Shown: positions 1-64,000 of the stretch, piece after piece
Position numbering within the stretch: position 1 is the stretch's first letter
Layout of the letters: each line of letters starts with the position of its first letter
Source: Methanobacteriota archaeon
GTDB lineage: Archaea > Methanobacteriota > Methanobacteria > Methanobacteriales > Methanobacteriaceae
Length of the DNA: 64,000 bases
Assembly: GCA_963787255.1 (NCBI GenBank)
Contig: CAWBCJ010000018.1
Coordinates: forward strand, 32,001 to 96,000
Reading direction: 5' to 3'
Translations under genes and position numbers: made by a program
Notes under the pieces: model-generated
What the model saw: only the letters and a program-made list of their open reading frames with translations
Databases searched by the model: none
What the model was told of the DNA's origin: nothing

Positions 1-635
1 GTTTCTTTTTCTGAATATGATATTTCTATGACGGTAAAAAATAACTTAAGGATATTAATGGTGATTTTTGAAAAAAAACCAAAATCAGTGAATATATCGT
101 ATTTTTTATTGTTTATGCGGATTCTCCAGGCTGTTTGAAGAATTATATTCATATTTTTGAAGTATTTCCTGTTTTTAAAATATTCTATTATACAAAGTAA
201 ATAGAAGTAAAAAGACCTGAAGCCAGCTTTATTTGTCCACATACTAAATCCTATGTCTTTTGGATTTAAAATATGGGCATCGTGAAAGCTGTCTGCAATT
301 AAAACAGCGTCAAATTTAGAAAGTCTTTTATAAACGTTTTCTTTTGATTTTAACCCTAGATCATTTGCCAAGTCCTTAAAAAGCTTGTTAAAAACTTCTT
401 TTGAGCTTTCATTTCCTGATTCTAAGCTGAATTTAACGTCGTAAATATTTAAATCAGTTTCTCTGAGTGCTTGAAAAATATTTGTAGATTTACCAGTTCC
501 TGGAGCTCCTATTACATGAACAATTTTTCCTTTCTCTGTTTTTAAATTTTTCAATGCTTTAAAGAGCTTTTTATAGCAATCAGTTTCCATAAAAACGCGG
601 TTATCCTCAGGGGAGTTTACCTTGTATTTATCCAT
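1..635 (-). CDS. P-loop NTPase-like protein (3' end runs off the window)
   Basis: Read manually from ATG at 635: MDKYKVNSPEDN...VHVIGAPGTGKSTN (Walker A)...DAVLIADSFHD (Walker B-like); open to the window edge; not in the ORF track. Confidence 0.7.
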   Translation of the reverse strand, partial: MDKYKVNSPEDNRVFMETDCYKKLFKALKNLKTEKGKIVHVIGAPGTGKSTNIFQALRETDLNIYDVKFSLESGNESSKEVFNKLFKDLANDLGLKSKENVYKRLSKFDAVLIADSFHDAHILNPKDIGFSMWTNKAGFRSFYFYLLCIIEYFKNRKYFKNMNIILQTAWRIRINNKKYDIFTDFGFFSKITINILKLFFTVIEISYSEKE

Positions 636-824
636 ATCAATATATTCATTTTTAAAGTATATAAATATCAAATACTGATTTGCCATAAAAAAAGCTCATT
701 TAAAGACTAGAATCTAAAATTAATCTTTTAAAGGAACATATATATCCATGTAATATAATTTTAGAATATTTTATTATATTTCAAGATCATAATTTATTCA
801 TGAAAAATAATGTGAGGCTTTTAA

Positions 825-2585
825 ATGGCAAAATATAGATGTGTGGTCTGTAATTACATATTCGATGAAAAAATAGAGGGAAAAAAGTTTCAGGATTTAC
901 CTGATGACTGGAAATGTCCTTTATGCAATGTATCTAAAGATTTATTTGTTCCTTTAAAAGAAAAAGCTGAGGTAACTGAGAAAAAAGCAGAAAAAACGGT
1001 TTCTGATGTCTTAGTGGATCAGTTAGTTGAATGGGGAGTAAAATATGTTTTTGGAATGCCGGGAACATCAGTTTTGGGAATCATTGAATCTATAAGAAAA
1101 AATCAGGGAATAAAATACATACAGGTAAGGCATGAGGAAACTGCAGCTTTTATGGCATCAGCCCATGGTAAACTCACCGGACATGTAGCTGCATGTCTAA
1201 CAATAGCCGGGCCTGGCTCAACCAATTTAGCAACGGGATTATATGATGCACAACTGGATCATTCGCCAGTTTTAGCCATAACTGGTATGGTAAAAAGACA
1301 GATAATTGGCCCTGGTTCTTTCCAAGAGATTGATCAATATTCCTTTTTTAAGCCAGTATCGGTGTTTGATAAAATCCTTATGTCCCGGAAACAGACAGTG
1401 CCTCTTACGACCCTTGCAATAAAACACGCGCTTGTAGAAGGTGGTGTTTCTCACTTAGGAATTCCAGTTGATCTTCAAAGCAGAGCACATGATGCAGAAA
1501 TAGTCCAATTTGAAGGAAATTTTCCCAATAATTCAATTTCACAACCTGAAATTATGGTGATAAAAGCGGCCCAGGTTATTAATAAAGCTAGAAGACCAGT
1601 TATCATCATAGGTTTTGGTGCAATGGGACAGGGAGATAACATAATTGAGTTTGCAGAGAAAATTTCAGCACCTATTGTCACAACATTCAGGGGAAAGGGA
1701 GTAATTGATGAAGATCATCCTCTTTACGTGGGAAGTCATGGGGGAATTGGTTCAACTGCGGCAGCTAAGCTGGTTATGGATTCAGATCTTTTGATTGTGA
1801 TTGGATGTTCATTTTCTGACCAAACAATGATTCCAGAAAAAAGGATGGTGCAGATTGACATAAATCCAATGATGATAGCAAAAAGACACAGTGTTGAGGT
1901 AGGTCTTTTTGGAAATTCATCTGTTTTAGTACCTCAACTAAAAGAAAAAGTTAAAGAGAATAAAAAGGAAAGTTATTTGGATGAAATAATTAATTTAAAA
2001 AAAGAATGGTTGGATTTACTTCAAGAAGAAGCTGATTCAACAAAAACTCCAATACGTCCCCAATACATTTTAAAGGTTCTAAATGAAAAGATTGCAGATG
2101 ATGCTATAATCACTTTGGATGTGGGAGAAAATGGATGGTGGTTTGGAAGGAATTTCTGGATGAAAAAAACCCAGAAGATGATATTTTCAGGTTATCTTGG
2201 CTCTATGGCATTTTCGTTACCTGCAGCAATTGCAGCGCAGCTTATATATCCCCAAAGACAAGTAATTTGCACAGCCGGAGATGGGGGATTTGCAATGCTT
2301 ATGGCTGATTTTATGACTGCTGTAAAAAATAAACTGCCAATAAAGGTATTTATATTCAATAACAGTGAACTAGCAATGATTCGACAGGAACAACTTACGG
2401 AAAACTATCCAAATTATGAAACAGAACTGCATAACTTTGATTTTGCCCAATATGCCAGAAATTGTGGAGGTGTTGGAATTAAAGTTGAAAAAGCAGAAGA
2501 ATTAGAAGGAGCAGTTGATGAAGCGCTTAAATTAGATGAACCAGTTATAGTTGATATTAATACTGATCCAGTAAGATTTGTATGA
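825..2585 (+). CDS. Rubredoxin-fused thiamine pyrophosphate enzyme (pyruvate oxidase/acetolactate synthase family)
   Basis: N-terminal CxxC...LPDDWKCPLC rubredoxin motif; RHEETAAFMA; GDGGF...NN TPP-binding motif. Confidence 0.85.
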   Translation: MAKYRCVVCNYIFDEKIEGKKFQDLPDDWKCPLCNVSKDLFVPLKEKAEVTEKKAEKTVSDVLVDQLVEWGVKYVFGMPGTSVLGIIESIRKNQGIKYIQVRHEETAAFMASAHGKLTGHVAACLTIAGPGSTNLATGLYDAQLDHSPVLAITGMVKRQIIGPGSFQEIDQYSFFKPVSVFDKILMSRKQTVPLTTLAIKHALVEGGVSHLGIPVDLQSRAHDAEIVQFEGNFPNNSISQPEIMVIKAAQVINKARRPVIIIGFGAMGQGDNIIEFAEKISAPIVTTFRGKGVIDEDHPLYVGSHGGIGSTAAAKLVMDSDLLIVIGCSFSDQTMIPEKRMVQIDINPMMIAKRHSVEVGLFGNSSVLVPQLKEKVKENKKESYLDEIINLKKEWLDLLQEEADSTKTPIRPQYILKVLNEKIADDAIITLDVGENGWWFGRNFWMKKTQKMIFSGYLGSMAFSLPAAIAAQLIYPQRQVICTAGDGGFAMLMADFMTAVKNKLPIKVFIFNNSELAMIRQEQLTENYPNYETELHNFDFAQYARNCGGVGIKVEKAEELEGAVDEALKLDEPVIVDINTDPVRFV

Positions 2586-2773
2586 TTAACAGATTTTTTA
2601 CATTTAATCAATAAGAGTTCTAGCTTAAAAATCTTAAAAATTTATATAAAACCATAGTTTATAGTTAGACTAGGGATGAGGAAAAAAAGGAAAATTGAAG
2701 ATTATTATCACCGGTGTAAAAATGGGTTAACGGAGATTATTAATGAATATTTTATAATTTGAGGAAAAAAAAT

Positions 2774-3685
2774 ATGAAAGTACCGTGTATAATTGAAGAA
2801 TCTCTTTTTAGACCTGAAGCTGTAAGATGGAGAGATAGAATGGGCTTACTTGAGCCAATGGGTGATACAGTGGTTATTTTACCATGCAGCATGAGAAAAC
2901 CCTATTCATCTTCTAGATCTCACTTAATTTTTATGAGAGTTACTAAAGGCATTCAAGAATGTATATTAACTTCTCCATTTGGAATTTGCCCTCGTGAACT
3001 GGAAAAAACATATCCAATACAATCATATGACACTTCTACAACTGGTGAATGGTCATGCGAAGAAATTAAAGTTGTAGGGGAATGTTTGGAGAAGTATGTT
3101 GGTGAAAAAGAGGTAATAGCGCATGTAGAAGGTGGATATAAGCAAGTTTGTGAAGAATATCTTAAGGATGCTATTTATACATCTAAGGGTAAAACTACAT
3201 CAAAAGAATCAATTGAAAACCTCAAAAATGAAGTTAAAAAACATCCTCGAATTAAGGGGAGAGTTAAGACACTGCATATGTTTAGATCAATTGCACGCTA
3301 TCAATTTAACACACAAGAAGCCGACGCATTAATACCTGACAATGTTAAGGTAATTGGAAGGTTTGATAGAAGATTAATGGTTGATGGAAAACAAATTGCT
3401 ACTTTACACTTTAACAATGGTTTTTACTCATTAAATTTACAAGGAGGAGAACTATTAAAGGACATTGGAGTTAAATGGGTACAAATTGGATTCGATCTTA
3501 AAACAAACACTTTATTTTCTCCAGGTGTAGAAGATGCTCATGCAGATATAATTCCCAACGATGAGGTAGTTGTATTGAAAAACGATGAAGTTGTAGGTGT
3601 TGGAAAAGCTGTACTAAGCGGTGAAGAAATGAAAAGAGCGGTTAAAGGTGTTGCAGTTAAAATAAGGCATAGAAAAAAAGGATAA
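2774..3685 (+). CDS. Archaeosine synthase ArcS-like protein (DUF5591-type domain plus PUA domain)
   Basis: LPCSMRKPYSSSRSH and TSPFGICPRELE motifs; C-terminal PUA-like domain; ATG 2774 follows GAGG. Confidence 0.75.
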   Translation: MKVPCIIEESLFRPEAVRWRDRMGLLEPMGDTVVILPCSMRKPYSSSRSHLIFMRVTKGIQECILTSPFGICPRELEKTYPIQSYDTSTTGEWSCEEIKVVGECLEKYVGEKEVIAHVEGGYKQVCEEYLKDAIYTSKGKTTSKESIENLKNEVKKHPRIKGRVKTLHMFRSIARYQFNTQEADALIPDNVKVIGRFDRRLMVDGKQIATLHFNNGFYSLNLQGGELLKDIGVKWVQIGFDLKTNTLFSPGVEDAHADIIPNDEVVVLKNDEVVGVGKAVLSGEEMKRAVKGVAVKIRHRKKG

Positions 3686-4017
3686 ATAATATGGAAGAAT
3701 TTTAGGTTCTTGCAGCTGATTTATAAGCACTATTTTAATTTCATTATCTCATTAAAGCATAGGTAATGTGCGGGTTCCATTAATATTTTGTATTTCATTG
3801 TAGATTCTTTTAAAAACGCTATAATTTCTTAATTTCTATTCATTTTATAACCTTAAAATATAAATAACTTTAAAGGTCATAAATAAAATTAATATTAAAT
3901 TTCCCTATTTTTAAATAGAATTTAAATGAAAAATAATTATTTAACTTTAGGGGCTAAAAATAAATTATTAATATAAAAATGAAGATAAATTTAAATTCAT
4001 TATTTTGAGGAGATATT

Positions 4018-4311
4018 ATGACAGATGAATTAGTAGAAAAAGTTAAAGAATCTTTATCAACAGTAGCTGACCCTCACATGGGCATTAGCATAGTAGAAAT
4101 GGGAATTGTCCAGAACATCGAAATTATTAAAGATGAAGGCACAGTTGCAAAAGTTACAATTAGACCAACTAACCCTGGCTGTATGAGCGCAGCAAACATT
4201 GCAATGAGCGCTAAAGTTGCTGCTGAGAAAGTTGAAGGAATAGACAAAGCTGAAATCATTGTTGAAGGTCACATGATGGCTGACGCTATTTGTGAAATGG
4301 TAAACAAATAA
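4018..4311 (+). CDS. Metal-sulfur cluster assembly factor (DUF59/SufT-MIP18 family)
   Basis: VADPHMGISIVEMGIV and PTNPGC motifs; 97 aa. Confidence 0.8.
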   Translation: MTDELVEKVKESLSTVADPHMGISIVEMGIVQNIEIIKDEGTVAKVTIRPTNPGCMSAANIAMSAKVAAEKVEGIDKAEIIVEGHMMADAICEMVNK

Positions 4312-4329
4312 TTAGCAACTGGATTTATT

Positions 4330-4890
4330 ATGAAGCTACCATGGAACACTGTAGTGGTTACAGGCGTTCCAGGAGTAGGTAAAACATCACTCTGTAGAAG
4401 AGTGTCTAATGATTTAGGTTACAATTACGTAAATTATGGAGATCTGATGCTTTCTATTGCTGAAAGCAGGGGTCTCGCTTCTACAGATTCTCAGATGTTC
4501 AGTTTGGATATAGACGTTCAATATACGATCTGGAAGGATGCTGCTTTAAAAATAAAAGATATGGACAGGATTCTTGTAGATTTACATGGTGTTGACCAAT
4601 CATCCATTGGATATATAATTTCTCTACCGGTTGAAATCATTAAGCCGGATATAATTGTGATTATAGAGTCTTCAAAGGAAAATATACTCATACGAAGAAA
4701 GAAAGATATCAAGGAAAGAATAATTGACACTGTTAAAAGTTTAAATGAGCATATGGATATTTTAAGGGTTGCAATGGCTTCATGTTCTGCTATTTTAGGA
4801 TGTAATTTGATAATACTAAAAAATGATGATTTTCAGGCCTGCCTGGAGGACATGGAAAATGTTTTAGGTAATAAAATATTTTTGAATTAA
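4330..4890 (+). CDS. Archaeal adenylate kinase-like (AdkA family) nucleotide kinase
   Basis: VVTGVPGVGKTS P-loop, VNYGDLM, VDLH motifs. Confidence 0.75.
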   Translation: MKLPWNTVVVTGVPGVGKTSLCRRVSNDLGYNYVNYGDLMLSIAESRGLASTDSQMFSLDIDVQYTIWKDAALKIKDMDRILVDLHGVDQSSIGYIISLPVEIIKPDIIVIIESSKENILIRRKKDIKERIIDTVKSLNEHMDILRVAMASCSAILGCNLIILKNDDFQACLEDMENVLGNKIFLN

Positions 4891-5004
4891 AAACTAGAGC
4901 AAAGTTTATATATGATGAAGCCTAAACCTTGAAACTACCTTTTTACAGGTTTTGAAATCTTTAAAAAGGCCAATCAAATATTTGCATTTTAATTAATTGA
5001 TGGA

Positions 5005-5078
5005 GGGCCCGTGGCTCAGCTTGGTAGAGCGCACGGCTGATAACCGTGAGGCCCTGGGTTCGAATCCCAGCGGGCCCA
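5005..5078 (+). tRNA. tRNA-Ile(GAT), intronless, CCA not encoded
   Basis: GGGCCCG...CGGGCCC-A acceptor stem; D arm GCTCAGCTTGGTAGAGC; anticodon arm CACGG-CTGATAA-CCGTG; T loop GGTTCGAATCC. Confidence 0.97.
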
Positions 5079-5484
5079 TTAATTATTAATTTTTATGATT
5101 CATTAAATAATTAATTCTTTGAATTTTAAAAGAAGATACATAAGGTTTTATTTTTAATCATTTAAAGAAGATTTAATCCTTTAAATATTATCTCAATCAT
5201 TTTGCAGCATTTAAATTTTTGGGTTGTAATACATTAATTAAAAAGATGAAATGTTGTTGCAAAAAATTTATATCTGAAATAAATACATACTATAAGTTGG
5301 AGCAATGATGGTAATTAATTACCTCATTTTATTCTATTTTTTTTAAAAACGTGTTTATTGAGCTTATTTTTCTGTTATCTCTTACCTAATGGTTTTATAA
5401 TTTTATGAAGCTTTTCATAGTTGGACCAACGATGCTAATCAATTACTAATTATTATTTCATTAAACCCATTGCATTAATTTCTG

Positions 5485-6540
5485 CTATTTCCATGTTTTA
5501 TTACTTGATTTTATAAATTCTTGAAGTTTTTTAGTAGCATTACCCGATTTTACAGCTTCAAAAGATTTTTTAACTCCATCGGGGAGATTGTCTACAATGT
5601 TTGCTAAAAATAAGATAGCGGCAGCGTTTACAAGGCATAAATCCAGTCTTGCCCTGTCAGTTTCAGTAGTATTTTTACCTTCTAAAACATTAACTGCTAT
5701 TTTTTTATTTTTTTCTAAATTAGATGAAGCTTTAATAAATTCTTTATCTATCTTTTTTATTCCAAAATCTTCAGGATATAGTTCTTTAACTTCAATCATG
5801 CCTTCATTAATAAATGCAACTTTTGTTTTGCCAATAGTGGAAATTTCATCCATTGCAGGATTTCCTTCTTCGTCAAACCCGTGAACCACCATAGCATGTT
5901 TTATATCCAACTTTCTAAGCACATTAGCCATGATTTCAACGTATTTTGGGTCGAAAACCCCTAATAATTGTATATCTGCACTTGCAGGCGATGTAAGAGG
6001 ACCTAAAATATTAAAAACTGTTCTAGTTCCAATTTGTTGCCTTATGGGCATTACATGTTTCATTGCAGGATGAAAATTAGGTGCGAACATGAATCCTATA
6101 CCTGCCTGTTCCATACATCTTTCCACTTCCTTGGCATTACAGTCTATATTAACTCCAAGAGCTTCTAAAACGTCCGCACCACCGCATTTACTTGTTATGC
6201 TTCTGTTACCATGTTTTGCAACTGCAACACCACATGAAGCAGCTATAATGGCAGAAATAGTGCTTATATTAAATGTTTTTAGTTTATCGCCACCTGTACC
6301 GCAGGTATCAACAAGAGGAGCATTAATATCTGGAGAAACGCTAATACTAACCTTACGCATTGCCTTTACAAAACCAGTTATTTCATCAACTGTTTCACCC
6401 TTCATGGAAAGAGCAGTAAGAAGAGATGCTATTTGAATGTTGCTTGCATTACCGCTAACTATATGCATCATACAATCGTAAGCTTCTTTTTCACTTAGAT
6501 CTTCAAATAACACCACTTTTTTGATACATTTTGCCATCAT
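5485..6540 (-). CDS. trpD: Anthranilate phosphoribosyltransferase
   Basis: DTCGTGGD, KHGNRS, FAPNFHPAM motifs; last gene of the trp operon. Confidence 0.97.
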   Translation of the reverse strand: MMAKCIKKVVLFEDLSEKEAYDCMMHIVSGNASNIQIASLLTALSMKGETVDEITGFVKAMRKVSISVSPDINAPLVDTCGTGGDKLKTFNISTISAIIAASCGVAVAKHGNRSITSKCGGADVLEALGVNIDCNAKEVERCMEQAGIGFMFAPNFHPAMKHVMPIRQQIGTRTVFNILGPLTSPASADIQLLGVFDPKYVEIMANVLRKLDIKHAMVVHGFDEEGNPAMDEISTIGKTKVAFINEGMIEVKELYPEDFGIKKIDKEFIKASSNLEKNKKIAVNVLEGKNTTETDRARLDLCLVNAAAILFLANIVDNLPDGVKKSFEAVKSGNATKKLQEFIKSSNKTWK

Positions 6541-6556
6541 TTTATAATCACGCAGT

Positions 6557-7366
6557 CTAGATCTTTGTTGCTTCTTTTAGTTCCCTGCAAAAAACAGCGA
6601 TTTTCTGTAGCATCACATCTTTATTTTCCTGATTTTCAGTGATTAAGTTTAATATGGCACTTGCAACAATTGCACCGTCAGCTCCGGACTTTATAACTTC
6701 CCTAACGTGCTCTGGTTTTGAAATACCGAAACCAACGCATATGGGGAGGTCGCTGTTTGCTTTAACACGTTCTATTAGCTCAACAGAGCTGTTTTTAAGT
6801 TCACTTCTTGCACCGGTTATTCCCATGACTGCCACTACGTAAAGAAAACCTGAACAAATTTCTGTAATTTTAGGTAGTCTTTCATTGCTGGTACTTTGAG
6901 CTGCCATGAAAATCTGCTGAATTCCATTTTCTTTGGAGGCTTTAAGAGCATCACCTGCTTCTTCAGGGGGTAAATCTGCTGCTAGAACTGCATTTGCACC
7001 GCTTTCTCTTGCAGTTTTGTAGTATTTATCAAGACCCATTTTGTAAATTAAATTGTAATAAGTCAAAACGCCAATGGGAATATCTGTAAATTCTCTTACC
7101 TTTTTAATAAATTCAAACCCTTTTTGCACTGTCATTCCAGCTTCAAGTGCTCTGATATCAGCAAGTTGTACCGTTGGCCCATCAGCTACAGGATCGCTGA
7201 AAGGAAATCCTATTTCCAATGCGTCGGCACCATTTTGGGCGAAGGTCTTTACAATTTCAAGAGAGGTTTCAAAATCAGGATCTCCAGCAACAATAAATGG
7301 GACAAAAGCACCTTCATTTTTTTCTTTTACCCGCTTGAACATTTCATTGTAAGTTTCTATATTCAT
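6557..7366 (-). CDS. trpA: Tryptophan synthase alpha chain
   Basis: [17 protein letters not shown] and VGFGIS motifs. Confidence 0.97.
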
Positions 7367-8536
7367 ACTTTCACCCCCATAAGCTTTGCAAGTATGTCCA
7401 CGTCCTTATCTCCCCTTCCAGAAAGATTTACAACTACAGTTTTACCTTTATTCTCTGCAGCGTACTTTTCAAGGCATCCTATGGCATGAGAACTTTCAAG
7501 CGCAGGTAAAATTCCTTCATATTTAGAAAGAAGCTCAAAACCTCTAAGTGCTTCATCATTTGTAATTGGAACATATTTTGCACGTCCTGTGGTTTTAAGA
7601 TAGGAATGTTCAGGTCCAACTCCAGGATAATCAAGCCCTGCAGATATTGAATGCGCTTCTGCTATTTGTCCGTCACCATCTTGAAGAACAAATGATAAAG
7701 AACCGTGTAAAACTCCTTCAGTTCCTGCAGTGAGAGTTGCTCCATGTTTACCATTCAATCCTTCACCACCACCTTCAGCACCAATTAATTCAACTTCTCC
7801 GTGCTCTATAAACTCTGAAAAAATGCCTATTGAATTGCTCCCACCCCCAACACAGGCAATCACGGCATCTGGAAGTTCACCTTCTTTTTTAAGTATATCT
7901 TCCTTGGTTTCTTTTCCAATAACTGTCTGAAAATGCTTTACCATCATAGGGATATGGGTGCGGCCCCATCGATGAACCAATAAGATAATGAGTTGTGTCT
8001 ACATTTGAAATCCAGTCCCTAAGAGCGTCATTAATAGCATCCTTAAGGGTTCTAGAACCGCTTTCAACTGGAATAACCTTAGCTCCGGATAATTCCATTC
8101 TAAAAACGTTCAACTTCTGCCTTTCAACATCCTCACTTCCCATATAAACTTCTGTGGGAAATCGAAGTAGTGAACCAATTACTGCGGTTGCTATACCGTG
8201 TTGACCCGCCCCTGTCTCTGCAATAAGTCTTTCCTTACCCATGTATTTTGCAAGAAGTCCCTGACCGAGAGTATTATTTATTTTATGCGCTCCAGTATGC
8301 AGCAAATCCTCTCTTTTAAGGTATATTTTACAGCCAAGTTTCTCTGAGAGATTCTTCGCATGATAAAGAGGAGTAGGTCTCCCTGCAAAATCCCTTAAAT
8401 AATGCGCAAGTTCTTCATTGAACTTTTTATCATCTTTATACTTTAAAAACGCCTTTTCCAGCTCTTCAAGTGCAGGAATAAGTAGTTCAGGAACAAAAGC
8501 CCCTCCGTATTTACCAAATTTGCCGTCTAATATCAT
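7363..8536 (-). CDS. trpB: Tryptophan synthase beta chain (one +1 frameshift near 7950, probably an assembly error)
   Basis: [15 protein letters not shown] (PLP lysine), AETGAGQHG; GPHPYP continues after one extra base into MMVKHFQ...[13 protein letters not shown]...NLSGRGDKD. Confidence 0.93.
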
Positions 8537-9186
8537 AAATTCACCCTGCAAGTTTCCATAAATTCAATAATTTTAGATTTATTTTTGATTCCAGGACTTT
8601 CTTCAACTCCAGAATTCACATCAACGTAATCAAAAATCTTTTTAATCATTTTTCCCTCATTATTCATCCTTTCTGTATCCATTCCACCTGCAAGAAATAG
8701 TTTGATATTGGGATTAATTGCTTTTGCAGTTTCAGCGGCTCTTTCTGCAACCTCCAGGGGAATCTGCTTTCCAGTGCCTCCACTTTTCCCTGAAACCAAG
8801 GAATCAAATAAAAGATATTCACAAACCCTTGAAAACTCTTCTATTTCCAATATTTTGGAGCTATTAATTTTTTCTGGAATTCCAATGACTTTAATAACAT
8901 TAAAACCTTCTATATTGGCTATTTCCCCGGGAGACAATGAATGCAACTGCACGTTTCTAACCCCACATTCTTCAGCCTTATCTACAACTTCAATAACAGT
9001 TTCAGGCTCTAAAACAAGAACTGCTTTTTCAGGATTTTTCATCATTTCCTTTAATTCATTTATTTTTTCTATTTCCACGAACCTCTTAGATCTTTCAACG
9101 TTTATAAAGCCTATAAAACTAGGATTGAATTCTTCACAGGTTTTAAGGTCACTAAACCTTGTGATTCCGCATATTTTAACCTGCAT
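8533..9186 (-). CDS. trpF: Phosphoribosylanthranilate isomerase
   Basis: [27 protein letters not shown] motifs. Confidence 0.95.
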
Positions 9187-9187
9187 T

Positions 9188-9980
9188 TTAATCTAACCTT
9201 GCATTTTTTCCTGCTTCAACCAGTTCATTTACCTTTTCCGATATATCTTGTGATTCCATTATACTGGAGCCAACTAAAACTGCATCTGCACCATAACTAC
9301 CTAAAACCTTTACTTCTTCGCCATTTTTAACCCCGCTTTCAGATACTAAAATTGTATTTTCCGGCACATGTTTTGCAAGTTTTTTGGTTCTTTTAAGGTC
9401 AATGCTGAAGTCTTTGAAGCTTCGATTATTTATTCCAATAATTTTTGCGCCCGCTTTCACTGCTTTTTGAATTTCTTCCCGATTTTTACATTCTACCATC
9501 GCATCCATTTCAAGATAACTGCATAAATCAATTCCAAATCGGGAGATCCTTGTATAAATCTGCCATTAAAAGCACTGCATTAGCTCCACATGATCGCGCT
9601 TCATAAATCTGGTATTCATTAATTATAAAATCCTTTCTAAGGATCGGTAGCTTACTTATTTTAGATGCAATGCGCAGATTTTTGATATTGCTTTTAAAGA
9701 AATTTTCCTCGGTTAAAACTGAAATAGCACTTGCACCTCCTTTATCATATAATGGAATAACCTCTTCAACAAGAAGATTAGAGATATCTCCTTTGGAGGG
9801 AGATGCAGGTTTGTATTCACATATTATGGAAACATCCGTTTTGTCTAAAAGTGCATTTTTAAAATCTGCCCTTATCTTTGTCCCACGAATATTTTCTTTT
9901 AGTTCACTTAAAGGCCGGTATTTCATTTCCCTTTCAAGCGTATTCTTCCTTTGAGCAATTATATCGTTAAAATTTATCAT
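9188..9980 (-). CDS. trpC: Indole-3-glycerol phosphate synthase (one frameshift near 9535-9545)
   Basis: EYKPASPSKG, ISVLTE, LRKDF in the first ORF; IGINNR, VSESG, VLVGSSIM in the second ORF. Confidence 0.93.
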
Positions 9981-10552
9981 GTTTTTCCCTCAAGGAAGTT
10001 TTTGATTATCATCAATCCATGTTTAGTGCCTATAGACTCTGGATGAAACTGAAGACCGTAAATTGGACTTTCAACATGTTTTATTCCCATTATAATTCCA
10101 TCTTCAGTCTTTGCAGTTATTTTGATACATTCAGGTAAGCTTTTTTCGTCGCAGATAAGAGAATGATATCTTGTTGCTTCCAGTGAATTTTCAACGCCTT
10201 CGAAGATACCTTCGTCAGTATGAGTTATTTTACTGAGTTTACCGTGAATAGGTTCTGATCTTCTGATTTTGCCCCCGAATGCTGCAAAGATGCCTTGATG
10301 CCCTAAACATACACCAAGGATTGGTATCTCATCTTTTAATTCCATTATAACTTCGTTGCAAACTCCAAAGTCCTTTTCATTGGTTGGATTTCCAGGACCG
10401 GGAGATATTATTATTTTATCCGGTTTTAACTGTCTTATTTCTTCAACAGTTATTTCATCATTCCTTTTAACGAGAATATCCGAATCAACTTCTCCTATTA
10501 ACTGGTAAAGATTGTAGGTAAATGAATCATAGTTATCAATTATGAGTATCAT
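9977..10552 (-). CDS. trpG: Anthranilate synthase component II (glutamine amidotransferase)
   Basis: IDNYDSFTYNL, SPGPG, GVCLGHQ, QFHPES. Confidence 0.96.
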   Translation of the reverse strand: MILIIDNYDSFTYNLYQLIGEVDSDILVKRNDEITVEEIRQLKPDKIIISPGPGNPTNEKDFGVCNEVIMELKDEIPILGVCLGHQGIFAAFGGKIRRSEPIHGKLSKITHTDEGIFEGVENSLEATRYHSLICDEKSLPECIKITAKTEDGIIMGIKHVESPIYGLQFHPESIGTKHGLMIIKNFLEGKT

Positions 10553-10555
10553 TGA

Positions 10556-11935
10556 TTATTCCTCCATGCTGAAATTCTTGCTGCTTGCAATTTCAAGAGC
10601 ATTGATAATTGCCCGGGCCTTGCTTTCGCACTCATAATATTCATTTTCAGGATTAGAATCGTGCACGATTCCTGCACCGGCCTGTATTTTGGCATGATTA
10701 CCGTTACAGATTAAAGTTCGTATTGTAATTGCAAAATCGGCATTTCCATTAACTGAAAAATATCCCAAAGCTCCGGCATATGGTCCCCTGGAAATTCCTT
10801 CTAACTCATTGATTATTTCCATTGCCCTTATTTTAGGAGCACCGCTTACAGTTCCTGCAGGGAACATAGAGCCGAAAGCATCTACTGCGGTCATATCTTC
10901 TCTTAAAACTCCTGTAACACGTGAAACAATGTGTTGCACATGTGAGAATTTCTTTACTGTCATGTATTCAGGCACATGCACAGATTCAAATTCGCTTACT
11001 TTTCCAACGTCGTTTCTTGCTAAATCAACAAGCATCAGATGTTCTGCGAGCTCTTTTTCGTCTTGAAGGAGTTCAATTTCCAGTTTTTTATCTTCGTCTT
11101 CAGTTGTCCCTCTTTTGCGTGTTCCTGCTATTGGATATGTTTCAACATTTCTTCCTTCTACCCTTACAAGCATTTCTGGGCTTGAACCGATTATTTCATG
11201 CTCTTTAAGCTTTAGATGGTACATGTATGGTGAGGGGTTCATTTCGCGAAGTGTTTTATAAATTGAAAGTTTATCTCCACTTATTTCATATTCACGGGCA
11301 TTGGATATGACGCTCTGGAAAATTTCACCAGCTTTTATCTTTTCTTTAGCTTTGATCACCATTTTTTCGTACTTTTCTTTGGTATAATGGTGGTTTTTGA
11401 ATTTAAATTCAATATTTCCGATATTGTAAGATTTTTTTGCAACTTTAATTATTTCTTGAACTCTGTTTTCTCCAAGGGTCACGTATTTGCATTTATTTTT
11501 TAATCTATCAAAAACTATTGAATCTAAGAATAAACCAAATTGGAAATCAGGATAGTTGGACTCCTGAAATTTTATATTTTCAAAATGTCTTGTTGCCTCG
11601 TAGGAGATATAACCTACAAGACCCCCGTTAAATCCTTTTTGGTTAGTAATTTTTAAATTGAGCTTTTTTATCAAGTTAAATGGATTTTGTGATTTAATTT
11701 CTTCTTTGATTCCATCTTTTTCTATTTCCAATATATTTCCACGTGCTTTTAGGATTGCTGCTGGTTTAAAGCCCAGTACAGAATATCTGGCAAGACCGCT
11801 GTCGCTTTCCATTGATTCAAGGAGGAAAGCGCTATCATAGTTTCTATAAATATTTTTAAATAGTTCAAATGGGGAATCGAAGTCTAGTTCGATAGTTTGA
11901 GGTTTTTTTAACTTAATGTCGCCAAAAACATTCAC
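10556..11935 (-). CDS. trpE: Anthranilate synthase component I
   Basis: LLES, NPSPYMY, AEHLMLVDLARND, PAGTVSGAPK; annotated GTG start lacks a well-spaced RBS. Confidence 0.96.
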   Translation of the reverse strand: MNVFGDIKLKKPQTIELDFDSPFELFKNIYRNYDSAFLLESMESDSGLARYSVLGFKPAAILKARGNILEIEKDGIKEEIKSQNPFNLIKKLNLKITNQKGFNGGLVGYISYEATRHFENIKFQESNYPDFQFGLFLDSIVFDRLKNKCKYVTLGENRVQEIIKVAKKSYNIGNIEFKFKNHHYTKEKYEKMVIKAKEKIKAGEIFQSVISNAREYEISGDKLSIYKTLREMNPSPYMYHLKLKEHEIIGSSPEMLVRVEGRNVETYPIAGTRKRGTTEDEDKKLEIELLQDEKELAEHLMLVDLARNDVGKVSEFESVHVPEYMTVKKFSHVQHIVSRVTGVLREDMTAVDAFGSMFPAGTVSGAPKIRAMEIINELEGISRGPYAGALGYFSVNGNADFAITIRTLICNGNHAKIQAGAGIVHDSNPENEYYECESKARAIINALEIASSKNFSMEE

Positions 11936-11945
11936 TGCCTTTCAT
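11913..11945 (-). CDS. Putative trpE leader peptide MKGSECFWRH overlapping the trpE start
   Basis: AGGTG 7 nt before ATG; ATG AAA GGC AGT GAA TGT TTT TGG CGA CAT TAA; one Trp codon. Confidence 0.5.
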   Translation of the reverse strand: MKGSECFWRH

Positions 11946-11980
11946 ATTATTTCACCTTATATATTTCTTACAATTCAGTA

Positions 11981-12082
11981 TATACAGTAAAGTACTATTT
12001 AAAGCTTTATAGTACAAATATGTGCTTTAAAGAACTTTATATAGAATGAACAATATAGTGACGTTTAGAACAATTATGTACA
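11981..12082. promoter_or_regulatory. TRP boxes (TrpY operators) in the divergent trpE/trpY promoter region
   Basis: Three pairs of TGTACA-like hexamers, each pair 4 bp apart: TATACA/AGTACT (11981, 11991), AGTACA/TGTGCT (12011, 12021), AGAACA/TGTACA (12067, 12077); TGTACA is the known TrpY consensus in Methanothermobacter. Confidence 0.8.
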
Positions 12083-12103
12083 TAATGAATTGAGGATTAT
12101 AAC

Positions 12104-12607
12104 ATGTGGGAAAAAATCAAACATAAATTTGAAAAATATCCTGCCCGAATGGATGTAGCACGTAAAATAATTGAATATGGACTTCGTGTAGGAGAAAAAG
12201 GAAAAATATACTGCGGAGACATCGAAATAAGTGACGTAGCCATTGCAAGAGCAACAAAAGTTGATAGAAGAAGCATTAAAGCTACTGTAAACATAATACT
12301 TGAAGATGAACAGCTGGCAAAAATATTCAAAAACATCACTCCTGCAGGACCCCTAGTTAAAAATGTAGCTAAGGATCTTGGCTTTGGAATTGTGGAAATA
12401 GAAGCAGAAGCAGGAAACCCTGGAATAATAGCTAGTGCTACAGATTTAATAGCCACTAACAGGATAAGCATAAGGCAGGTGCACGCAGGAGACCCAGAAT
12501 TTGAAGAAAATCCCCGCCTTACCATAATAACAGAAAAACCAATTGAAGGTAACCTCATAAATGAATTTTTAAAAATAGAAGGCGTAAAACGAGTGTCTAT
12601 TTACTAA
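12104..12607 (+). CDS. trpY: Tryptophan-sensing transcription regulator (HTH plus ACT domain)
   Basis: Divergent from trpE; MW N-terminus; IARATKVDRR HTH; ACT-like PGIIA...ISIRQ. Confidence 0.88.
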   Translation: MWEKIKHKFEKYPARMDVARKIIEYGLRVGEKGKIYCGDIEISDVAIARATKVDRRSIKATVNIILEDEQLAKIFKNITPAGPLVKNVAKDLGFGIVEIEAEAGNPGIIASATDLIATNRISIRQVHAGDPEFEENPRLTIITEKPIEGNLINEFLKIEGVKRVSIY

Positions 12608-12697
12608 TATAATACATTAAATTTATAAGTTATAAAACAATATTTATAAAAAAAGTTATAACAAATAAATAAAACAATTACAATGCAGGTGTAAACA

Positions 12698-12793
12698 ATG
12701 GATGAAGCTATTTTACTCTTAATATTAATTTTTGCAAGCTTTATTGGAGTTTCAGCCCTTACTTTCGTCATGAACAAAAACGCAACCGATTAG
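12698..12793 (+). CDS. 31-aa single-transmembrane small protein
   Basis: AGGTG RBS; MDEAILLLILIFASFIGVSALTFVMNKNATD; below the ORF-track cutoff. Confidence 0.6.
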   Translation: MDEAILLLILIFASFIGVSALTFVMNKNATD

Positions 12794-13012
12794 CTAAACT
12801 CAAAAATTATCTAATTTTGAATTTAATATGGTTAAGAAATATTTATTTTATTTTTCATTATTGTTAGATTATAGTTAAATATTGGCTTTTTATAAAAAAA
12901 AGCGTAAAAACTAATATAAAAATTGAAAATTCTGATTTTAAAAAAAATAAATTATAAAATAAAAAAAATAGTTCTGAAAAAATTAAAGTTGATTATAAAA
13001 AAAATAGATGAT

Positions 13013-13249
13013 TTACTTATTATCCTCTTCATCTAATGCTTTTAACAGTTCTTCCCATGCTTCTAAGGATTCTTTAGCTTCCTGATCGCTTAAGACCTCA
13101 ATAGCATATCCTGAATGAACTAGAACGTATCTGCCCACGTCCACATTTTCTACTAAATCCAGTTTAGCGTTTTGTCTTACTCCTCCAAAGTCAACTACTG
13201 CTACATTATCGTTAATTTCTACTATCTGAGCTGGTGCTGCGATACACAT
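13013..13249 (-). CDS. hypC: Hydrogenase maturation chaperone HypC
   Basis: MCIAAPAQI N-terminus; YVLVHSGYAI. Confidence 0.95.
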   Translation of the reverse strand: MCIAAPAQIVEINDNVAVVDFGGVRQNAKLDLVENVDVGRYVLVHSGYAIEVLSDQEAKESLEAWEELLKALDEEDNK

Positions 13250-13406
13250 TGAAAATCTCCTCTTATTTCCATTTTTAAGATATATTAATTTTAAATTATT
13301 TCTATAATAAAGTTAAATTTAGAATTATTTTATTCTGTATACAAATTTTTTTAATAATTTTAATATGTACTCATAACATATAAAAATATGTTATGGAGGA
13401 TGAACC

Positions 13407-14697
13407 ATGGATATTGTAGTAATTGGTGGAGGTCCAGCAGGTCGAACAGCCTCAATTGAAGCAGCAAGCATTGGAGAAAACGTTACTCTAATTGAAGGAA
13501 ACTCAATTGGAGGTACGTGCCTTAATGAAGGCTGCATGGTAGTCTGCGGCTTAAATGACTTTTCAAAATTTCTGCTGGATGCGAAAAACTTTAAAAATCT
13601 TGGTATAATTGATAAAACTCACGAATTTGAATTTGATAAAGTAATAAAAGGCAGTAAAGAATACTATTTCTAAAATAAGTCATGTTCTTGAATATGAAAC
13701 TAAAAAAGCAGGAGCAGAAATAGTAATGGGAAATGCAAAGATTGAAGATGAAACTGTCCTTGTTGATAATGAAGAATATGACTATGACAAATTGATAATA
13801 TCTACTGGTGCTAGACCGTTTATTCCAGAGATTGAAGGCGCAGAGAACGCAATTACTTATAAAGATATTTTAAAATTAACTGAACTTCCAGAAAAGATGA
13901 ATATATTAGGTAGTGGAGTTATTGCAGCTGAATTTGCTGGGGTATTCTCTATAATGGGTACAGAGATTAATATTTTATGTAGAAACCAGTTTTTAGGAGC
14001 ACTTGACGAAGATATCAAAGATTACGTCACTAAAAACCTTTTAACTGATGTTGTAATCCACGAAAATGTCCAGACAAAAAAGATTTATAAAGATCATATA
14101 TCAACAGAATACGGAAAAATAGATGGTAAAACTCTTTTTGCAACAGGTACAGTTCCAAATTCTGAAATAGCTTCAGATATTGTGGATATAAACGAAAAAG
14201 GCCATATAATTGTGGATAATAAGATGCAGACAAGTAATGAAAACATATATGCTGCAGGAGATGTAGCTGGAAAAATAGGTAACACTCCGATTTCAAGGGC
14301 AGAAGGAGTAACTGCAGCAAGAAATGCCTGTGGAATCTATACAGAAATGGATTACAGTCTTATTCCCTATTCAATAAATTTATATTACGACGTAGCATTT
14401 TTAAGTTCTGAAAATGAGAGCGGAGGTATAGATGGATATATTCCAGGTTCTGCAGGGCCGGGATCATTTTGGAGAGCTCTTGAGGGTATGACAGGGCTCA
14501 CGAAGATGAATGTAAATGAAAATAGAGGTGTTAATAATATATTTTCAATTTCACCTTCTTCAGGCACCAGTATGGCATATATATCTAAGTTATTAAGAGA
14601 AGGGCAGAAAATAGATGATTTCGATGATTTTATGGAAGTTCATCCTTCCACAGATGCAATTTATAAATTAATGAGGTTTTTTGCCAGGTTTGAATGA
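13407..14697 (+). CDS. Dihydrolipoamide dehydrogenase-like FAD/NAD disulfide oxidoreductase (one frameshift near 13652)
   Basis: GGGPAG, GGTCLNEGC redox disulfide, YAAGD, C-terminal HP; the two ORFs join if one base is removed. Confidence 0.85.
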
Positions 14698-14786
14698 CTT
14701 TAAAAATGAAATTGCCTATTATAATTTAAAATCCCTTTTAAATTTATATTTAATAAAAAATAAAAGTTAATGAAGGTGAAAAAAAA

Positions 14787-15152
14787 ATGTTAAACTGGAA
14801 ATCATTAGGTTTTGGACTTATATTAGCTGTAATATTATATTTCATGTTTTTATCCTTTGGATTAGGACTTTTAGGAATATTAAGCTTTATCATAGCCCCA
14901 TTAATAGGAGGATATATTGTTGGGGTTGATGCAAAGACGGGGGCCATTCATGGAGCAATTATCGGCTTTTTTGGAAGCTTAATAGCCATATTATTGTTTG
15001 TAGCGCTTGTTAGTTTCTATTCTGGCCCACAATTATCTTTAACAGTTATTGTAATAATTACACTAATTTTAAGATTTATTATTTTTGGAATTATTGGTGC
15101 AGTTATGGGCAGTATAGGTGCTATACTTAAAAATAGAGCTTTAAAACAGTGA
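14787..15152 (+). CDS. Small glycine-rich membrane protein (DUF5518-like)
   Basis: Four hydrophobic helices, IAPLIGGYIVG...GAIHGAIIG; similar to 24285..24680. Confidence 0.7.
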   Translation: MLNWKSLGFGLILAVILYFMFLSFGLGLLGILSFIIAPLIGGYIVGVDAKTGAIHGAIIGFFGSLIAILLFVALVSFYSGPQLSLTVIVIITLILRFIIFGIIGAVMGSIGAILKNRALKQ

Positions 15153-15208
15153 ATTATTTCATTTTACTTTTTTTTCTCTAATTCATAAAAAGAAAAAATT
15201 AGTGTAAG

Positions 15209-16249
15209 TTATTTAATTGAGTTATAAATTATTTTCGCGATTTTATCAGAAGATTGAAGCACTTCTGCACCATATTTGGATGCATTATCCTTTTTTTTAT
15301 CCATATTTTCTAAAAACAATTTTACAGTTTGATCCAGGTTATCAAGATCACTTTCAACCATAGCTCCCTTAAATACTTCCCCCATATTATGATAACGCCC
15401 ATATTTAACTCTTAATAATGTAATTATGGGTAAGTTGCAGGCTATTGCTTCGTGAAGCATCACACCATCGTCAGTTATAATAACAAAATCAGCTAATTTG
15501 TACAGGTCTTTAACCCAGTTAATATAACCCAGATATATGATTCCGGGCGTTTCAAGATATTTACGATATTTTTCGTCAAGAGGATCTCCAATTACAACAA
15601 TATTCGCTTTAATCTCGCTATCTCTAAGTTTTGGTGCTGCAAGGGCCATCTTTTCAAAGAGAGTGGATCCTGATGATAAAAGTATGGTTGGAAGTTCTGG
15701 ATCATATTCTTCTGGCATTTGTTCCAGTGCTTTTTCCATATTTCCTGTAATTACATCTGGATTTATAGGCATATAACATTTGTACAGATTGGAATTAGTT
15801 GTTTCTATATTAAATAATGGAGATTCTGGAAGTGCAATTGTAGTGGTAAGTTTTGCTACCTGGGAGTCCGAAGGGGTTGAAACAATTCCTACAGAGGGTA
15901 TACCGGCTATTTTTGCAGTTGAACATCCCACAATAGCTCCACCGCCAATAGTTCCTACTACAACGTCAGGTTTTACTTTTCTATATAATTTTAAGGCTTC
16001 AAAAATGGCCTTGATAGTTTTTAAACCCCCAGTAACACGGGAGAATTTAGTGGCAGCATGCCCTCCTGCCTGTGGAATGCTGGTTTCATACCATTTAATG
16101 TCATATTTTTTAAATAGTAAACCTGGAGATCCATGATTAAGTGCGAATTCACATTCTAATCCGTATTTAGATAAAGCTTTAGATATATTGAGGGCTACGG
16201 CAGCATCTCCTCCTATTCCTCTTCCGGTTACTACAAATAATGCTTTCAT
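15209..16249 (-). CDS. MurG-like GT28 glycosyltransferase (probable pseudomurein synthesis)
   Basis: TGRGIGGD N-terminal loop, KPDVVVGTIGGG, SGS, YLGYINWV, GT-B pattern. Confidence 0.75.
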   Translation of the reverse strand: MKALFVVTGRGIGGDAAVALNISKALSKYGLECEFALNHGSPGLLFKKYDIKWYETSIPQAGGHAATKFSRVTGGLKTIKAIFEALKLYRKVKPDVVVGTIGGGAIVGCSTAKIAGIPSVGIVSTPSDSQVAKLTTTIALPESPLFNIETTNSNLYKCYMPINPDVITGNMEKALEQMPEEYDPELPTILLSSGSTLFEKMALAAPKLRDSEIKANIVVIGDPLDEKYRKYLETPGIIYLGYINWVKDLYKLADFVIITDDGVMLHEAIACNLPIITLLRVKYGRYHNMGEVFKGAMVESDLDNLDQTVKLFLENMDKKKDNASKYGAEVLQSSDKIAKIIYNSIK

Positions 16250-16452
16250 TGAACCATCCCATTAAAATACAATCTTTTATTCATTAATTTCTTTTTTTTC
16301 TCTATTGAATAATTGTAAGCTTAAAATTAGATATATAATCACAGGATTTAATAATATATTTTATAAAATAATACATTAAAATTAGAATACATTATCATTT
16401 ACTTAAAAAAAATGAATAGTTTATTTTAAACATATAAATAAAAAAAATAGAG

Positions 16453-17001
16453 TTAGTCAGATGTTTCTGTTTCTTCTTTGCCTTCTAAAGTATCTAATCT
16501 TTGTTCAATGTGTTCAAATTTCTTATTAGCGTGGCCTCTGTATTCATTAAATCGTCTTTCTAGATCGTCTATGTCCCTTGCTACTTTGCTGTATTTCTTT
16601 TCAAGCTTGCCTACATCAGATTTTGTGGCTAATTCCCAATCTTCTATGAGCTGATCACTCTGTTCGTTTAAAAATTCATCAATTCGCCCCGATAGGACAT
16701 CTGTACTTATTGGCACTTCTTTAACCTTTCCTTTTAGCATTTCACCCATTCCAGATACTCTTTCACCTACTCCTGACATTCTACCTTCCCCTTCAACATT
16801 ACGGCTGCTGTATTGTTGGGAAATCCCATCAGAAACACGGCTGCCCGCATCTGAGACTCCTTTCCCCATATTAGAAGCACTTGATTTTAATGTGTCAAAA
16901 CCTGCACTACCTGTTCTATTCATTTCCTGGAGGTAATAGTATAAAAGCACAATTACTGCACCTGCTAAGATTAGAATTGCAAATATTTCCAAGGCTGTCA
17001 T
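16453..17001 (-). CDS. Single-pass membrane protein with C-terminal coiled coil
   Basis: N-terminal TM helix, G/S-rich linker, heptad-rich C-terminus. Confidence 0.75.
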   Translation of the reverse strand: MTALEIFAILILAGAVIVLLYYYLQEMNRTGSAGFDTLKSSASNMGKGVSDAGSRVSDGISQQYSSRNVEGEGRMSGVGERVSGMGEMLKGKVKEVPISTDVLSGRIDEFLNEQSDQLIEDWELATKSDVGKLEKKYSKVARDIDDLERRFNEYRGHANKKFEHIEQRLDTLEGKEETETSD

Positions 17002-17004
17002 AAA

Positions 17005-17445
17005 TTATTTCCTCCTTGAAGTATTTTCTACTTTTTTATCCAGATCGCTTTCTTTTTTTTCTAGATCTTTCATTAATTTTTGAAGTTTCCCATATTCTGC
17101 TTTAGCTTCCAGGCGAGCAACCCTTTCGCCTATTTCACTGTGGAGAAACCCAACTTTGTGCATGATATCCGAAGTATTCCTTCTTATATTAGCAAGTTCT
17201 TCCTGCTGTTCTTGGGGGAGCGGTAAAACGTTTTCCATCATGCGTTTAGTTTCTAGATCCTTTTCTACAAGAGAAATCTTTTTAAGTTCCACCTGCTTAT
17301 TTACCAGAGCTACATTGTTTTGTGTTTCTCTGACTTTTTTCCATTGCGTAACAACGATTATGATCACGATCGTTGCTAAAACTGCTAATATTATCCATAC
17401 AATATTTTCTGAAATTGCCGTAACAGCATCAGCCATATTTTTCAC
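17005..17445 (-). CDS. Single-pass membrane coiled-coil protein
   Basis: TM helix followed by a long coiled coil; 3-bp gap to the next gene. Confidence 0.75.
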   Translation of the reverse strand: MKNMADAVTAISENIVWIILAVLATIVIIIVVTQWKKVRETQNNVALVNKQVELKKISLVEKDLETKRMMENVLPLPQEQQEELANIRRNTSDIMHKVGFLHSEIGERVARLEAKAEYGKLQKLMKDLEKKESDLDKKVENTSRRK

Positions 17446-17511
17446 CTTTTATTATTTTTTTCCAAGATTTTTTTATCTATTTTAAGATGGCTATAACTTA
17501 GAACCAATAAG

Positions 17512-17760
17512 TCATTCTAATGCAGGTTCATCTACATTTCCTTTAATAAGTATTTTATCTCCGATTTGTTTAACCATGTGGTAAGGAATTATTTTTTCTT
17601 CTTTGGATAAACCTAAACTTTCCGAAATTCCGCCTTCTCCCAACACGATTGCTTCAATTTCATTATTACTCCAGTTTATTTCAACGTCTTTTACTTTACC
17701 AACTACCATTCCAGAACTGTCTATAACTTCTTTTCCTTTTATTTGTTCTGCTACTCTCAT
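17512..17760 (-). CDS. PRC-barrel protein (CdpB-like)
   Basis: GKEVIDSSGMVVGKVKDVEI...IIPYHMVKQIGDKILI. Confidence 0.85.
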   Translation of the reverse strand: MRVAEQIKGKEVIDSSGMVVGKVKDVEINWSNNEIEAIVLGEGGISESLGLSKEEKIIPYHMVKQIGDKILIKGNVDEPALE

Positions 17761-17931
17761 TTTATCACCATTATTATCCTTTAAACAATTTTTTTGGGTT
17801 TTTCATATCCATTAAAGGGTTATCAAAGACGTAATTCTAATGATAGTAATCCATGCAACTTACTGTCCGTTTTTCACCCTTAAAAATTCTTTTATTCTTA
17901 ATTTATATTTAAATAACCTTTTATATATACT

Positions 17932-17965
17932 TTAATTGTACATTTAAATTAGATAATTATTTATA
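17932..17965 (+). promoter_or_regulatory. Palindrome-TATA element copy 1
   Basis: TTAATTGTACATTTAA-ATTAGATAATTA-TTTATA. Confidence 0.85.
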
Positions 17966-18008
17966 TTAGGAAATTCCTTATAATATTATAAAAAAGGAGG
18001 TGAAATAA

Positions 18009-18371
18009 ATGGAAGAAGTTAAAGAAGTGAAATCCATGACTAAAACTGTGAAATCTTTGCCTGTATTTGATATTTCTTTGATAGTGTCAGTGATTGCTTT
18101 GATTTTATCATTCATAGCCGGAATCCTATACTTCATTATCGGATATTCAACAATATACCAAATAAGCACATATATCATCAGTTTAAACCCTGAAACCGCT
18201 ACTGTCGTAAACTCAATTGCTGGTTCAATCACAGCTATGGGAGCATTATATCTAATCATAGTTTGGCCTATTATGGCATTCATAGGAACATTTATAGCAA
18301 CAGCCATAGCCGTATTACTATACAACTACTTAGCACCTAGAATTGGCGGCATTAAATTAGAACTCGAATAA
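18009..18371 (+). CDS. Membrane protein (DUF3566-like)
   Basis: GGAGGTG RBS; hydrophobic helices; LLYNYLAPRIGGIKLELE C-terminus. Confidence 0.75.
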   Translation: MEEVKEVKSMTKTVKSLPVFDISLIVSVIALILSFIAGILYFIIGYSTIYQISTYIISLNPETATVVNSIAGSITAMGALYLIIVWPIMAFIGTFIATAIAVLLYNYLAPRIGGIKLELE

Positions 18372-18447
18372 AAAAATTAAATTTTTTTTCTTTTTCAATT
18401 AAAAAATAATAATATTTAGTGGATTAAAACATAATGGAGGTGAAATA

Positions 18448-18606
18448 ATGGCAGAAACACAACAAATAAGCGGTGGAGCAATGATTGCATGGGCTATTAT
18501 ACTTGGAATCATTTTATTGCTCTTCCCAGGTTTAGTAATCTGGTTCGCTTGGTTTTCAGTATTCGTATTACTCTTTGGAGGTATTGCTGCCTTGTTATCA
18601 AAATAA
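18448..18606 (+). CDS. 52-aa two-helix membrane protein (single DUF308-like unit)
   Basis: GGAGGTG RBS; MAETQQISGGAMIAWAIILGIILLLFPGLVIWFAWFSVFVLLFGGIAALLSK; not in the ORF track. Confidence 0.75.
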   Translation: MAETQQISGGAMIAWAIILGIILLLFPGLVIWFAWFSVFVLLFGGIAALLSK

Positions 18607-19255
18607 TTCTAATTATAACCTTGAGTATAAAAATCTCATAAATTTTTCTTTTTTTTATCCTCTGCAAACTTTAAACGACATAATTTTGCGCTGATGGTCA
18701 ATATATCTTATTAAAACACTTCAATTCCAATTAACTCAGATAATCTTATTTTTAAACTATTAAAACTTCCAAATCCTATTATTAATTATTTTAGCTACAA
18801 TTCAGACATTATTAAGGTTTAATACCGAATATTATCTAAGATCAAATTGTTCCATAAACTGTTAAACACGTTTTATTGAAACATTTTAACAGCATAAAAA
18901 AAAATGCTAAAAGAAACAAAAAAAATACCATTTTTTTAACTCATGTAATCCTAATTAAAGAAGAATTCATAATTAAAAAAATGATTAAGAGATTTAAAAA
19001 GTGAAAAGATTGGTTAAGCTCTTAGATAAATGTATATCCTATATTATATCAAAATTATAGCAATCCTGTTAATCCGGAATACATCTGTGCTTATTATTAT
19101 GATTCTGTTCATTTTATTATTCAATATGACTCCAGAAACATTTATTTTTTCATCTATTCCTGAAATACGTTTATCATCGTCTGAAACCTTTTTAAATCTT
19201 CAGAAAAATTATTTTTTTCATCCATTTCAGACAAAGGGCATTTTCCATATCCATT

Positions 19256-20119
19256 TTACTCTAAATCACTGGTTCCATCTTCAACTATAACTCCTGTTCC
19301 AGTAGCAGTTACAATTAATGCTGTGCCCTGTAACCCGCCCATAGAGACATAGTCAATTATAACATCTATCACATTATTAGCTCCAATTGATTTAGCCTCC
19401 TCGAGCATTCGATATATGGCCAATTCCCTGGCTTCTCCTAAATAGAAGTCATCCAATAGAGTAGGTTCAATTATCTTTGTAAGCTTAGAGAGTTGCCCTT
19501 CAGACTTTTTTTCTTCTGCTACAGCTTCTCCACCAACTAAACCTACATATTTCTTTATTTTCCCCCCGTCTACAGGAGGAACAGATAATAGAGGTATAGC
19601 TAGTTCATCAAGGAAAATATCATCAGCAGATGGTCCAGCAATTATTTCCTCTTTTCCTTCGGCTTCAGGAGCTTTTCTCATAATTTTAGAAGGAATGAAA
19701 ATCAGGAATCCTATAAACTTTCTGACTATACCCACGCCAACCACAAAAAGAATATAATTTATCAATGTAGGGAATGCAGCTTGAAGAGTTAATATTATAG
19801 CAATTATAGTAATTAAACTGAGTTTGAAAGGCTCTTTGGGAAAAATATATCCCGGAGAGAACCAGCCATAACCATTGATTATCATGAATGTTAGAAGAGC
19901 GCTGATAGCGCCTGTGCTTTTACCATACTTCCTACGAGCTATGAAGGTTTCAACAAATCCTGCAAGTAGTGGGGAAACTATATACATGATATTGAATCCA
20001 AAAATAACTAAATTCCATGCTAAACATATAACAGCTGAACCAAATCCCACCAAAGTAGCAAAGATTATGGCAACAAGTGCCCAACGTTTTTCTTTAAGAA
20101 ATTTTACAAATGAAGCCAT
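19256..20119 (-). CDS. Membrane protein fused to a C-terminal YbjQ-like domain
   Basis: N-terminal TM helices; ARELAIYRMLEEAKSIGANNVIDV...VTATGTGV. Confidence 0.8.
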   Translation of the reverse strand: MASFVKFLKEKRWALVAIIFATLVGFGSAVICLAWNLVIFGFNIMYIVSPLLAGFVETFIARRKYGKSTGAISALLTFMIINGYGWFSPGYIFPKEPFKLSLITIIAIILTLQAAFPTLINYILFVVGVGIVRKFIGFLIFIPSKIMRKAPEAEGKEEIIAGPSADDIFLDELAIPLLSVPPVDGGKIKKYVGLVGGEAVAEEKKSEGQLSKLTKIIEPTLLDDFYLGEARELAIYRMLEEAKSIGANNVIDVIIDYVSMGGLQGTALIVTATGTGVIVEDGTSDLE

Positions 20120-20151
20120 AGTTTCATCTCTAAATTAAGATTAAAAATTAA

Positions 20152-20478
20152 TTATTCTTGATAAGTAACTGCAGTTCCAAAGACAGTGACCATTATAGTG
20201 TTTCCCATGGTGCCGCCCAGATTATGATAAGCCACACGAGTTCCTATAACAGCATTAGCACCTTTTTTCTCTGCTTTTTCTTGCATACTCTGCAGAGCTA
20301 ATTTCCTGGCACTTGTAATCTCTTCTTCATATTTAGAGGTTCTTCCCCCTACCACATCTCTCACTCCTGAGAACATATCCTTGTACATATTTGCTCCCAA
20401 GAGGGAATCTCCAGTTACTAAACCATGATATTCATTTATTTTTTTCCCTTCAATAGTTGGTGTAGTTAATATCAGCAT
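20152..20478 (-). CDS. YbjQ/UPF0145 family protein
   Basis: [10 protein letters not shown]...GLVTG...RDVVGGR...GANAVIG...GTAV. Confidence 0.9.
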
Positions 20479-20586
20479 TCAATCTCCCCTTAAACTTTAT
20501 AAAAATTTTTTAATATTAAGCTATAATACACTCGATGGTTTTGTATACTTTAAACCATTTTTGACATATATATTAAATATAATATT

Positions 20587-20840
20587 TTATTGAATATTTA
20601 AATCTATAAATATTTCTTTTTTTATACTTTCAAATTCCTCTTCAGTGATTGCTCCAGAATCTAATAATTCTTTGGCTTTTTTAATTTTATCCATAGGAAT
20701 AAACTTTTCTGATTTACCGAATTTCACTTTTCATGTCTCTTCTGATTAATCTTCCTGTCTTTTTGAGGCTTAGACCATCTTTTTCAAGTTTTAATTCTAT
20801 TTTGTTACCTTCATGATGCCCAACTACTATCTTGATTACC
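20587..20840 (-). pseudogene. Decayed SHOCT-domain gene
   Basis: MDKIKKAKELLDSGAITEEEFESIKKEI at 20694-20587; disrupted upstream reading (…GNKIELKLEKDGLSLKKTG…). Confidence 0.6.
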
Positions 20841-20889
20841 CTAATTTTTTATTGACAAAGTATATTTATGAATAATTTTATTTATGTTT

Positions 20890-20923
20890 TTAATTGTACA
20901 TTTAAAATAAATAATTATTTATA
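20890..20923 (+). promoter_or_regulatory. Palindrome-TATA element copy 2
   Basis: TTAATTGTACATTTAA-AATAAATAATTA-TTTATA upstream of the MFS gene. Confidence 0.85.
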
Positions 20924-20985
20924 TTTAAATTAAATAGTTATAATAGTTGATAATTTAAGGTATATAATCAGGAGTTAACTAATTA

Positions 20986-22530
20986 GTGATAAATATGGAA
21001 CACAAAAATCAGAATAAATGGGGCGTAGTAATAGTTGCCTGCATGGCGATTTTCATCATAGTTTTAGATTCATCTGCAATGAATGTAGCTATAAGTACAT
21101 TAGTTGTGGAATTAAATACAACTTTGTCGGTTATTCAAGCGATCATTGCTTTATATGCACTTATAATTGCTTCTTTCATGTTGTTGGGAAGTAAAATTCA
21201 GGATATCTTGGGTAGAAAGAAGACTTTTCTTTTAGGATTAGGTATCTATGCTTGTGGAACAACAATAGCCACTTTAAGTCTTAATGCGGGGATGCTGCTT
21301 ATTGGATGGGCTATTTTGGAAGGTATCGGTGCTGCGATGATGTTCCCTGCAACTACTACACTTGTAGGGAGTAGTTATGAAGGTAAAGATAGAGTCACTG
21401 CTTTTGGAATTTGGGGAGGAATAGCAGCAATGGGTGCTGCAATAGGTCCGATAATAGGTGGAATTTTTACAACTTACCTTACATGGAGACTGGTATTTGG
21501 TATGGAGCTGGTCTTTGTTTTCATTATATTAATATTCAGAAATTATTTAACTGAATCCATACCAACCTTGAAATGGAAAGATTTAGATATCGTTGGAGCA
21601 TTACTTTCAATAGTAGCACTGGTTTTAATAGTTTTAGGAATTTTATTACTATCAAAACCCGAATACTGGGAATACGTGGTAACATTATTGATTTCAGGTT
21701 CAATTCTGTTTATAGTCTTCTTATTATGGCAGAGGAGAAGAATTAATAAAGGTTTAGAGCCATTATCTGATATATCTCTTCTAAAAAATCGTTTATTTAG
21801 TTTAGGTAATTTTAACTCTATTTTACAGCAAATACCATTAGCAGGATTTCTCTTTATAATTCCGGTATTCCTGCAGCAGGTATCTAAAGCTGATGCATTC
21901 ACAACTGGATTAGCTCTTTTACCAGCATCTATTACTATTTTGATTTTCTCATTAGTTGGAGCCAGGCTATCATCAAAAGTAGGGCCTAAATACCTCTTAA
22001 TGATTGGATTTATCATTGCAGCAGCAGGAACATACATATTGGGCGGAGTATTCAACGTAAATACTCAAGTAGTAGATATTATACCTGGAACGGTTGTATT
22101 TGGAATTGGTGTAGGTCTCACACTTTCACAAATGACTAACCTTATTATATCCGCTGCAAGAGCTGATCAAGAAACTGATGCTTCTGGTTTATTTAATGCC
22201 TTTAAAAATTTAGGCTATTCCATAGGAACAGCTTTAATAGGTGTTTTACTTTTAATTGGAATATTCGGTGGCCTTACAACTGGAATCGAAACATCAGGTA
22301 TAGCTGGAAATATGACCACAGAACAAATACAAAGCAGCCTCTTTAACTATGTGGAAAAAATGCAGACAGTACCACCACAAATACCATCAGAATTAGTACC
22401 GCAAGCTACCCAAATTGTAGAATCAACCATTAGTTCTGCAATGAAACAGACATTTAATGCATTGACGTTAATTCTACTTTTAGGGTTTATTACAAGTTTC
22501 TTTATACCAAAAACAAAAAGAGAATCATAG
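20986..22530 (+). CDS. MFS transporter, DHA2/EmrB-type (about 14 TM)
   Basis: LDSSAMNVAI, GSKIQDILGRKK, GPIIGG, WR motifs. Confidence 0.9.
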   Translation: MINMEHKNQNKWGVVIVACMAIFIIVLDSSAMNVAISTLVVELNTTLSVIQAIIALYALIIASFMLLGSKIQDILGRKKTFLLGLGIYACGTTIATLSLNAGMLLIGWAILEGIGAAMMFPATTTLVGSSYEGKDRVTAFGIWGGIAAMGAAIGPIIGGIFTTYLTWRLVFGMELVFVFIILIFRNYLTESIPTLKWKDLDIVGALLSIVALVLIVLGILLLSKPEYWEYVVTLLISGSILFIVFLLWQRRRINKGLEPLSDISLLKNRLFSLGNFNSILQQIPLAGFLFIIPVFLQQVSKADAFTTGLALLPASITILIFSLVGARLSSKVGPKYLLMIGFIIAAAGTYILGGVFNVNTQVVDIIPGTVVFGIGVGLTLSQMTNLIISAARADQETDASGLFNAFKNLGYSIGTALIGVLLLIGIFGGLTTGIETSGIAGNMTTEQIQSSLFNYVEKMQTVPPQIPSELVPQATQIVESTISSAMKQTFNALTLILLLGFITSFFIPKTKRES

Positions 22531-22697
22531 TTTAGTAAAAAAAATGGATATTATGCCGAGATAATTTCAAATTAATTTCAATGCATTATCTATCTATTTT
22601 TATCTTTTTTTATAGGCGTCTTATTTTAATATAACACAATTCAGTTATATGCAATATATAAATTCTAACAATATTTTACTCCAATTCACGTTTCTCC

Positions 22698-22915
22698 TTA
22701 TTGATTACGCCTAATGTAAAATTTGGATAATGGCAAAGCGGTCACTCCATGGGCAACTACACTGAAAAGCACAGTGATGAAAACTGCCAAGATGAATAGT
22801 GTTCTGTCCCGGAAATGATCCTAACCCTTCTAAAGCTATTTCGTCAGCTATAATAAATGAAATTAGTGCAAGAACTAAAAAGGCTATTCTTTGATATTCT
22901 GGTATAATCCATCCT
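22698..22915 (-). pseudogene. Remnant of a cation:proton antiporter (NhaP-like) gene
   Basis: Fragments WIIPEYQRIAFLVLALISFIIADEI and FILAVFITVLFSVVAHGVTALPLSKFY-stop, disrupted. Confidence 0.5.
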
Positions 22916-23051
22916 TTATCTCTCCAATCTAACTTTAATTATTAACAGTAAAAAATATCTTTTCATCATTATCATTAATATTGAAAATAGATTTATTGCA
23001 GAAATTAGACTAATTTACTTATTTTCTTTGTTCAATGATATAATTCAGTAA

Positions 23052-23190
23052 TCAATCAATTTCTAAATTTTTCAATGATTTCAAAATTTTATCTATGTGG
23101 CATTTAGTACCAAGCACCTTTCCTAACATTGCACCTGCCGTAATACCAAGAATAATAGAAAATAAAGAAGTTCTTTGCACCCAAGATTCA
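23052..23190 (-). pseudogene. 3' remnant paralogous to the membrane protein gene at 54057..54485
   Basis: WVQRTSLFSIILGITAGAMLGKVLGTKCHIDKILKSL versus WMQGAPLLAIIFSITAGTMLGRVLSTRHGIDKILKAL. Confidence 0.7.
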
Positions 23191-23276
23191 TTTCCTCTTT
23201 CCATTTTCCTTCATTGATGGAATCTTAAGTGTATATGTATAGAAATAGATCAATAAAAAAAATAAAAAAAAGGAAA

Positions 23277-23978
23277 TTAGCTTGTCATTTTCCCGACTTC
23301 GTCAGCTACTTTCCAGTGCTCACCTTTCTTTTCATTCCTACGAATTAGCCACACTCCAATACCTGCTCCTACTATAGCTCCTGCAGTATCAGTGAATAAG
23401 TCGTTCATAGTATCTTCATGAGGGCTTTGGGTTGGTGAACCCTGCATTTGGGTGTTACCTGTAATTTATCCTATAGGACCCTGGGATAAGTACTGGTCAT
23501 AGGTATATTCTACCATTTCTAGTGCTCCTCCAAAACCTAAGGTTACCATTATAATGATAAATGCCATAGCACCATATGATGCTTTTAGTTTACCATAGAA
23601 GTACATGGTGTAAACAACCATCATTCCAATTAATGCAAGGTATAATGGCAGCATGAAGTGCATGAAATTGTCATAGTGTGGAAGTTTCACATATAATCCA
23701 AGTGCATCTCCACCAACAAGCTCGAATAGTACCATAGACAATAATATAAGCTCAATTTCAACTGGTAATGCACGTATTTTGCCTTTTGTAAAAAATGCTG
23801 GAGCATTAACTATTGCTAAAGCTATTAAGATTAATATTCCAAAAATTCTTTCAGTACCATTGGCGCCACCGAAAATAGTAAAATAAATACCGCAAATCAA
23901 AAGGAATATACGCATTATCCTTAGCAAATTCCTCTGTAAAGGACTCATAGTATCCTTATCAGGGTTTAAATAACTCAT
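23277..23978 (-). pseudogene. DUF2238-like membrane protein interrupted by an in-frame TAA at 23466-23468
   Basis: YDNFMH...LEMVEY, then the frame continues past the stop into QMQGSPTQSPHEDTMNDLFTDTAGAIVG. Confidence 0.7.
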
Positions 23979-24047
23979 TTTTCTACCTCCTTTAAAATCT
24001 TTAATTCTATTTCAATTGATATTGCATCATTTTATTATATAAACTTT

Positions 24048-24081
24048 TTAATTGTACATTTAAAATAGATAATTATTTATG
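24048..24081 (+). promoter_or_regulatory. Palindrome-TATA element copy 3
   Basis: TTAATTGTACATTTAA-AATAGATAATTA-TTTATG. Confidence 0.85.
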
Positions 24082-24102
24082 TTGAGTAACATAGCATATA
24101 AT

Positions 24103-24220
24103 TTGCATTGGAGAAATTAGAACAGCCTCCATTTCAGGGATTATAGTTGTTACTAAATACCATGCATATTATATTAGTCTATCTAAAAACTTTCCGGCGT
24201 TTCTATTTCTCCCTTGCAAT
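24103..24220 (+). ncRNA. Candidate structured small RNA
   Basis: Begins about 22 nt after the TATA of copy 3; 5' TTGCATTGGAGAAATTAGAACAGCC pairs with 3' GGCGTTTCTATTTCTCCCTTGCAA; internal hairpins; followed by TTTT. Confidence 0.5.
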
Positions 24221-24284
24221 TTTGGAAAAAGTTATTAATTCGATAACTAAATTTAAGTTCAATTAATTAAAAGGAGGTGAAAAA

Positions 24285-24680
24285 GTGAAACTAAACTGGA
24301 TGGCAATAGCAATTGGAATAGTCCTTACAGCAGTTTTAGCAATATTCGGATTTTATGTAGGATTAATAGCAATTATAGCCCCTATAATAGCAGGTATAAT
24401 TGTTGGTTATGTATATGCTGATAATACTGGTGACGGGGCTCTTAATGCGGGAATTGGAGCAGGTATAGGTGGACTTATTTATACAATACTTGCATTTTAC
24501 GCAGCTCTCAGCGTTATAACTGCAATAACTTATTTCACTGCATCAACTTATGTACCAACCGGAGCAAATTTAGCCGTAACTGCAATAGGAGCTTTAGTCA
24601 TAGATTTCATACTTGGTGCAATTGGTGGAGTTATAGGAGTCTTAATTAAAGGAGAACCAGCTGTAAAAACAACAGAATAA
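24285..24680 (+). CDS. Small glycine-rich membrane protein (DUF5518-like)
   Basis: GGAGGTG RBS; IAPIIAGIIVGY...GALNAGIGAGIGG. Confidence 0.75.
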   Translation: MKLNWMAIAIGIVLTAVLAIFGFYVGLIAIIAPIIAGIIVGYVYADNTGDGALNAGIGAGIGGLIYTILAFYAALSVITAITYFTASTYVPTGANLAVTAIGALVIDFILGAIGGVIGVLIKGEPAVKTTE

Positions 24681-25036
24681 CAACAACTACAATTATAAAC
24701 AACTATTACATCGATAAACAAAAAAAATCTCATTTTTACTTTTTTTAGACTAATATTTTTTTTACACAAAATAAGTGTTAATGTTTATAGTAATTATCTT
24801 AATTATATGGATAAATAACAAACTCAGGTCTTAAATAATGAATTCAATGCAAAGATATAATTAGGGTGAAAATATGTCTATAAAGAAAGAAAATATGCCG
24901 GAAAAAGGGGCTGCAACACATAAATTAGTTATTCTTCTTATATTTTAATATTGTTCTTTTTAAGGCTTAGAAAATCTTTTTACAGTTTAAATCAATTCTA
25001 TTTTATTCATAATATCCAAATATTAATATTTCATGT

Positions 25037-25052
25037 TTAATTGCACATTTAA
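25037..25052 (+). promoter_or_regulatory. Palindrome element copy 4 (orphan, no downstream TATA)
   Basis: TTAATTGCACATTTAA. Confidence 0.6.
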
Positions 25053-25080
25053 ACCAAAAAAAATAAAAACTATTTGTTAA

Positions 25081-25593
25081 TTATTGTATACTTAATGTCT
25101 TTAAAATGGAGTTATAGTCTGTTTCGGTTTGATTTAGTGCATTTGGTGGGCATATATATTCCAGTATATAGTAATAATTGCCTGTATCTATGATTGTTAC
25201 TTTTTGAGCTAAACTTGGGCCATAAGTTCCAAATTGAGTTGCTTTGAAATTTCCGATGTTAGTTGTTCCAACAGTTGAATTAGTTGTATTCATAGCAATT
25301 GTATTTGTCCCTGGAAGCTGCAATGTCCCCTGAGATTTTTTTTGCATTTGAATGATTATATAAGATGTTGGGCTTCCTCCATCTGGAATATTTGCAGTTA
25401 AAATAACTTCAGAAAACAGTGAATTATCCTCAAAAGTCCCTATTACCTGATCCTGGCTCCAGGAGTTCGGGTATTCAAAATATAATTTTCCAGTATCGAA
25501 TGTATTATTTCCAAAAGTGGCAGCCAATATAATAGCAATAACTACAACTATTACAATAATTATTCCTGGTAGAATTAATCGGTCGTTATCCAT
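25081..25593 (-). CDS. Membrane-anchored extracellular protein (PsbP-like fold suspected)
   Basis: N-terminal TM/signal; FEYPNSW motif; YNSILKTLSIQ C-terminus. Confidence 0.65.
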   Translation of the reverse strand: MDNDRLILPGIIIVIVVVIAIILAATFGNNTFDTGKLYFEYPNSWSQDQVIGTFEDNSLFSEVILTANIPDGGSPTSYIIIQMQKKSQGTLQLPGTNTIAMNTTNSTVGTTNIGNFKATQFGTYGPSLAQKVTIIDTGNYYYILEYICPPNALNQTETDYNSILKTLSIQ

Positions 25594-25656
25594 ATTTTTT
25601 CACCTAATTTTTATAAAATACATTAATTATTATATCTAAACAATCTTATTTAAGTT

Positions 25657-25690
25657 TTAATTGTACATTTAAAATAAATAATTATTTATA
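25657..25690 (+). promoter_or_regulatory. Palindrome-TATA element copy 5
   Basis: TTAATTGTACATTTAA-AATAAATAATTA-TTTATA. Confidence 0.85.
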
Positions 25691-25712
25691 TTAAATTTAA
25701 ACAGTATTATAC

Positions 25713-26303
25713 GGGGCTTGTTTGAAAAAAATTAAGGAGACATTAAACATGGCAGAAGGAAATAATGTATTATTAGGTATTTTAGCGATAATTTTAGGTA
25801 TTTTAGTGATTGCTTTCCCATTATTCAGCGTATTCACTGCAAGCGTATTAGCAGGTTTTGCTGTAATCTTTTTAGGAATCTGGTTACTTGTACAAAGTTT
25901 CGGAATGTGGAGTGCAAGTAAAGGAGCAAGTATAGCCTATTTAATACTCGGACTTATAGCAATAGTTGGAGGAATAGGCCTATTTGGAAGCATACTTGCA
26001 TTCAGTGCATTAGCTAGCTTCTGGCTCTACTTTGTAGGTTTCTTCCTGATAATTTCAGGTATAATGTCATTCTTCACCAAAGAAGGAACAACAGGTAAAG
26101 GAGTCGGAGGTGCAGGTGTTATCTTAGGTATATTATACATAATATTAGCATCATATGCATGGAATCCATACTATTTAGCTTTATTAATTGGAATCTGGTT
26201 AATAATCGATGGAATAGCTTTATTCTTTGTTAGCCCATCAGAATTAATGAAACCTGGAAAATAAACATTCAAAAATAAAAATATTATAAATCAAACAAGC
26301 CCC
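25713..26303. repeat. Perfect 13-bp inverted repeat bracketing one gene
   Basis: GGGGCTTGTTTGA at 25713-25725 and TCAAACAAGCCCC at 26291-26303. Confidence 0.85.
25749..26264 (+). CDS. HdeD/DUF308-family membrane protein
   Basis: AAGGAG RBS before ATG 25749; repeated LGILAIILGILVIAFP / LIGIWLIIDGI units. Confidence 0.8.
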   Translation: MAEGNNVLLGILAIILGILVIAFPLFSVFTASVLAGFAVIFLGIWLLVQSFGMWSASKGASIAYLILGLIAIVGGIGLFGSILAFSALASFWLYFVGFFLIISGIMSFFTKEGTTGKGVGGAGVILGILYIILASYAWNPYYLALLIGIWLIIDGIALFFVSPSELMKPGK

Positions 26304-26374
26304 ATTTTCTTAAGATTAAAAAAAAGATATTCAAGATAGATTTAAATAATAAATTAATTAAAAGGAGTGGTATT

Positions 26375-26590
26375 ATGCCAGATTTAGGACCATTAGGAAG
26401 AGGCGGAGCTAGAAGAAGAACAAGAAGAAGGGTGATGGCAATGAATGAAATGACCAAGCCACAAGAACCATCCAGAGAAACTGAAACTCCTATTAAATCA
26501 GATAACTCAGATAAATTAAAGCAATTAGCAAAACTATTAAGGAATAAAGGAGTAATAACCGAAGAAGAGTATGACTTGCTATTCGACTAA
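26375..26590 (+). CDS. Small protein with Arg-rich N-terminus and SHOCT domain
   Basis: GGARRRTRRRV; KLKQLAKLLRNKGVITEEEY. Confidence 0.8.
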   Translation: MPDLGPLGRGGARRRTRRRVMAMNEMTKPQEPSRETETPIKSDNSDKLKQLAKLLRNKGVITEEEYDLLFD

Positions 26591-26640
26591 ACATTTTTTA
26601 AAGTAATGAATTTATTCTTTTTTACAAGATGTGATATACT

Positions 26641-27120
26641 ATGCAGAAAAAAGAAAGCGCATTGATCATTATAGTTCTCGGTTTAATTGTTTTGGCTTTT
26701 CCTGTTTTAGGAGTAATCCCATTTAGCTTGATTACTGGATTTATAGTATCATTTTTGGGTATAGGACTACTATTTACAGGTTTGGCATTAAGAAGAGAAG
26801 ATGCAACTAGGGGAATTTTGGGAATAATTTTAGGAATTATAGTCCTAATTCTAGGTATAGGCTTTATTGTTAATCCGGCCCTATTCAGCTTTGTAGCTGC
26901 ATTATTCGTATTTATTGCAGGTTTATTCCTGGTAGGGATAGGAATTGCAACCATTATTGGTAATTTTGGTGGAGATATTAGATCCGGTGCAGTTGCTTTG
27001 GTTTTAGGTATAATTTACTTGATTATAGCTACATTGGTATCTGATCCAGCAGTTTTAGGTACTTTAATAGGTTTATGGCTTTTAATTACTGGATTTTTAA
27101 TGCTGTTCCAGAAAGACTAA
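26641..27120 (+). CDS. HdeD/DUF308-family membrane protein
   Basis: Close paralog of 29609..30088 (LGLIVLAFPVLGVIP; LIGLWLLITG). Confidence 0.8.
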   Translation: MQKKESALIIIVLGLIVLAFPVLGVIPFSLITGFIVSFLGIGLLFTGLALRREDATRGILGIILGIIVLILGIGFIVNPALFSFVAALFVFIAGLFLVGIGIATIIGNFGGDIRSGAVALVLGIIYLIIATLVSDPAVLGTLIGLWLLITGFLMLFQKD

Positions 27121-27290
27121 AAATTCAACAACTCTTTTTTAAAACTTTTTGGAATATGTGAAAGATGAGGGGATAACTTAATTTTTTTTAAGAATGTATT
27201 TAATATACTTGCTATATTAAGCGATAGATAGTGATGATAAATACTATGAAACCATATTTTTTAAAGATTAAGCTTACGGAGTGAAATCTA

Positions 27291-27986
27291 ATGTCTGAAT
27301 TATTTAATTTATTATCAGTAGTAGTGCCTACAGCATTAGTCGCTGCTTTAAGCCCTACCAGTTTTGCTGTGATGATAATGTTAATGTCTTTGTCTAAAAA
27401 ACCAAAAACTAGTGGTCTCGGGTTTTTAGCAGGATCTTCAATAATTATATTATTGGCAGCTTTATTAGGACTTGTTGCTGCAGAAGGAGCATCTTTTGTA
27501 GCTAGTACTGAAATTAACTTCCTTCCAGCATGGATAGATGTAATTTTAGGAGTTATAATACTTTATTTTGGCATTAAAACCACTTTTAAGAAAGATAATG
27601 AAGCTGATGAAAAAAAATTAGAAAATCGTCTGAAAGATAAATATACTACTTTAGGATTTTTTGGCAGTGCCTTATTAGCAATGGGTCTTTTTGCTTTAAA
27701 TTTAATCACCACAATTTTGGTGTTTTTTGCTAGCAACCAAATAGCAGCTTCTAGTGTAAATTGGATGGGTAAAACGATTACGTTAATTTTACTAGTGACC
27801 ATAACCCTCTTATTAGTGGAAATACCATTAATGATATACTTTTTAGTTCCTCAAAAGGCGGATAATATTCTTTCAAATTTAAATACATGGATTCAAAAAA
27901 GAGGGCATTACTTAACTGCAGGTTTAGTCATTATAATAGGGATATATATACTTTTTGAAGGGTTAAATGAGTTAAATTTGATTTAA
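27291..27986 (+). CDS. GAP/Sap-family (LysE-like) membrane protein
   Basis: ALVAALSP, GFLAG, LNTWIQKRG pattern; about 6 TM. Confidence 0.75.
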   Translation: MSELFNLLSVVVPTALVAALSPTSFAVMIMLMSLSKKPKTSGLGFLAGSSIIILLAALLGLVAAEGASFVASTEINFLPAWIDVILGVIILYFGIKTTFKKDNEADEKKLENRLKDKYTTLGFFGSALLAMGLFALNLITTILVFFASNQIAASSVNWMGKTITLILLVTITLLLVEIPLMIYFLVPQKADNILSNLNTWIQKRGHYLTAGLVIIIGIYILFEGLNELNLI

Positions 27987-28165
27987 ATAATAAATGTATG
28001 TGGAATTTAACTATAATGAATGATTGATAGAGAAAGGTAAATGTTTTCATTATTTTAACCCTAAAAAAATTTATTTTAAAGGATAACTATTATTCCCCTT
28101 AACTTTATTTTTATAATTTAATTGTTCTAAATAAGATTTCAATCTTAATTTTAGAAAGATATATT

Positions 28166-28199
28166 ATAATTGCACATTTAAAATAAATAATTATATTAA
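28166..28199 (+). promoter_or_regulatory. Palindrome-TATA element copy 6
   Basis: ATAATTGCACATTTAA-AATAAATAATTA-TATTAA upstream of the AI-2E gene. Confidence 0.75.
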
Positions 28200-28242
28200 A
28201 TTTGAACATTTATTATTAAATATTAAAAAAAGGAGGAAAAAA

Positions 28243-29241
28243 ATGATTAATGATTTTAAAATACCGCCCTTTCTTCGGCAAATTATTGTAATAGCCGTTA
28301 TTTTCGTTGCAGTAGTAGGATTAAAAATTACTGCCCCCATTATGAGCCTTATAATACTTTCAATTTTTCTTAGTCTGCTTTTCTACCCATTTTTGAAATG
28401 GCTAGAAAAAAAAGGTATATCTTATAATAAAGGCATGCTGATAACTCTTGTAGGAATCGCCGCTCTAGGTTTTGGGGTATTAGCTTTTATGGCACTTTCA
28501 TTATCCCAATTAATACAAGCAATCCCTAGTTTATCTATAAACTCTTCTGATTTTCTTGCACAATATGGAAATCAAATAATTGAATTTATTGTCACCAATA
28601 TACCTATAGAAAATGTAAAAGGACTCATTGCCGATGGGACTTTCATCATATTTGCGGTCATATTCCTGGTTTTTGAACTTCCCCAAATAAAAAACAGACT
28701 CGTAAAAGGATTAGGTGCAGATAACCCTACCTTGAATAAAGCTTTTGCTCTTGTTAGCACCTTCATCAAATACTTTATAATTAGAGTTAAAGTAAACTTA
28801 ATTTATGGTATAGGTGTTGCAGGTGTTCTCTTTATATTTGACATTAACTTTGCAATACTATGGGGTTTATTAACATTTATACTTGGATTTATTCCATATT
28901 TGGGTATTATGATAGCAGCAATACCCCCTATACTAGTAGCATGGGGTAAGTATGGGATACAAGGAGCCATAATAATGGGAATTTTCTTTGTAATAATCAA
29001 TACCATTGTAGAAAGCTATATATTCCCTAGATTAACTGGAAAAGGCCTTCAAATGTCAATTTATGTAGTATTTGCTGCACTATTTGTATGGGGTTGGATT
29101 TTAGGGCCTGTTGGATTTTTCATTGGTATTCCTTTAACCCTGATTATAATAAGATATCTTGAAAACTTTGATGAAACTCGATGGTTGGCCTTAATCATGA
29201 CCAGTGGCGAGGAAGAGGATATTAAGAAAAAGAAATCATGA
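28243..29241 (+). CDS. AI-2E family transporter
   Basis: FILGFIPYLG, ESYIFPRLTGKGL, WGWILGPVGFFIGIPLT. Confidence 0.92.
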   Translation: MINDFKIPPFLRQIIVIAVIFVAVVGLKITAPIMSLIILSIFLSLLFYPFLKWLEKKGISYNKGMLITLVGIAALGFGVLAFMALSLSQLIQAIPSLSINSSDFLAQYGNQIIEFIVTNIPIENVKGLIADGTFIIFAVIFLVFELPQIKNRLVKGLGADNPTLNKAFALVSTFIKYFIIRVKVNLIYGIGVAGVLFIFDINFAILWGLLTFILGFIPYLGIMIAAIPPILVAWGKYGIQGAIIMGIFFVIINTIVESYIFPRLTGKGLQMSIYVVFAALFVWGWILGPVGFFIGIPLTLIIIRYLENFDETRWLALIMTSGEEEDIKKKKS

Positions 29242-29608
29242 AATAGATAAGGAAAACATGAGAAGCGAAATAGTTCGGGTTTAGGTCTTATAATTGGTTA
29301 GGGTTTTTTTACAACGAATAACCAAGATCAAGATCCCAGGCATAATTCTACTTTTACCAGAGGTTACGATAGTAGATCTTTGCTTGGGCTCATAAATTCC
29401 AATTAACTGTTTTCAATTCTCTATTTCCTATGATAATGGTCGACCTCATGAATTAATATTTTTTTTATGGCTATAAACTCGATTTTATAAATAAAAATAG
29501 CAAATTAGCATAATGTAAGTTGTAATTTTTTAATAAATTCAAGCACATTAAAATAGACCCAAAGAAAAATAAAAAAATAAAAAGGGAAGTTTATTGAATA
29601 TTAATTTT

Positions 29609-30088
29609 CTATTCTTTCATGAAAAGCATTAATATTCCAGTTATTAAAAGCCATAGGCCAATTAGTACACCTAGAACCACAGGATTTGCGATGAAAGTTC
29701 CTACGATTACGTATAATATACCTATTATTAGTGCTACGACTCCATTCCATCTGCTACCGCCAGTTTTTGTGAATACTCCCATAATACCAGCAATAATTAG
29801 GAATAATCCAACGATCCAAACTATAAAACCAACTAACCAGCTGAATAGTCCAGGGTTGAAGATGAATCCAATACCAAGAACAAGGGCTATTATTCCCAAT
29901 ATAAGTTCCAGTATTCCCATAGCGAAACTTTCACCCATTTCAGCTATTCCGGCTAATAGAAGACCGATACCCAAAAATAGAACTATAAATCCAGTAAGTA
30001 AAGCTAATGGGATTACTCCTAAAACGGGGAAAGCCAAAACAATCAGCCCTAACACTATCAATATCAATGCACTGCCATTTTTTTCCAT
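29609..30088 (-). CDS. HdeD/DUF308-family membrane protein
   Basis: AGGAGG RBS; paralog of 26641..27120. Confidence 0.8.
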   Translation of the reverse strand: MEKNGSALILIVLGLIVLAFPVLGVIPLALLTGFIVLFLGIGLLLAGIAEMGESFAMGILELILGIIALVLGIGFIFNPGLFSWLVGFIVWIVGLFLIIAGIMGVFTKTGGSRWNGVVALIIGILYVIVGTFIANPVVLGVLIGLWLLITGILMLFMKE

Positions 30089-30255
30089 ATCTTTCTACCT
30101 CCTGATTTTTCTATATATATAGGTTAGATTTTGTTTATTATTAACTTTTTGTAGTTATCACTTCTTTATGCTTCATTTGAAATTGATCCGCCATTATTTT
30201 GCATGGTCTTAATTAAAAGTTAAATGAAAAAAAATAAATTAATTTTATATGTAAT

Positions 30256-30762
30256 TTAATCACTTATTTTTTGCTCTAAATCTTTTTTATCAAGTTTTAG
30301 CACAACATAGTCTCCAATTTGTTTTATATCAACATCAGAGATTATTAGATGCTTTTTATTAAATGCTCCACCAGTCGAGATAAGAACATTATGGATAAGA
30401 CATTTTTTAGGGTCAATAACCATATTTTCTATTTTACCCACAGTCATTGCATCTCCGGATACTACAGTTTTTCCTATTAAGTCTTTATAATGAAATTCAT
30501 TTTTCATTAAATCTTCAATTTTATCCACTTTTGATATTTTATCCATGTCATCTTTGCCTAATTTTAGCTGCACATAGTCGCCTATTTCTGCTAAATCATT
30601 TTCAGTTACTGCAAAATACTTCTTTTTTAAAGCACCTCCTTCAACTATTATTATTTTATCAACAAGGCACTCCTTTAAGTTCATTGCAAGATCAGCTATT
30701 TTACCTACTTCTACCGCTTCTTGGTTTAGTACTTTCATTCCAATAAAATCACTAGCATTCAT
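30256..30762 (-). CDS. Tandem (double) PRC-barrel protein
   Basis: Two repeats: FIGMKVL...VGKI...IGDYVQLK and LIGKTVV...VGKI...IGDYVVLK. Confidence 0.85.
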   Translation of the reverse strand: MNASDFIGMKVLNQEAVEVGKIADLAMNLKECLVDKIIIVEGGALKKKYFAVTENDLAEIGDYVQLKLGKDDMDKISKVDKIEDLMKNEFHYKDLIGKTVVSGDAMTVGKIENMVIDPKKCLIHNVLISTGGAFNKKHLIISDVDIKQIGDYVVLKLDKKDLEQKISD

Positions 30763-30799
30763 TATTTTACCTCCTAATTTAAAATCATATTTAATTACA

Positions 30800-31189
30800 T
30801 TATTTTTGTTTTTGAACTAAATTATTTATGGTTTCTTCTAATTCTATCATAATTTCTTCTAATTCATGTTTTTGATCCTGTACGACACACAGAGTATCTA
30901 AAAGCACATCCCTAAGCTCATTAGTGACGACAACACTCCACATCTCATCAAGATAGTTATATAGGGTAATTAAATCATCTGGGGACTCTTTATTAGATTC
31001 TATATCGTTTTTAACAAGCTTTACAAATGTAATAAGTTCAGCATCTAAATGAAACAGGTTTTCTACTAAAAAAGCTATTCGAGCTACAATTTCCTCCTGC
31101 AATTCCTTTTTCAATAACCCTTCAATAGGTATTTCCAATTTACCTAATGGTGATTCAATTTTTTTGCTATTTTCTTCCATCATATTCAT
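30800..31189 (-). CDS. Hypothetical acidic helical protein
   Basis: 129-aa ORF directly downstream of element copy 7; co-oriented with the PRC gene. Confidence 0.65.
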   Translation of the reverse strand: MNMMEENSKKIESPLGKLEIPIEGLLKKELQEEIVARIAFLVENLFHLDAELITFVKLVKNDIESNKESPDDLITLYNYLDEMWSVVVTNELRDVLLDTLCVVQDQKHELEEIMIELEETINNLVQKQK

Positions 31190-31235
31190 TTCCTAATTTT
31201 AATTAAACTATGATGAATTGTATATACTCTTAATT

Positions 31236-31269
31236 AATAAATAATTATCTATTTTAAATGTACGATTAA
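31236..31269 (-). promoter_or_regulatory. Palindrome-TATA element copy 7 (reverse orientation)
   Basis: Reverse complement reads TTAATCGTACATTTAA-AATAGATAATTA-TTTATT. Confidence 0.8.
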
Positions 31270-31361
31270 ATAAGAGGTTAATACAAGTTAAAATCTTCCT
31301 GTAATGATGGAAAGTGTTATAAACCTATGGTAGCAAATAATGACTAACAATTTGGAATTAA

Positions 31362-32740
31362 TTGGAAGAACTCCTAAAATTTGATGATATGACAAATAAA
31401 ACAAAAAATAAAGTTTCTAATCTTGAATTAGGTTTAAATAAAGATGCTGAAAAAATAAAAAGGTTAGAAACTACCCTAAAAGAGATTAAAAATAAATTTG
31501 ATGAAGCACAGTCAATTGCACAGTTTGGTTTTTGGGAAATAGATCCAGTAACTTTAAAATCCAACTTGGACTGAAGGAATTTATAAAATTGCTGGTTTAG
31601 AACCTAAAAATGGACAGCTCAAATATTATGATCTAAAAGAAATTATACACCCTGAAGATTGGGATCTTTTTTATAATGCCAAACAAACTGTAATTACAAC
31701 AGGAAAAGATGTTGAAATTGATATAAGAATGATAAGACCAGATAGTTCTATACGTTATGTTCATGTTATTGCAAAACCAAAAAATGATGAAAATGGAAAA
31801 GTTGTAGGTGTAAGGGGTACAGCTCAAGATATCACTGATTTAAAAAGAATTGAAAATCGTTTAAAAGAGTCAGAGACATTTTACAAGACTCTTTTTGAAA
31901 ATACAGGGACTGCAAGCATTATCGTTGATGAAGATACAACCATATTAATGGCTAATACACAGTTTGAAAACTTTTCAGGTTATTCTAAAGAAGAAGTAGA
32001 AGGTAAAATGAGCTGGAAAGAGATGGTCTTAAAAGAAGATCTGGAAATGATGGAAAAGTATCATTATATGCGTAGAAATGATATGGAAACTCCACCTGAA
32101 AATTATGAAGCTCAATTAATAGATAAAGAAGGCAATATCAGGATTGTTTTAATTAATGTGGCTATGATTCCTGGAACAAAAAGGAGCATAGCTTCTCTTC
32201 TTGATTTAACAGAACGTAAAGAGATTGAAAAAGAATTGGCAGACAGTGAAAGAAGATATAGGTATATAGTTGAAAAAGCTACTGCAGGAATGTTTATTTT
32301 AGATAAAAATGGTATAATCAAATATTTAAATGAGCATATGGCTCAAATGCTGGATTATACAAAAAATGAAATGTTAGAAAGACATATAAAAAGTTTTGTC
32401 GATGAAGAAGAAGACTTTTTGTAGGTCTAGAAAACCATTTGAAATCCAAACAGAACGATATAATTGGTTTAAATTTTTAGATAAGGAAGGAAATGTATTT
32501 TGGTCAAATTTAACAGTTTCACCAATTTTCAATTCTAAAAAGGAATATACTGGATTGCTTGGAATTGTATCTGATGTTAATATGCAGAAAGGATTAGAAG
32601 AAGCATTTTTAGAAAGAGAAGAAATATTCACAGATATTATTTATGATATGATGGAAATGCTCAATAATATTGCAAATGACAAAAATAAATCTGAATTCAA
32701 TGAAAAAGTATCTACTCATAAAAATTTGGATAATAATTAA
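31362..32740 (+). CDS. Multi-PAS sensor protein with no kinase or output domain (frameshifts near 31565 and 32420; start uncertain)
   Basis: AQSIAQFGFWE / WTEGIYKI...IHPED...RMIRPDSSIRYV...GTAQDIT; second PAS ending LLDLTERK; third ending GIVSDVN; no H-box or HATPase before the stop. Confidence 0.8.
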
Positions 32741-32803
32741 TTTTATATACCTTTTAAATATATTTATAGTACATAAATGTTAGATTATTAAAAGGTTATT
32801 ATT

Positions 32804-33940
32804 ATGGAAGAAGCAAATTTAGAAATTATGAATGATCCTTATTTTAAAAATTTTATAAAAAGTAGAAGGCTCTCTGAATCAACTGAAAGAGTATATACTG
32901 GAAGGTTAAGATCTTTTTTTGATTTTGTAGGTAAAAATCCGTCTGAATTAATTAAAGAAGCTCAAAAAGAAAGCAGACGAAAAATAGATGAATATTTCCA
33001 TGATTACATAGAAAATCTGAAAAAAAGTGGAAAATCATCGAATACCATCATTAATCGAGTAGATACTGTTAAAGCATTTTATAATGAGTATGATATTGAT
33101 ACAGAAAGTATAAATCGTATAATATCTCCTGAAACGGATAATTTAACTCCTAACAAGATTATATCTCAAGATCAGATTAAGGAAGCTCTTGAATTAAGTA
33201 GCTTAAGGGATAAAGCTATTATTTTGCTTCACATGTCTTCAGGTATGGAAGCCACCGAATTAAGATATCTAACTTATGGGGATTTTATTAATTCTATTGA
33301 AGAATACATAGATTTAAAGCCTGAAGAAAGATTTAATGTGAATAAAATAGCAGATAAGCTTTTTAAAATGGATGAAGTTGTTGGAACCTGGAAAATAGAA
33401 AAAAATAGGACTGGAAAACCTTATGTCACTTTTAACAGTCCGGAATCAACTAAGGCTATCTTAAGCTATTTAATAGATAGAGAAAGGAAAAATAAACCTA
33501 TTAAATCACTAAAAGATCCACTTTTTGTTAATTCCCAAAATCAAGCCTTAAATGTTTCTGCTCATGGTTCTATTTTTAAACGTGTGAATAATAGGGCTAA
33601 TTTTGGTTATTTAACTAAAAAAAGAAGATTTTTTTCTTCAACAATGCTTCGAAAGTATTTTAAAACTAAATTATATGAATCTGGAGTAGATGAAAAGATA
33701 GTAAACGCTATTTTAGGTCAAAAATTGGATATGAATATAGATTATCATTCAGATGCTGAAATAGCTGTTCTTAAAGATAAATATCTTGACGCATTAGGAA
33801 ATTTATCCTTAGAAAAAGCTAATAAAGAAACAGTGTCCAGTGAAGAGTATAAAAAGCTTATTAAAAAGCTTAATGAGAAAGATAAAGAATTAGAAGAAAT
33901 TAAAAAACATTTAAACCATATAAAACAAATCATTGAGTAA
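32804..33940 (+). CDS. Tyrosine recombinase/integrase-fold protein with degenerate active site
   Basis: SAM-like N-terminus (LSESTERVY; KSSNTIINR); LRDKAIILLHMSSGMEATELRYL box I; STMLRKYF; ILGQKLDMNIDY box II; C-terminal coiled coil. Confidence 0.85.
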   Translation: MEEANLEIMNDPYFKNFIKSRRLSESTERVYTGRLRSFFDFVGKNPSELIKEAQKESRRKIDEYFHDYIENLKKSGKSSNTIINRVDTVKAFYNEYDIDTESINRIISPETDNLTPNKIISQDQIKEALELSSLRDKAIILLHMSSGMEATELRYLTYGDFINSIEEYIDLKPEERFNVNKIADKLFKMDEVVGTWKIEKNRTGKPYVTFNSPESTKAILSYLIDRERKNKPIKSLKDPLFVNSQNQALNVSAHGSIFKRVNNRANFGYLTKKRRFFSSTMLRKYFKTKLYESGVDEKIVNAILGQKLDMNIDYHSDAEIAVLKDKYLDALGNLSLEKANKETVSSEEYKKLIKKLNEKDKELEEIKKHLNHIKQIIE

Positions 33941-34193
33941 GAAATAATTAATTTCATTATTTTCAATGATTTAATATTCATTTTTATCCATATTAACGCA
34001 AAATATTATTCACTGTAGCTAAGACTTATAGGACGTATTAATTCTTGCTTCTTTAATTTAAAAATAGTTATTTAAAAGGTTTGTTTTTTTTAGTTAATTA
34101 GGTTATGATTTTTTTTTATTAATCTTTTTAAGGTAACCACAAAAAATTATATGTATTAATTCCTTCAACAAAGTTTAGTGGAGGGTTAAAAGA

Positions 34194-34916
34194 ATGGAAA
34201 ATGCCATTGAAATATCATCTTTAACCAAGGAATTTGGAGACTTTAAGGCTTTAAATGATTTAAACCTTAAGGTGAAAAAAGGGGAAATTTATGGGTTACT
34301 CGGACCGAATGGGGCTGGAAAAACCACTGTTATCAAGGTATTATGCGGTCTTTTAGAGCCTTCCTCTGGCGAAGCATGTGTACTTGGAAATAAGATTCCT
34401 GATAAAAATATTTCTTCTCGTATTGGTTATATGCCTCAAGAGACTGCACTTTATGTTGGTTTAACTGTGCATCAAAATATGGAGTTTTATGGTAATTTAT
34501 TTGGCATTAAAAAGGATAAGTTCATTGAAAAAGAAAAGGAACTTCTCCAATTTGTAGACCTTTACGACTGGAGAAATGAACTTGTTCAAAACTTAAGTGG
34601 TGGAATGAAGCACAGGGCATCACTTGCCTGCACATTAATACACGAGCCAGAACTTTTATTTTTAGATGAACCAACTGTAGGGGTTGATCCTGAGCTTAGA
34701 ATTTCATTTTGGGATTATTTCAATAAATTAAAGGGTGAAGGAAAAACTATTTTGATTACAACTCATTATATGGACGAAGCAAGAAGGTGCGATAGAGTTG
34801 GATTTATGAATTATGGAAAACTCATTGCGGAAGGCACGCCCCAGGAACTTCTTCATCAGGCAGGAACTGATTCACTTGAAGATGCATTTTTAAAATTTTC
34901 AAGAGAGGAGAAATAA
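34194..34916 (+). CDS. ABC-2 type transporter ATP-binding protein
   Basis: GPNGAGKTT, LSGGM, LFLDEPT, TTHYMDEA. Confidence 0.95.
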   Translation: MENAIEISSLTKEFGDFKALNDLNLKVKKGEIYGLLGPNGAGKTTVIKVLCGLLEPSSGEACVLGNKIPDKNISSRIGYMPQETALYVGLTVHQNMEFYGNLFGIKKDKFIEKEKELLQFVDLYDWRNELVQNLSGGMKHRASLACTLIHEPELLFLDEPTVGVDPELRISFWDYFNKLKGEGKTILITTHYMDEARRCDRVGFMNYGKLIAEGTPQELLHQAGTDSLEDAFLKFSREEK

Positions 34917-34919
34917 AAT

Positions 34920-36059
34920 ATGAAACTTTACAGGGTTCTTGCTGTTACACGCAGGGTTTTCAGCGACATAAGGAATGATAAACGCACTCTGGCACTTGTT
35001 TTTGTGGCCCCTATATTTGCAATGTTTGTATTTGGCCTTGCTTTCAGCGGAGATGTTGAAAATGTTCATGTAATCGTTGTAAACCATGATAAAGGATTTA
35101 CCGTTCCTGGAGGAAATTTTACATCTCTTTCAGATGAGATAATATCTAATCTGGATCAAAACACGTTGGATATTACGTATATGGATAGTAATGAACTCGC
35201 TGTTGATCAAGTTGAAAAAGGTAAAGCTTATGCAGTTATAATCTTTCCAGAAAAATTTACGGAGAATGTTTATACAAAAGTTAGAAATCCTAACTCTTCA
35301 GTAAACACCCAAATTACTATAAGAGCAGATGAAAGTGTTGTTAACATTAAAAATGCCATATATGGTGCAGTAACTGATGCACTTACCACAACATTGAATG
35401 AGGAGGGATTTAAATCTCCAATTACAATTAACTCATATGCAGTTTATGGAAGTAATGCACAGTTCATTGATTTCTTTGTCCCGGGAATAATGGCTTTTGT
35501 TGTTTACCTTTTAACCACACTACTTACACTTATCACATTTGTGGGAGAGCGAGTTAACGGTACTTTGGAACGTCTTCTAGCAACTCCTTTAACAGAAGGA
35601 GAAATTGTAGCAGGTTATGGAATAACATTCAGTATACTGGGCACAATACAGGCTGCATTACTTTTAATAATAGGCATTCTAGTTTTCAACATAATGGTTG
35701 TTGGAAATGTAATTTATGCATTCATTACAATTGCTCTTTTAGCCATTGTATGTCAATCATTGGGAATACTACTTTCTAGTCTTGCCAAAAGAATTGAACA
35801 GGCAATTCAGTTCCTGCCATTCGTTATTTTACCTGCATTCTTACTTTCGGGTATTTTTTGGCCAATAGAGGCTATTCCTGTATGGCTCAGGCCTTTATCT
35901 TACCTTGTTCCTCCAACATATGCTGTAGATGCTAATAGGGCTGTAATGCTTAAAGGTTGGGGACTGAATATGATATGGCCAGATATAGTAGCATTGATTC
36001 TTTTCGCTATTGTCTTTCTAGCACTGGCAGTCTGGTCATTAAAGCGTAAAGAGAGTTAA
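34920..36059 (+). CDS. ABC-2 type transporter permease
   Basis: FFVPGI, ERVNGTLERLLATP, LSGIFWPIE. Confidence 0.93.
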   Translation: MKLYRVLAVTRRVFSDIRNDKRTLALVFVAPIFAMFVFGLAFSGDVENVHVIVVNHDKGFTVPGGNFTSLSDEIISNLDQNTLDITYMDSNELAVDQVEKGKAYAVIIFPEKFTENVYTKVRNPNSSVNTQITIRADESVVNIKNAIYGAVTDALTTTLNEEGFKSPITINSYAVYGSNAQFIDFFVPGIMAFVVYLLTTLLTLITFVGERVNGTLERLLATPLTEGEIVAGYGITFSILGTIQAALLLIIGILVFNIMVVGNVIYAFITIALLAIVCQSLGILLSSLAKRIEQAIQFLPFVILPAFLLSGIFWPIEAIPVWLRPLSYLVPPTYAVDANRAVMLKGWGLNMIWPDIVALILFAIVFLALAVWSLKRKES

Positions 36060-36151
36060 AATTTAGTGAAGATATTTTTTTTGTCTATTTTTATGTTATT
36101 TAGTTGCTAATTAGAAAAGATTTAAATATTTTAAAAGAAGGATTAAATTAC

Positions 36152-36307
36152 ATGAAGACTGCAAAATTAATTGTATACTTATGCGCGGCTGTACTGGTAA
36201 TATTAGGTGTTTACAGCTTGCTTATCACTAAAGATATTTATTCAGGCATCATATGGACAGTTATAGGTATATTTTTCTTTATTTTAGGAACAATAAAGGT
36301 TAAATAA
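36152..36307 (+). CDS. Small two-helix membrane protein
   Basis: AAGGA RBS before ATG 36152; hydrophobic 51 aa. Confidence 0.55.
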   Translation: MKTAKLIVYLCAAVLVILGVYSLLITKDIYSGIIWTVIGIFFFILGTIKVK

Positions 36308-36312
36308 TATTT

Positions 36313-37218
36313 TTATTTAATAGCATAGGGATTATAAAAAAGCCTTCTAAATCCTAAATAAATTAAAAGTTTATTTTCTATAATTATTTCTCTTTTTTTA
36401 AGAAATATTCGGCGAATCAGGTCTCCAAGACCTCCTCCAGTAATTACATCCATTACAAAATCTCCAAAATAAGGATTAGGGATTTCAAGCTTCTCTTTCA
36501 TGAATTTTTTTAAGTTATTTCTTCTTATAAATGCTATTAACAGTGATGAAAGAACAAAAAGAAGCAGCACACCTAAAAAGCTTCCAATATTTGCACCAAT
36601 ACCCGAAATATTTCCTAATACTCCTCCAAAAAGTGCATATGATATTCCAAGCCCCACGGCGAATGAATGGTTCCCGACTTCACCCATCATTATTTTTCCC
36701 ATGTAATCTAATGGAGCATAGCCGATACATGCGGCTAAAACTATCATTGGAATGAAATAACCTCCATAACCCGCTAAAAACATTGAAGAAATTACAATAA
36801 TACACATTATAATAACTGTAGAACAAGCAGAGCCCGGCTGCATATCTGAAATGTTAAATGGTTGTATCATCAACGCGATTAGTATGGATGCAGGTCCAAA
36901 ATAAAAAAATCCTAATACAGCAACAATCAGCATTCCTATGCCTCTTGAAAGTTGTCCAATCTCAAAAGGCAAACCTTTAATTCTTTTCCTACCTAAAACA
37001 TCATCAATTAAAGCAAAAATACCAATTACAGCAATAAGATAACTGAAAGGTTGATTTATAAATAATATCAGTACTATAAACGGTGCAATACCCACAGCTC
37101 GTGGTGTTCCACCTCTTATGGTGGTATATAAACTGCTGCCGCTTTTTTGAATAATCCATTTAAACAGTAATGTCAAAATGGCAGATATTAGAAATGCAAG
37201 AATGATTTCTGTATACAT
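36313..37218 (-). CDS. MraY/WecA-like polyprenyl-phosphate transferase (cell-wall biosynthesis)
   Basis: GTPRAVG, ALIDD, NISDMQPG, KIMMGEVG motifs; multi-TM. Confidence 0.8.
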   Translation of the reverse strand: MYTEIILAFLISAILTLLFKWIIQKSGSSLYTTIRGGTPRAVGIAPFIVLILFINQPFSYLIAVIGIFALIDDVLGRKRIKGLPFEIGQLSRGIGMLIVAVLGFFYFGPASILIALMIQPFNISDMQPGSACSTVIIMCIIVISSMFLAGYGGYFIPMIVLAACIGYAPLDYMGKIMMGEVGNHSFAVGLGISYALFGGVLGNISGIGANIGSFLGVLLLFVLSSLLIAFIRRNNLKKFMKEKLEIPNPYFGDFVMDVITGGGLGDLIRRIFLKKREIIIENKLLIYLGFRRLFYNPYAIK

Positions 37219-37285
37219 TAATTCACCTATTATAAAATAGAAAAAGAAGGTATATTAAATTATGTTAAATTATTGAAATTCAAAT

Positions 37286-37972
37286 CTATAATTTATCTAA
37301 TACATTTATAAACTGACTAGCATCAGAGTACTTTTTATCGTATGAGTCCTTTTTATAAGTTTCATATACCATAGCACGAATTCCTGCATTTGAAATTGGT
37401 TTTGTAACGTATAATGGACTTGATCCCCCTGGAGAATATATTTTTAAAAATGGCATCTTCTGGGTAATATTTTTTAAATAATTAATTGTTTCATTATCCT
37501 TGGATATAGGATATATGAATCGGGGGTATTTATAACCGGTTTCCTTCCATAAATCTTCATGAATATCTACAACAAGTTTGGGTTTGGTTTTTATAACGTC
37601 AGGCACCACGATTTTATTAGCTATTAACTGACCGTTCATTCTACCTATAGTGAAATGCAAAGGGCTTTTTGTTATATGAATCTTGTAAAGGATGTATTTT
37701 TTAGATAAAAATCGTGATTTATCCTTTAATGCAGCTGCAGTAGCATTATGAAACTCAAATTCACGTGGATGAACGCCGGTAATTATTGCAATGGTTTCTT
37801 CAGAATTCTGATTTCCATAAACTTCTTTTTCAGCCCATCCGTAGCTTTTATTTCCTAGAATCTCTACTGAACTTTTATTTTCTAAAAAATTAGCATTCCA
37901 ACTTGCTTCAACAATTGAGAAAGCTAAAATGAGAAATAGAGTAAATAGAATAATTCCATTTATCTTTTTTAT
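37286..37972 (-). CDS. Exported zinc carboxypeptidase (M14-like) protein with apparent ATA start
   Basis: Frame of ORF 37286..37660 stays open to 37972; GGAGG-N7-ATA; signal-like N-terminus; ITGVHPRE and VVDIHE motifs. Confidence 0.65.
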   Translation of the reverse strand: MKKINGIILFTLFLILAFSIVEASWNANFLENKSSVEILGNKSYGWAEKEVYGNQNSEETIAIITGVHPREFEFHNATAAALKDKSRFLSKKYILYKIHITKSPLHFTIGRMNGQLIANKIVVPDVIKTKPKLVVDIHEDLWKETGYKYPRFIYPISKDNETINYLKNITQKMPFLKIYSPGGSSPLYVTKPISNAGIRAMVYETYKKDSYDKKYSDASQFINVLDKL

Positions 37973-38119
37973 TTATATTCCTCCAAAAAATATTAAAATA
38001 TCGTATCTATTCAGGATTTAATAAGTTTTGCTTTTTAAATTTTCAATATAAAAGAGTCAATAAATTGATTATATTTTAATAAACGCAAAAAAAATGATTC
38101 TGAAATTAACATTACATTT

Positions 38120-39343
38120 TTAAGGCCCAAAATGCCCTTCATCTGTTTGAACAATCACGGTTTCCAGACCAGTATTGTTTAAAATTTCTTTAATTTCAAT
38201 CATTTCCTTCACTGATGGTCTAATAAGACCTTTTCTTCTGAATTCTGGCCTATAATCAAGTACGCAAACTTGAACATCAGATTTGAGGTTAAAAATCATT
38301 TTTCCCATTTTTTCTATTTCTTCTATTGATATAAGCGCAGCATTGTAGGGTATTCCAATTCCCAAAAATACATCTTTAAAATAATTATCAATTATGTATT
38401 GAACCGCATCCCATGAAGTTTTAAGGTACTTTTCTGCAAGCTTTTCATCATTTAAACCGGTTACGTCCATGTAAGTTGAAACGTTTAAAGCTTTTAAATC
38501 TATTCCAATATCTGTCATTCCAGCTATTACCAATTCATCTATGTAATCTGGAGTTAATATTGTTCCATTAGTATCAACATGGATATTAACGCTATTATCT
38601 TGACTTTTAATGGATTTAATTATTTCAAGTAGCCATTTTCTATTCAATGTACTTTCGCCGCCGGAAATTGTTATTCTATCCACTTCGTAATTTTCTTTTA
38701 AACCTAAAAGTATCTGCGAAGCTTCATAAGGTTCAATTAAATGGCCCCCTGCTGTGAAAGCTGTCTTAAAATTCTGACACTGTGGACATCTAAGATTACA
38801 GCCATGGGTAAATCCAACGACTTCAACAGGGCCTTTAATACTCTTAACCCAGTAAGGCGTTCCTACTCCACCTACAGAATGAACTCCAAAACCACTTACT
38901 ACCCTTAAAACAGGAAATTTTTCTTCATTTAACTCTGTTTCTATTTCCATTCCATCTCTTAATGGGGTAACACATGCTGGAGATATTCTTCCATTTACCT
39001 TAACAATGCATGCCCAACATCCACCGCAGTCGCAGGGTACAAACAAACCATTTTCTTTTTGTTTAAAATTGGGGAATTTACTTATGTGTACACCGGCAGC
39101 ATTTACAGCATCTTTAACAGTTCCAGAAGCCAATATTTCTTTATCATTTACAAAAACTTTTATTCTTTCATCTAGAGATTCTGCTAAGACTAATGCTTCC
39201 TCTGGACAGGCTATTGTACATGCACCGCATCCAATGCACCGACGTGTTTCTATAGCTCCCTTTACATTTCCTGCAGGACAATCTACAATGTTTTTACATA
39301 TATCACATCCACTGCATTTTTCCATGATTAGTTTTGCAGTCAT
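38120..39343 (-). CDS. Radical SAM protein (PFL-activating-enzyme-like) with N-terminal ferredoxin and 2Fe-2S-like domains
   Basis: CxxCxxCxxxCP; CDCGGCWAC...PAC; GCNLRCPQCQN; ISGGE; DTNG. Confidence 0.85.
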   Translation of the reverse strand: MTAKLIMEKCSGCDICKNIVDCPAGNVKGAIETRRCIGCGACTIACPEEALVLAESLDERIKVFVNDKEILASGTVKDAVNAAGVHISKFPNFKQKENGLFVPCDCGGCWACIVKVNGRISPACVTPLRDGMEIETELNEEKFPVLRVVSGFGVHSVGGVGTPYWVKSIKGPVEVVGFTHGCNLRCPQCQNFKTAFTAGGHLIEPYEASQILLGLKENYEVDRITISGGESTLNRKWLLEIIKSIKSQDNSVNIHVDTNGTILTPDYIDELVIAGMTDIGIDLKALNVSTYMDVTGLNDEKLAEKYLKTSWDAVQYIIDNYFKDVFLGIGIPYNAALISIEEIEKMGKMIFNLKSDVQVCVLDYRPEFRRKGLIRPSVKEMIEIKEILNNTGLETVIVQTDEGHFGP

Positions 39344-39383
39344 ATTATTCCCCGATTTGAATTATTTATATAAATTAGTTTTA

Positions 39384-40445
39384 TTATCTAACACTATACC
39401 TTAATAGCCCTGCTATTCCACCTAAAGCTCCAAGTTGCTTCCCGCCTTCATGTTCACTGCTTACAACCATCACTTTACCTCCTGTATTTTCTACAAGGTT
39501 CATGATTTTTTCTATTTCTTCCTTGCGGACCATATTATCTAGTACAAGTAAATTTTCCACGGCACCGGCATTGGAAGCATTTTCTACATCTGATTTCCCA
39601 TAAGCCACCATATTAGAAGACTTTCCAATTTCTTCTAAAACTTTATTCATTAGCCTCATTTCTTGAGCAATACGACCCTCTGCAGCCATCTGTTCGATTG
39701 TGCCTTTTTTTAACACTTCCTGTATTCCCACACGCCCTCCGGTCCCTGTATTTTCTACACCTGATATTTTAGCTAATTTGGGGTATTTTTCAGCTAAAAA
39801 ATCGTAAAAGTCACCTTTAGTAAATCCAGGGCCTGCAATAACGATACCTTGAATGTCTTCAAAAGTCTGGAGTGTTTTTGCTACTTCATTATAGAAATTG
39901 GTTATATTTTTACCTCTATCCTTTTGTATATTCATTTTTCCAGATATTCCACCTATAATGGGCCCATAATAGTCTATTCCATACTGTTTTATAATTCCTA
40001 AATCGGCCACATCGTCTTCAATGGCTACAATAATTGCTGAAGGTTTTTTAGAAGAATCTACAGCAGTTTTAAGCCTTTTAATTGCCCATCTTGACCATTT
40101 TTCCTTTGTTATTTTCACTGGAATTTTAAGCTTTAAATCAATGGTGTGGTGAGTTCCTAGGGGAACTAGATCCTCAGGACCTTTTTCTATTATCCCTGTT
40201 GCCCTTAGTTTACCTGTGTATTTATGAAAGCTTATGCTTTCCACTCTGATTCCCATAAAAAATGTTTTTTTTATACCTCGATCACTTCTAAGCCGTTCTC
40301 CCGTTGAATCCTGTATTCTACGGGTTGTTCTGGATGATACTAAATCTCCAGGTTCGATTATATGTGATAAATGCCATAAATCGTCCAGAGTTTCTGGAAC
40401 AAGTTCAATGAGTCCTCTTTTAGTATCTTGATGAGCAATGCGCAT
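39384..40445 (-). CDS. pelA: mRNA surveillance protein Pelota
   Basis: PETLDDLWHL, AGPGF, GGIAGLLRY. Confidence 0.95.
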   Translation of the reverse strand: MRIAHQDTKRGLIELVPETLDDLWHLSHIIEPGDLVSSRTTRRIQDSTGERLRSDRGIKKTFFMGIRVESISFHKYTGKLRATGIIEKGPEDLVPLGTHHTIDLKLKIPVKITKEKWSRWAIKRLKTAVDSSKKPSAIIVAIEDDVADLGIIKQYGIDYYGPIIGGISGKMNIQKDRGKNITNFYNEVAKTLQTFEDIQGIVIAGPGFTKGDFYDFLAEKYPKLAKISGVENTGTGGRVGIQEVLKKGTIEQMAAEGRIAQEMRLMNKVLEEIGKSSNMVAYGKSDVENASNAGAVENLLVLDNMVRKEEIEKIMNLVENTGGKVMVVSSEHEGGKQLGALGGIAGLLRYSVR

Positions 40446-40799
40446 TTAATACACCATTTTAATCTTTAAATCTAATATTTTATCAATTTATTCAAAACTT
40501 TAGCGAATTATAAAAATCAATTTATTATTCTTTTCTATATTAAATAGCAATTAAATAATTTATTATTTTATTATATTAAATTGCAGAACATTTTCAATAG
40601 TATTATTTCTAGTTATTCAAAGTCAGCTTTGCTTATACATTTTGACTTGTTTATCCTCATGTATTCTTTTTCATTCATTGTTGTTTCAAAACTCTGTAAA
40701 TTAAAACAATGGAAAGAGAAAAAATATTATTTAGTTTATTAATATGATATTATATTGAGGGATTGTAAATAAATAGGGAAAGAAACAGAGATTTTTTAT

Positions 40800-42104
40800 A
40801 TGAAAATTGCAGTAATTGGTGGAACGCGAGGATTAGGCAAGTGGATTGCTAAGTTTCTAAGAAATAGAAATTTTGATGTTATTATAACTGGAAGGGATGA
40901 AATAACTGGAGAAAAAGTATCGAAAAAACTGGGGGTTAAATACACTTCTAGTAATATGGATGCAGTTTCTAGTGTAGATATTGTTATTTTATCTGTTCCA
41001 ATAAGTGCATTATTTAAGGTAATTCCTGAAATCAGTCCTTTTTTGAAAAAAGGCACGCTTTTAATGGATGTTACATCTGTTAAGGAAAAACCTTCCCAAA
41101 TAATGCAGAAATATGCTCCAGAAGGCGTTGAAGTTATTCCCGCACATCCGCTATTTGGGCCTAGAATCAGATCTCTTGATGGTCAGGTTGTGGTTTTAAC
41201 TCCTAAGATAGAAGGTAAATGGTTTGAAAAGGTTTATAAATTTCTTGAAAATGAAAATGCACGGTTAATTGTTACATCTCCTCAAAATCACGATAAAATG
41301 ATGAGTGTTGTCCAGGGACTTACTCATTTTGCATATATTGGAATAGCGGCAACTATTGAAAGGCTTGATATTGACATAAAAGAATCCAGAAAATTTGCAA
41401 GTCCCGTTTATGGGTTAATGGTAGATATGATTGCCCGTATAGTTGCTCAAAATCCTTATTTGTATTATTCCATCCAGACCGAAAATAGGTACATTAAAGA
41501 AACTCATGAAACTTTCATTTCAGTTTACAGAGAGCTGAATGATATGATTTTAAATAAAGATCAGGAAGGGTTTGTGCATCTTATGGGGTCTGCTGCTAAG
41601 CATCTGGATGACCTAGAGGCAGCTCTTGGAAGGTCTGATAAGGCAATATCGTCTTTAAGTGAAGAGATTAGAACGCTTAAAAATTCCATTGGTAAAGAAG
41701 TTGGTTTAAGACATATTTACTCTGGAAAAGTTCATGTTGGGATTTTAGAGGAATTATCTCCTGATTTTATCACATTGAATCAGAATAAAAAGAAAACTGT
41801 TCTTAAATGGTCTAATGTGGAAGTTTTGAATGATGCTGAACTATGTAAATGGAAAATTGAAAAATATCCGCGAAAATCATATGATGTTTCAGCGGTATTT
41901 CCAGAAAAATGTAATCCTGATATAATTGTGGCTACTTTAGAGAATTTGGATGACGTAGTTGAAGTTTCTTTAGTTGATATTTATCAGGGAAGCCAGATTC
42001 CTGATGGGAAAATAAGTATAACTTTGAAATACGAAGTTATAAATTCTGAAGCTAGGTTTAGCGTTGAGAACCTTTTAAAAGGTTTTGGTGCTTCAATACG
42101 TTAA
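40800..42104 (+). CDS. tyrA: Prephenate dehydrogenase with C-terminal extension
   Basis: IGGTRGLG, DVTSVK, HPLFGP, HDKMMSVVQGLTH. Confidence 0.9.
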   Translation: MKIAVIGGTRGLGKWIAKFLRNRNFDVIITGRDEITGEKVSKKLGVKYTSSNMDAVSSVDIVILSVPISALFKVIPEISPFLKKGTLLMDVTSVKEKPSQIMQKYAPEGVEVIPAHPLFGPRIRSLDGQVVVLTPKIEGKWFEKVYKFLENENARLIVTSPQNHDKMMSVVQGLTHFAYIGIAATIERLDIDIKESRKFASPVYGLMVDMIARIVAQNPYLYYSIQTENRYIKETHETFISVYRELNDMILNKDQEGFVHLMGSAAKHLDDLEAALGRSDKAISSLSEEIRTLKNSIGKEVGLRHIYSGKVHVGILEELSPDFITLNQNKKKTVLKWSNVEVLNDAELCKWKIEKYPRKSYDVSAVFPEKCNPDIIVATLENLDDVVEVSLVDIYQGSQIPDGKISITLKYEVINSEARFSVENLLKGFGASIR

Positions 42105-42270
42105 ATATTTTATTTTATATTTTTTCTTTTATTTTTTTTTGGAATTTAATGAATTTAGAAAACCTTAATTAGTTTTATTTATAAAAATAAAGAGTAGTAA
42201 CTTAAATTAGTTTAGTATGAAATAATACAAAAAACCATAATCTTTATATATAATGATCTACAATTTATTA

Positions 42271-42289
42271 TAGTAACTCAAGTTTACTA
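42271..42289. promoter_or_regulatory. Inverted-repeat operator upstream of cdc48 (heat-shock repressor-type)
   Basis: TAGTAA-CTCAAGT-TTACTA about 20 bp downstream of TTTATATA (42243). Confidence 0.55.
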
Positions 42290-42360
42290 AAACATTATTC
42301 ATGTTTAAAATTACTTTTAACTAAAATAAATCATTCTAATAAAATATAACGAGGGTTAAC

Positions 42361-44541
42361 ATGACTGATAAAGAAATGAAATTAAAAGTTGCAGAGGCAT
42401 TCTCACAATCAGACGTGGGAAGGTCAATAGCAAGAATAGACCCAGCTTGCATGCAAAAATTAGATCTCCTTGATGGAGACATAATAGAAATAGAAGGAAA
42501 AAAGTTAACTGCAGCGACAGTCGTATCATCTCAATCTGACATAGGTTTAGGCATTATAAGGATTGATGGATACATGCGAAAGAACGCAGGCGCTTCAATA
42601 GGTGAAGAAGTCACAGTAAGACACGCAGATGCAAAAGAAGCACAAAAAGTAGTCTTAGCACCAGTTGATCAACAAATAATGATTCAAGGAGATGTAAGGG
42701 GCGCATTTGCAGGTAGAGTACTTTCTAAAGGAGATATACTCATATCTGGATTTAGGCAATCTACACCTGCAGTGAGAAGCAGCTTATTCGACGAATTCTT
42801 CAGAGATGTTGCACCAATGGGAGAACTTAAACTTGCAGTAGTCTCAACAAAGCCAGCAGGAATAGTAAAAGTCACTCAAATGACTAATGTTGAAGTTCAA
42901 CAAGAACCTGTGGACGTATCCAAGTTAGAAGGCGTAAAAACCTTTGTAGATGTAACATATGAGGATATAGGCGGTCTTAAAGAAGAAGTTAAAAAAGTAA
43001 GGGAAATGATAGAAATCCCGCTTAAAAGACCAGAACTCTTTGAAAGACTTGGAATTTCACCACCTAAAGGTGTATTAATGCATGGACCACCAGGAACAGG
43101 TAAAACATTACTTGCAAAGGCAGTAGCAAACGAAAGCGATGCTTATTTCATAACCATAAATGGCCCTGAAATTATGAGCAAGTATGTAGGTGGCTCTGAA
43201 GAAAGACTCAGAGAAATATTCGAAGAAGCTGAAGAAAACGCACCTTCAATAGTATTCATAGATGAAATTGATGCTATTGCACCTAAACGTGAGGAAGTAA
43301 CTGGAGAAGTAGAAAGAAGAACAGTAGCACAGCTTCTAACACTCATGGACGGTCTTAAATCCAGAGGACAAGTCATGGTCATTGGTGCAACCAATAGAGT
43401 AGATGCACTGGATCAGGCAATTAGAAGGCCAGGAAGATTTGACAGAGAAATCGAAATAGGTGTCCCTGATAAAGACGGAAGAAAAGAAGTACTTCAAATT
43501 CACACCAGAGGAATGCCATTAGAAGAAGATGTTGATCTAGACGAAATCGCAGACGTTACACACGGATTTGTAGGTGCTGACATTGAATCTTTAGCTAAAG
43601 AAGCTGCAATGAGAGTCTTAAGAAGAGTACTTCCAGAAATAAAGGCAGATGAAGAAATCCCAAAAGAAGTTCTTCAAAAAATAATTGTCAAAAAATCCGA
43701 CTTCAAAGAGGCTTTAAAGGAAATTCAGCCATCAGCACTTCGTGAAGTGCTTGTACAAGTTCCAGACATTAGATGGGAAGATATTGGTGGTCTTGAAAAA
43801 GCAAAACAGGAGTTAATGGAAGCTGTAGAATGGCCGCTTAAATATCCTGAACACTTTGAAAAATTCGGAGTAACTCCACCTAAAGGAGTTCTTATTTACG
43901 GCCCGCCAGGAACAGGTAAAACATTACTTGCAAAGGCTGTTGCAAACGAAAGTGACTCAAACTTCATTGCAATAAAAGGCCCAGAACTTTTATCAAAATG
44001 GGTTGGAGAATCTGAAAAAGGTGTAAGAGAAATATTCAGGAAAGCAAGGCAAACTGCACCAACAGTAATCTTTTTCGACGAAATAGACTCCATCGCATCT
44101 ACAAGAGGTGGAAGTAGTGACTCAGGAGTTACTCAAAGAGTAGTAAACCAGCTTCTAACTGAAATTGATGGAATGGAAGAACTTCAAGACGTTGCCGTAA
44201 TTGCAGCAACAAACAGAGTTGATATAATTGATCCAGCATTACTCCGGCCTGGAAGATTTGACAGACATGTCAAAGTAGACGATCCAAGCGAAGAAGCAAG
44301 ACTGGAAATATTCAAGGTTCACACCAAGAAAATGCCGCTTGCAGATGATGTTGACTTAAAATATCTTGCTAAAAACACAGCAGGCTATGTAGGCGCTGAT
44401 ATTGAGGCGGTATGCCGTGAAGCAGTCATGCTGACACTAAGAGATAAAATAGATGCTGATAATGTTGTCATGAAATATTTCAAGAAAGCAATGAAAAAAG
44501 TTAAAACAGAAGAAAAAGTTGATTTAGTCCAGTATCACTAA
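42361..44541 (+). CDS. cdc48: CDC48/VCP family AAA+ ATPase
   Basis: Two AAA modules ([18 protein letters not shown]) and an N domain. Confidence 0.95.
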
Positions 44542-44662
44542 ATTAAACCTGGAAGTTATATAAATTAGCTTCCATCTATATTTTATTTTTTTAGACTATC
44601 TTTTTTTAATTTATAATTTTTCTATAAAAAATAATTATGAATATATTATATTAAGCCCTAAA

Positions 44663-45115
44663 CTATTCTCCTTTACTCACTTTGGTGTATTTTGGAAGTG
44701 AATAAGTTTCTAGAGCTTCATTTTGAATGTATTTTTCAAGATCTTCAATTTGTTTGAGGTAATCATCTACCATTTCAGTAATTTCTTTATATGGAATTAG
44801 GCTTTTTTTACGTTCAAATATCAATTTTTTCCTTTTTTCGGTGGGAGTAAGCTTCTTTTCAAGACTAAACAAACCTAATATTTTAGGCTTTTCGATTATT
44901 GACTCGTCAAGATACATAGTTCTAATAGTTCTCATATCTTTAGTGATTTCACGCCTTAAACTTTGAACGTCACTTTTTAGACGATTTATTTTAACCAGTG
45001 AAGACCTGGCCTCAAAATCAGTTGATAAATTTAATTCTGAATCATCCAGATACATCTCCTGAAATATTTCATAATATTCTTCAGGATTTCTAATTATATC
45101 CGCACCATTTTCCAT
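44663..45115 (-). CDS. Hypothetical helical protein, paralog of 59820..60224
   Basis: Shared DMRTIR..Y and PY..I..M.DDYL.QI motifs. Confidence 0.7.
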   Translation of the reverse strand: MENGADIIRNPEEYYEIFQEMYLDDSELNLSTDFEARSSLVKINRLKSDVQSLRREITKDMRTIRTMYLDESIIEKPKILGLFSLEKKLTPTEKRKKLIFERKKSLIPYKEITEMVDDYLKQIEDLEKYIQNEALETYSLPKYTKVSKGE

Positions 45116-45448
45116 ATTTAAAAATTAATAAAGCATTGTATATATAGATTGCTGGTTTTGACAGTTATTTAATAATTTAAGGGCTCAAATTAGTAATAAA
45201 ACCTTTAATAAGATATCACTGCTAAAATTAACGATTTAATATTTGGGAATCTACTTATAAAAAATGGGGAATACCATTCTTAATTTTTTTTTTGCTTATT
45301 TTCAATAAATTTACAGTAATTTAAATTTCAAAATAAATTGTATAAAAATAATGGATAATTTTAAATTAAATGTAAAGTTATATAAAATAAAAGAATTCTA
45401 AATAATGAACTACTTTTTAAATTGTTTAAATTTAATTCAGGTGAAATA

Positions 45449-46699
45449 ATGAGTAATGTAAAAGATATGTCACTTGCACCAGAAGGCAAAAAGAAAATAG
45501 AATGGGTAAAAAGACATATGCCCGTATTGGAACATATTAAAGCAGAATTTGAAAAAGAAAAGCCTTTTAAAGGGATAACTATTGGTTCATGCTTACATCT
45601 TGAACCAAAAACAATCAATTTAGGATTAACACTTCTAGCAGGTGGTGCAGAGGTAGCAATGACCGGATGCAACCCTTTATCTACCCAAGATGATGCTACA
45701 GCAGCAGGAGCATCAATGGGGCTTAATATGTACGGATGGAGAGAAGAAACTACAGAAGAATATTATGAAACCATCCACAAAGTACTGGATCACAAGCCAG
45801 ATATTTTAATTGATGACGGCGCGGACATGATATTTTTAGTGCACAAAGAACGACCTGAACTCATAGAAAACATCATAGGCGCATGCGAAGAGACAACAAC
45901 AGGAATTCACAGACTAAAAGCAATGGCAGAAGATAAAGCATTAAAATTCCCTGTAATAGCAGTTAACGATGCTTATACTAAATACTTATTTGATAACAGA
46001 TATGGAACAGGTCAATCAACTTTTGATTCAATAATGGGTTCAACAAATGTCTTAATTGCAGGTAAAGTAGTTGTTGTTTGTGGATACGGCTGGTGTGGCC
46101 GTGGAATAGCTATGAGGGCAGATGGACTTGGTGCAAATGTTATCGTAACTGAAATTGACCCAATAAGGGCATTGGAAGCAAAAATGGATGGATACAGAGT
46201 CATGAAAGCTGAAGAAGCGGTTAAACATGCAGACATGGTTATTACCGTTACTGGAGATATCGATATCATTACCGAAAAACATCTTAAAGTCATGAAAGAT
46301 GGATGTATACTTGCAAATTCAGGCCATTTCAATGTGGAGATTAACAGAGGAGATCTCGAAAAAATGTCTGTTAAGCAGGAACAGATTAAAGCAGACATTG
46401 AAGGCTTTGTAATGGAAGATGGAAGAACATTTTACTTACTTGCTGACGGAAGGCTTGTTAATTTAGCTGGAGAGCGAGGGCAGGGCCATCCAGCGGAAAT
46501 AATGGACATGAGCTTTTCGGTTCAGGCTTTATCTGCCAAAGATCTTTTGGGAACTAAATTGGATAATAAAGTTTACAAAGTTTCTGATGAAATCGATGAT
46601 AGAGTCGCTAGACTTAAATTAAAAGCAATGGATATCCAAATTGACGAATTAACTCCAAGGCAAACTGAATACATTAATAACTGGGAAGAAGGAACTTAA
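45449..46699 (+). CDS. ahcY: Adenosylhomocysteinase
   Basis: [46 protein letters not shown]. Confidence 0.97.
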
Positions 46700-46733
46700 T
46701 CTTCTCCCCAAAACCTATATTTTTTGATCCTAA

Positions 46734-47345
46734 ATGACTTATTTTAAAGAAATTAAAAAGGGAGATATGCCAGTACGCCTTTTTGTGGGTGGTGTGCATG
46801 GTAAAGAAGGGCTTACAACCATAAAAGCTCTTTCTAAAATCTGTGATGAAGACGTTAAAGATGGTGTTCTTACAATTTATAATTTTGATGATAGTCCTTA
46901 TATTAGCACCCTTGATAGGCATTACTACACATCCCGTAGGGGTAGAGAGATTGTATCGATAATTAGGGATTTAAAACCTGAAATGTATGTGGAATTGCAT
47001 TGTTATAACTCAAACAGTTTCGAAAAATTAACAGATTTAAATAGAAAGGAACGTACGGGAGTTCCGCCCTTGATACATCTTGAAGAAAAAGTTTTAATAG
47101 GCTCAATATCGCCTTATATCCGAACCTCTCTTTTTGATGAATGGGATGTTTGTATAACACTTGAAATTCCATGTAAACCATCAAAAAAATCTATGGATGT
47201 TTATTTAAAAGTAATAAAGGCTGTTGCAAGTTCAAAGGATAAATATGAATTGCTGGATAAATTGAGGGCTGATTATCCTGAACAAATTGAAACTGCGGCG
47301 AGATATGCTATTGAGCTATACTGGGATGGTTATCCTCCATTATAA
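46734..47345 (+). CDS. DUF2119-like protein (zinc peptidase-like)
   Basis: LFVGGVHGKEG and YVELHCY motifs. Confidence 0.7.
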   Translation: MTYFKEIKKGDMPVRLFVGGVHGKEGLTTIKALSKICDEDVKDGVLTIYNFDDSPYISTLDRHYYTSRRGREIVSIIRDLKPEMYVELHCYNSNSFEKLTDLNRKERTGVPPLIHLEEKVLIGSISPYIRTSLFDEWDVCITLEIPCKPSKKSMDVYLKVIKAVASSKDKYELLDKLRADYPEQIETAARYAIELYWDGYPPL

Positions 47346-47349
47346 AAAA

Positions 47350-47460
47350 AACCACCGCTTAAAATTCATATCCTGCAAAAACATTTTTTTTGCGGTTATG
47401 AAAACTTATTTCAAAAAACATCAAGTTTTGAGAGATTTTTCTTTTCCTCATGCGGAAAAA
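47350..47460. repeat. Degenerate multi-hairpin intergenic repeat
   Basis: TGCAAAAAC-ATT-TTTTTGC hairpin resembling the 51631 arm; ACCGC...GCGGT. Confidence 0.4.
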
Positions 47461-47520
47461 GATAAATCTAATTATTTATTTCATTAATTTGATTGGAAAA
47501 TGGAATAAGTATTGAAATTA

Positions 47521-47796
47521 TCAATATGAACTTATTCTTTGTATATTCAAATTATGAACATGGATTATATGTAAATGGTTTCTCATGCGATTTAATTTAC
47601 GTAATGCGGGCCGTAAATCTATTCGAATAACTTTCTCCCATCCCCATATCTTTTCTTTTCCTTCCTTTATCCTTTGCACGATTTCCATTATCTCTGCAGG
47701 TTCTAGATGATGCCAGTAGGATTTATCATATCTAAGTTTAGCTATAATATCCCACCAATTTACTACGTTTGTCATATGTACCGCCTCCGAAATCAT
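47521..47796 (-). CDS. Hypothetical protein
   Basis: 91-aa ORF; GGAGG before internal ATG (MTNVVNWW). Confidence 0.5.
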   Translation of the reverse strand: MISEAVHMTNVVNWWDIIAKLRYDKSYWHHLEPAEIMEIVQRIKEGKEKIWGWEKVIRIDLRPALRKLNRMRNHLHIIHVHNLNIQRISSY

Positions 47797-48354
47797 AGAT
47801 AAAAAATAATTGCAATCACTGTTAAATTAATAGTACAAAGGTATAAAAATATATTAATATTGTTGTAATCAAGAATATAATATATTATTAAGTCTAAAAT
47901 CCCTAATAAAGTTTTCTATATGTTTATAATACTATATTACTTAATTATTATCATTATTATCCTTTAAAAAGTAAAATTCATATTATAATTAAAAATTCTT
48001 TTTATAACATAACAATTAATTTCTTATCTAAACATCTTAGTTTCAAAAACGGCTTATCTCCCCATTCTAGTCTTTTTTGCGTATTTCTCATTCCTGTTTA
48101 CTTAATCAGATTTCTAGAAATGTTTTTGCCTTATTTTAAAGGTTGAAATTACAGGCTAAAATAAGCTTTATTTGAAAAAAAACAGTTAAAAAAAATATCA
48201 AAAAAAGTGTCAACTTACTATAATACAAGTCCGTTAGCAATAAAATTCTTTTTAAGATTAGATTAAGAAACTTCTTAAAATCGCAATTAACGAAATTAAA
48301 AAGTTAGGCTTAATCTTTAAAAACTAAAAATAAGGATTCTTTTTAAGTGTTTCA

Positions 48355-48630
48355 TTATTTATTAAGCTGTATTTCAATGGCTGAAACATTACTGTTTGAT
48401 CCTTCCCTATTTGATACTTCTTCTGTACTGATATTTATTGTTCCAAGTTCTACATCTAATAAAAACTTGTTTCTTACAATTTCTGCTACATCAACAGCTC
48501 TGCTTATGGCTCTTCCTCTGGCTTTTAACATTACTTCAGTTGTTCCGCTGTTCATTTGTGTTACAACAGCTAATACGTAATTCATTACTGGTTTAGTTCC
48601 AATGTATACTACATTTTCTTCTGACATCAT
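48355..48630 (-). CDS. albA: DNA/RNA-binding protein Alba
   Basis: [33 protein letters not shown]. Confidence 0.96.
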
Positions 48631-48841
48631 TTTTTACCTCCATAGAAACACATTATATATTATATTTGCATATACGTAGCATATACTACTATGCATTAAG
48701 TTAAAAAAGCTGTAGATGTTAAAATATATGACTACCAATAGCAATTTTTAATTAAATTCTTTTAAATCCGCCGCTTGAAAATCTCTGATTTTAGGCTTTG
48801 AAGGAAACCAAGCTTACAAATCATCAAACACTTTTTTATAT

Positions 48842-49147
48842 TTATAACCTTTTATCAGGAATTCTTTGATGATCAGAAGCACCCTTTCCAGGCTTTGTAT
48901 CATCAACATACTTTTCAGGCGATCTTTTAGACCCTCTATCTACTGGCGGCTTAATAAGTCCACGCTCCAAGACATAGCCTTTCTGTAGCAATTCATTTAC
49001 AACTTCCTTAAAATCTACCCTTGATAAATCTGGAAATTCACGTTTTAAGATATTATATAATCTTCTTTCAAGATAAACACCATTATGCTCTTTTAAAATG
49101 TCATCGGCTCTCGTTACTATCCTCGATAGCTTATCATTATCAGTCAT
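48842..49147 (-). CDS. Hypothetical protein (winged-helix-like N-terminal part)
   Basis: GGAG RBS; 101 aa; helical pattern ending LLQKGYVLERG. Confidence 0.6.
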   Translation of the reverse strand: MTDNDKLSRIVTRADDILKEHNGVYLERRLYNILKREFPDLSRVDFKEVVNELLQKGYVLERGLIKPPVDRGSKRSPEKYVDDTKPGKGASDHQRIPDKRL

Positions 49148-49239
49148 ATTATTATCTCCTATAATATCCTCTAATTTGAGGATTTTAAATTAATCATCAT
49201 TCAATTTTATTATATATTTTCTAAATAATGTAAATTCCC

Positions 49240-49375
49240 CACAACCACTCAAAAATCAAAGCATGCAAAAACTTCAAAAATCTCTCAAAATTCTACAAAT
49301 TTTGTGGCAGAGAATCGAAGCTTACGAAACTAAAATTTCGTGCTCAGAAATCTACGATTTCTAGAGTTTCTCATG
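49240..49375. repeat. Multi-hairpin (REP/MITE-like) intergenic element
   Basis: AAAATCAAAGCATGCAAAAACTTC identical to 51619-51642; hairpins ACGAAA..TTTCGT and AGAAATC-TAC-GATTTCT. Confidence 0.7.
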
Positions 49376-49447
49376 CATTAAAATTATTACATTTTAGGGA
49401 GATTCAACATTTTATTTTACACTAGAAATTAAAAACGAAAATGAAAA

Positions 49448-50285
49448 TTAACCTAATGAATAATTCTCAATATACCAATCAATAAGTTCACTGGCAATAC
49501 TCATATTAGACGGTATTCGTGGAATTTCATCAGGACTGAACCATTTTGCATCTGTTATTTCATTCCCGTCAACCTGTATCATGCCGCTTTCATAATCAGC
49601 TGTAAAACCAATCATTAACGAATGGGGAAACGGCCAGGGTTGACTGCCGAAATATTTTATATTTTTAACTTTCAAGCCCACTTCTTCCTCTGTTTCTCTT
49701 TCTACAGCTTCCTCAAGTGTTTCTCCGGCTTCTACAAATCCGGCGATAAGACTGTACCTATTATAACCGTATGAGTGTTTGGCCATCAATATTTCACCGT
49801 CTTTTATAATTGCAGTTATTACAGCTGGTGAGAGGCGGGTGAAACTCATAAATCCGCATTCTGGACAGATTTTGGCAATTTCACGTTTCTTGTTCTCGGT
49901 TGGAGCGCCGCATTTACCGCAGAACTGATGATTTTTATCAAAGTTTATAATCTGAATGGCGCGGCCAGCTAATAAATATATATCTTCATCTAGTGTGTCG
50001 TAGAGTATTTTTATGTCTTCAAAATAGTAACCTTCAGGTGCAGGGGTTTCAGGCGCAACTTCTGCAGTGTAGCATGGATGGCCTTCAAGTGTGCCTAAAT
50101 ATTGTGTTCTTATTGGTGAAATAGAGAATTCATTTAGATTTTCGGTGAAAGGGAGTTTTAGATTGTTTTTAGGGTTTATGAGTAATTTGTCAGAGTTGAA
50201 AATGAACCAGTAGGCAGGACCGTTGTTTTCTTGGGTCAGGTGTGACTGGAGGTTTGTATCTTTTGTAGATGCTTTCTCGTTTCAT
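49448..50285 (-). CDS. nudC: NADH pyrophosphatase (one frameshift near 50235)
   Basis: HQFCGKCG...CPECG zinc finger upstream in frame; AGFVEAGETLEEAVERETEEE Nudix box; SQPWPFPHSLM. Confidence 0.9.
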
Positions 50286-50639
50286 GACTAATAGGTAATT
50301 TGGACTTTGGATAAATAATTATTCTTAAAAAAAGTTTATTGACAATAGTTGTGGAATGATTTTATGGTAAATATTTTATACAATATCGAAATAGGGCATC
50401 GTTCAATATTTGTAGCCCATCAGTTCATAGACCAATAAACTTTAATTAGCTTTTGAGCGAAGTAGGATTTAAACCATGGATTTCCATGTCAAAGAAGTTC
50501 TTTAATTACATTTATGACGAGGTAAAATATTATTGGAGGGGCTTTTAGGACATATTCATTCAGGAAAAAGCAGTAGATAATTGAGTTCTTTTGGCATAAT
50601 CCTCAAAATTAGAATTATCTATTTCAAATTATTTCAAAT

Positions 50640-51376
50640 TTTAATTGGATATCAATACAATTGCTGTAAGTAGCTTTCAAAGACTTTTTTAAATTATTTG
50701 ATTATTAATGGGATATGAAAATCGAAAAGGCAAATCTCTTGAAAATGAAAATGCTGTGCCCCCTGGATGAAATTTTAGAATCGGGTAATTTAGCTATATT
50801 CTTTTTAATTTAAACCAATAACTTCAACATAATATCCTACATATTGTTGTTGATCCATTTCTATTGAAATTCCCCTTAATCGAGCTTGTTCATGCTTAAT
50901 TTTATTTACTATTTTTCCAATGAACGTGCGATAGTCTTCAGTATTTTTCACGAAATATTCTATTCCTGGGTGTTTAAAACGATTTAACCATGAATAATGG
51001 TATTTTTCGAGGTTTTTTAATTGTTTTGGGGGAATATTTTTGACTTCAGGATATGGAGAAGTAACTTTAAGTATTGATAACAATCATCAAAATGGGAATG
51101 TAATGAATCAAGAATTTCTTTCTGCTCTTCTAATAATTCAAGAAAATCAGAAGTTGGAAATTCACTAAAACTGTCATGTTTTTCATGTAAGTCTAGAACT
51201 TTAGTAAACGCTTTAATAATTCTAGATAATGATTCATTGTAAATTGCAAGAGGATGACCCTTTCTATAATCCATATTATGCAATGTATCATCAAGTAAAT
51301 GATGTAATAAGTTATAAACTTCAGGTGCAACGTTTCCATCACAATTAATGCTTCTTTTTATGATCATTAATTCCAT
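50640..51376 (-). pseudogene. Fragmented hypothetical gene
   Basis: Overlapping ORFs 51017..51376 and 50805..51083, plus a further out-of-frame continuation (FHPGGTAFSFSRDL). Confidence 0.5.
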
Positions 51377-51591
51377 TTAGATTCTTTCTTTAATATATAG
51401 TTAGTATACAAGATTAGAGATAATAGAGCAGAAAATTAGTAAAAATAATAGATTTGATTCTTCCACTTGTTATAACCATCTTTTTCACCGATTAAATATG
51501 GCTGCTATTTTAGAATTTTTACTTTCCCATCAAATTCAAGACTTCTTGTATCTCAATGCTTCTTCAGAATCTGGATTTAAATCTAAACCAT

Positions 51592-51690
51592 TCAAAAATC
51601 TTCGATTTTTGATGCCCCAAAATCAAAGCATGCAAAAACTTCGTTTTTGCTGCGTGAAAATTGAAAATTTTCACAGATTTTGTTGGCATT
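51592..51690. repeat. Multi-hairpin (REP/MITE-like) intergenic element
   Basis: TCAAAAATC-TTC-GATTTTTGA; GCAAAAAC-TTC-GTTTTTGC; GTGAAAATT-GAA-AATTTTCAC nested within TGCC..CAAAATC/GATTTTG..GGCA. Confidence 0.8.
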
Positions 51691-51761
51691 ATCAAAACAT
51701 TCTAAAGCTTCACCATATCGCCCAAGTCTCTGATGAGCTTTCCCTTTCTCAAACCATATTA

Positions 51762-52445
51762 TTAGCTTTTTACTCGGGTTCTTAATTTGTTAGATAATCT
51801 ATATTTTTCTTCAAGTTTCATGATGGCATCATCAAAGAGAATCATTGACTTTTCCAAAATCAGTTTAACGGAATAATTACAGTTGTGACGCAAGTTGATG
51901 ATATTACGGGCCTTACCTTTTGATTCAATAAGTATTAGAGGGTAACTTCGACAGACTTGCGGTCTTGAATTATATATTCCACATTTATTTGTCTCAGGGT
52001 CAATGTATTTGCATGGTTGAATGTTTTTAAGTTCAAAATGTTCAGGGAAAAGTTTGTTACGTATGATTCCTTTTTTCAGGTTAGGGTTGAAAGTAAGAAG
52101 AGGATTCAATTCGTCTTTATGTATGAATATTGATTCTGATTCTCTGCAGCATCTTCCACAAATAGTGCACCATTCTTGATGTTCCTTGGCAATTTCATAG
52201 TTTGACGGGCCGCCTATTGCATCTAAGCTAAGGATTTCAGCAAGTTCTATTATTTCCTTAAGGTCTCCTTTAGTAACTCCTAATTTTTTGTATTTTTTAA
52301 CAGATCTTTTCTTTTTTAATCTTTTGAAGACAGCTTTCTCCAGGAGTTCAATCTCTTTGGAAGAATTTTCTTCTTTCTCTGATTCTAAAGCTTTTTTTCT
52401 GAGGTTTTTAAACAGTTCTTTGTCTATTAGAGTATCTCTTAACAT
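51762..52445 (-). CDS. YkgJ family cysteine-cluster protein
   Basis: CTICGRCC...PCKYI...CGIYNSRPQVCRSYP. Confidence 0.85.
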   Translation of the reverse strand: MLRDTLIDKELFKNLRKKALESEKEENSSKEIELLEKAVFKRLKKKRSVKKYKKLGVTKGDLKEIIELAEILSLDAIGGPSNYEIAKEHQEWCTICGRCCRESESIFIHKDELNPLLTFNPNLKKGIIRNKLFPEHFELKNIQPCKYIDPETNKCGIYNSRPQVCRSYPLILIESKGKARNIINLRHNCNYSVKLILEKSMILFDDAIMKLEEKYRLSNKLRTRVKS

Positions 52446-52587
52446 TTATAACACTCACTTCGTTGATTTTGTTGCAGCAGTTAGTAAATATTGATTACTT
52501 AGAAAAAATGGTCTTGTAGTGGATAAATTAGTCTTGATGATTTAAATAATTAATTCTAATACTTTATAAATTATGATAATTTAGAAT

Positions 52588-53243
52588 CTAAAGCTTACCC
52601 AAAGCTAACCTTGCAGCTTTTTGCTCTGCTTCTTTTTTACTTCCACCAAGGCATATCCCACGCTTTTCACCATTAATCATTACTGCTATGGTGAATGTTT
52701 TATTATGCGGTTCTCCTTCTTCTTTAATTAACTTATAAGTTATTTCAAGACAGTCCTGATCACATAATTGTTTTATTGATGATTTATAATCATGAAAAAG
52801 ACATCCTGATTCTTGATATGGGGTATGACAGTCTTAGAGAGAAATTCTTTTACAATTTCCAGGTATAAATCCAGATATAAATGCCCACAATAAATGATTC
52901 AAACACGTCGCTGACTATAGAATCAATTTCCCTTCGGCTTAATTCTGCGCCTGCACCTAATTTTATATATTGATCTAATCCTAATTCCATTGAATAAACG
53001 TAAAGTGCTTTTTTGCACACATAATTAGAACGTATACGGGTTAATTGGCCTTCAGTTAGCTGAGAATCATTATTATATGAAAATTCAGATACTACCTGAT
53101 CGAGAACTGCATCACCTTAAAATTCTAATCTCTCATAACATTTATTGATACTATTTTCATTGGAATAAGACTCGTGAAGAAAGGCTAACTCGGATGGGAT
53201 GAGTATTAATGGGTTCAATTGAAAGTTTTTTTAGTATTTGCAC
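52588..53243 (-). pseudogene. rnc: Ribonuclease III pseudogene
   Basis: AFLHESY...YERLEF*GDAVLD (TAA at 53117-53119), [15 protein letters not shown], dsRBD DYKS...GEPHNKTF...GGSKKEAEQKAA; several frameshifts. Confidence 0.88.
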
Positions 53244-53432
53244 ATTATCTAATTGTATTTGGGGTATATATGTTGATAATTCATTAAATAAAATATTTAT
53301 AAGGACCATAAAAACTTTTTTTTAATATTTAAAGATTCATCATCTCTTTTTTAGGTAGCTTTATTTAGGTATATTATTAAATAAAATTAAAATAATAATA
53401 TAAATTTAATCAATTTTATTAACTTATAAAAG

Positions 53433-53954
53433 GTGATAGTTATGACTAGATTTGAAGAACTTTGTGAAAGCTATGCTAATGCGAGGAAAAAATTTTTTAA
53501 TTATGAGCATGAATGCATGGATTTTGGAAGTAAGATGGTAACTGGATTAGCAGAATATTTAGAATGCCCTCCAGAACAGGTTAATTACTACCCGCCGGAT
53601 AAAGAAAGTGATCCCAATGTTACTTATAATATACAGGGAGCTACAATACTTGGAGAAGAAGGATTTTGGCATGTTGGTATTGGTATTGGAATATATGAAG
53701 CTCCAAATGTCCGTCCACAAGAAAACGTAAGAAGTACACTTCTAATTAAAAAAGATAACAGTCACTTTATAGTGAAGTATGGTAAATTATCTAAGGATGA
53801 ATACAGAATATGTGAAGATAAGAAAGAGGATTTTAAAGAGTTCTATGATCATGTTTTTGAAGAAATTAGGGATTTATACGATAAACAGTTGGAAAATATG
53901 AAAAGAGGGGCTGAATTTGCCGAGGATCATGATGATTTAAGGTATATTCAATAA
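53433..53954 (+). CDS. Hypothetical protein
   Basis: 173-aa ORF, AGGTG RBS before ATG 53442. Confidence 0.7.
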   Translation: MIVMTRFEELCESYANARKKFFNYEHECMDFGSKMVTGLAEYLECPPEQVNYYPPDKESDPNVTYNIQGATILGEEGFWHVGIGIGIYEAPNVRPQENVRSTLLIKKDNSHFIVKYGKLSKDEYRICEDKKEDFKEFYDHVFEEIRDLYDKQLENMKRGAEFAEDHDDLRYIQ

Positions 53955-54056
53955 AAATAGACATTAAATTTGATATTTATTATAGATGTGGTTTTAGAAA
54001 TTTAAGATATTTTTAAGGGTTAACTAACCAAAATACAGATCTAGAATTCTCTTATT

Positions 54057-54485
54057 TTATAAAATGTTTAATGCCTTCAAAATTTTATCTATGCCGTGTC
54101 TTGTACTTAGTACCCTACCCAGCATGGTGCCTGCTGTAATACTGAAGATAATAGCCAGTAAAGGAGCGCCTTGCATCCAATATCCCAGAAAATGTGCTCT
54201 GGTGAATACGAAAATCAAATAAAAAACGAGGATAACTGCACCAATCCAATCTATTCGACCAATCACATTGCAAGTTTCTTTGTCCCAACTTAGGCGGTAC
54301 ATGCGGCTGACTATGGTACCTACACCCAAACCAATAAGTATTCCAAATATTGCCAGTGGAATTGTAAACGTGCTTTGTATCACTTCAAATGCTATTACAA
54401 CTAACATGATAAGCAATACAAGTATGTAGATTCTCAGTCGTCTAATAAGGCGTGGATCAAGATATTGTTTTATGGGGAGGTTCAT
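54057..54485 (-). CDS. Four-TM membrane protein
   Basis: Hydrophobic helices; paralogous remnant near 23100. Confidence 0.75.
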   Translation of the reverse strand: MNLPIKQYLDPRLIRRLRIYILVLLIMLVVIAFEVIQSTFTIPLAIFGILIGLGVGTIVSRMYRLSWDKETCNVIGRIDWIGAVILVFYLIFVFTRAHFLGYWMQGAPLLAIIFSITAGTMLGRVLSTRHGIDKILKALNIL

Positions 54486-54556
54486 TTTTTTTATTCATCT
54501 TTATCTTAAAAAAATTTATTATACATTAAGTTAATTCGTGGAATTTTAAGAATAAT

Positions 54557-55546
54557 TTACCCAAACCATTGTTCTAGGCTTTTTTGAGCAGGATTTAATT
54601 TTTTAAGCTTATCTAAAGCTCCAACTACTCGATCTACTGAAAAATCATGTTTCTCGCATAGAAAGTCTATTACTCCATCTGTATCTGGTTTATTCCATTT
54701 TATCTCGTAATCATCAACGAAATCATGGTCTAAAAATATATCTCTAATTTCCTGTGGATTAACATCCATTTCAATTTTTAGGTGCTTTAAAACGCTGTAA
54801 ACATCGCCGTGTTTTTTAATTAAGTTACGGCCTTTTTTAGCCCCAATTCCTTTTATTCCTTCGTTAAAGTCGGTTCCAACAAGAATTGCAACATCAACAA
54901 GCTGTTCACGTGTTAATTCATTTTGCTCTAAAACTTCATTAAGGTAAATTATCTCTAACCTTGATCTGGGTCCTCGAACAGCTATATTTTTAAGCATTCT
55001 CGGCGCACCAAATAAGATACAGTCATAATCCTGCGAAGCAACGCACCATGCATCCCCTTTATGAGCCATATATGATGCTTGAGCTTCTCCTTCAGATTTA
55101 GCTTGAACATAAGGAATTCCCATTAATTCTAGGAGAGCCTTAGACCCTTCAATGATTCCAGTAGACATTCTAGATGATCGAACTGCGAATTTCCGTGCAT
55201 CTTCAATTCTTCCTTCATCAACAGCTTTTTTCCATTGTATTTCAGCTTCATCCCGTATTTCCCGTCTTGCAGCTTGCGTATCTTTTTTTAGAACATGGGG
55301 CTTACCATCAAAAACATAAATAGGTTTTATTCCTTTATCAACAAGTGATGAAGTCCTGTAAAGAATACCGCTGAAGTGAGATGTGACATTTCCTTCATGA
55401 TCCATTAAAGGTGTGCCGTCCATCTGTCTTATGCTTGTTAAAAACTGATAAATTGTATTTGCAGCATCTAATGCCACAACTTTACCTTTTAATTCGCTTA
55501 GTTTTATTTCATGAGAAGATGCAATGTCTCTAAATTTCAATCCCAT
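54557..55546 (-). CDS. fen: Flap endonuclease 1
   Basis: YQFL..IRQ.DG, VFDG, SEGEAQA, SQDYD, GTDFN, PIP box QKSLEQWF. Confidence 0.97.
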   Translation of the reverse strand: MGLKFRDIASSHEIKLSELKGKVVALDAANTIYQFLTSIRQMDGTPLMDHEGNVTSHFSGILYRTSSLVDKGIKPIYVFDGKPHVLKKDTQAARREIRDEAEIQWKKAVDEGRIEDARKFAVRSSRMSTGIIEGSKALLELMGIPYVQAKSEGEAQASYMAHKGDAWCVASQDYDCILFGAPRMLKNIAVRGPRSRLEIIYLNEVLEQNELTREQLVDVAILVGTDFNEGIKGIGAKKGRNLIKKHGDVYSVLKHLKIEMDVNPQEIRDIFLDHDFVDDYEIKWNKPDTDGVIDFLCEKHDFSVDRVVGALDKLKKLNPAQKSLEQWFG

Positions 55547-55595
55547 TCATATCACCTATTGACACAAAAATATAATTTAACTTATAAAAAATAGT

Positions 55596-56135
55596 TTAAT
55601 CCCTAAATAAACTATATGGAAATGTTTCTTTTATCCTGATTAAAACTTCATCTTTATAGATGATGTTGTAACTTCGTGTAAGCATAATTGAATCTGTAGA
55701 GAATATCTTCTTAAGTTCATCATCTGGCTGTTCAGCACCAATATGTGTTACTTCTCTTCTAGACTCAATGTTGTATTTCTTTAAAATCCGGCCGATTGGA
55801 ATATCTGCCTTTAAAAGATCTTCTTTGAAGTCATTGTCAAGTCGTTTAATGGGAGTTAATGATATAGCATGTATAAGTGGTTCTTCTGGATTATGACTCA
55901 TAACAACTGCCCTATAATTGATAGTTTCTCCTTTATCGATGCCTAAATCTCTGGCGGACTCCTCATCAGATTCCCTAAATTCCTGAATAAGTGTATTGAC
56001 ATCTATATGCCCTTTCAAGACGTCAAGTATTGTTGTTACTGATCCATCAGTTGCAAGGAGTATCTTTTGAGCACTGGAAAGATTTCCAATGCTTTCTTCT
56101 AATTCTTTTATTTCTTCCATTACATTTACGTTCAT
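55596..56135 (-). CDS. Chorismate pyruvate-lyase-like protein (DUF98)
   Basis: LLATDGSVT, DIPIGRIL, R.Y.I, IKETF. Confidence 0.8.
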   Translation of the reverse strand: MNVNVMEEIKELEESIGNLSSAQKILLATDGSVTTILDVLKGHIDVNTLIQEFRESDEESARDLGIDKGETINYRAVVMSHNPEEPLIHAISLTPIKRLDNDFKEDLLKADIPIGRILKKYNIESRREVTHIGAEQPDDELKKIFSTDSIMLTRSYNIIYKDEVLIRIKETFPYSLFRD

Positions 56136-56264
56136 AGTGGTCCCTTAGTAGAGTTTTTTAAATATAAATGAACTTAAATGAATTTTTTAATGATTTATAA
56201 AAAATTTTTTTTTAATTAGTTCCCTTTTTCCATAGATGATGATTTTATTTTTGAGTGTTGGATT

Positions 56265-57512
56265 TTATAGCTCTTGAGGATTAGCTATTTCTCCTTTAAT
56301 TGCTGAATAAGCAGCTACCGCTGGATTAGCAAGATATAAATATGATTCTGGATCTCCCATTCTGCCAACAAAATTTCTGTTGGTGGTGGAAATACATACC
56401 TCATCTTTCCCTAAAACTCCCATATGGGCTCCAAGACATGGTCCGCATCCTGGATTGCATACAATACCGCCGGCATTGATAAATGTATCAATAAGTCCTT
56501 CTTTTATGGCATCAGAATATATATTGGCTGATGCTGGAACTACAATCAATCTAACATCTTCATGCACTTTATTTCCTTTTAAAACTTCAGCTCCTATCCT
56601 TAAATCTTCAAGTCGTCCATTAGTGCATGATCCTATAAATGCCTGGTCAATAGATTTGCCTTCAATTGAGGAGATGCCCACTACATTATCCACGTCATGT
56701 GGGCATGATATTTGTGGTTCCATACCGGTAACATCAAAAAAATACTCCTTCTGATAATTCGCGTCTTTATCTGACTTTACAATTTCAAAATCAGTAACTC
56801 TTACGTTTTTCAGGTATTCAAGGGTGTTTTTGTTGGGTTCCATTATTCCATTTTTAGCGCCGAGCTCAATGGCCATGTTACAAATGGTCATTCTCCCTGA
56901 AACGTCCATTGATTCAATTATTCCCCCGTGAAACTCTAAAGTCTTGTAAGTCGCGCCTGAAGATCCTATTTCTCCAGCTATATTTAATATAACATCTTTA
57001 GCTGTTACATATTTATCTAAATTACCATTTACATTTATTTGCAATGCTTCAGGTACCATAAACCAGGTTTTGCCTGTTGCATAAACCATTGCAACATCTG
57101 TTGCACCCATACCTGTTGCAAACGCTCCAAATGCACCATAAGTGCATGTATGTGAATCTGCACCTACTACAACGCTTCCAGGTTTAATATATCCTTTTTC
57201 AGGAAGTACTTGGTGACAAATTCCTTCACCGTGGGCATATATATTTTTTATGCCCTGTTTTCTGGCAAATTTCCTTGTAACTTTTTGAAATTCAGCAGAA
57301 CCTATGTTATTTGCAGGAATATTATGATCAAAAACAATAACGATTTTTTCAGGATCCCAGACTTTATCAGCGATTTTGTTAAAAGTATTTATGGTTGGAG
57401 GTGATGTTCCATCGTGGCTCATAGCTAAATCCACTTCAGCTTCAATGATTTCACCGGGACGTACTTCATTTTTCCCTGAAGCTCTTGAAAGAATTTTTTC
57501 AGTGATATTCAT
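56265..57512 (-). CDS. hacA: Homoaconitase/isopropylmalate isomerase large subunit
   Basis: MNITEKIL, DH, GICHQ, GADSHTCT, IGSCTNGR, CGPCLG, NRNF; adjacent to aksA. Confidence 0.85.
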   Translation of the reverse strand: MNITEKILSRASGKNEVRPGEIIEAEVDLAMSHDGTSPPTINTFNKIADKVWDPEKIVIVFDHNIPANNIGSAEFQKVTRKFARKQGIKNIYAHGEGICHQVLPEKGYIKPGSVVVGADSHTCTYGAFGAFATGMGATDVAMVYATGKTWFMVPEALQINVNGNLDKYVTAKDVILNIAGEIGSSGATYKTLEFHGGIIESMDVSGRMTICNMAIELGAKNGIMEPNKNTLEYLKNVRVTDFEIVKSDKDANYQKEYFFDVTGMEPQISCPHDVDNVVGISSIEGKSIDQAFIGSCTNGRLEDLRIGAEVLKGNKVHEDVRLIVVPASANIYSDAIKEGLIDTFINAGGIVCNPGCGPCLGAHMGVLGKDEVCISTTNRNFVGRMGDPESYLYLANPAVAAYSAIKGEIANPQEL

Positions 57513-57558
57513 GTAAATCAAACCTCTAAATATATATTCAAAAAAATAATTGGTTATA

Positions 57559-58734
57559 TTATAAATCTGCAAGACCACGTACAGATCTTACAATTTGGTT
57601 AAAGAGTTCATCGTTTATGTATTTGCCTTTTTCTCTACTCATCTTTATTTGTTCGACAATCTTACATAATTCATCTTTGGAAACTTCAATTCCACATCCT
57701 TCAAGCTTTGCTCTAACTGCTCTGCAGCCTGAATGCTTTCCAAGAACAATTCGCCTGCTGTGACCAATCATTTCTGGTAAAAATGGTTCATAGGTGAGAG
57801 GTTCTTCAATAACCGCATCTACATGGATTCCTGATTCGTGTCGGAATACATTTCTTCCTACAATTGGTTTATTTTCAGGTACTTTAACATTTGTAAGCTC
57901 TTCAACGAGTTTTGAAAGCTCACAGAATTTTTTAATATTAAAATCTAAATCTAATCCATAAACTAAAGTTAATGCCATTACCAATTCTTCAAGGGCGGCA
58001 TTACCTGCTCTTTCGCCTATTCCATTTACAGTAGTTGATACTGCAGTGGCACCGGCAGCAAGACCTGCAATGGAGTTTGCAATTGCCATACCGAAGTCAT
58101 TGTGGCAGTGCATAGCTATTCCTGTTTTAATATCTTTTCTTAACTCCCTTACAAGGTAATCTGTACCTTGAGGACTTATTGCACCAACTGTATCAGCTAT
58201 ATGTACCCGATCTACTCCATATTCTTCGGCTCTTTTATAGATCTTTTTTAGAAAACCTAAATCAGTTCTTGTGGCGTCTTCAGCTGAAAAAGCCACGAAA
58301 ATACCGTGATCTTTAGCATGCTCAATTGATTTCATGCATATATTTAAGGCCTGCTCTTGGGTCATTTTTAGTTTATGTTTTAGGTGGAGATCAGAGGTTG
58401 CCATGAATGTTATTATCCCATCTACATCGCAATCTATGGCAGTATCGATATCTTCTTTCTTAGTCCTTGATAAAACAATTATATCTGCGTCTAAATCCTC
58501 ATTTACAATTGCTTTAATTGATCTTTTTTCTTCACTGGAAACTATAGGGAAACCCGCTTCTATTTGGTCTATTCCAAGCTCGTCAAGTTTTCTCGCGATT
58601 TTTAACTTTTCAGGTGTCCTCAAACATACTCCTGGAGTTTGTTCTCCATCTCTCATTGTTGTATCATATATTGTAATATTGTCTGGAAATTTTACATCTG
58701 CGGCTTTATTGAAAGGACTAACGAAATACTCCAA
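57559..58734 (-). CDS. aksA: Homocitrate synthase family protein (coenzyme B pathway)
   Basis: DTTMRDGEQ, HCHNDFG, GIGERAGNA, HESGIH; no LeuA regulatory domain. Confidence 0.85.
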   Translation of the reverse strand: MEYFVSPFNKAADVKFPDNITIYDTTMRDGEQTPGVCLRTPEKLKIARKLDELGIDQIEAGFPIVSSEEKRSIKAIVNEDLDADIIVLSRTKKEDIDTAIDCDVDGIITFMATSDLHLKHKLKMTQEQALNICMKSIEHAKDHGIFVAFSAEDATRTDLGFLKKIYKRAEEYGVDRVHIADTVGAISPQGTDYLVRELRKDIKTGIAMHCHNDFGMAIANSIAGLAAGATAVSTTVNGIGERAGNAALEELVMALTLVYGLDLDFNIKKFCELSKLVEELTNVKVPENKPIVGRNVFRHESGIHVDAVIEEPLTYEPFLPEMIGHSRRIVLGKHSGCRAVRAKLEGCGIEVSKDELCKIVEQIKMSREKGKYINDELFNQIVRSVRGLADL

Positions 58735-59142
58735 TATTATTCCCACCTTTAGCTTATTAAATTTAAAATAATGCTCTTTTCAGTTTAAGACACAATTTCT
58801 AAATCATTAAAATTGTTAGGTTTTTTATATACTATGTACTTTTTGTTTTTAATTATATAACTATTGTATTATGCACATTTTTTTGATGATTAATTGTCTT
58901 TTTTGAGTTTATTATATTTAAGCAGCACTAGGAAGCCGAGTTCCATCTACAAAATATCATTGAAGGCTATATTTTATAAAATTATAAAAAAGTCACAACT
59001 TTGATAGAAATTTATAATGAATTCATACTTCTAAATTTTAAAAATAAATTAAACTATAGTTTTTAATTGATTAAGTCTATTAAATTAAAAATTTAGCGAA
59101 AAATAAGTATATGAAAAGATGAAATCATTAAAATTAGGATTT

Positions 59143-59700
59143 TTAACCTTTATAAATACCCATTAATTCCAAATAAGACTTTCGTTCAAATCCACTATCG
59201 ATTCCCAATTTTTTATATATTTTAAATATTTCATCAAGTGCATCTTTAAAATCTTCGCCTTCTTCCACGTCTTTTTCTATTTCTACAAATTTTCCAACTT
59301 TAAGCACGTTGTCCAGGGTTATTATGTATTCTTTGAATAAATAAGTAGTTCTTTCCTTTTCAACATCTGCAGCTGGCTTAAATCCAAGATTTTCTAAAAT
59401 AGAACTCATTATTTCAGCATTTTCAATGCCAACTTCCAGTTCTTTACGTGTTTTGCTCACTTCATCCATTTTAGCGCCTTTATAGGTAACAAATATCCTG
59501 GATTTTTCTTTGTTTATGGTAGTATTTCGTATTCTTAAAGCTTCATCAGTTTTTTCAAAATCTCTAAATGAAGGATTGTTGAAATAAGTATCTATCTGGT
59601 GTTCTGTTTTGTTTTTTTCTGCACCAATTTGCTTTAATTTAGATTCAACATCACTGAAACTGTTAACATGAGCTTTAACTTCCACTTCTATCATTTTCAT
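59143..59700 (-). CDS. cyaB: Class IV adenylate cyclase / CYTH protein
   Basis: EVEVK, DTYF, ALRIR, KSYLEL. Confidence 0.85.
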   Translation of the reverse strand: MKMIEVEVKAHVNSFSDVESKLKQIGAEKNKTEHQIDTYFNNPSFRDFEKTDEALRIRNTTINKEKSRIFVTYKGAKMDEVSKTRKELEVGIENAEIMSSILENLGFKPAADVEKERTTYLFKEYIITLDNVLKVGKFVEIEKDVEEGEDFKDALDEIFKIYKKLGIDSGFERKSYLELMGIYKG

Positions 59701-59819
59701 CGCCTGAATATTTTTTTCCTATTTTCTATTTGTATTTATCTATAGCCAATTTATGAATTTTACGATAGATACAAATGAATTATTATCATTGAATAAGAAT
59801 TATTTAGGGTTCATATTCT

Positions 59820-60224
59820 TCATTTTTTGAATAAAGTAGCTACATACTTTTTAGCATTTTTTATTTGTGCTAAATAATCGTCAATCATATATTCAATGGA
59901 CTCATACGGGGCAATTTTAAGGTCCCGCTCATCAATAAACTTCCTTTTCTCTTTAATTTTATTTTTTAAAGATTTTTTATCAGTTCCAGCTTCAAATTTA
60001 GAAGAATCTCCAATATCCCTGATTTTATCCATATAATCTTTCCTAATAACTCGCGTATCCATTCGAATATTATATCGAATATGTTCTAACACCTTTTCAA
60101 TATTTCTAAGTTCTTCAAAAATAATACGGGCGTCCTCTTTACTTTGAGGAAATATTTCTTTGCCTTCAATTTCAAGATCCTGGATCTGATTCTGATAAAC
60201 TTTTGGGCTAATCATGATTTTCAC
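59820..60224 (-). CDS. Hypothetical helical protein, paralog of 44663..45115
   Basis: DTRVIRKDY; PYESIEYMIDDYLAQI. Confidence 0.7.
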   Translation of the reverse strand: MKIMISPKVYQNQIQDLEIEGKEIFPQSKEDARIIFEELRNIEKVLEHIRYNIRMDTRVIRKDYMDKIRDIGDSSKFEAGTDKKSLKNKIKEKRKFIDERDLKIAPYESIEYMIDDYLAQIKNAKKYVATLFKK

Positions 60225-60507
60225 TTGAGTAAAAGTGTGAGTATTTAAGAAACATATATAAATAAATTTTATCTATTATAAATATTGTTGAAAAAGATCT
60301 CTTAAATAATATCTATTAATAACGAGAAACATTAAAATAACAGAAATAACAATATCATTTTAAACTACATTTTTAAATGATTTTTTTCAAAGTGTAAAAA
60401 AGATTTTATCAGAATGACTATCCTAAACTCAATTTACATGGACAATTTTTGATATTCAGCAATTTACATTTAATTCAATGAAAAATGAATAATTTGGAGG
60501 AATATAT

Positions 60508-61053
60508 TTGACAGATGTACCAATAAAAGTTGAAAATATTGTAGCTTCTGCAACTCTTGGAAAGTCAATTGAGCTTCCTAGGGTAGCTCCTGCACTTGAG
60601 GGCGTGGAATATAATCTTGAGCAATTCCCAGGACTTGTATACAAGCTTAAAGAGCCTAAAACAGCTGCACTTATATTTGGATCTGGGAAATTAGTATGCA
60701 CTGGAGCTAAATCCATAGAAGATTCAATAAAAGCTATACACATAGCTGTGGACAAAATGAGGTCCCTTGATACAGAAATACCTAAAGAATTTGAAATTAA
60801 AATACAGAACATAGTTGCTTCCGCAAATCTAGGAAAAACACTAAATCTTGAAGCAGTGGCTCTAGATTTAGAAAACACAGAATATGAACCAGAACAATTC
60901 CCAGGTCTTGTATACAGACTTGAAGATCCTAAAGTGGTACTTTTATTGTTTGGTTCAGGAAAAGTAGTATGTACTGGTGCAAAAAGCTTTGATGATGCCC
61001 AACTTGGCGTTGAAAAAACGAAAGAAAGATTGGGTGAATTGGATTTAATTTAA
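60508..61053 (+). CDS. tbp: TATA-box binding protein
   Basis: Two repeats of NIVAS...EQFPGLVY...FGSGK.VCTGAKS. Confidence 0.98.
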   Translation: MTDVPIKVENIVASATLGKSIELPRVAPALEGVEYNLEQFPGLVYKLKEPKTAALIFGSGKLVCTGAKSIEDSIKAIHIAVDKMRSLDTEIPKEFEIKIQNIVASANLGKTLNLEAVALDLENTEYEPEQFPGLVYRLEDPKVVLLLFGSGKVVCTGAKSFDDAQLGVEKTKERLGELDLI

Positions 61054-61088
61054 ATCCTACAACAATTTGATTTAATATCGGTGATCTT

Positions 61089-62579
61089 TTGATAAAACTT
61101 ATAGCCTTTGATCTTGATAATGTCTTGATAGACGGAGAAGCCATAGACGAAATTGGCAAAATAACAGGAATTCAAAACGAAATAGCAGAAATAACACAAA
61201 AAGCAATGGAAGGAGAACTTGATTTCGAAACTGCCCTTAAAGAAAGAGTAGCTTTACTTAAAGGGACACCAGTGGACGATATTAAAAAAGTTATCTATGA
61301 AGTTCCTCTTATGGAAGGCGCAAAAGAAGCGGTTTCTGAGCTTAAAAAGAGAGGATATAAAATTGCCACAATCAGTGGTAGTTTTGAAGTCATAGCTAAT
61401 CGAATGAAAGATGAATTAGATCTTGATTACACATTCTCTAACAAATTACATGAGGAAGACGGTGTTTTAACTGGAGAAGTTAGCGGACCTCTTGTAAGCG
61501 GTTCTAAAGCAGACGTGTTAAATGAAATAATAAAAACGGAGAACATATCTGCAGAAGAATGTGCAGCAGTTGGCGATGGTGCAAATGACATTTCAATGCT
61601 TGAAACTGTTAAATTAGGAATAGCTTTCAATGCAAAACCTGTTTTAAGGGATATTGCAGACATAGTAATTGAAAAAAGAGATTTAAGAGAACTTTTACCT
61701 TTATTTGAACAAGAAAAAAAAGTAGTAACTGACGAAAAGGACTCCAAATTGGATAAAGCTACCTTTAATGAACTACTTGCACAAAAAAGAGAATATGAAA
61801 AGAAACTCAGCCAACTTACAAAAGAGCGTGATGACTTAAACGAAGAGGCAAGATCCCAAAGACAAATAAGAGACGACTTAAATGCCAGCATAAAGGAAAA
61901 TTTAAGCAAAGCAATTGAATACAGGGACAAAAGGGACAAAACCAACGTAGAAGTTAAAAAATATAAAAAGCTCAGGGACGAAACCAATAACAAATTAAAA
62001 GCAATGGAATGGGAATCTGGAAGAAGAGACATTATTAACATTGAAAAAGAGATAAAAAAAATCGATAAAACCATTGAAACAAATGTACTGGACATAAGAA
62101 AAGAGAATGAACTTATTAAAAAAGTACAAGATCTGTCAAAACAACTCCAGGGAATGCATCAAGATGAAAAAGTTCAAAAAGAAGCACAGGAACTAAAGGA
62201 ATTATCAGAATCTTACCATTCTAAGGTTGTGGAGTTTTCAGACGAGGCTCAAATTACTCATGAAAAAATGCTTGAGTATTTCCAAAAAATAGATGGAATT
62301 CGAACCAAGGCTGATGAAGCACATAACAAGTTCATTGAAATTAAAAATAGTGCTTCCGAAAAGCATGAAGAAGTTAAGGAATCTTTAGGCCAAATACGCA
62401 AAATTAATAAGCGTTTAGATAAAGTAAGGGCTAAAAAACGAAACTTTGATAATGAAGCTACTAGTAAAAAGAATAAGAAGGAAAAAGAGCATGCAATGGA
62501 CATATATCAGAAATTTAAAGACGGTAAAAAGTTAAATACTGATGAACTCTTGCTTCTTCAAAAACATAACGTTATTTAA
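61089..62579 (+). CDS. serB: Phosphoserine phosphatase fused to a long coiled-coil domain
   Basis: FDLDNVL, ISGSF, K, VGDGANDISM HAD motifs; about 280-aa coiled coil. Confidence 0.88.
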   Translation: MIKLIAFDLDNVLIDGEAIDEIGKITGIQNEIAEITQKAMEGELDFETALKERVALLKGTPVDDIKKVIYEVPLMEGAKEAVSELKKRGYKIATISGSFEVIANRMKDELDLDYTFSNKLHEEDGVLTGEVSGPLVSGSKADVLNEIIKTENISAEECAAVGDGANDISMLETVKLGIAFNAKPVLRDIADIVIEKRDLRELLPLFEQEKKVVTDEKDSKLDKATFNELLAQKREYEKKLSQLTKERDDLNEEARSQRQIRDDLNASIKENLSKAIEYRDKRDKTNVEVKKYKKLRDETNNKLKAMEWESGRRDIINIEKEIKKIDKTIETNVLDIRKENELIKKVQDLSKQLQGMHQDEKVQKEAQELKELSESYHSKVVEFSDEAQITHEKMLEYFQKIDGIRTKADEAHNKFIEIKNSASEKHEEVKESLGQIRKINKRLDKVRAKKRNFDNEATSKKNKKEKEHAMDIYQKFKDGKKLNTDELLLLQKHNVI

Positions 62580-62783
62580 TTCACATGAATTAATAACATA
62601 TTTCTTTTTTCAAATTGGTTAAAAATTTTTAAGTAGTATACTGCTACTTTTATGTTCTATTTTTTTTATTCAAAATTAAAATGAGGAAATAATATAAAAA
62701 TAAAGCTTCAATTTTTATCCACCTAAATTAATATAACCTAAATTTCTTTTTTAGTCCACATTGACTTTTAAAATCTTTATTTT

Positions 62784-63005
62784 TTAAAATTCTTCATATG
62801 AAGATGATTTTATATCCACAGTTCTTGGATTTCTTCCCATTTCAAGTATAAATTTATTAACTCTTTCCATCATGTCCACATAATCTTTTTTGGAGATTTT
62901 AAATCCTTCAATAATCACATGATCTGGCATTTTTCCATTGAGCTTTCTATATTCTATTATCTCTTCTACCATTTTTCTGTATTGTTTAAGGTTGACTCTC
63001 TCCAT
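62784..63005 (-). CDS. Small pseudomurein-binding-repeat protein
   Basis: Two repeats: YRKMVEEIIEYRKLNGKMP and YVDMMERVNKFILEMGRNP. Confidence 0.75.
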   Translation of the reverse strand: MERVNLKQYRKMVEEIIEYRKLNGKMPDHVIIEGFKISKKDYVDMMERVNKFILEMGRNPRTVDIKSSSYEEF

Positions 63006-63091
63006 TAAATCGCCATTTTCAAAGTTATTAAATATATGATTTTAATTGATTTTTCATATTATATCAATGTTTTCAATGGAATTTATCTTAT

Positions 63092-63886
63092 TTATTTTTG
63101 ATAAATATCTTGAATCTCTACTTTTGCATCTGGATCAAATGGATTTGTTCTTATCGCCAGTGAAAACAGGTAAGGATAGTTATTCATGAGATGTTCCATG
63201 TACTGTAACCATTCATAGACCAATAATGCGTATGCTCTTTCTGTATCAGTTGCAAGATGCCTATAATCGGCTTTAGGGAGATCATTTAGATCATCTCTAT
63301 TTTCAAGCTCTTCAGTTAAATGAAATACTGCCCAGAGAAGGTCTGTAAAAGTATCATGCTCCAGTAAGTTTGGGTTTGCAAGAAGACCTAACATAAAATC
63401 TCTTTTATTTATAAGGAAGGATTTTAATTCTTGAAGATAAACTAATGAATCAGGATTATCTTGTCCAATATAGACATCATAATTATAACTTTTAATTTTA
63501 TCACTAGCATCTAGGAAATCTTTTTTAGTCCAGCCATTGGTTATAATGAGTTTTTTCCTGATTTTTCCAGTCTTTGAATCAAAATCAGAAATTCCCTCTA
63601 GCAAATCTGTCCCTAATTCGCTGAAAAAGGATCCTATGACCATGTTTAATTTTTTTAGCAAGTTTCTTTTTTCTCTTTCACCTATTAGCCACTCTAAAAC
63701 AAGAACAATAATAAGAGCTTCTATAGGAATAAATGCTAAATCTATATGTAGATAAAATAAAGTGTGCTCAATATCTCCAAAAAGTAGAGCATTTGAAATG
63801 TATAGAATTGCGGCCAGTAAAATTAAAATTATACCTAAACGAACTCTCCAGCTTATATATTTTCTTAATTCCATTAACATCACCAT
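63092..63886 (-). CDS. Conserved hypothetical membrane protein
   Basis: Two N-terminal TM helices; LANPNLLEHDTFTDLLWAVFHLTEEL. Confidence 0.75.
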   Translation of the reverse strand: MVMLMELRKYISWRVRLGIILILLAAILYISNALLFGDIEHTLFYLHIDLAFIPIEALIIVLVLEWLIGEREKRNLLKKLNMVIGSFFSELGTDLLEGISDFDSKTGKIRKKLIITNGWTKKDFLDASDKIKSYNYDVYIGQDNPDSLVYLQELKSFLINKRDFMLGLLANPNLLEHDTFTDLLWAVFHLTEELENRDDLNDLPKADYRHLATDTERAYALLVYEWLQYMEHLMNNYPYLFSLAIRTNPFDPDAKVEIQDIYQK

Positions 63887-63901
63887 TTAAATAAGTTTAA
63901 A

Positions 63902-64000
63902 TCATTTTTTTCCAGTAACAATGGTTATAGGATTATTTGCAATCATCATGGTTCCTCTTTCTATGAGTTTACCTTTTGAAATAGACACATTAACAACTTC
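63902..64000 (-). CDS. cbiT: C-terminus of a CbiT-like cobalt-precorrin methyltransferase (partial)
   Basis: EVVNVSISKGKLIERGTMMIANNPITIVTGKK-stop. Confidence 0.65.
   Translation of the reverse strand, partial: EVVNVSISKGKLIERGTMMIANNPITIVTGKK

What the first reader, a model, noticed from the sequence alone, without database searches (positions are those of the whole stretch)
11913..11957. trpE leader ORF arranged for tryptophan-starvation-dependent +1 frameshifting
Seen: the strong RBS (AGGTG, 7-nt spacing) serves ATG 11945, not the trpE GTG at 11935. That ORF reads ATG AAA GGC AGT GAA TGT TTT TGG CGA CAT TAA. With tRNA-Phe on UUU and an empty A site at UGG, a +1 slip re-pairs on UUU and exposes GGC, which is exactly the TrpE frame (F-G-D-I-K). 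With ample Trp the ribosome would stop three codons later. Known: hungry codons promote +1 frameshifts, and prfB is regulated by analogous logic. Inference: a translational Trp sensor layered on TrpY repression. Caveat: this assembly contains spurious +1 insertions, and one extra base here would give a plain MKAVNVFG start.
Basis: partly seen in the sequence, partly recalled or inferred. Interest (0 to 1): 0.78.

Follow-up and report, generated by a model that had tools for sequence, protein, structure and literature searches.

The report
Conserved out-of-frame Trp-codon leader before trpE
In this Methanobacterium and about 150 related methanogens, the only well-signalled start codon in front of the first tryptophan-synthesis gene is out of frame and runs into a slippery UUU-U followed by a tryptophan codon, which would let a shortage of tryptophan switch the ribosome into the enzyme's frame; no such natural switch has been described.

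Summary
On the minus strand, AGGTGA plus 7 nt precedes ATG 11945, and a 10-codon ORF reads ATG AAA GGC AGT GAA TGT TTT TGG CGA CAT TAA. It lies one base out of frame with trpE, whose frame opens only at GTG 11935.

It is not an assembly error:
- Contigs of four metagenome runs from four studies carry it without an indel.
- 60 of 61 fetched trpE 5' ends across three families of the order keep it.
- A strict pattern hits exactly once in 125 of 328 genomes, against 0 hits for the reversed control.
- trpB and trpC are broken only in this assembly, so it does contain private frameshifts.

The conserved core is GTGAATGTTTTTGG. Before the T-run, only leader-frame third positions vary. After it, trpE-frame third positions vary. 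The leader's stop wanders, giving 8-26 codons.

Best reading (0.55): a programmed +1 shift of tRNA-Phe on UUU_U while UGG waits for Trp-tRNA. This would be a translational Trp sensor layered on TrpY.

Main rival (0.28): TrpE starts at the equally invariant, SD-less GTG, as annotators assume.

No trans-frame product has been shown. I found no description in the literature searched.

The parts
11996..12003 (-). TATA-like box TTTAAATA, 58 nt before the leader ATG
   Evidence: sequence. In one search, a TTTAWATA lies 51-61 nt upstream of the leader start in 47 of 61 loci. Its role as the promoter, and a 5' UTR of roughly 20-30 nt, are inferred; no transcription start site was seen.
11952..11957 (-). 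Shine-Dalgarno AGGTGA serving ATG 11945
   Evidence: It is complementary to the 16S 3' end ...GGATCACCTCCT found in this genome. GGTGA lies 4-7 nt before the leader start in 50 of 61 loci, and the other 11 have a weaker SD-like core.
11913..11945 (-). Leader ORF MKGSECFWRH plus stop, one base out of frame with trpE
   Evidence: The start codon lies 10 nt before the GTG in 60 of 61 loci (59 ATG, 1 GTG). The peptide is M-x-x-[S/C/G]-E-[C/Y]-F-W followed by 0-18 variable codons.
11932..11935 (-). Invariant GTGA. The GTG is the only canonical start in the trpE frame. GUGA can also pair with the 16S tail, 4 nt before UUU.
   Evidence: positions 1-4 are invariant in 58 distinct sequences; 115 of 120 annotated relatives start at this GTG. 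One relative has GTGG (P0103). The pairing role is inferred.
11922..11928 (-). Proposed shift site: T-run 11928-11924, leader TTT (11927-11925) and TGG (11924-11922). A +1 step gives TTT (11926-11924) then GGC (11923-11921), which is the trpE frame.
   Evidence: TTTTGG is invariant in all 61 loci with the core. The trpE-frame third positions inside it never change, although such changes would be silent.
10556..11935 (-). trpE open frame (anthranilate synthase component I, archaeal type), 459 codons from the GTG, no Trp codon
   Evidence: TIGR01820 scores 544.9 bits against a cut-off of 512. W count is 0.
5485..10552 (-). trpG-C-F-B-A-D downstream of trpE; trpC and trpB are each split in this assembly
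   Evidence: Pfam matches. The split frames are private to G000.
12104..12607 (+). Divergent trpY (TrpY-family regulator)
   Evidence: NF053754 scores 224.1 bits against a cut-off of 180.

Best explanation
TrpE is made mainly by a programmed +1 ribosomal frameshift.

Proposed steps:
1. Ribosomes load on the strong SD and start at ATG 11945, then translate M-K-G-S-E-C-F.
2. With tRNA-Phe(GAA) on UUU in the P site, the A site shows UGG.
3. If charged tRNA-Trp is plentiful, Trp is inserted and the ribosome ends on a nearby out-of-frame stop, giving a useless 8-26-residue peptide.
4. If charged tRNA-Trp is scarce, the A site stays empty. tRNA-Phe re-pairs one base on (UUU_U to U_UUU), GGC is read, and the ribosome continues in the trpE frame. 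The product here starts MKGSECFGDIK.

The site would therefore sense Trp-tRNA directly, on top of TrpY's transcriptional repression.

What is shown: the anatomy, its conservation, and the switch of selective constraint from the leader frame to the trpE frame at the T-run.

What is inferred: the shift itself, its dependence on Trp, a helper role for GUGA (pairing with the 16S tail) or for the nascent S-E-C-F peptide, and any polar effect on trpGCFBAD.
For: 1. The site is real. Four independent contig sets carry it without an indel. The private breaks in trpB and trpC are absent from 4 of 4 relatives.

2. It is conserved.
- All 29 loci printed (L001-L030 without the contig-end-truncated L019), 7 of 10 loci and 24 of 29 have a start codon with SD 10 nt before the GTG and out of frame.
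- Overall that is 60 of 61 loci with the core.
- The strict pattern is found once per genome in 125 of 328, in 13 of 29 genera, with 0 control hits.
- The relaxed pattern is found in 129 of 251 genomes, including a few off-target hits.
- One lineage uses GTG instead of ATG as the leader start (L028), as expected of a start codon.

3. Frame signature (58 distinct sequences), numbering GTGAATGTTTTTGGC as 1-15.
- Only positions 5, 7, 8 and 15 vary.
- Positions 5 and 8 are leader-frame third positions. GAA/GAG and TGT/TGC (and, in the wider set, TAT/TAC) are silent in the leader but change N>S, V>A and I>T in the trpE frame.
- The trpE-frame third positions 3, 6, 9 and 12 never vary, although AAC, GTN and TTC would be silent.
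- Position 15, the first trpE-frame third position after the shift, does vary. From there on the trpE codons are very variable.

4. The leader's stop is not conserved; the peptide is 8-26 aa and two leaders end right after W. The leader's function therefore ends at TTT TGG.

5. Shift chemistry.
- The genome has one tRNA-Phe (GAA), which reads UUU by wobble in both frames, and one tRNA-Trp (CCA).
- UUU_U allows perfect re-pairing.

6. The GTG has no conserved SD. Codons 2-3 before it vary freely, and the real SD lies 15-16 nt away.

7. Regulatory logic. The only Trp codon at the head of the operon is in the leader. TrpE and TrpG have 0 W, and the operon has 5 W in 2062 residues, against 0.8% in the genome's long frames.

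8. Lineages with a different TrpE type (about 45% identity) have plain in-frame SD-ATG or SD-GTG starts and no leader.
Against: - No protein, ribosome-profiling or reporter evidence was available, and no RNA run was found.
- The GTG in the trpE frame is invariant in every sequence seen. Leader coding alone does not explain this: codon 4 is always NGT, never NGC, TCN or GGN. That is what a real start codon would look like.
- 115 of 120 database relatives are annotated from this GTG. That reflects gene-caller choice, not experiment.
- GUGA lies at a relaxed, initiation-like distance from UUU (4 nt, against 4-6 nt for real starts), not at the strained 3-nt spacing of prfB (recalled). A prfB-like push is therefore not evident.
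- No conserved or stable downstream RNA structure was found (z from -1.2 to +1.2 in 13 loci).
- The 'resolved' forms keep the trpE-frame residues. G097 has ATG in frame (MKAVNVFG). One odd 324-aa protein starts MGNVFG. Three clusters have an extra in-frame ATG (MAVNVFG). None shows the leader peptide fused in frame.
- TGG cannot be separated from T + GG(Gly): its invariance could in principle be forced by the trpE frame.
- Zero W in a 400-520-aa frame is not rare here (30 of 240).
- Hungry-codon frameshifting has not, to my knowledge, been demonstrated in archaea (recall).
Confidence: 0.55

Rival explanations
1. TrpE starts at the conserved GTG 11935, as annotated. The SD-ATG leader is a separate overlapping upstream ORF whose translation, and pausing at its Trp codon, modulates initiation at the GTG or mRNA fate without any frameshift.
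For: - GTG is invariant in 58 of 58 distinct sequences, including its leader-silent T.
- 115 of 120 relatives are annotated from it.
- The natural in-frame variants read (K)AVNVFG, so trpE-frame residues are tolerated.
- Both frames show constraint in the 14-nt core, as dual coding would give.
Against: - The GTG has no SD of its own. The bases before it vary, and the conserved SD is 15-16 nt away and serves the ATG.
- A ribosome paused with UUU in the P site covers the GTG, which lies 8 nt upstream. Trp starvation would then lower TrpE synthesis, the wrong direction (inference from ribosome footprint size, recalled).
- Re-initiation after the leader's stop would also work in the wrong direction. 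It is implausible where the stop lies 18 codons past W.
- The silent trpE-frame positions 6, 9 and 12 never vary while residues 6-20 of TrpE are very variable. The conservation therefore belongs to the leader and T-run, not to TrpE's N-terminus.
Confidence: 0.28
2. The conserved nascent peptide [S/C/G]-E-[C/Y]-F-W is an arrest peptide that senses free tryptophan or Trp-tRNA inside the ribosome (working like TnaC or short drug-dependent leaders). It controls trpE by stalling, with or without a frameshift as the output.
For: - Amino-acid-level conservation of E, C/Y, F and W with silent codon changes.
- A fixed length of exactly 7 codons before W although codons 2-3 vary freely.
Against: - The peptide is only 8 residues long at the Trp codon.
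- No terminator or sequestering hairpin exists for a stall to act on.
- A stall would hide the GTG.
- No similarity to a known arrest peptide was tested or found.
Confidence: 0.08
3. The effect is at the transcript level. Either RNA polymerase slips on the T-run and makes in-frame mRNA, or the T-run is an early archaeal oligo-T terminator (attenuator).
For: - There is a T5 run at 11928-11924.
- Archaeal polymerases terminate at oligo-T tracts (recalled).
Against: - The run is only 4 T in several lineages (TGC TTT TGG). That is far shorter than known slippage-prone runs (recalled).
- It does not explain the conserved SD-ATG, the fixed 10-nt offset or the frame signature.
Confidence: 0.04
4. It is an assembly or sequencing error (one extra base), or a decaying gene in this genome; the true start would be a plain MKAVNVFG.
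For: - This assembly has private frameshifts in trpC and trpB.
- One relative (G097) does have the ATG in frame.
Against: - The same arrangement appears in contigs of 4 runs from 4 studies.
- It appears in 60 of 61 fetched loci and once each in 125 of 328 genomes.
Confidence: 0.01

Closest known systems
prfB (bacterial release factor 2) autoregulatory +1 frameshift, CUU_UGA_C
   Same: A short 0-frame ORF with a good start. P-site tRNA re-pairs one base on at NUU_U. The A-site codon's slow decoding reports the level of the very thing the gene helps make. There is an SD-like element a few bases upstream (here GUGA, inferred).
   Different: The sensor codon is a sense codon (UGG, read by Trp-tRNA), not a stop read by a protein factor. 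The organisms are archaea. The shift lies 7 codons after the start. The GUGA spacing is relaxed rather than strained. No experimental proof exists.
Antizyme +1 frameshift as a feedback sensor of polyamines (PMC3113565; search listing and start of abstract only)
   Same: A metabolite-dependent +1 frameshift forms a negative feedback loop on a biosynthetic pathway.
   Different: In antizyme the shift is stimulated by the end product and makes an inhibitor. Here shortage of the end product would stimulate the shift and make the first enzyme. There is no stop codon at the site and no pseudoknot.
Influenza A PA-X +1 frameshift at UCC_UUU_CGU (PMC3498833; title and start of abstract only), and yeast Ty1 CUU_AGG_C (recalled)
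   Same: tRNA-Phe (or Leu) in the P site on NUU slips +1 while a slowly decoded sense codon sits in the A site. No downstream structure is needed.
   Different: In those cases the slowness comes from a constitutively rare tRNA, so the output is a fixed ratio of products, not a nutrient sensor.
Leader-peptide transcription attenuation of bacterial trp/phe operons (trpL recalled; pheL: PMC3082878, listing and start of abstract only)
   Same: A short leader ORF ahead of the biosynthetic operon carries a codon for the end-product amino acid, so charged tRNA is sensed by a translating ribosome.
   Different: Here there is a single Trp codon and no alternative terminator/antiterminator hairpins. The leader overlaps the enzyme's coding frame by design. 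The proposed output is the reading frame, not transcription termination.
Hungry-codon frameshifting in starved E. coli (laboratory phenomenon; Atkins et al. 2016 review, PMC5009743, passages read)
   Same: The same proposed trigger: an empty A site at a codon whose aminoacyl-tRNA is scarce, with P-site re-pairing.
   Different: The review states that for functional trans-frame proteins made this way under starvation 'no examples are known'. This would be a conserved, selected natural case.

Membership tests
Programmed +1 ribosomal frameshift site | An upstream 0-frame ORF with an efficient initiation signal, overlapping a long ORF in the +1 frame that lacks its own good signal | tested here: met
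   SD GGTGA lies 4-7 nt before the leader start in 50 of 61 loci. The trpE frame is closed upstream of the GTG. There is no conserved SD before the GTG.
Programmed +1 ribosomal frameshift site | A P-site codon whose tRNA can re-pair in the +1 frame | tested here: met
   UUU_U is invariant in 61 of 61 loci. The genome has a single tRNA-Phe(GAA).
Programmed +1 ribosomal frameshift site | A slowly decoded 0-frame A-site codon (a stop, a rare codon or a starved codon) | tested here: inconclusive
   The UGG codon is invariant and the tRNA-Trp gene is single. Slowness under Trp limitation is inferred, not measured.
Programmed +1 ribosomal frameshift site | Conservation of the site, with purifying selection switching frames at it | tested here: met
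   Silent-site variation occurs at leader-frame positions 5 and 8 before the run and at trpE-frame position 15 after it.
Programmed +1 ribosomal frameshift site | A demonstrated trans-frame protein product | not testable with these tools
   No proteomic or ribosome-profiling data were reachable, and no RNA holder was listed.
prfB-type stimulator | An SD-like element at a strained short distance (3 nt) before the shift codon (recalled definition) | tested here: not met
   GUGA pairs with only 4 nt of the 16S tail. It lies 4 nt before UUU, which is within the normal initiation spacing of 4-6 nt.
Leader-peptide transcription attenuator (trpL type) | Alternative terminator/antiterminator RNA hairpins after the leader, and tandem regulatory codons | tested here: not met
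   No stable or shared structure in 13 loci (z from -1.2 to +1.2). There is a single Trp codon.
Anthranilate synthase component I, archaeal type (TIGR01820) | Score above the curated cut-off over the full model | tested here: met
   544.9 bits against a cut-off of 512.05, covering model positions 1-449.
TrpY-family regulator (NF053754) | Score above the cut-off, and divergent orientation next to trpE | tested here: met
   224.1 bits against a cut-off of 180. The gene is at 12104-12607 on the + strand, opposite trpE. DNA binding was not tested.

The most novel reading that the evidence does not exclude
In most Methanobacteriales, including the model genus Methanothermobacter, the only productive route to anthranilate synthase is a +1 ribosomal frameshift at UUU_UGG that is triggered by uncharged tRNA-Trp. 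If so, it would be:
- the first natural, conserved 'hungry-codon' frameshift;
- the first translational amino-acid sensor of this kind in any biosynthetic operon;
- the first regulated +1 frameshift in a cellular archaeal gene.

Because an untranslated trpE would expose 1.4 kb of naked mRNA, the same event could set expression of the whole trpEGCFBAD operon through polarity. That would be an archaeal functional analogue of bacterial attenuation built from reading-frame choice.
Probability: 0.45. Interest if true: 0.9.

Novelty: new variant of a known kind. Interest (0 to 1): 0.8.

Why it matters
Regulation of amino-acid biosynthesis in archaea is known almost only at the level of transcription. 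For this operon that means TrpY (PMC6737238, passages read). No archaeal counterpart of bacterial leader-peptide attenuation is established.

A frameshift gated by the charging level of tRNA-Trp would be a new solution to the same problem. It would fill a gap stated in the main review of recoding: for functional products of hungry-codon frameshifting, 'no examples are known' (PMC5009743).

It has practical consequences too:
- TrpE is annotated from the GTG in 115 of 120 relatives, so the true N-terminus and start may be wrong in hundreds of records.
- Gene callers would never flag the site.
- The same 24-nt signature gives a compact, portable Trp-responsive element to test in Methanothermobacter, which now has a shuttle-vector system (PMC8609365; title and abstract seen).

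Even if TrpE starts at the GTG, a 14-nt island that is invariant across three families, with a translated Trp-codon leader, still needs an explanation.

Tried and rejected
- **Assembly error.** Rejected.
- **Leaderless mRNA starting at the GTG.** A TATA-like stretch lies about 26 nt upstream of the GTG in this AT-rich genome, but it is not present in the 1.6-1.8-Mb genus. The conserved TTTAWATA sits 51-61 nt before the ATG instead. No mapped transcription start site was available.
- **A +1 slip at AAA_G (codon 2).** Rejected because codon 2 is not conserved.
- **TTG inside the T-run as a start.** It is in the third frame and gives a 6-codon ORF.
- **A downstream stimulatory hairpin.** None found.
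- **The same device at other genes of this genome.** A crude scan of 1457 long frames was noisy. It returned 33 'odd' cases, trpE among them, and none of the others resembled it. Of the off-target hits of the relaxed pattern, I inspected only two (L075, L076). They have no SD and look like chance. The other five were judged only by their differing letters.
- **Distribution beyond the order.** The 'phylum' sample turned out to be the same order plus one genome (G039). Nothing can therefore be said about other methanogen classes.
- **RNA evidence.** No RNA holder was listed.
- **Literature.** Searches found no paper describing a frameshift or leader ORF at trpE of methanogens. Xie & Reeve 2005 (PMC1236654) and Meile et al. 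1991 (PMC208190) are not held, so I cannot say whether they noted the leader ORF or mapped the start. Supplementary files were not consulted.
- **Tools.** Structure and complex predictions were not used because they would not separate the readings.
Full report
**What is there**

- On the minus strand the window reads TTTAAATA (12003-11996), about 40 nt, AGGTGA (11957-11952), AATAAT, then ATG AAA GGC AGT GAA TGT TTT TGG CGA CAT TAA (11945-11913).
- The long trpE frame is one base ahead of this ORF. It reads ATA TGA AAG GCA GTG AAT GTT TTT GGC GAC. It is closed by a TGA that overlaps the leader's ATG, so its only canonical start is GTG 11935.
- Reading the four bases TTTT as one Phe joins the two frames and gives MKGSECFGDIKLKKPQTIELD.
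- The frame is an archaeal-type anthranilate synthase component I (TIGR01820, 544.9 bits).
- It is followed by trpG, C, F, B, A and D, and preceded divergently by a TrpY-family regulator.
- The genome has 33.4% G+C. Its 16S rRNA ends ...GGATCACCTCCT, so GGTGA is a true SD.
- Database names of close relatives say Methanobacterium.

**Error or real?**

In this assembly trpC is cut to a 153-codon open frame and trpB to 224 codons. In four of four relatives checked these frames are 266-280 and 393-400 codons.
- The trpE leader is a different matter.
  - Contigs from four metagenome runs of four studies (95-99% alike) cross 11913-11955 without a gained or lost letter. Their only difference, 11918 G>A in two runs, is silent in the trpE frame.
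  - A search with TrpE in 40 relatives gave 30 loci. All 29 that could be printed (L019 is cut short at a contig end) show an SD and a start codon 10 nt before a GTG, followed by ...GAA TNY TTT TGG.
  - Seven of ten further loci do too.

**How widely?**

- The strict pattern RTG-N6-AGTGAATNYTTTTGG is found exactly once in each of 125 of 328 genomes of the order, in 13 of 29 genera. The reversed pattern is found nowhere.
- To avoid circularity I also searched the order with the first 145 residues of TrpE. That gave 293 of 328 genomes with a match.
- I then fetched the 5' ends of 29 genomes that had a close TrpE but had missed the pattern.
  - 24 carry the same device with small changes: codon 4 is TGT or GGT, GAA becomes GAG, or TGT becomes TGC.
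  - One (G097, L056) is a base shorter, so its ATG is in frame (MKAVNVFG).
  - Four, all of one genus (g14), have no leader.
- Overall, 61 of the 69 loci L001-L069 have the core GTGA[AG]T[GA][TC]TTTTGG. 60 of the 61 have an out-of-frame start 10 nt before it (59 ATG, one GTG).
- The eight loci without the core are:
  - one contig-end fragment;
  - g14 (4 loci);
  - the single genome of another order (G039);
  - two genomes with a different TrpE (about 46% identity).
- That different TrpE type, sampled in five more genera, has an ordinary SD with an in-frame ATG or GTG.
- The device is present in a 1.6-1.8-Mb genus whose TrpE is, letter for letter, a protein that NCBI names as Methanothermobacter (thermautotrophicus) anthranilate synthase.

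**Anatomy of the conserved part**

- GGTGA lies 4-7 nt before the leader start in 50 of 61 loci, and the rest have weaker SD-like cores.
- A TTTAWATA box lies 51-61 nt upstream in 47 of 61. The SD-ATG is therefore most likely on the mRNA; this is inferred, as no start site was seen.
- The leader peptide is M-x-x-[S/C/G]-E-[C/Y]-F-W. After W it runs on for 0 to 18 codons with no conserved stop position.
- Codons 2 and 3 vary in sequence but never in number.
- Numbering GTGAATGTTTTTGGC as 1-15, the 58 distinct sequences vary only at positions 5, 7, 8 and 15.
  - Positions 5 and 8 are third positions of leader codons. GAA/GAG and TGT/TGC are silent there, as is TAT/TAC in the wider set. In the trpE frame the same changes give N>S, V>A and I>T.
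  - Positions 3, 6, 9 and 12 are third positions of the trpE frame, where AAC, GTN and TTC would be silent. They never change.
  - Position 15, the first trpE-frame third position after the T-run, does change (C, A, T). From there on even first and second positions of trpE codons are highly variable.
  - Constraint therefore follows the leader frame up to the T-run and the trpE frame after it.
- The apparent conservation of TrpE residues N-V-F-G is exactly the shadow of leader codons E-C-F-W.

**Mechanism**

- The simplest reading of a strong start, a fixed seven-codon run-up, UUU_U, an invariant UGG and a free-floating stop is a programmed +1 frameshift.
  - tRNA-Phe (one gene, anticodon GAA) sits on UUU.
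  - The A site waits for the single tRNA-Trp.
  - If that is slow, tRNA-Phe re-pairs on the next UUU and GGN is read in the trpE frame.
- The regulatory direction is right: less charged tRNA-Trp gives more TrpE.
- The operon is poor in Trp. TrpE and TrpG have none, and the operon has 5 in 2062 residues against 0.8% in long frames. Zero W in a frame of this size is not rare in itself, however (30 of 240).
- No conserved RNA structure accompanies the site. This fits +1 sites that rely on a slow A-site codon.

**What speaks against it**

- GTG, together with the following A, is invariant. Leader coding does not explain the invariance of its T.
  - Either the GTG is a real start codon, as gene callers assume for 115 of 120 relatives.
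  - Or GUGA works at the RNA level, for instance by pairing with the 16S tail while UUU is in the P site.
  - The spacing (4 nt) is that of normal initiation here (4-6 nt), not the strained spacing of prfB (recalled). A prfB-like push is therefore not supported.
- The natural in-frame variants (MKAVNVFG, MGNVFG, MAVNVFG) keep trpE-frame residues. I found no relative in which the leader peptide itself is fused in frame.
- A pure upstream-ORF model has its own problems.
  - The GTG lacks an SD.
  - A ribosome paused at UGG would cover the GTG, so starvation would shut TrpE off.
  - Re-initiation would also work in the wrong direction, and is implausible where the leader runs 18 codons past W.

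I put the frameshift at 0.55, the GTG start with a regulatory leader at 0.28, an arrest-peptide variant at 0.08, transcript-level ideas at 0.04 and error at 0.01.

**Comparison with what is known**

- In logic it works like prfB (recalled) and antizyme (PMC3113565, start of abstract seen): a +1 shift as a feedback sensor.
- In chemistry it works like UCC_UUU_CGU of influenza PA-X (PMC3498833, title seen) and Ty1 (recalled): a P-site slip while a sense codon is decoded slowly.
- It differs in that the slow step would be set by amino-acid supply.
- The 2016 review of recoding discusses hungry-codon shifting in starved E. coli. It says that for functional trans-frame proteins made this way 'no examples are known'. 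Its held part (the first 300,000 of 449,034 characters) mentions neither trpE nor anthranilate.
- It is not a trpL-type attenuator: it has one Trp codon and no alternative hairpins.
- My searches found no paper on a frameshift or leader at trpE of methanogens. The two primary papers on this promoter region are not held, so earlier notice of the ORF cannot be excluded.

**Verdict**

- The frameshift interpretation is the best-supported reading but is unproven.
- It is best described as a new variant of a known kind, regulatory +1 frameshifting.
- It can be tested directly in Methanothermobacter.

Noticed in passing
window 7363-8551 (-) and 9186-9980 (-): trpB is split into two overlapping frames, with the break near 7935-7950 where ...GPHPYP is followed by an extra base before MMVKHFQ. 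trpC stops after 150 residues, and its second half lies in another frame. Four of four relatives have intact frames (393-400 and 266-280 codons). These are therefore private frameshifts of this assembly, either errors or recent decay.
   Followed up: partly
L066-L069 (genus g14) and L031 (G039:C1:100900-101600): These TrpE genes have no leader and no ATG, GTG or TTG near the 5' end of the open frame. An SD (GGTGG, GGTGA or GGAGGTG) is followed after 4-5 nt by an in-frame ATT (g14) or ATC (G039). TrpE may start at a near-cognate codon there, which would be another unusual and possibly weak start for the same gene.
   Followed up: partly
L056 (G097:C21:79870-80170): This is the single relative in which the leader ATG is in frame with trpE. 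It reads ATG AAA GCT GTG AAT..., one G fewer than its sister genomes (GGC). Its database protein starts MKAVNVFG (P0048). It is either a natural constitutive variant or an assembly error. Reads were not checked.
   Followed up: no
proteins P0005, P0035, P0063; G123:C2:535250-535273: Where leader codon 2 is AAT, the string A-ATG-GCA-GTG creates an extra in-frame ATG 4 nt after the leader ATG. Gene callers then annotate MAVNVFG. Both starts share one SD.
   Followed up: no
window 13407-13673 (+) and 13726-14697 (+): Two adjacent same-strand ORFs (88 and 323 aa) lie here. The first has a GGGPAG dinucleotide-binding-like N-terminus. They may be one oxidoreductase gene split by another private frameshift of this assembly. 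Not tested.
   Followed up: no
genome contig with tRNA-Trp (G000): The only tRNA-Trp (CCA) gene is found only when introns are allowed. ARAGORN reports a 73-nt intron.
   Followed up: no

Follow-up and report, generated by a model that had tools for sequence, protein, structure and literature searches.

What reads a palindrome that recurs upstream of a block of membrane-protein and transporter genes in a genome of Methanobacterium (Methanobacteriaceae), and is the degenerate recombinase gene at the edge of that block its reader? In the window (the whole 64-kb stretch of DNA analysed here, part of a 2.47-Mb genome, G000), a repeat search and a genome-wide mismatch scan located seven copies of one element, with start positions from 17931 to 31270 (Table 1). 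The 34-nt element consists of an 18-nt palindrome, a 4-nt gap and a 12-nt BRE/TATA-like part, ATAATTATTTAT; the palindrome keeps a single orientation relative to this part and starts exactly 22 nt upstream of it. Six of the seven copies lie 66–238 nt 5′ of membrane-protein or transporter genes. Beyond the window, the mismatch scan found one further good copy in the whole genome (G000:C25:187602, minus strand, 5/34 mismatches), ahead of a gene for a lipoprotein-like protein that in relatives has its orthologues inside the block. The loose pattern TTTAA-N8-TTAAA matched the window eight times against 1.94 expected, a number that 0 of 100 shuffles reached. In line with the earlier note, the seven copies of the window lie within the membrane-protein and transporter block; the full element occurs at six of the sites, the one at 25036 being a palindrome that lacks the TATA part.

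A profile of 35 distinct instances, taken from stored loci, is strongly conserved at positions 1–8, 10–18 and 22–34. The centre of the palindrome reads TGTACA in most copies and A10, C11 and A12 are nearly invariant, whereas within the central TGT the G is kept in 25 and the T in 26 of the 35 instances; the outer TTTAAT and TTTAAA arms, 6–7 nt each, are better kept. The earlier note had also read the element as recombinase arms around a spacer (TTTAA-8 bp-TTAAA), which the profile weakens: the central 6 bp are not free. Archaeal activators usually bind upstream of BRE/TATA, and the palindrome, judged by its position, lies where such a site would be expected, as had been proposed.

Table 1. Features of the block, in window coordinates.
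Feature	Position	Strand	Remarks
Element copy 1	17931..17964	+	palindrome + TATA part; 78 nt upstream of DUF3566-like gene; 2/34 mismatches vs reference
120-aa membrane protein, DUF3566-like	18009..18371	+	PF12089, 25.1 bits vs cut-off 22.2
Element copy 2	20889..20922	+	reference copy; upstream of MFS transporter
514-aa MFS transporter	20986..22530	+	PF07690, E 7.9e-43
Element copy 3	24047..24080	+	238 nt upstream of DUF5518 gene
131-aa membrane protein, DUF5518	24285..24680	+	Pfam
Orphan palindrome	25036..25053	+	1 mismatch; without TATA part; between two gene 3′ ends
Element copy 5	25656..25689	+	upstream of DUF308 / SHOCT-like / DUF308 / SfLAP-Cad-like run
Same-strand gene run	25722..27986	+	DUF308 25722-26264; SHOCT-like, 71 aa, 26375-26590; DUF308 26641-27120; SfLAP/Cad-like membrane protein 27291-27986
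Element copy 6	28165..28198	+	5/34 mismatches (2 in palindrome); 78 nt upstream of AI-2E family transporter
332-aa AI-2E family transporter	28243..29241	+	Pfam
Gene run under copy 7	29609..31189	-	129-aa unknown 30800-31189; PRC-barrel protein 30256-30762; DUF308 29609-30088
Element copy 7	31237..31270	-	palindrome 31253-31270, 119 nt upstream of PAS start codon, divergent orientation
Output-less multi-PAS gene, three PAS domains	31389..32740	+	three frames here; breaks near 31560 and 32416-32420
REC, 378 aa, tyrosine-recombinase fold	32804..33940	+	degenerate catalytic residues; C-terminal long helix

Gene order within the block varies between genomes. One relative carries three DUF308 cassettes in tandem, all of them 64–74% identical to the window's copy and every one equipped with an element; in G017, one element marks a junction from which its gene is absent. 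Several genes of the window look broken. To the left of the block, at 5–12 kb, lie a trpY-like gene and the trp operon, the trpY-like gene at 5 kb. Pfam matched no DNA-binding transcription-factor family in any ORF of the block, seven ORFs of 50–86 aa included, in agreement with the initial impression that the block holds no conventional transcription factor.

The last gene of the block, REC, is an intact ORF that matches PF00589 with 40.1 bits (cut-off 27.1) and PF02899, the N-terminal SAM-like domain, with 23.3 bits (cut-off 22.3). Its AF2 model (mean pLDDT 86) displays the full CB + CAT recombinase fold and an extra long helix at the C-terminus (residues 346–377). All top Foldseek and VIA matches to the model are tyrosine recombinases and span residues 7–337: the top Foldseek match is XerA (E 1.9e-8), and VIA aligns XerA 4a8e with Z 18.9 over 254 residues, IntI 2a3v with Z 15.8, the DNA-bound phage repressor SroF 9rd5 with Z 13.6 and MrpR 8a0a with Z 12.1. 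XerA is also the sole match of a PDB sequence search (E 1.1e-4). At the catalytic positions, Arg-I is replaced: E149 aligns with the Arg of XerA, the A1 sequences have E or G there in 12/12 cases, and R occupies the column in only 1 of 31 family members compared. The HxxR box reads T280-M-L-R283, with His-II lost and Arg-II (R283) kept and invariant, and His/Trp-III is Q306 in orthologues, Y in the 47–50% paralogue clade and H in distant members. In alignment A1, 7/7 orthologues have all three of Arg-I, His-II and His/Trp-III replaced. A Tyr lies about 8–9 residues past Q306 in most orthologues, is shifted in G017 and is absent in the 47–50% clade; this column is not invariant, and the Lys and Tyr positions are uncertain in the alignments. 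The ORF is intact in 14/14 full-length orthologues, whose 91 pairs give a median dN/dS of 0.186 (range 0.13–0.39). Sequence comparison and model together support REC as a catalytically degenerate protein of tyrosine-recombinase fold under purifying selection, and the Pfam match, fold, residue replacements and dN/dS bear out the earlier description of an intact recombinase-fold ORF without most catalytic residues.

With a recombinase fold next door, the palindromes might serve, or might once have served, as sites of recombination in a system for cassette shuffling or island integration, their promoter context being secondary. REC borders a block that genomes either have or lack as a whole, the palindrome is readable as two arms around a 6-bp core, and the differing gene order, the three tandem DUF308 cassettes with their elements and the G017 junction element would all suit such a system. 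Yet no orthologue retains Arg-I, His-II or His/Trp-III, and the Tyr column varies; because of this loss of catalytic residues present-day cassette shuffling is unlikely. The palindromes moreover always face the same way relative to the TATA part and keep a fixed distance from it, their arms are only 6–7 nt long, and the tandem cassettes, at the identities given above, are old paralogues, not recent products. We regard recombination sites as an improbable explanation.

The PAS gene upstream of REC is broken twice in the window, giving three frames (31389–31574, about 31558–32424 and 32396–32740). In contigs of related strains from public metagenomes, the T5 run at 32416–32420 is one T shorter and 31558–31640 measures 83 nt instead of 81, and the two differences bring the gene back into a single frame; since the breaks are missing there, they are either strain-specific or assembly errors. 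Only PAS domains (and GAF in paralogues) were matched in the window fragments and in intact relatives of 579–1069 aa, with no HisKA/HATPase or other output domain, and we therefore rejected a two-component or PAS sensor kinase. What had been called a PAS-only sensor gene is thus output-less and divergent from copy 7 as described, but it is not a single ORF in this assembly. The PAS–REC pairing proved to be the usual arrangement: of 15 orthologous loci, 11 have a PAS gene upstream of REC, two lack it, and in two the contig ends too early to tell. G003 and locus L071 are without the gene, G010 has a shortened one, and the window's is frame-broken; as judged from gene content, it is dispensable for keeping the elements. 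In the 47–50% paralogue clade, three loci lie directly 3′ of output-less PAS/GAF genes, two of them intact at 1042–1069 aa and the third in three pieces; a multi-copy motif was looked for near this clade, and none was found. Eighteen more distant family members that we checked keep HxxR, His and Tyr and have no adjoining PAS gene. At least one cultured strain carries an intact PAS–REC pair and several elements, which makes experiments feasible.

If REC reads the palindrome, the two should occur together across genomes. We searched the genomes of the genus (7 REC-bearing, 16 REC-less) for the strict 34-mer pattern with ≤3 mismatches, with the reversed pattern as control. Every REC-bearing genome (7/7) carries 3–7 copies, 14 of the 16 REC-less genomes carry none, and G008 and G015, the two exceptions, carry one copy each; the control gave 0 in every genome. 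Equal presence of the motif in genomes lacking the recombinase, which the earlier note had named as evidence against its proposal, is not what these counts show. The 18-mer palindrome alone gave genome counts not above control, and 4 of 15 REC-bearing genomes had no strict-pattern match, variant copies being visible by eye in two of these. At the promoter of one orthologous DUF308 gene (30 copies, 22 genomes), we scored the palindrome at ≤4 mismatches exactly 22 nt upstream of the TATA part, and the TATA part at ≤1 mismatch. The palindrome is present in 6/9 copies from REC-bearing vs 0/21 from REC-less genomes, whereas the TATA part is kept in 7/9 vs 15/21, which supports the conclusion that, throughout the genus, the palindrome at this orthologous promoter goes with REC. 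In a prephenate-dehydrogenase tree the REC-bearing genomes are scattered, and at least six changes are needed; among four independent pairs the motif follows REC in 3.7–3.8 and never runs in the opposite direction (sign test, p = 0.125 on this single-gene tree).

REC and PAS are in physical linkage with the genes that carry the element, and G019 and G009, both REC-less, lack the whole block at the syntenic site. REC dS to G000 (0.40–0.69) is lower than, and ordered differently from, dehydrogenase dS (0.94–1.74). Because of this dS pattern and the absence of the block as a unit, the block may be exchanged between species, and the co-occurrence may stem from linkage rather than function. In G008 and G015 (92% and 91% complete), the single element has 0 mismatches to the pattern and stands upstream of a DUF3566-like / lipoprotein-like / DUF308 / AI-2E operon, and neither a REC orthologue (best identity 28–36%) nor its PAS partner was found in these two genomes. 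The two are 92% identical in the element operon region vs 79% around the dehydrogenase gene, and their elements therefore probably go back to one recent shared event, yet still form a counter-example to REC as the reader.

Both the perfect elements of G008 and G015 and the confounding by linkage would be expected if the palindrome were the operator of another factor encoded elsewhere, TrpY or an unrecognised protein, with REC and PAS as linked neighbours of unrelated function. The TRP box of TrpY, which we take to be TGTACA, coincides with the palindrome centre in most copies, and the trpY-trpE intergenic region of the window contains a 14-nt palindrome around TGTACA. TrpY is a repressor of the Methanobacteriales (Methanothermobacter); that it binds TRP boxes is stated in PMC6737238. 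A trpY-like gene at 81–88% identity, however, is also present in G009 and G019, which lack both REC and the element; the central TGT is variable at its G and T while the outer arms are better conserved, and the target genes are unrelated to tryptophan. At the DUF308 promoter, the palindrome is missing in 21/21 REC-less copies despite a kept core promoter, and the analysis singled out no factor as the reader. We consider an operator of this kind rather unlikely.

The same comparison bears on whether REC is a decaying, functionless integrase of an old genomic island, the shared element reflecting duplication of one promoter. Lost catalytic residues, the island-like behaviour of the block and broken genes in the window are what such decay would leave behind; an ORF intact in all full-length orthologues at low dN/dS, a PAS or PAS/GAF pairing conserved in two paralogue clades, and a palindrome that is lost in REC-less genomes while the TATA part is kept are not. 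We hold this explanation to be very improbable.

REC is the best regulator candidate because the palindrome occurs almost only in genomes with REC. That REC is a domesticated DNA-binding regulator of a membrane-protein regulon, analogous to the phage repressor MrpR, seems to us an evenly balanced proposition. The 34-nt element would then be a promoter module, in which the 12-nt part provides the core BRE/TATA of the membrane-protein genes and the 18-nt palindrome is a regulatory site added to it. The palindrome would most likely be read by REC, retained as a sequence-specific DNA binder after loss of its catalytic residues and probably dimeric, with one half-site per subunit. The location of the palindrome upstream of the BRE gives activation a slight edge over repression, and the adjoining output-less PAS protein may serve as an optional sensor partner. 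We infer REC binding, for which the evidence is the co-variation of palindrome and REC, as well as the sign of regulation and PAS control. Two features were counted against REC as the reader, namely that arms of 6–7 nt are short for recombinase arms and that the centre is conserved rather than free.

More speculatively, and with the balance tilted against it, Methanobacterium could possess a previously undescribed split signalling module, in which an output-less PAS or PAS/GAF sensor uses a dead tyrosine-recombinase-fold protein as DNA-binding output. Such modules would form at least two paralogous clades, one of them binding the 18-nt palindrome just upstream of BRE/TATA and thereby activating a regulon of membrane proteins for envelope, ion and pH stress that can be transferred between genomes. 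In archaea, and especially in Methanobacteriales, many PAS/GAF sensors have no recognisable output, and DNA-binding response regulators are few. A recombinase-fold DNA-binding partner, if real, would be a concrete answer, for one family, to how such sensors reach the transcription machinery, and REC would be the first protein of archaeal, cellular origin to match the phage repressors MrpR and SroF in role. The locus would also offer a defined operator-promoter pair, with natural variants having or lacking the operator, suited to archaeal in vitro transcription.

Among known systems, integrons (IntI + attC) resemble the block in having a recombinase-family gene beside an array of small cassettes with imperfect palindromes. 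IntI is an active enzyme, attC sites are at the cassette's 3′ end, and most cassettes have no promoter. In the block, by contrast, REC is dead and the palindrome precedes the genes, with its start always 22 nt from the TATA part, and we rejected an integron identity on these grounds. XerA, the best fold match, shares PF00589 and the SAM-like N-terminal domain with REC; it differs in that REC has Arg-I, His-II and His/Trp-III replaced, carries the additional C-terminal helix and lies beside a multi-copy promoter element, not a dif-like single site. A review of archaeal tyrosine recombinases (PMC8371274) contains no word beginning 'domesticat'. In bacteria, TnsF of Tn6022-like transposons is, according to PMC10293859, an inactivated tyrosine-recombinase derivative that acts purely as a selector of specific DNA sequences. 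Catalytic inactivation is common to TnsF and REC; TnsF differs in its zinc fingers and tandem CB domains and serves transposon targeting, with no part in transcription, the role proposed for REC.

The closest parallels are MrpR/YopR of SPbeta and SroF of phi3T, which, like REC, have a two-domain CB + CAT fold with several catalytic residues replaced. According to PMC10516654, MrpR no longer works as a recombinase and binds an element that is repeated in its prophage. Both phage proteins lack recombinase function and regulate by binding DNA at a repeated element within their own locus, whereas for REC such a role is only predicted. The resemblance is analogy only: common descent was rejected, as neither protein is matched in the PDB sequence search, structural alignment gives 8–16% identity, and their Z-scores fall below those of XerA, Cre and IntI. 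REC is nearer to true recombinases such as XerA, and its loss of catalysis is therefore independent of theirs. SroF has a protein antirepressor, as the title of entry 9rgl indicates, which parallels the possible PAS partner of REC. MrpR/YopR and SroF are bacterial phage proteins; REC, in contrast, is chromosomal and archaeal, its proposed targets are cellular membrane-protein promoters with an archaeal BRE/TATA, and its candidate partner is a PAS sensor.

The window is AT-rich, with a G+C content of 27-39 % per 2-kb window. By repeat search and a genome-wide mismatch scan, we found one 34-nt element seven times within 17931-31270, in a block of membrane-protein and transporter genes that also holds REC, encoding a 378-aa tyrosine-recombinase-fold protein, and upstream of REC the gene PAS, encoding multiple PAS domains and no output domain. 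The element comprises an 18-nt near-palindrome, TTTAATTGTACATTTAAA, and a 12-nt part resembling BRE and TATA box, ATAATTATTTAT, that starts 4 nt past the palindrome's end. Relative to the reference copy, five copies carry 0-2 mismatches over the 34 positions. The rest of the 2.47-Mb genome holds one further good copy (5/34 mismatches) upstream of a lipoprotein-like gene, orthologues of which lie inside the block in relatives. With corrections that include this additional copy and one copy reduced to its palindrome, the earlier note's count of seven in the block is confirmed. Its loose reading of the element, TTTAA-N8-TTAAA, matches the window 8 times against 1.94 expected, a number reached in 0 of 100 shuffles. 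The 18-mer alone is unusable for counting elements, giving 0-3 hits per genome at ≤1 mismatch and no excess over the reversed control (0-3).

Positions of the features discussed (window coordinates unless a contig, C, or a locus in a relative, L, is named)
Feature	Position	Strand	Remark
Element copy 1	17931 (start)	plus	full
Element copy 2	20889 (start)	plus	full
Element copy 3	24047 (start)	plus	full
Element copy 4	25036 (start)	plus	palindrome alone, between two gene ends
Element copy 5	25656 (start)	plus	full
Element copy 6	28165 (start)	plus	full; 5 positions differ from reference copy
Element copy 7	31270 (start)	minus	full
Further genomic copy	C25:187602		
PAS	31389-32740		ATG at 31389
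81-nt stretch in PAS	31558-31640		83 nt in related strains
T5 run in PAS	32416-32420		one T fewer in related strains
REC	32804-33940	plus	
Region with genes that look broken	22531-23978		
Split membrane protein	23466-23978 and 23277-23447		232-236 aa in relatives
ORFs of 30 and 50 aa	22698-23204		possible gene remnants
Oxidoreductase, looks broken	13726-14697		~100 aa shorter than orthologues
DUF3566-like gene	18009-18371		
Its further copies	C29:3363-3713, C26:34447-34797, C1:119384-119743, C21:4865-5215		86-98 % identity
Inverted DUF308 pair	26640-27128 / 29601-30089		arms 291 and 124 nt, 70-71 % complementary
71-aa ORF	26375-26590		
Tandem DUF308 cassettes	L022:2955-5026		three, ~750 nt apart
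Conserved ~40-nt stretch	L030 ~5200-5260, L031 ~6100-6160		
trp operon	within 5485-12607		
trpE	10556-11935	minus	
167-aa gene	12104-12607		divergent from trp operon
14-nt palindrome	~12073-12086		centred on TGTACA

The target genes of the six full copies start 66-238 nt downstream. They encode a DUF3566-like 120-aa membrane protein; an MFS transporter; a DUF5518 membrane protein; a run of DUF308, a SHOCT-like small protein, DUF308 and an SfLAP/Cad-like protein; an AI-2E family transporter; and, on the minus strand, a 129-aa unknown protein, a PRC-barrel protein and DUF308. In line with the earlier note, which had recognised no conventional transcription factor here, none of the block ORFs, including seven of 50-86 aa, matched a DNA-binding transcription-factor family in Pfam.

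The element largely tracks REC. In a strict scan (34-mer pattern, ≤3 mismatches), each of the seven REC-bearing genomes of the genus contained 3-7 copies, and 14 of the 16 REC-less ones contained none. The proposed co-occurrence of motif and recombinase gene is largely borne out, and the motif is not equally common where the gene is missing, although two REC-less genomes, G008 and G015, hold one copy each. Eight further REC-bearing genomes split evenly into four that match and four that do not, two of the latter carrying variant copies by eye, with a linker 1 nt shorter or a diverged TATA part; the reversed-pattern control gave 0 everywhere. The most informative comparison concerns a single orthologous promoter, that of the DUF308 gene downstream of copy 5, a gene found in 22 of the 23 genus genomes (30 copies). 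The promoters of this gene carry the 12-nt TATA part (≤1 mismatch), ~40 nt before the start codon, at 7/9 copies in REC-bearing and 15/21 in REC-less genomes. The palindrome (≤4 mismatches, and exactly 22 nt ahead of the TATA part) is found at 6/9 and 0/21, respectively, the 21 including the copies of G008 and G015. From this comparison it follows that the 12-nt part would be the core promoter and the palindrome an add-on that, among the DUF308 promoters compared, appears only where REC is present. We hold with high confidence that the element is a promoter and its palindrome a regulatory site. On a prephenate dehydrogenase tree, REC-bearing and REC-less genomes are interspersed, requiring at least six changes for REC. 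Well-supported branches yielded four independent pairs; in 3.7-3.8 of these the motif went the same way as REC, and in none the opposite way; with four pairs the floor of the sign test is p = 0.125, and the tree derives from one gene.

Several observations weaken the link between REC and the element. G008 and G015 (completeness 92 % and 91 %; 160 and 290 contigs) each carry one perfect element heading an intact operon of DUF3566-like, lipoprotein-like, DUF308 and AI-2E genes, and neither contains a REC orthologue (best 28-36 %) or the PAS partner of REC. Each of these elements is near a contig end. The two operon regions (L037 and L058) are 92 % identical in DNA as against 79 % for the dehydrogenase region, an excess that reads as a sign of recent transfer; the two operons probably represent one recent event, which is still a counter-example. 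At the syntenic site in two other REC-less genomes, G019 and G009, only a YbjQ gene pair lies between the flanking genes. The dS of REC to the window is 0.40-0.69 as against 0.94-1.74 for the dehydrogenase, and the order differs. These findings suggest exchange of the block between species, in which REC and the element could be carried along jointly with no interaction between them. The MFS gene, like REC, has a lower interspecies dS than the dehydrogenase gene.

Other candidate regulators were set aside. A TrmB-family gene stands beside REC in one relative only, and a 140-aa unknown near the G008/G015 operon shows no linkage with the block and has homologues elsewhere at only 33-50 %. Also set aside was a 135-aa protein, by eye of SHOCT/PH type, that neighbours the MFS gene in four relatives; proteins judged SHOCT-like by eye at this position in four relatives are 132-135 aa long. 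In the window itself, a 71-aa ORF has an N-terminus rich in arginine and a C-terminus that resembles SHOCT but scores below the Pfam threshold; it is conserved in one relative at 65 % identity. Four more copies of the DUF3566-like gene lie elsewhere in the genome. Three of them share a different conserved promoter with only one half of the palindrome, two of these a few kb at most from the start of their contigs, and the copies may represent a repeated element. The SfLAP-like and AI-2E genes lie between two DUF308 paralogues in inverted orientation, and in one relative tandem DUF308 cassettes, each with its own element, directly adjoin the PAS-REC pair.

REC matches Pfam PF00589 above threshold, and archaeal XerA is its only PDB match by sequence. 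Its AlphaFold model, built with 35 family members (mean pLDDT 86), matches only tyrosine recombinases, across both domains. XerA came first in Foldseek (E 1.9e-8) and in VIA (4a8e, Z 18.9), where IntI, Cre, Tn1549 Int, XerH and lambda Int followed at Z 13-16; DNA-bound SroF (9rd5) scored Z 13.6 and MrpR/YopR (8a0a) Z 12.1. When aligned with XerA and the family, REC has E149 at the Arg-I position, T280 at His-II and Q306 at His/Trp-III; Arg-II (R283) is kept and invariant, and the column of the tyrosine is not conserved. The expected degenerate recombinase fold is thus what we found, with an added long C-terminal helix in the model (residues 346-377). The median dN/dS is 0.186 (range 0.13-0.39; 91 pairs from 14 full-length orthologues), a level of constraint indicating that REC is retained for some function other than catalysis.

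The palindrome could be an operator or, as the earlier note's alternative had it, a (relic) recombination site of a cassette-shuffling system, and both readings predict co-occurrence with REC equally. We prefer a putative operator to a recombination site of REC on three grounds: REC has lost catalytic residues, the palindrome is fixed in orientation and register relative to the TATA part, and its centre is conserved (A10, C11 and A12 in 34-35 of 35 element instances).

REC orthologues (71-87 % identity) occur at 15 loci, seven in the 23 genus genomes and eight more from a species collection, with repeated loci counted once. PAS lies upstream at 11 of them, which include the broken window gene, a 316-aa short form, one gene divided between two contig ends, and one gene 1.7 kb away from REC. 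It is absent at two (G003, L071), and at two (L068, L072) a contig end hides its position. In a paralogue clade at 47-50 % (three loci), the gene immediately follows a PAS/GAF gene without output domain, which is intact at two loci (1042-1069 aa) and in three pieces at the third; the clade's members also lack His-II, His-III and Tyr. HxxR, His and Tyr are all retained in a pair at 40-41 % and in 18 members at 27-39 %, and no PAS gene adjoins these. Among the family members compared, further catalytic-residue loss thus goes together with sensor-gene linkage. The wider integrase-like family of the genus and its sister family (27-39 %, 353-455 aa) has Gly at Arg-I almost throughout, with Arg one position later in some members; HxxR, His and Tyr are retained in all of them. 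No convincing 12-mer at ≥3 copies emerged from the paralogue-clade loci (L029-L031). A ~40-nt conserved stretch, followed by short G+C-rich boxes, lies upstream of the clade's PAS/GAF genes in two species and may be a promoter or RNA element.

The earlier note placed copy 7 in the divergent promoter of a PAS-only sensor gene. This position holds, with the PAS start codon 119 nt downstream of the palindrome; in this assembly the gene is not a single reading frame. Upon tblastn with an intact 582-aa orthologue, three frames were needed in the window assembly: one for residues 1-56, the next for 57 to about 270 and 395-474, and a third for 469-568; one PAS domain is missing in-frame. In another genome the gene is intact and encodes 459 aa with three PAS domains. 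No sequencing run contained at least half of the words sampled from the window. Contigs of related strains, 88-99 % alike and drawn from public metagenomes of soil and sediment, differ in one T run and one 81-nt stretch, each difference restoring a single frame; the two breaks are therefore errors of the assembly or peculiar to this strain. Several other window genes look broken compared with relatives, among them a split membrane protein and a shortened oxidoreductase, and a 30-aa ORF resembles by eye the C-terminal end of a relative's antiporter-like protein. Together with the PAS breaks, this suggests assembly indels or real gene decay. A complex prediction for REC (alignment A4) and a natural short PAS protein (A3), run without controls, scored 0.00 and gives no verdict. 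Further to the left in the window, a 167-aa gene with no Pfam match, probably trpY, diverges from the trp operon across an intergenic region with a perfect 14-nt palindrome.

Archaeal transcription starts ~25 nt past the TATA box, and archaeal activators usually sit just upstream of BRE. If TTTATAT (element positions 30-36) is the TATA box and transcription starts ~25 nt on, the palindrome would span about -59 to -42, just upstream of BRE in the activators' usual place, and the 5' UTR would measure ~20 nt and hold the GGAGG found before start codons. We propose that a REC dimer would bind the palindrome and modulate recruitment of TFB and TBP, with the PAS protein as an accessory sensor. Because the palindrome would lie just upstream of BRE, activation seems somewhat more likely than repression. 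We give even chances to REC being the protein that reads the palindrome; that the PAS protein controls REC, as the earlier note supposed, is doubtful. Judged from gene content, the PAS protein cannot be essential to the system, since G003 has three elements, with REC directly divergent from one, and no PAS gene. The block encodes DUF308/HdeD-like, AI-2E, MFS and SfLAP/Cad-like proteins, to which relatives add Na+/H+ antiporter- and K+ channel-like proteins (by eye), and this content points to a putative regulon for cell envelope, ion or pH stress.

We found no literature report of an archaeal or PAS-linked catalytically dead tyrosine recombinase as a regulator, and a review of archaeal tyrosine recombinases contains no words beginning 'domesticat' (PMC8371274). 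Recombinase-fold proteins turned regulators are known from Bacillus phages, where MrpR, no longer functional as a recombinase, binds an element repeated in SPbeta (PMC10516654), and TnsF uses an inactivated recombinase domain as a DNA selector (PMC10293859). SroF, known here from PDB entry titles, is a recombinase-fold phage repressor. REC is not a relative of MrpR, and its catalytic loss is independent. If our proposal is true, REC would be an archaeal, PAS-linked version of the recombinase-fold regulators already known from phages.

Follow-up and report, generated by a model that had tools for sequence, protein, structure and literature searches.

An integrase-fold gene and its neighbourhood

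The window, by which we mean the whole stretch of 64,000 nucleotides analysed here, carries an integrase-fold ORF of 378 amino acids that starts with ATG and, in line with the sequence-only reading of this DNA, is free of internal stops (Table 1). It is directly preceded by a gene for a PAS-only sensor and lies in a chromosomal, syntenic setting, among neighbours that are transporter and membrane genes and include no genes of mobile elements. A repeat search of the window, in which the only tRNA lies at 5005-5078, revealed no att-like pair bracketing the ORF, bearing out the earlier remark that neither an att duplication nor phage or plasmid genes are nearby. No classical transcription-factor domain was detected in 25 scans of neighbouring ORFs; a TrmB-like gene adjoins the orthologue of the ORF in a related genome (G057), and a 57% homologue of it is found on another contig of the source genome (G000). 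An ESM Atlas search with the 129-aa neighbour gave no usable match. The motif CATAAATGTTWGATT from the ORF's own promoter was considered as a mark of a regulon and rejected, being enriched neither in the window (10 matches vs 8.9 expected) nor genome-wide (48 vs 37 for the reversed control).

Table 1. Features of the ORF, its protein and the surrounding part of the window (r., residues of the ORF protein).
Feature	Position	Strand	Remarks
PRC-barrel gene	17512-17760		opposite strand to element copy 17933..17964
32-nt element, exact pattern match	17933..17964	+	DUF3566-like gene 18009-18371 downstream
32-nt element, exact	20891..20922	+	MFS transporter gene 20986-22530 downstream
32-nt element, exact	24049..24080	+	between 170-aa gene (23466-23978, -) and DUF5518 gene (24285-24680, +)
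32-nt element, exact	25658..25689	+	DUF308 gene 25722-26264 downstream
32-nt element, 3' end diverged	28167..28198	+	AI-2E-family transporter gene 28243-29241 downstream; end of 16-nt core to gene start 60 nt
32-nt element, 1 mismatch	31237..31268	-	divergent gap between 129-aa gene (30800-31189, -) and PAS gene
PAS-only sensor gene	31389..32740	+	directly upstream of ORF
ORF promoter region	32741..32803	+	conserved in 7/7 clade A loci aligned
Putative TATA-like TTTTATATA	32741-32749	+	ORF promoter; named from its sequence
Conserved CATAAATGTTAGATT	32772-32786	+	ORF promoter
Putative ribosome-site-like AAAGG		+	ahead of ORF ATG; named likewise
Integrase-fold ORF	32804..33940	+	
E149 codon GAA	33248..33250	+	Arg-I column; Glu in 73/73 clade A
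R202 codon AGG	33407..33409	+	XerA catalytic Lys column; Arg in 73/73 clade A
T280 to R283	33641..33652	+	His-II column to Arg-II; Thr 73/73, Arg 73/73 clade A
Q306 to Y314	33719..33745	+	His/Trp-III column to Tyr; Gln 72/73 clade A
Inverted repeat, two perfect arms of 10 nt with 26 nt between them	33927..33972	+	spans stop codon, T-rich stretch after; mostly conserved in G057; may mark where the transcript ends
N-terminal core-binding domain	r. ~12-107		Pfam and AlphaFold2 model
Former catalytic domain	r. ~122-335		Pfam and AlphaFold2 model
Flexible linker	r. 339-345		AlphaFold2 model
Terminal amphipathic helix	r. 347-377		AlphaFold2 model

The protein belongs to the integrase fold, with a match of PF00589 (Phage_integrase) to residues 123-305 at 40.1 bits (cut-off 27.1). 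The N-terminal binding domain that the earlier reading had described as kept is recognised by PF02899 (SAM-like domain; residues 13-94, 23.3 bits, cut-off 22.3) and by the two-domain fold of the AlphaFold2 model (mean pLDDT 87.5). The closest relatives of this model in structure are archaeal XerA chromosome-dimer resolvases (4a8e, Z 18.9; 5hxy, Z 17.2), followed by Cre and XerH (Z ~14-15); XerA, Cre and XerH cover residues 7-337 with Z values of 14-19. XerA, which has the same two-domain architecture, is also closest in sequence (profile E-values 8.8e-18 and 2.7e-16), but the ORF differs from it in the replacement of Arg-I, Lys, His-II and His-III, in an insertion of ~35 residues that follows the box I helix, and in an added C-terminal helix. 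The ORF accordingly scores only 71.8 bits against the XerA equivalog model NF040815 of NCBIfam (cut-off 220), which the true XerA of G000, on contig C26, matches with 353.7 bits. Genes of the ORF type carry the annotation 'tyrosine-type recombinase/integrase' or 'XerD' and would therefore be miscounted as mobile-element markers.

Catalytic residues, selection and descent

The motifs of the sequence-only reading are all present as it had placed them: SSGMEATE at residues 145-152, KNRTG at 200-204, STMLR at 279-283, LGQ at 304-306 and IDYH at 312-315. Three alignments (phmmer against XerA 4a8e, a family profile against 5hxy and 4a8e, and MAFFT with XerA of the same genome) uphold what that reading had aligned by eye, with E149 in the Arg-I column, T280 in His-II, R283 in Arg-II and Q306 in His-III. 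The lysine loop calls for one correction: in the XerA alignments the Lys column is occupied by R202 and not by K200, and the Lys of the ORF is therefore also substituted. Among E149, R202, T280, R283, Q306 and Y314, Arg-II is the only canonical residue. On the side of activity, Arg-II, K200 and one Tyr persist in the protein.

Residues were counted in 73 sequences of the ORF's own clade (clade A), 11 of clade B, two of clade B' and 35 catalytically complete relatives (clade C). The catalytic Lys is present in 33/35 of the complete relatives. Y314 lies 8 residues from the His-III column, one residue off register relative to the spacing of 9 found in XerA and in 33/35 complete relatives. When offsets of 5-12 residues after His-III were scanned, clade A had Tyr at +8 in 63 sequences, at +9 only in 4 and at +7 only in 1, the Tyr swapping with the neighbouring residue (YH/HY); no Tyr was present at these offsets in 5/73 clade A sequences and in 13/13 sequences of the sister clades (11 of clade B, 2 of clade B').

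The weight of the individual substitutions differs. In Cre, several replacements of His-II and of Trp-III are tolerated (PMC2943603), and Thr and Gln in the ORF are therefore weak evidence alone. The earlier caution that methanogen integrases may have an atypical box I was well placed: Gly is usual at Arg-I in catalytically complete relatives (24/35 genomic and 7/10 virus-contig sequences), and box I alone is therefore no proof of inactivity. R154, five residues past the Arg-I column, was examined as a relocated Arg-I and rejected. It never varies in clades A and B and is found in 26/35 clade C sequences; of the nine that lack it, one has the canonical Arg, four have Arg one past the column and four have neither, and several viral-contig members also lack it, so that R154 is no clear substitute. 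For Cre, Tyr and Lys are given as the only residues strictly needed for >5% activity, R173A is described as devastating and no in vitro activity is reported for K201R (PMC2943603). The fixed changes of Lys to Arg and of Arg-I to Glu, together with the off-register or missing Tyr, strongly suggest from sequence that strand exchange has been lost in the clade of the ORF.

The ORF might still encode an active enzyme that recombines, inverts or nicks DNA by means of a non-canonical site made of Y314, R283, R154 and K200/R202. Such an enzyme could draw on the retained Tyr, Arg-II and several basic residues, and the complete relatives already dispense with a canonical Arg-I. We nonetheless consider it very unlikely, since the Lys to Arg change that is fixed in clade A abolishes Cre activity in vitro as K201R (PMC2943603), Glu stands in place of the phosphate-binding Arg in 73/73 sequences, the Tyr is off register, swapped or missing from the scanned offsets, and the Tyr-less sequences are equally conserved.

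All 73 distinct orthologues in clade A are full length, with identities down to 58%; spread over 58-94% identity, they are therefore not recent copies of one sequence. A search of metagenome contigs for nearer orthologues returned 5 loci, the best of them only 78% identical, and dN/dS (Nei-Gojobori) was therefore obtained from pairs with dS of 0.5-1.7. It was 0.136-0.219 in 35/36 orthologue pairs and 0.385 in the 36th, which is near-identical. Constraint is strongest in the former catalytic domain (0.10-0.17, vs 0.12-0.31 for the N-terminal domain). The ORF is under purifying selection, and the dN/dS comparison among orthologues that the earlier reading had proposed thus fell on the side of a selected gene. 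That the ORF is a functionless, decaying integrase remnant of a lost element might be read from the loss of its catalytic residues, from the patchy distribution of clade A (8/121 sampled Methanobacteriaceae genomes) and from the broken PAS gene next to it in this assembly, but this explanation is already contradicted by the full-length orthologues and their dN/dS of ~0.14-0.22, and we regard it as scarcely credible. The substituted residues are themselves invariant, the ORF's own promoter is conserved at all seven loci aligned, and none of the 12 indels listed, of 14 in contigs of related strains, falls inside the ORF.

The lineage of the ORF descends from integrases. Clades A, B and B' form a single branch (SH-aLRT 100 and 99.8 in two trees) that is nested among relatives with K-H-R-H-Y; in the more careful tree, the catalytically complete group requires 2 changes over the 5-95% range of bootstraps. 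The integrase family has matches in 91/121 genomes; the relatives with K-H-R-H-Y number up to 10 per genome and occur on 14 IMG/VR viral contigs. The ORF belongs to this family by homology and tree position, being 26-43% identical to clade C over ~98% of its length, and it has in common with the virus and element integrases of that clade the insertion, a helix at the C-terminus and the lack of a canonical Arg-I (usually Gly in clade C). The two differ in that clade C sequences on viral contigs keep Lys (10/10), HxxR (10/10), GH (9/10) and Tyr at +9 (10/10), and in that clade C integrases are multi-copy, have no PAS genes beside them (0/38 neighbours scanned) and lie where housekeeping genes adjoin ORFan or element genes (20 loci examined); neither these residues nor a mobile-element border is found for the ORF. 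A search for att sites as direct repeats in 60 kb beside three complete relatives (G075, G112 and G108) gave no convincing candidate, the longest exact match to the integrase-proximal border being 13-16 nt.

A promoter element and a PAS gene that accompany clade A

The window also contains repeated copies of a 32-nt element with the consensus TAATTGTACATTTAAAWTARATAATTATTTAT, the first half of which is a near-palindrome and the second half AT-rich and promoter-like. Eight matches were found in the window against 0.45 expected, and at least eight in 0/100 shuffles; genome-wide, the 6 matches with at most one mismatch all lie within 13 kb upstream of the ORF. The element precedes, at a fixed distance, at least six transcription units, with DUF308, DUF5518, DUF3566, MFS, AI-2E and PRC-barrel genes, encoding small membrane proteins and transporters. 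It is absent from the ORF's own promoter in the 7 clade A loci aligned. Its 16-nt core, used as a search pattern with one mismatch, matched 84/121 of the AT-rich genomes and was set aside as too permissive; the 32-nt pattern was therefore used instead.

This 32-nt pattern matches 7/121 genomes (reversed control, 0/121), five of which carry clade A and together hold 18 copies; the other two, G060 and G023, have no clade A member and one degenerate copy each, with 2-3 mismatches. Of the remaining three clade A genomes, G026 and G045 have a version of the element with a spacer one base shorter (G045 with one or two weak copies), and in G076 an exact 16-nt core lies on the same contig as the PAS gene. 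G053 has one copy only. Among 79 loci covering 545 kb, matches occurred at clade A loci only; orthologues of the MFS target gene (81-86% identity) in 4 same-genus genomes that lack the Int-like gene had no element upstream, and no viral contig contained an exact match to a 28-nt form. The element is thus co-distributed with clade A. The association could stem from common descent or from joint loss rather than from a regulator-operator pair, since both belong to one syntenic island in related genomes, and the element could be bound by a regulator encoded elsewhere, for example by the TrmB-like gene.

The elements are also where the ORF, if it were still an enzyme, would be expected to act, shuffling or duplicating units of element plus gene in the manner of an integron or shufflon. 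They are near-palindromic, occur in both orientations and flank small gene units, and the order and number of these units varies by genome: G057 has three tandem units of element plus DUF308 and a swapped order of SfLAP and AI-2E, and in G087 the PAS gene is separated from the Int-like gene by two others, one for DUF5518 and one for NIR_SIR. Against this stand the promoter-like spacing of the elements, with the start codon 35-81 nt away from the 16-nt core in most copies, their orientation, which is that of the downstream start codon, and the stability of the gene order between G000 and G057 over 14 kb (28243-42104). An integron likewise has a gene of tyrosine-recombinase fold beside short gene units with imperfectly palindromic repeats; at the ORF locus, in contrast, the repeats have a conserved sequence and are placed upstream of the genes at promoter distance instead of at their 3' ends, the catalytic set is incomplete, and the integron-integrase model TIGR02249 gives 21.2 bits against a cut-off of 265.

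The PAS gene co-occurs with the clade of the ORF. Orthologues of its last PAS module (at least 70% identity) were found in 6/121 genomes, all six with clade A, and in four of these 66-80 nt separate the PAS gene from the Int-like gene; in clade B, a GAF/PAS gene precedes the Int-like gene in 3/3 cases. Methanobacterium oryzae, as named in the source records, has an intact pair. In the present assembly, the reading frame of the PAS gene is disrupted twice, by single-base insertions in short homopolymer runs near 31563 and 32416, and the gene is lost or a remnant in G026 and G045, where the Int-like ORF is intact; a partnership, if any, is therefore dispensable. A complex prediction for the Int-like protein and the last PAS module of G057 (residues 392-579) returned 'no answer' with a score of 0.00, which speaks neither for nor against contact. 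P0096 was considered as a natural PAS-integrase fusion and discarded, as it joins half a PAS domain to Int-like residue 207 and has the look of a deletion product.

The protein could also bind DNA or other recombinases with a target other than the 32-nt element, either as an architectural protein or as a decoy subunit or inhibitor that occupies att sites or poisons the tetramers formed by related element integrases, in a form of defence against integration. Tyrosine recombinases assemble via C-terminal contacts, and the fold and C-terminal helix of the ORF are common to the element-borne integrases; the family is abundant among the Methanobacteriaceae, and the link between gene and element may be mere synteny. 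We hold this to be unlikely: G000 has no intact complete relative to be inhibited, with two fragments and XerA only, and the pairing with PAS or GAF genes in two diverged clades and the co-distribution of the element would be left unexplained.

A candidate regulator derived from an integrase

The sequence-only reading held that the ORF is selected for DNA binding rather than strand exchange. The dN/dS values and the 73 full-length orthologues support the selection, and DNA binding would be expected from the retained fold of two domains and from a repeated promoter element whose distribution follows that of the gene. We consider it probable, if by a small degree, that the ORF encodes a domesticated, non-catalytic integrase acting as a sequence-specific DNA-binding regulator, with the 32-nt element as its likely target and possibly a signal from the PAS protein. 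According to this model, the ORF would be a domesticated descendant of an integrase from a virus or mobile element of the Methanobacteriaceae, which would have lost the ability to cut and rejoin DNA and kept the clamp of two domains by which tyrosine recombinases hold on to DNA, reusing it for binding. The 32-nt element would be its most likely binding site, through which it would probably regulate the membrane and transporter island. The PAS-only protein, which has no output domain, may pass a signal to the ORF product, possibly by contact.

By analogy, the ORF product most likely works like the phage master repressors MrpR and SroF. MrpR (YopR) is described as having a tyrosine-recombinase fold and no recombinase activity, binding the repeated SPbeta element SPBRE and, in Table 3, lacking Arg-I, His-II and His/Trp-III while keeping its Tyr (PMC10516654), and SroF as a non-catalytic integrase-fold repressor with a 24-bp operator at multiple sites of the phage genome (bioRxiv 10.1101/2025.11.27.690993). 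MrpR thus resembles the ORF product in the missing Arg-I, His-II and His/Trp-III and in the presence of a Tyr. The ORF has no detectable sequence relationship to either protein (8% identity to MrpR and 15% to SroF), and their structural matches (8a0a, Z 12.2; 9rd5, Z 12.5; range 12.2-12.7) rank below ~30 entries of true recombinases; the ORF would therefore be an independent exaptation. MrpR and SroF are bacterial and borne by SPbeta-like Bacillus phages, and SroF is monomeric, whereas the ORF is archaeal and chromosomal, is paired with a PAS gene and ends in a helix suggestive of oligomers. A further parallel is TnsF of Tn6022-like Tn7 transposons, described as an inactive derivative of an active recombinase that selects target sites (PMC10293859). 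Like the ORF as we read it, TnsF is a dead recombinase reused for site-specific DNA recognition, but it has N-terminal zinc fingers and Tn7 transposition partners, neither of which was found at the ORF locus.

To our knowledge, the non-catalytic DNA-binding factors of tyrosine-recombinase fold documented so far come from a few bacterial mobile elements (MrpR/SroF, TnsF) and from the domesticated Cryptons of eukaryotes. Our literature search found no archaeal or chromosomal prokaryotic non-catalytic DNA-binding factor of the integrase fold, and none paired with a sensor. It is conceivable, though we think it unlikely, that a whole system of integrase plus recombination sites was exapted, in which the 32-nt elements would be former recombination sites of a cassette-shuffling or integrating element that now serve as operators under the control of a PAS/GAF sensor. 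If true, this would be a new archaeal signal-transduction pair, made of a sensor without output domain and an integrase-fold transcription factor, and the sister clade would do likewise for genes of adhesin-like surface proteins. If the model of a domesticated integrase acting as a regulator holds, the ORF would represent a new class of archaeal transcription factor and a partner for the numerous PAS/GAF proteins of methanogens that lack an output, and the series from active virus integrase through Tyr-bearing dead to Tyr-less dead proteins would allow the passage from enzyme to regulator to be studied.

Catalytic residues of the integrase-fold gene

The integrase-fold (Int-like) gene encodes 378 residues from an ATG start. 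As the sequence-only reading had stated, its frame is uninterrupted and all five motifs quoted there are found: SSGMEATE (residues 145-152), KNRTG (200-204), STMLR (279-283), LGQ (304-306) and IDYH (312-315). The protein matches the Pfam Phage_integrase model at 40.1 bits (cut-off 27.1), and the N-terminal binding domain that it was said to keep is recovered as a SAM-like core-binding domain above the Pfam cut-off; the protein falls far under every cut-off of the XerA, XerC/D and integron-integrase models of NCBIfam. The AlphaFold2 model (88 relatives; mean pLDDT 87.5) is a confident one: it has a helical N-domain joined to a catalytic-type domain, and beyond a disordered segment at 339-345 comes a long terminal helix (347-377). 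Its closest structures are archaeal XerA (4a8e, Z 18.9; 5hxy, Z 17.2), with Cre, XerH, IntI, Tn1549 Int and lambda Int next. The genome encodes a separate true XerA (353.7 bits), and its only other integrase genes are two fragments. One of its contigs, C17, starts with about 900 nt of G+C-rich ORFs unlike the remaining genome, followed by a 155-residue C-terminal integrase fragment (HRLR, LGQ, DAY) and a 325-residue ORF of unknown family; this contig may be chimeric or contaminated, and the stated contamination of the assembly is 4.57%. The Int-like stop codon falls within an inverted repeat whose 10-nt arms match perfectly; a T-rich stretch follows, and the repeat, mostly kept in the related genome G057, may be a transcript end.

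Coordinates of features in the window and at other loci
Feature	Location	Position	Strand
Int-like gene	window	32804-33940	+
PAS sensor gene	window	31389-32740	+
One-base insertion, A run	window	near 31563	
One-base insertion, T run	window	near 32416	
Inverted repeat across stop codon	window	33927-33972	
All element-core matches with at most one mismatch (C18:49933-63268)	window	17933-31268	
DUF308 genes on opposite strands	window	26640-27128; 29601-30089	
Contig C17 locus	L002	1-1413	
Three tandem element-DUF308 units (G057)	L041	4956-7045	
TrmB-like regulator gene (G057)	L041	10149-10895	-

The columns equivalent to the XerA active site were taken from three independent alignments (phmmer against P. 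abyssi XerA, the family profile against XerA 5hxy and 4a8e, and MAFFT against the genome's own XerA), and because all three agree, the earlier by-eye assignment of catalytic substitutions holds, with one correction: K200 of KNRTG does not stand in the catalytic-Lys column. R202 occupies that column, so the Lys too is replaced. Only the tyrosine and lysine of Cre are strictly required for more than 5% activity; its K201R mutant does not recombine in vitro and R173A has a devastating effect, while its His and Trp positions accept several substitutions (PMC2943603). On these data, the strongest signs that the Int-like protein is probably inactive are the Lys to Arg change, the Glu that occupies the phosphate pocket and the way the Tyr behaves across the family, the Thr and Gln at the His columns being weaker ones.

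Residues at the catalytic columns in the Int-like protein and in the four groups of its family
Column	Int-like protein	Group A (n=73)	Group B (n=11)	Group B' (n=2)	Group C (n=35)
Identity to Int-like protein		58-100%	46-51%	37-38%	23-43%
Arg-I	E149	E 73	G 11	S 2	G 24, A 3, R 3, S 3, P 1, K 1
Glu three residues past Arg-I	E152 (kept)				
Catalytic Lys (XerA GKG)	R202	R 73	K 11	K 2	K 33
His-II	T280	T 73	G 11	I, N	H 32
Arg-II	R283 (kept)	R 73	R 11	K 2	R 35
His/Trp-III	Q306	Q 72, H 1	Y 11	R, L	H 33
Tyr after His-III (XerA, +9)	Y314 (+8)	+8 in 63; +9 only in 4; +7 only in 1; none within 5-12 in 5	none	none	+9 in 33

Descent of the degenerate forms

Among 5.8 billion proteins searched, 105 relatives turned up; all those with an organism-level source name are from Methanobacterium or Methanobacteriaceae, and one is labelled Euryarchaeota only. 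Of 121 sampled genomes of the family, 91 hold a relative, and a single genome has as many as 10 matches. In an alignment of 122 distinct full-length sequences, with the genome's own XerA as reference, family members split into clade A (the Int-like gene and its orthologues), its Tyr-less sister clades B and B', and group C, the integrases of viruses and elements. Relatives from 14 viral-contig (IMG/VR) loci resemble group C: the ten translated (three duplicating the scores of locus L081 and one partial being omitted) have the Lys (10/10), HxxR (10/10), GH (9/10) and Tyr at +9 (10/10), with G 7, R 1, S 1 and A 1 at Arg-I. The caution that methanogen integrases can have an atypical box I was thus well placed, as the make-up of this column in group C and the viral relatives demonstrates: such a box is normal in this family, also in virus-borne, otherwise complete integrases, and clade A is set apart by having lost, in addition, the Lys, the two His and the register of the Tyr.

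Rooted on XerA, the family tree joins A, B and B' in one branch (SH-aLRT 100 over 71 rows; 99.8 after dropping three long-branch rows). A more careful tree gives 100/100 support to each of the three and places exactly two changes on the complete group over the 5-95% bootstrap range, its bootstrap being not fully settled. The A, B and B' branch sits within group C, which indicates that a single element-integrase lineage produced all degenerate forms. Group C genes (20 loci; 38/58 flanking ORFs scanned, those off the locus end and most under 100 residues excluded) have housekeeping genes on one flank (AdoMet synthetase, ribosomal protein S15, PheRS beta, GAR synthetase) and ORFans or element genes on the opposite one (DUF5906, ArdC-N, PIN), with no PAS domain among the 38 ORFs and no tRNA gene within 1.5 kb. 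Selection on the clade A orthologues, which the sequence-only reading had expected, is borne out by dN/dS values of 0.136-0.219 in 35/36 pairs of nine genes (0.385 at dS 0.064 in the remaining, closest pair), and dN/dS is lowest in the former catalytic domain (0.10-0.17, vs 0.12-0.31 in the N-domain).

A repeated promoter element and its distribution

A repeat scan showed that a sequence of about 34 nt recurs several times in the neighbourhood. Its 19-mer core, at up to three mismatches, occurs 8 times in the window (0.45 expected; 0/100 shuffles reach 8), and the 2.47-Mb genome has six matches at zero or one mismatch, all of them in the 13 kb ending at the PAS gene. Every copy is oriented toward a start codon 48-81 nt past the 16-nt core (220 nt for one copy), in many cases with a GGAGG-like ribosome site before it. 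The genes served are mutually unrelated: DUF3566-like, MFS transporter, DUF5518, DUF308, AI-2E transporter and a gene of 129 residues, after which PRC-barrel and DUF308 genes lie on that strand too. When 16 copies (six genomes plus a metagenome contig) are aligned, 18 columns are invariant and 5 almost so, and the similarity ends at the upstream edge. The 25 scans of ORFs located at 15.2-37.7 kb (17 Pfam and 8 NCBIfam, some ORFs in both) revealed no classical DNA-binding domain. The island grows through duplication of element-plus-gene units; in G057, each of three tandem units holds one 32-nt element and one 159-residue DUF308 gene, unlike the window, where a single element stands before the 129-residue gene and the PRC-barrel and DUF308 genes after it. 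Two DUF308 genes of the window are diverged paralogues on either side of the SfLAP and AI-2E transporter genes, forming two inverted repeats, of 291 nt and 124 nt, at about 70% identity. G057 also has a TrmB-like gene (248 residues) between the Int-like gene and an ABC transporter, missing at the corresponding site of the window (a 253-nt gap), with a 57% homologue on contig C25 of this genome.

With up to three mismatches the 32-nt pattern occurs in 7/121 genomes (reversed control, 0): in carriers of clade A, with six copies here, four in each of G057 and G087, three in G014 and one in G053, and in G060 and G023, which lack clade A and have one copy each at two to three mismatches. The remaining three clade A genomes belong to one genus; G026 and G045 have a version with a one-base-shorter spacer, and in G076 only the exact 16-nt core was seen, on the contig bearing its PAS gene. 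All four copies of G057 lie within 16.5 kb upstream of the Int-like gene and all four of G087 within 4.1 kb on both sides of it, while that of G053 is 0.8 kb downstream and that of metagenome contig L050 190 nt upstream; across 79 loci (545 kb), matches occur only in clade A loci. The element is absent before the MFS orthologues (81-86% identity) of four genomes that share the genus but lack the Int-like gene, and stands in front of the 72% identical MFS gene of G026, from another genus. Since this distribution is drawn from related genomes and one syntenic island, shared descent of gene and element is a live alternative to recognition of one by the other.

Neighbouring sensor genes and a candidate regulatory role

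Directly upstream of the Int-like gene, on the same strand, lies a PAS-only gene broken here by two one-base insertions. The extra base is missing in related-strain contigs (five at the T run, two at the A run; four coded runs), so the breaks are private to this genome or its assembly, and the split reflects either recent pseudogene formation or a homopolymer miscounted in assembly. It has three PAS domains, and its G057 orthologue four. Intact orthologues adjoin the Int-like gene in G057 and G053 and lie two genes off in G087; G045 keeps a 27-residue remnant and G026 has none. Orthologues of the last PAS module at 70% identity or more occur in 6/121 genomes, all among the eight with clade A, and the gap to the Int-like gene is 66-80 nt in four of the six. 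In the protein database the PAS neighbour belongs to a family with sharp bounds, made up of 61 clusters; in 23 of these the longest contig has exactly the length of that of a clade A cluster, which is only a proxy for a shared contig. A promoter-like region directly before the Int-like gene is conserved in 7/7 clade A loci, whether or not the PAS gene precedes. The 419-residue metagenome protein P0096 joins one half of the final PAS domain in frame to Int-like residue 207 (71% identity over 145 residues, clade A), which suggests a natural deletion spanning the pair.

All three clade B genes come after a GAF/PAS protein of about 1050 residues, whose last module is 38-42% identical to that of the clade A partner, and face large adhesin-like genes (DUF11, CARDB, Big_3_5; 846-1585 residues); the sensors of both clades lack an output domain. 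At these Tyr-less loci (L046 in G107, L047 on G057 contig 3, L048 in G040), the motif ATTATAyTAAATAAATGTArrCTTAT lies upstream of each clade B gene and elsewhere nearby, with 9 matches in 57 kb vs 11 in 480 kb of other loci.

Described integrase-fold proteins that bind DNA are MrpR, which lost the equivalents of Arg-I, His-II and Trp/His-III and kept the Tyr (PMC10516654), SroF of phi3T, both domains of which clamp a 24-bp operator (bioRxiv 10.1101/2025.11.27.690993), and TnsF, an inactivated derivative selecting a target site (PMC10293859). The residue-loss pattern of MrpR is the same as here, which makes it a close precedent, but the Int-like protein matches these families at Z of only 12.2-12.7 and 8-15% identity, which places it outside them; it is a parallel invention. 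In the portion consulted of a review of archaeal tyrosine recombinases, Methanobacteriales appear only for provirus att sites (PMC8371274), and a literature search covering main texts, largely from outside subscription journals, listed no archaeal degenerate integrase of this kind.

DNA binding, the target sequence, the direction of control (activation or repression), the oligomeric state and any contact between the Int-like and PAS proteins are inferences from these observations. Put most simply, an element integrase would have lost catalysis and been retained for its grip on DNA; the clade A protein would recognise the 32-nt element and thereby control an island of membrane and transport genes; and the neighbouring PAS sensor may modulate it.
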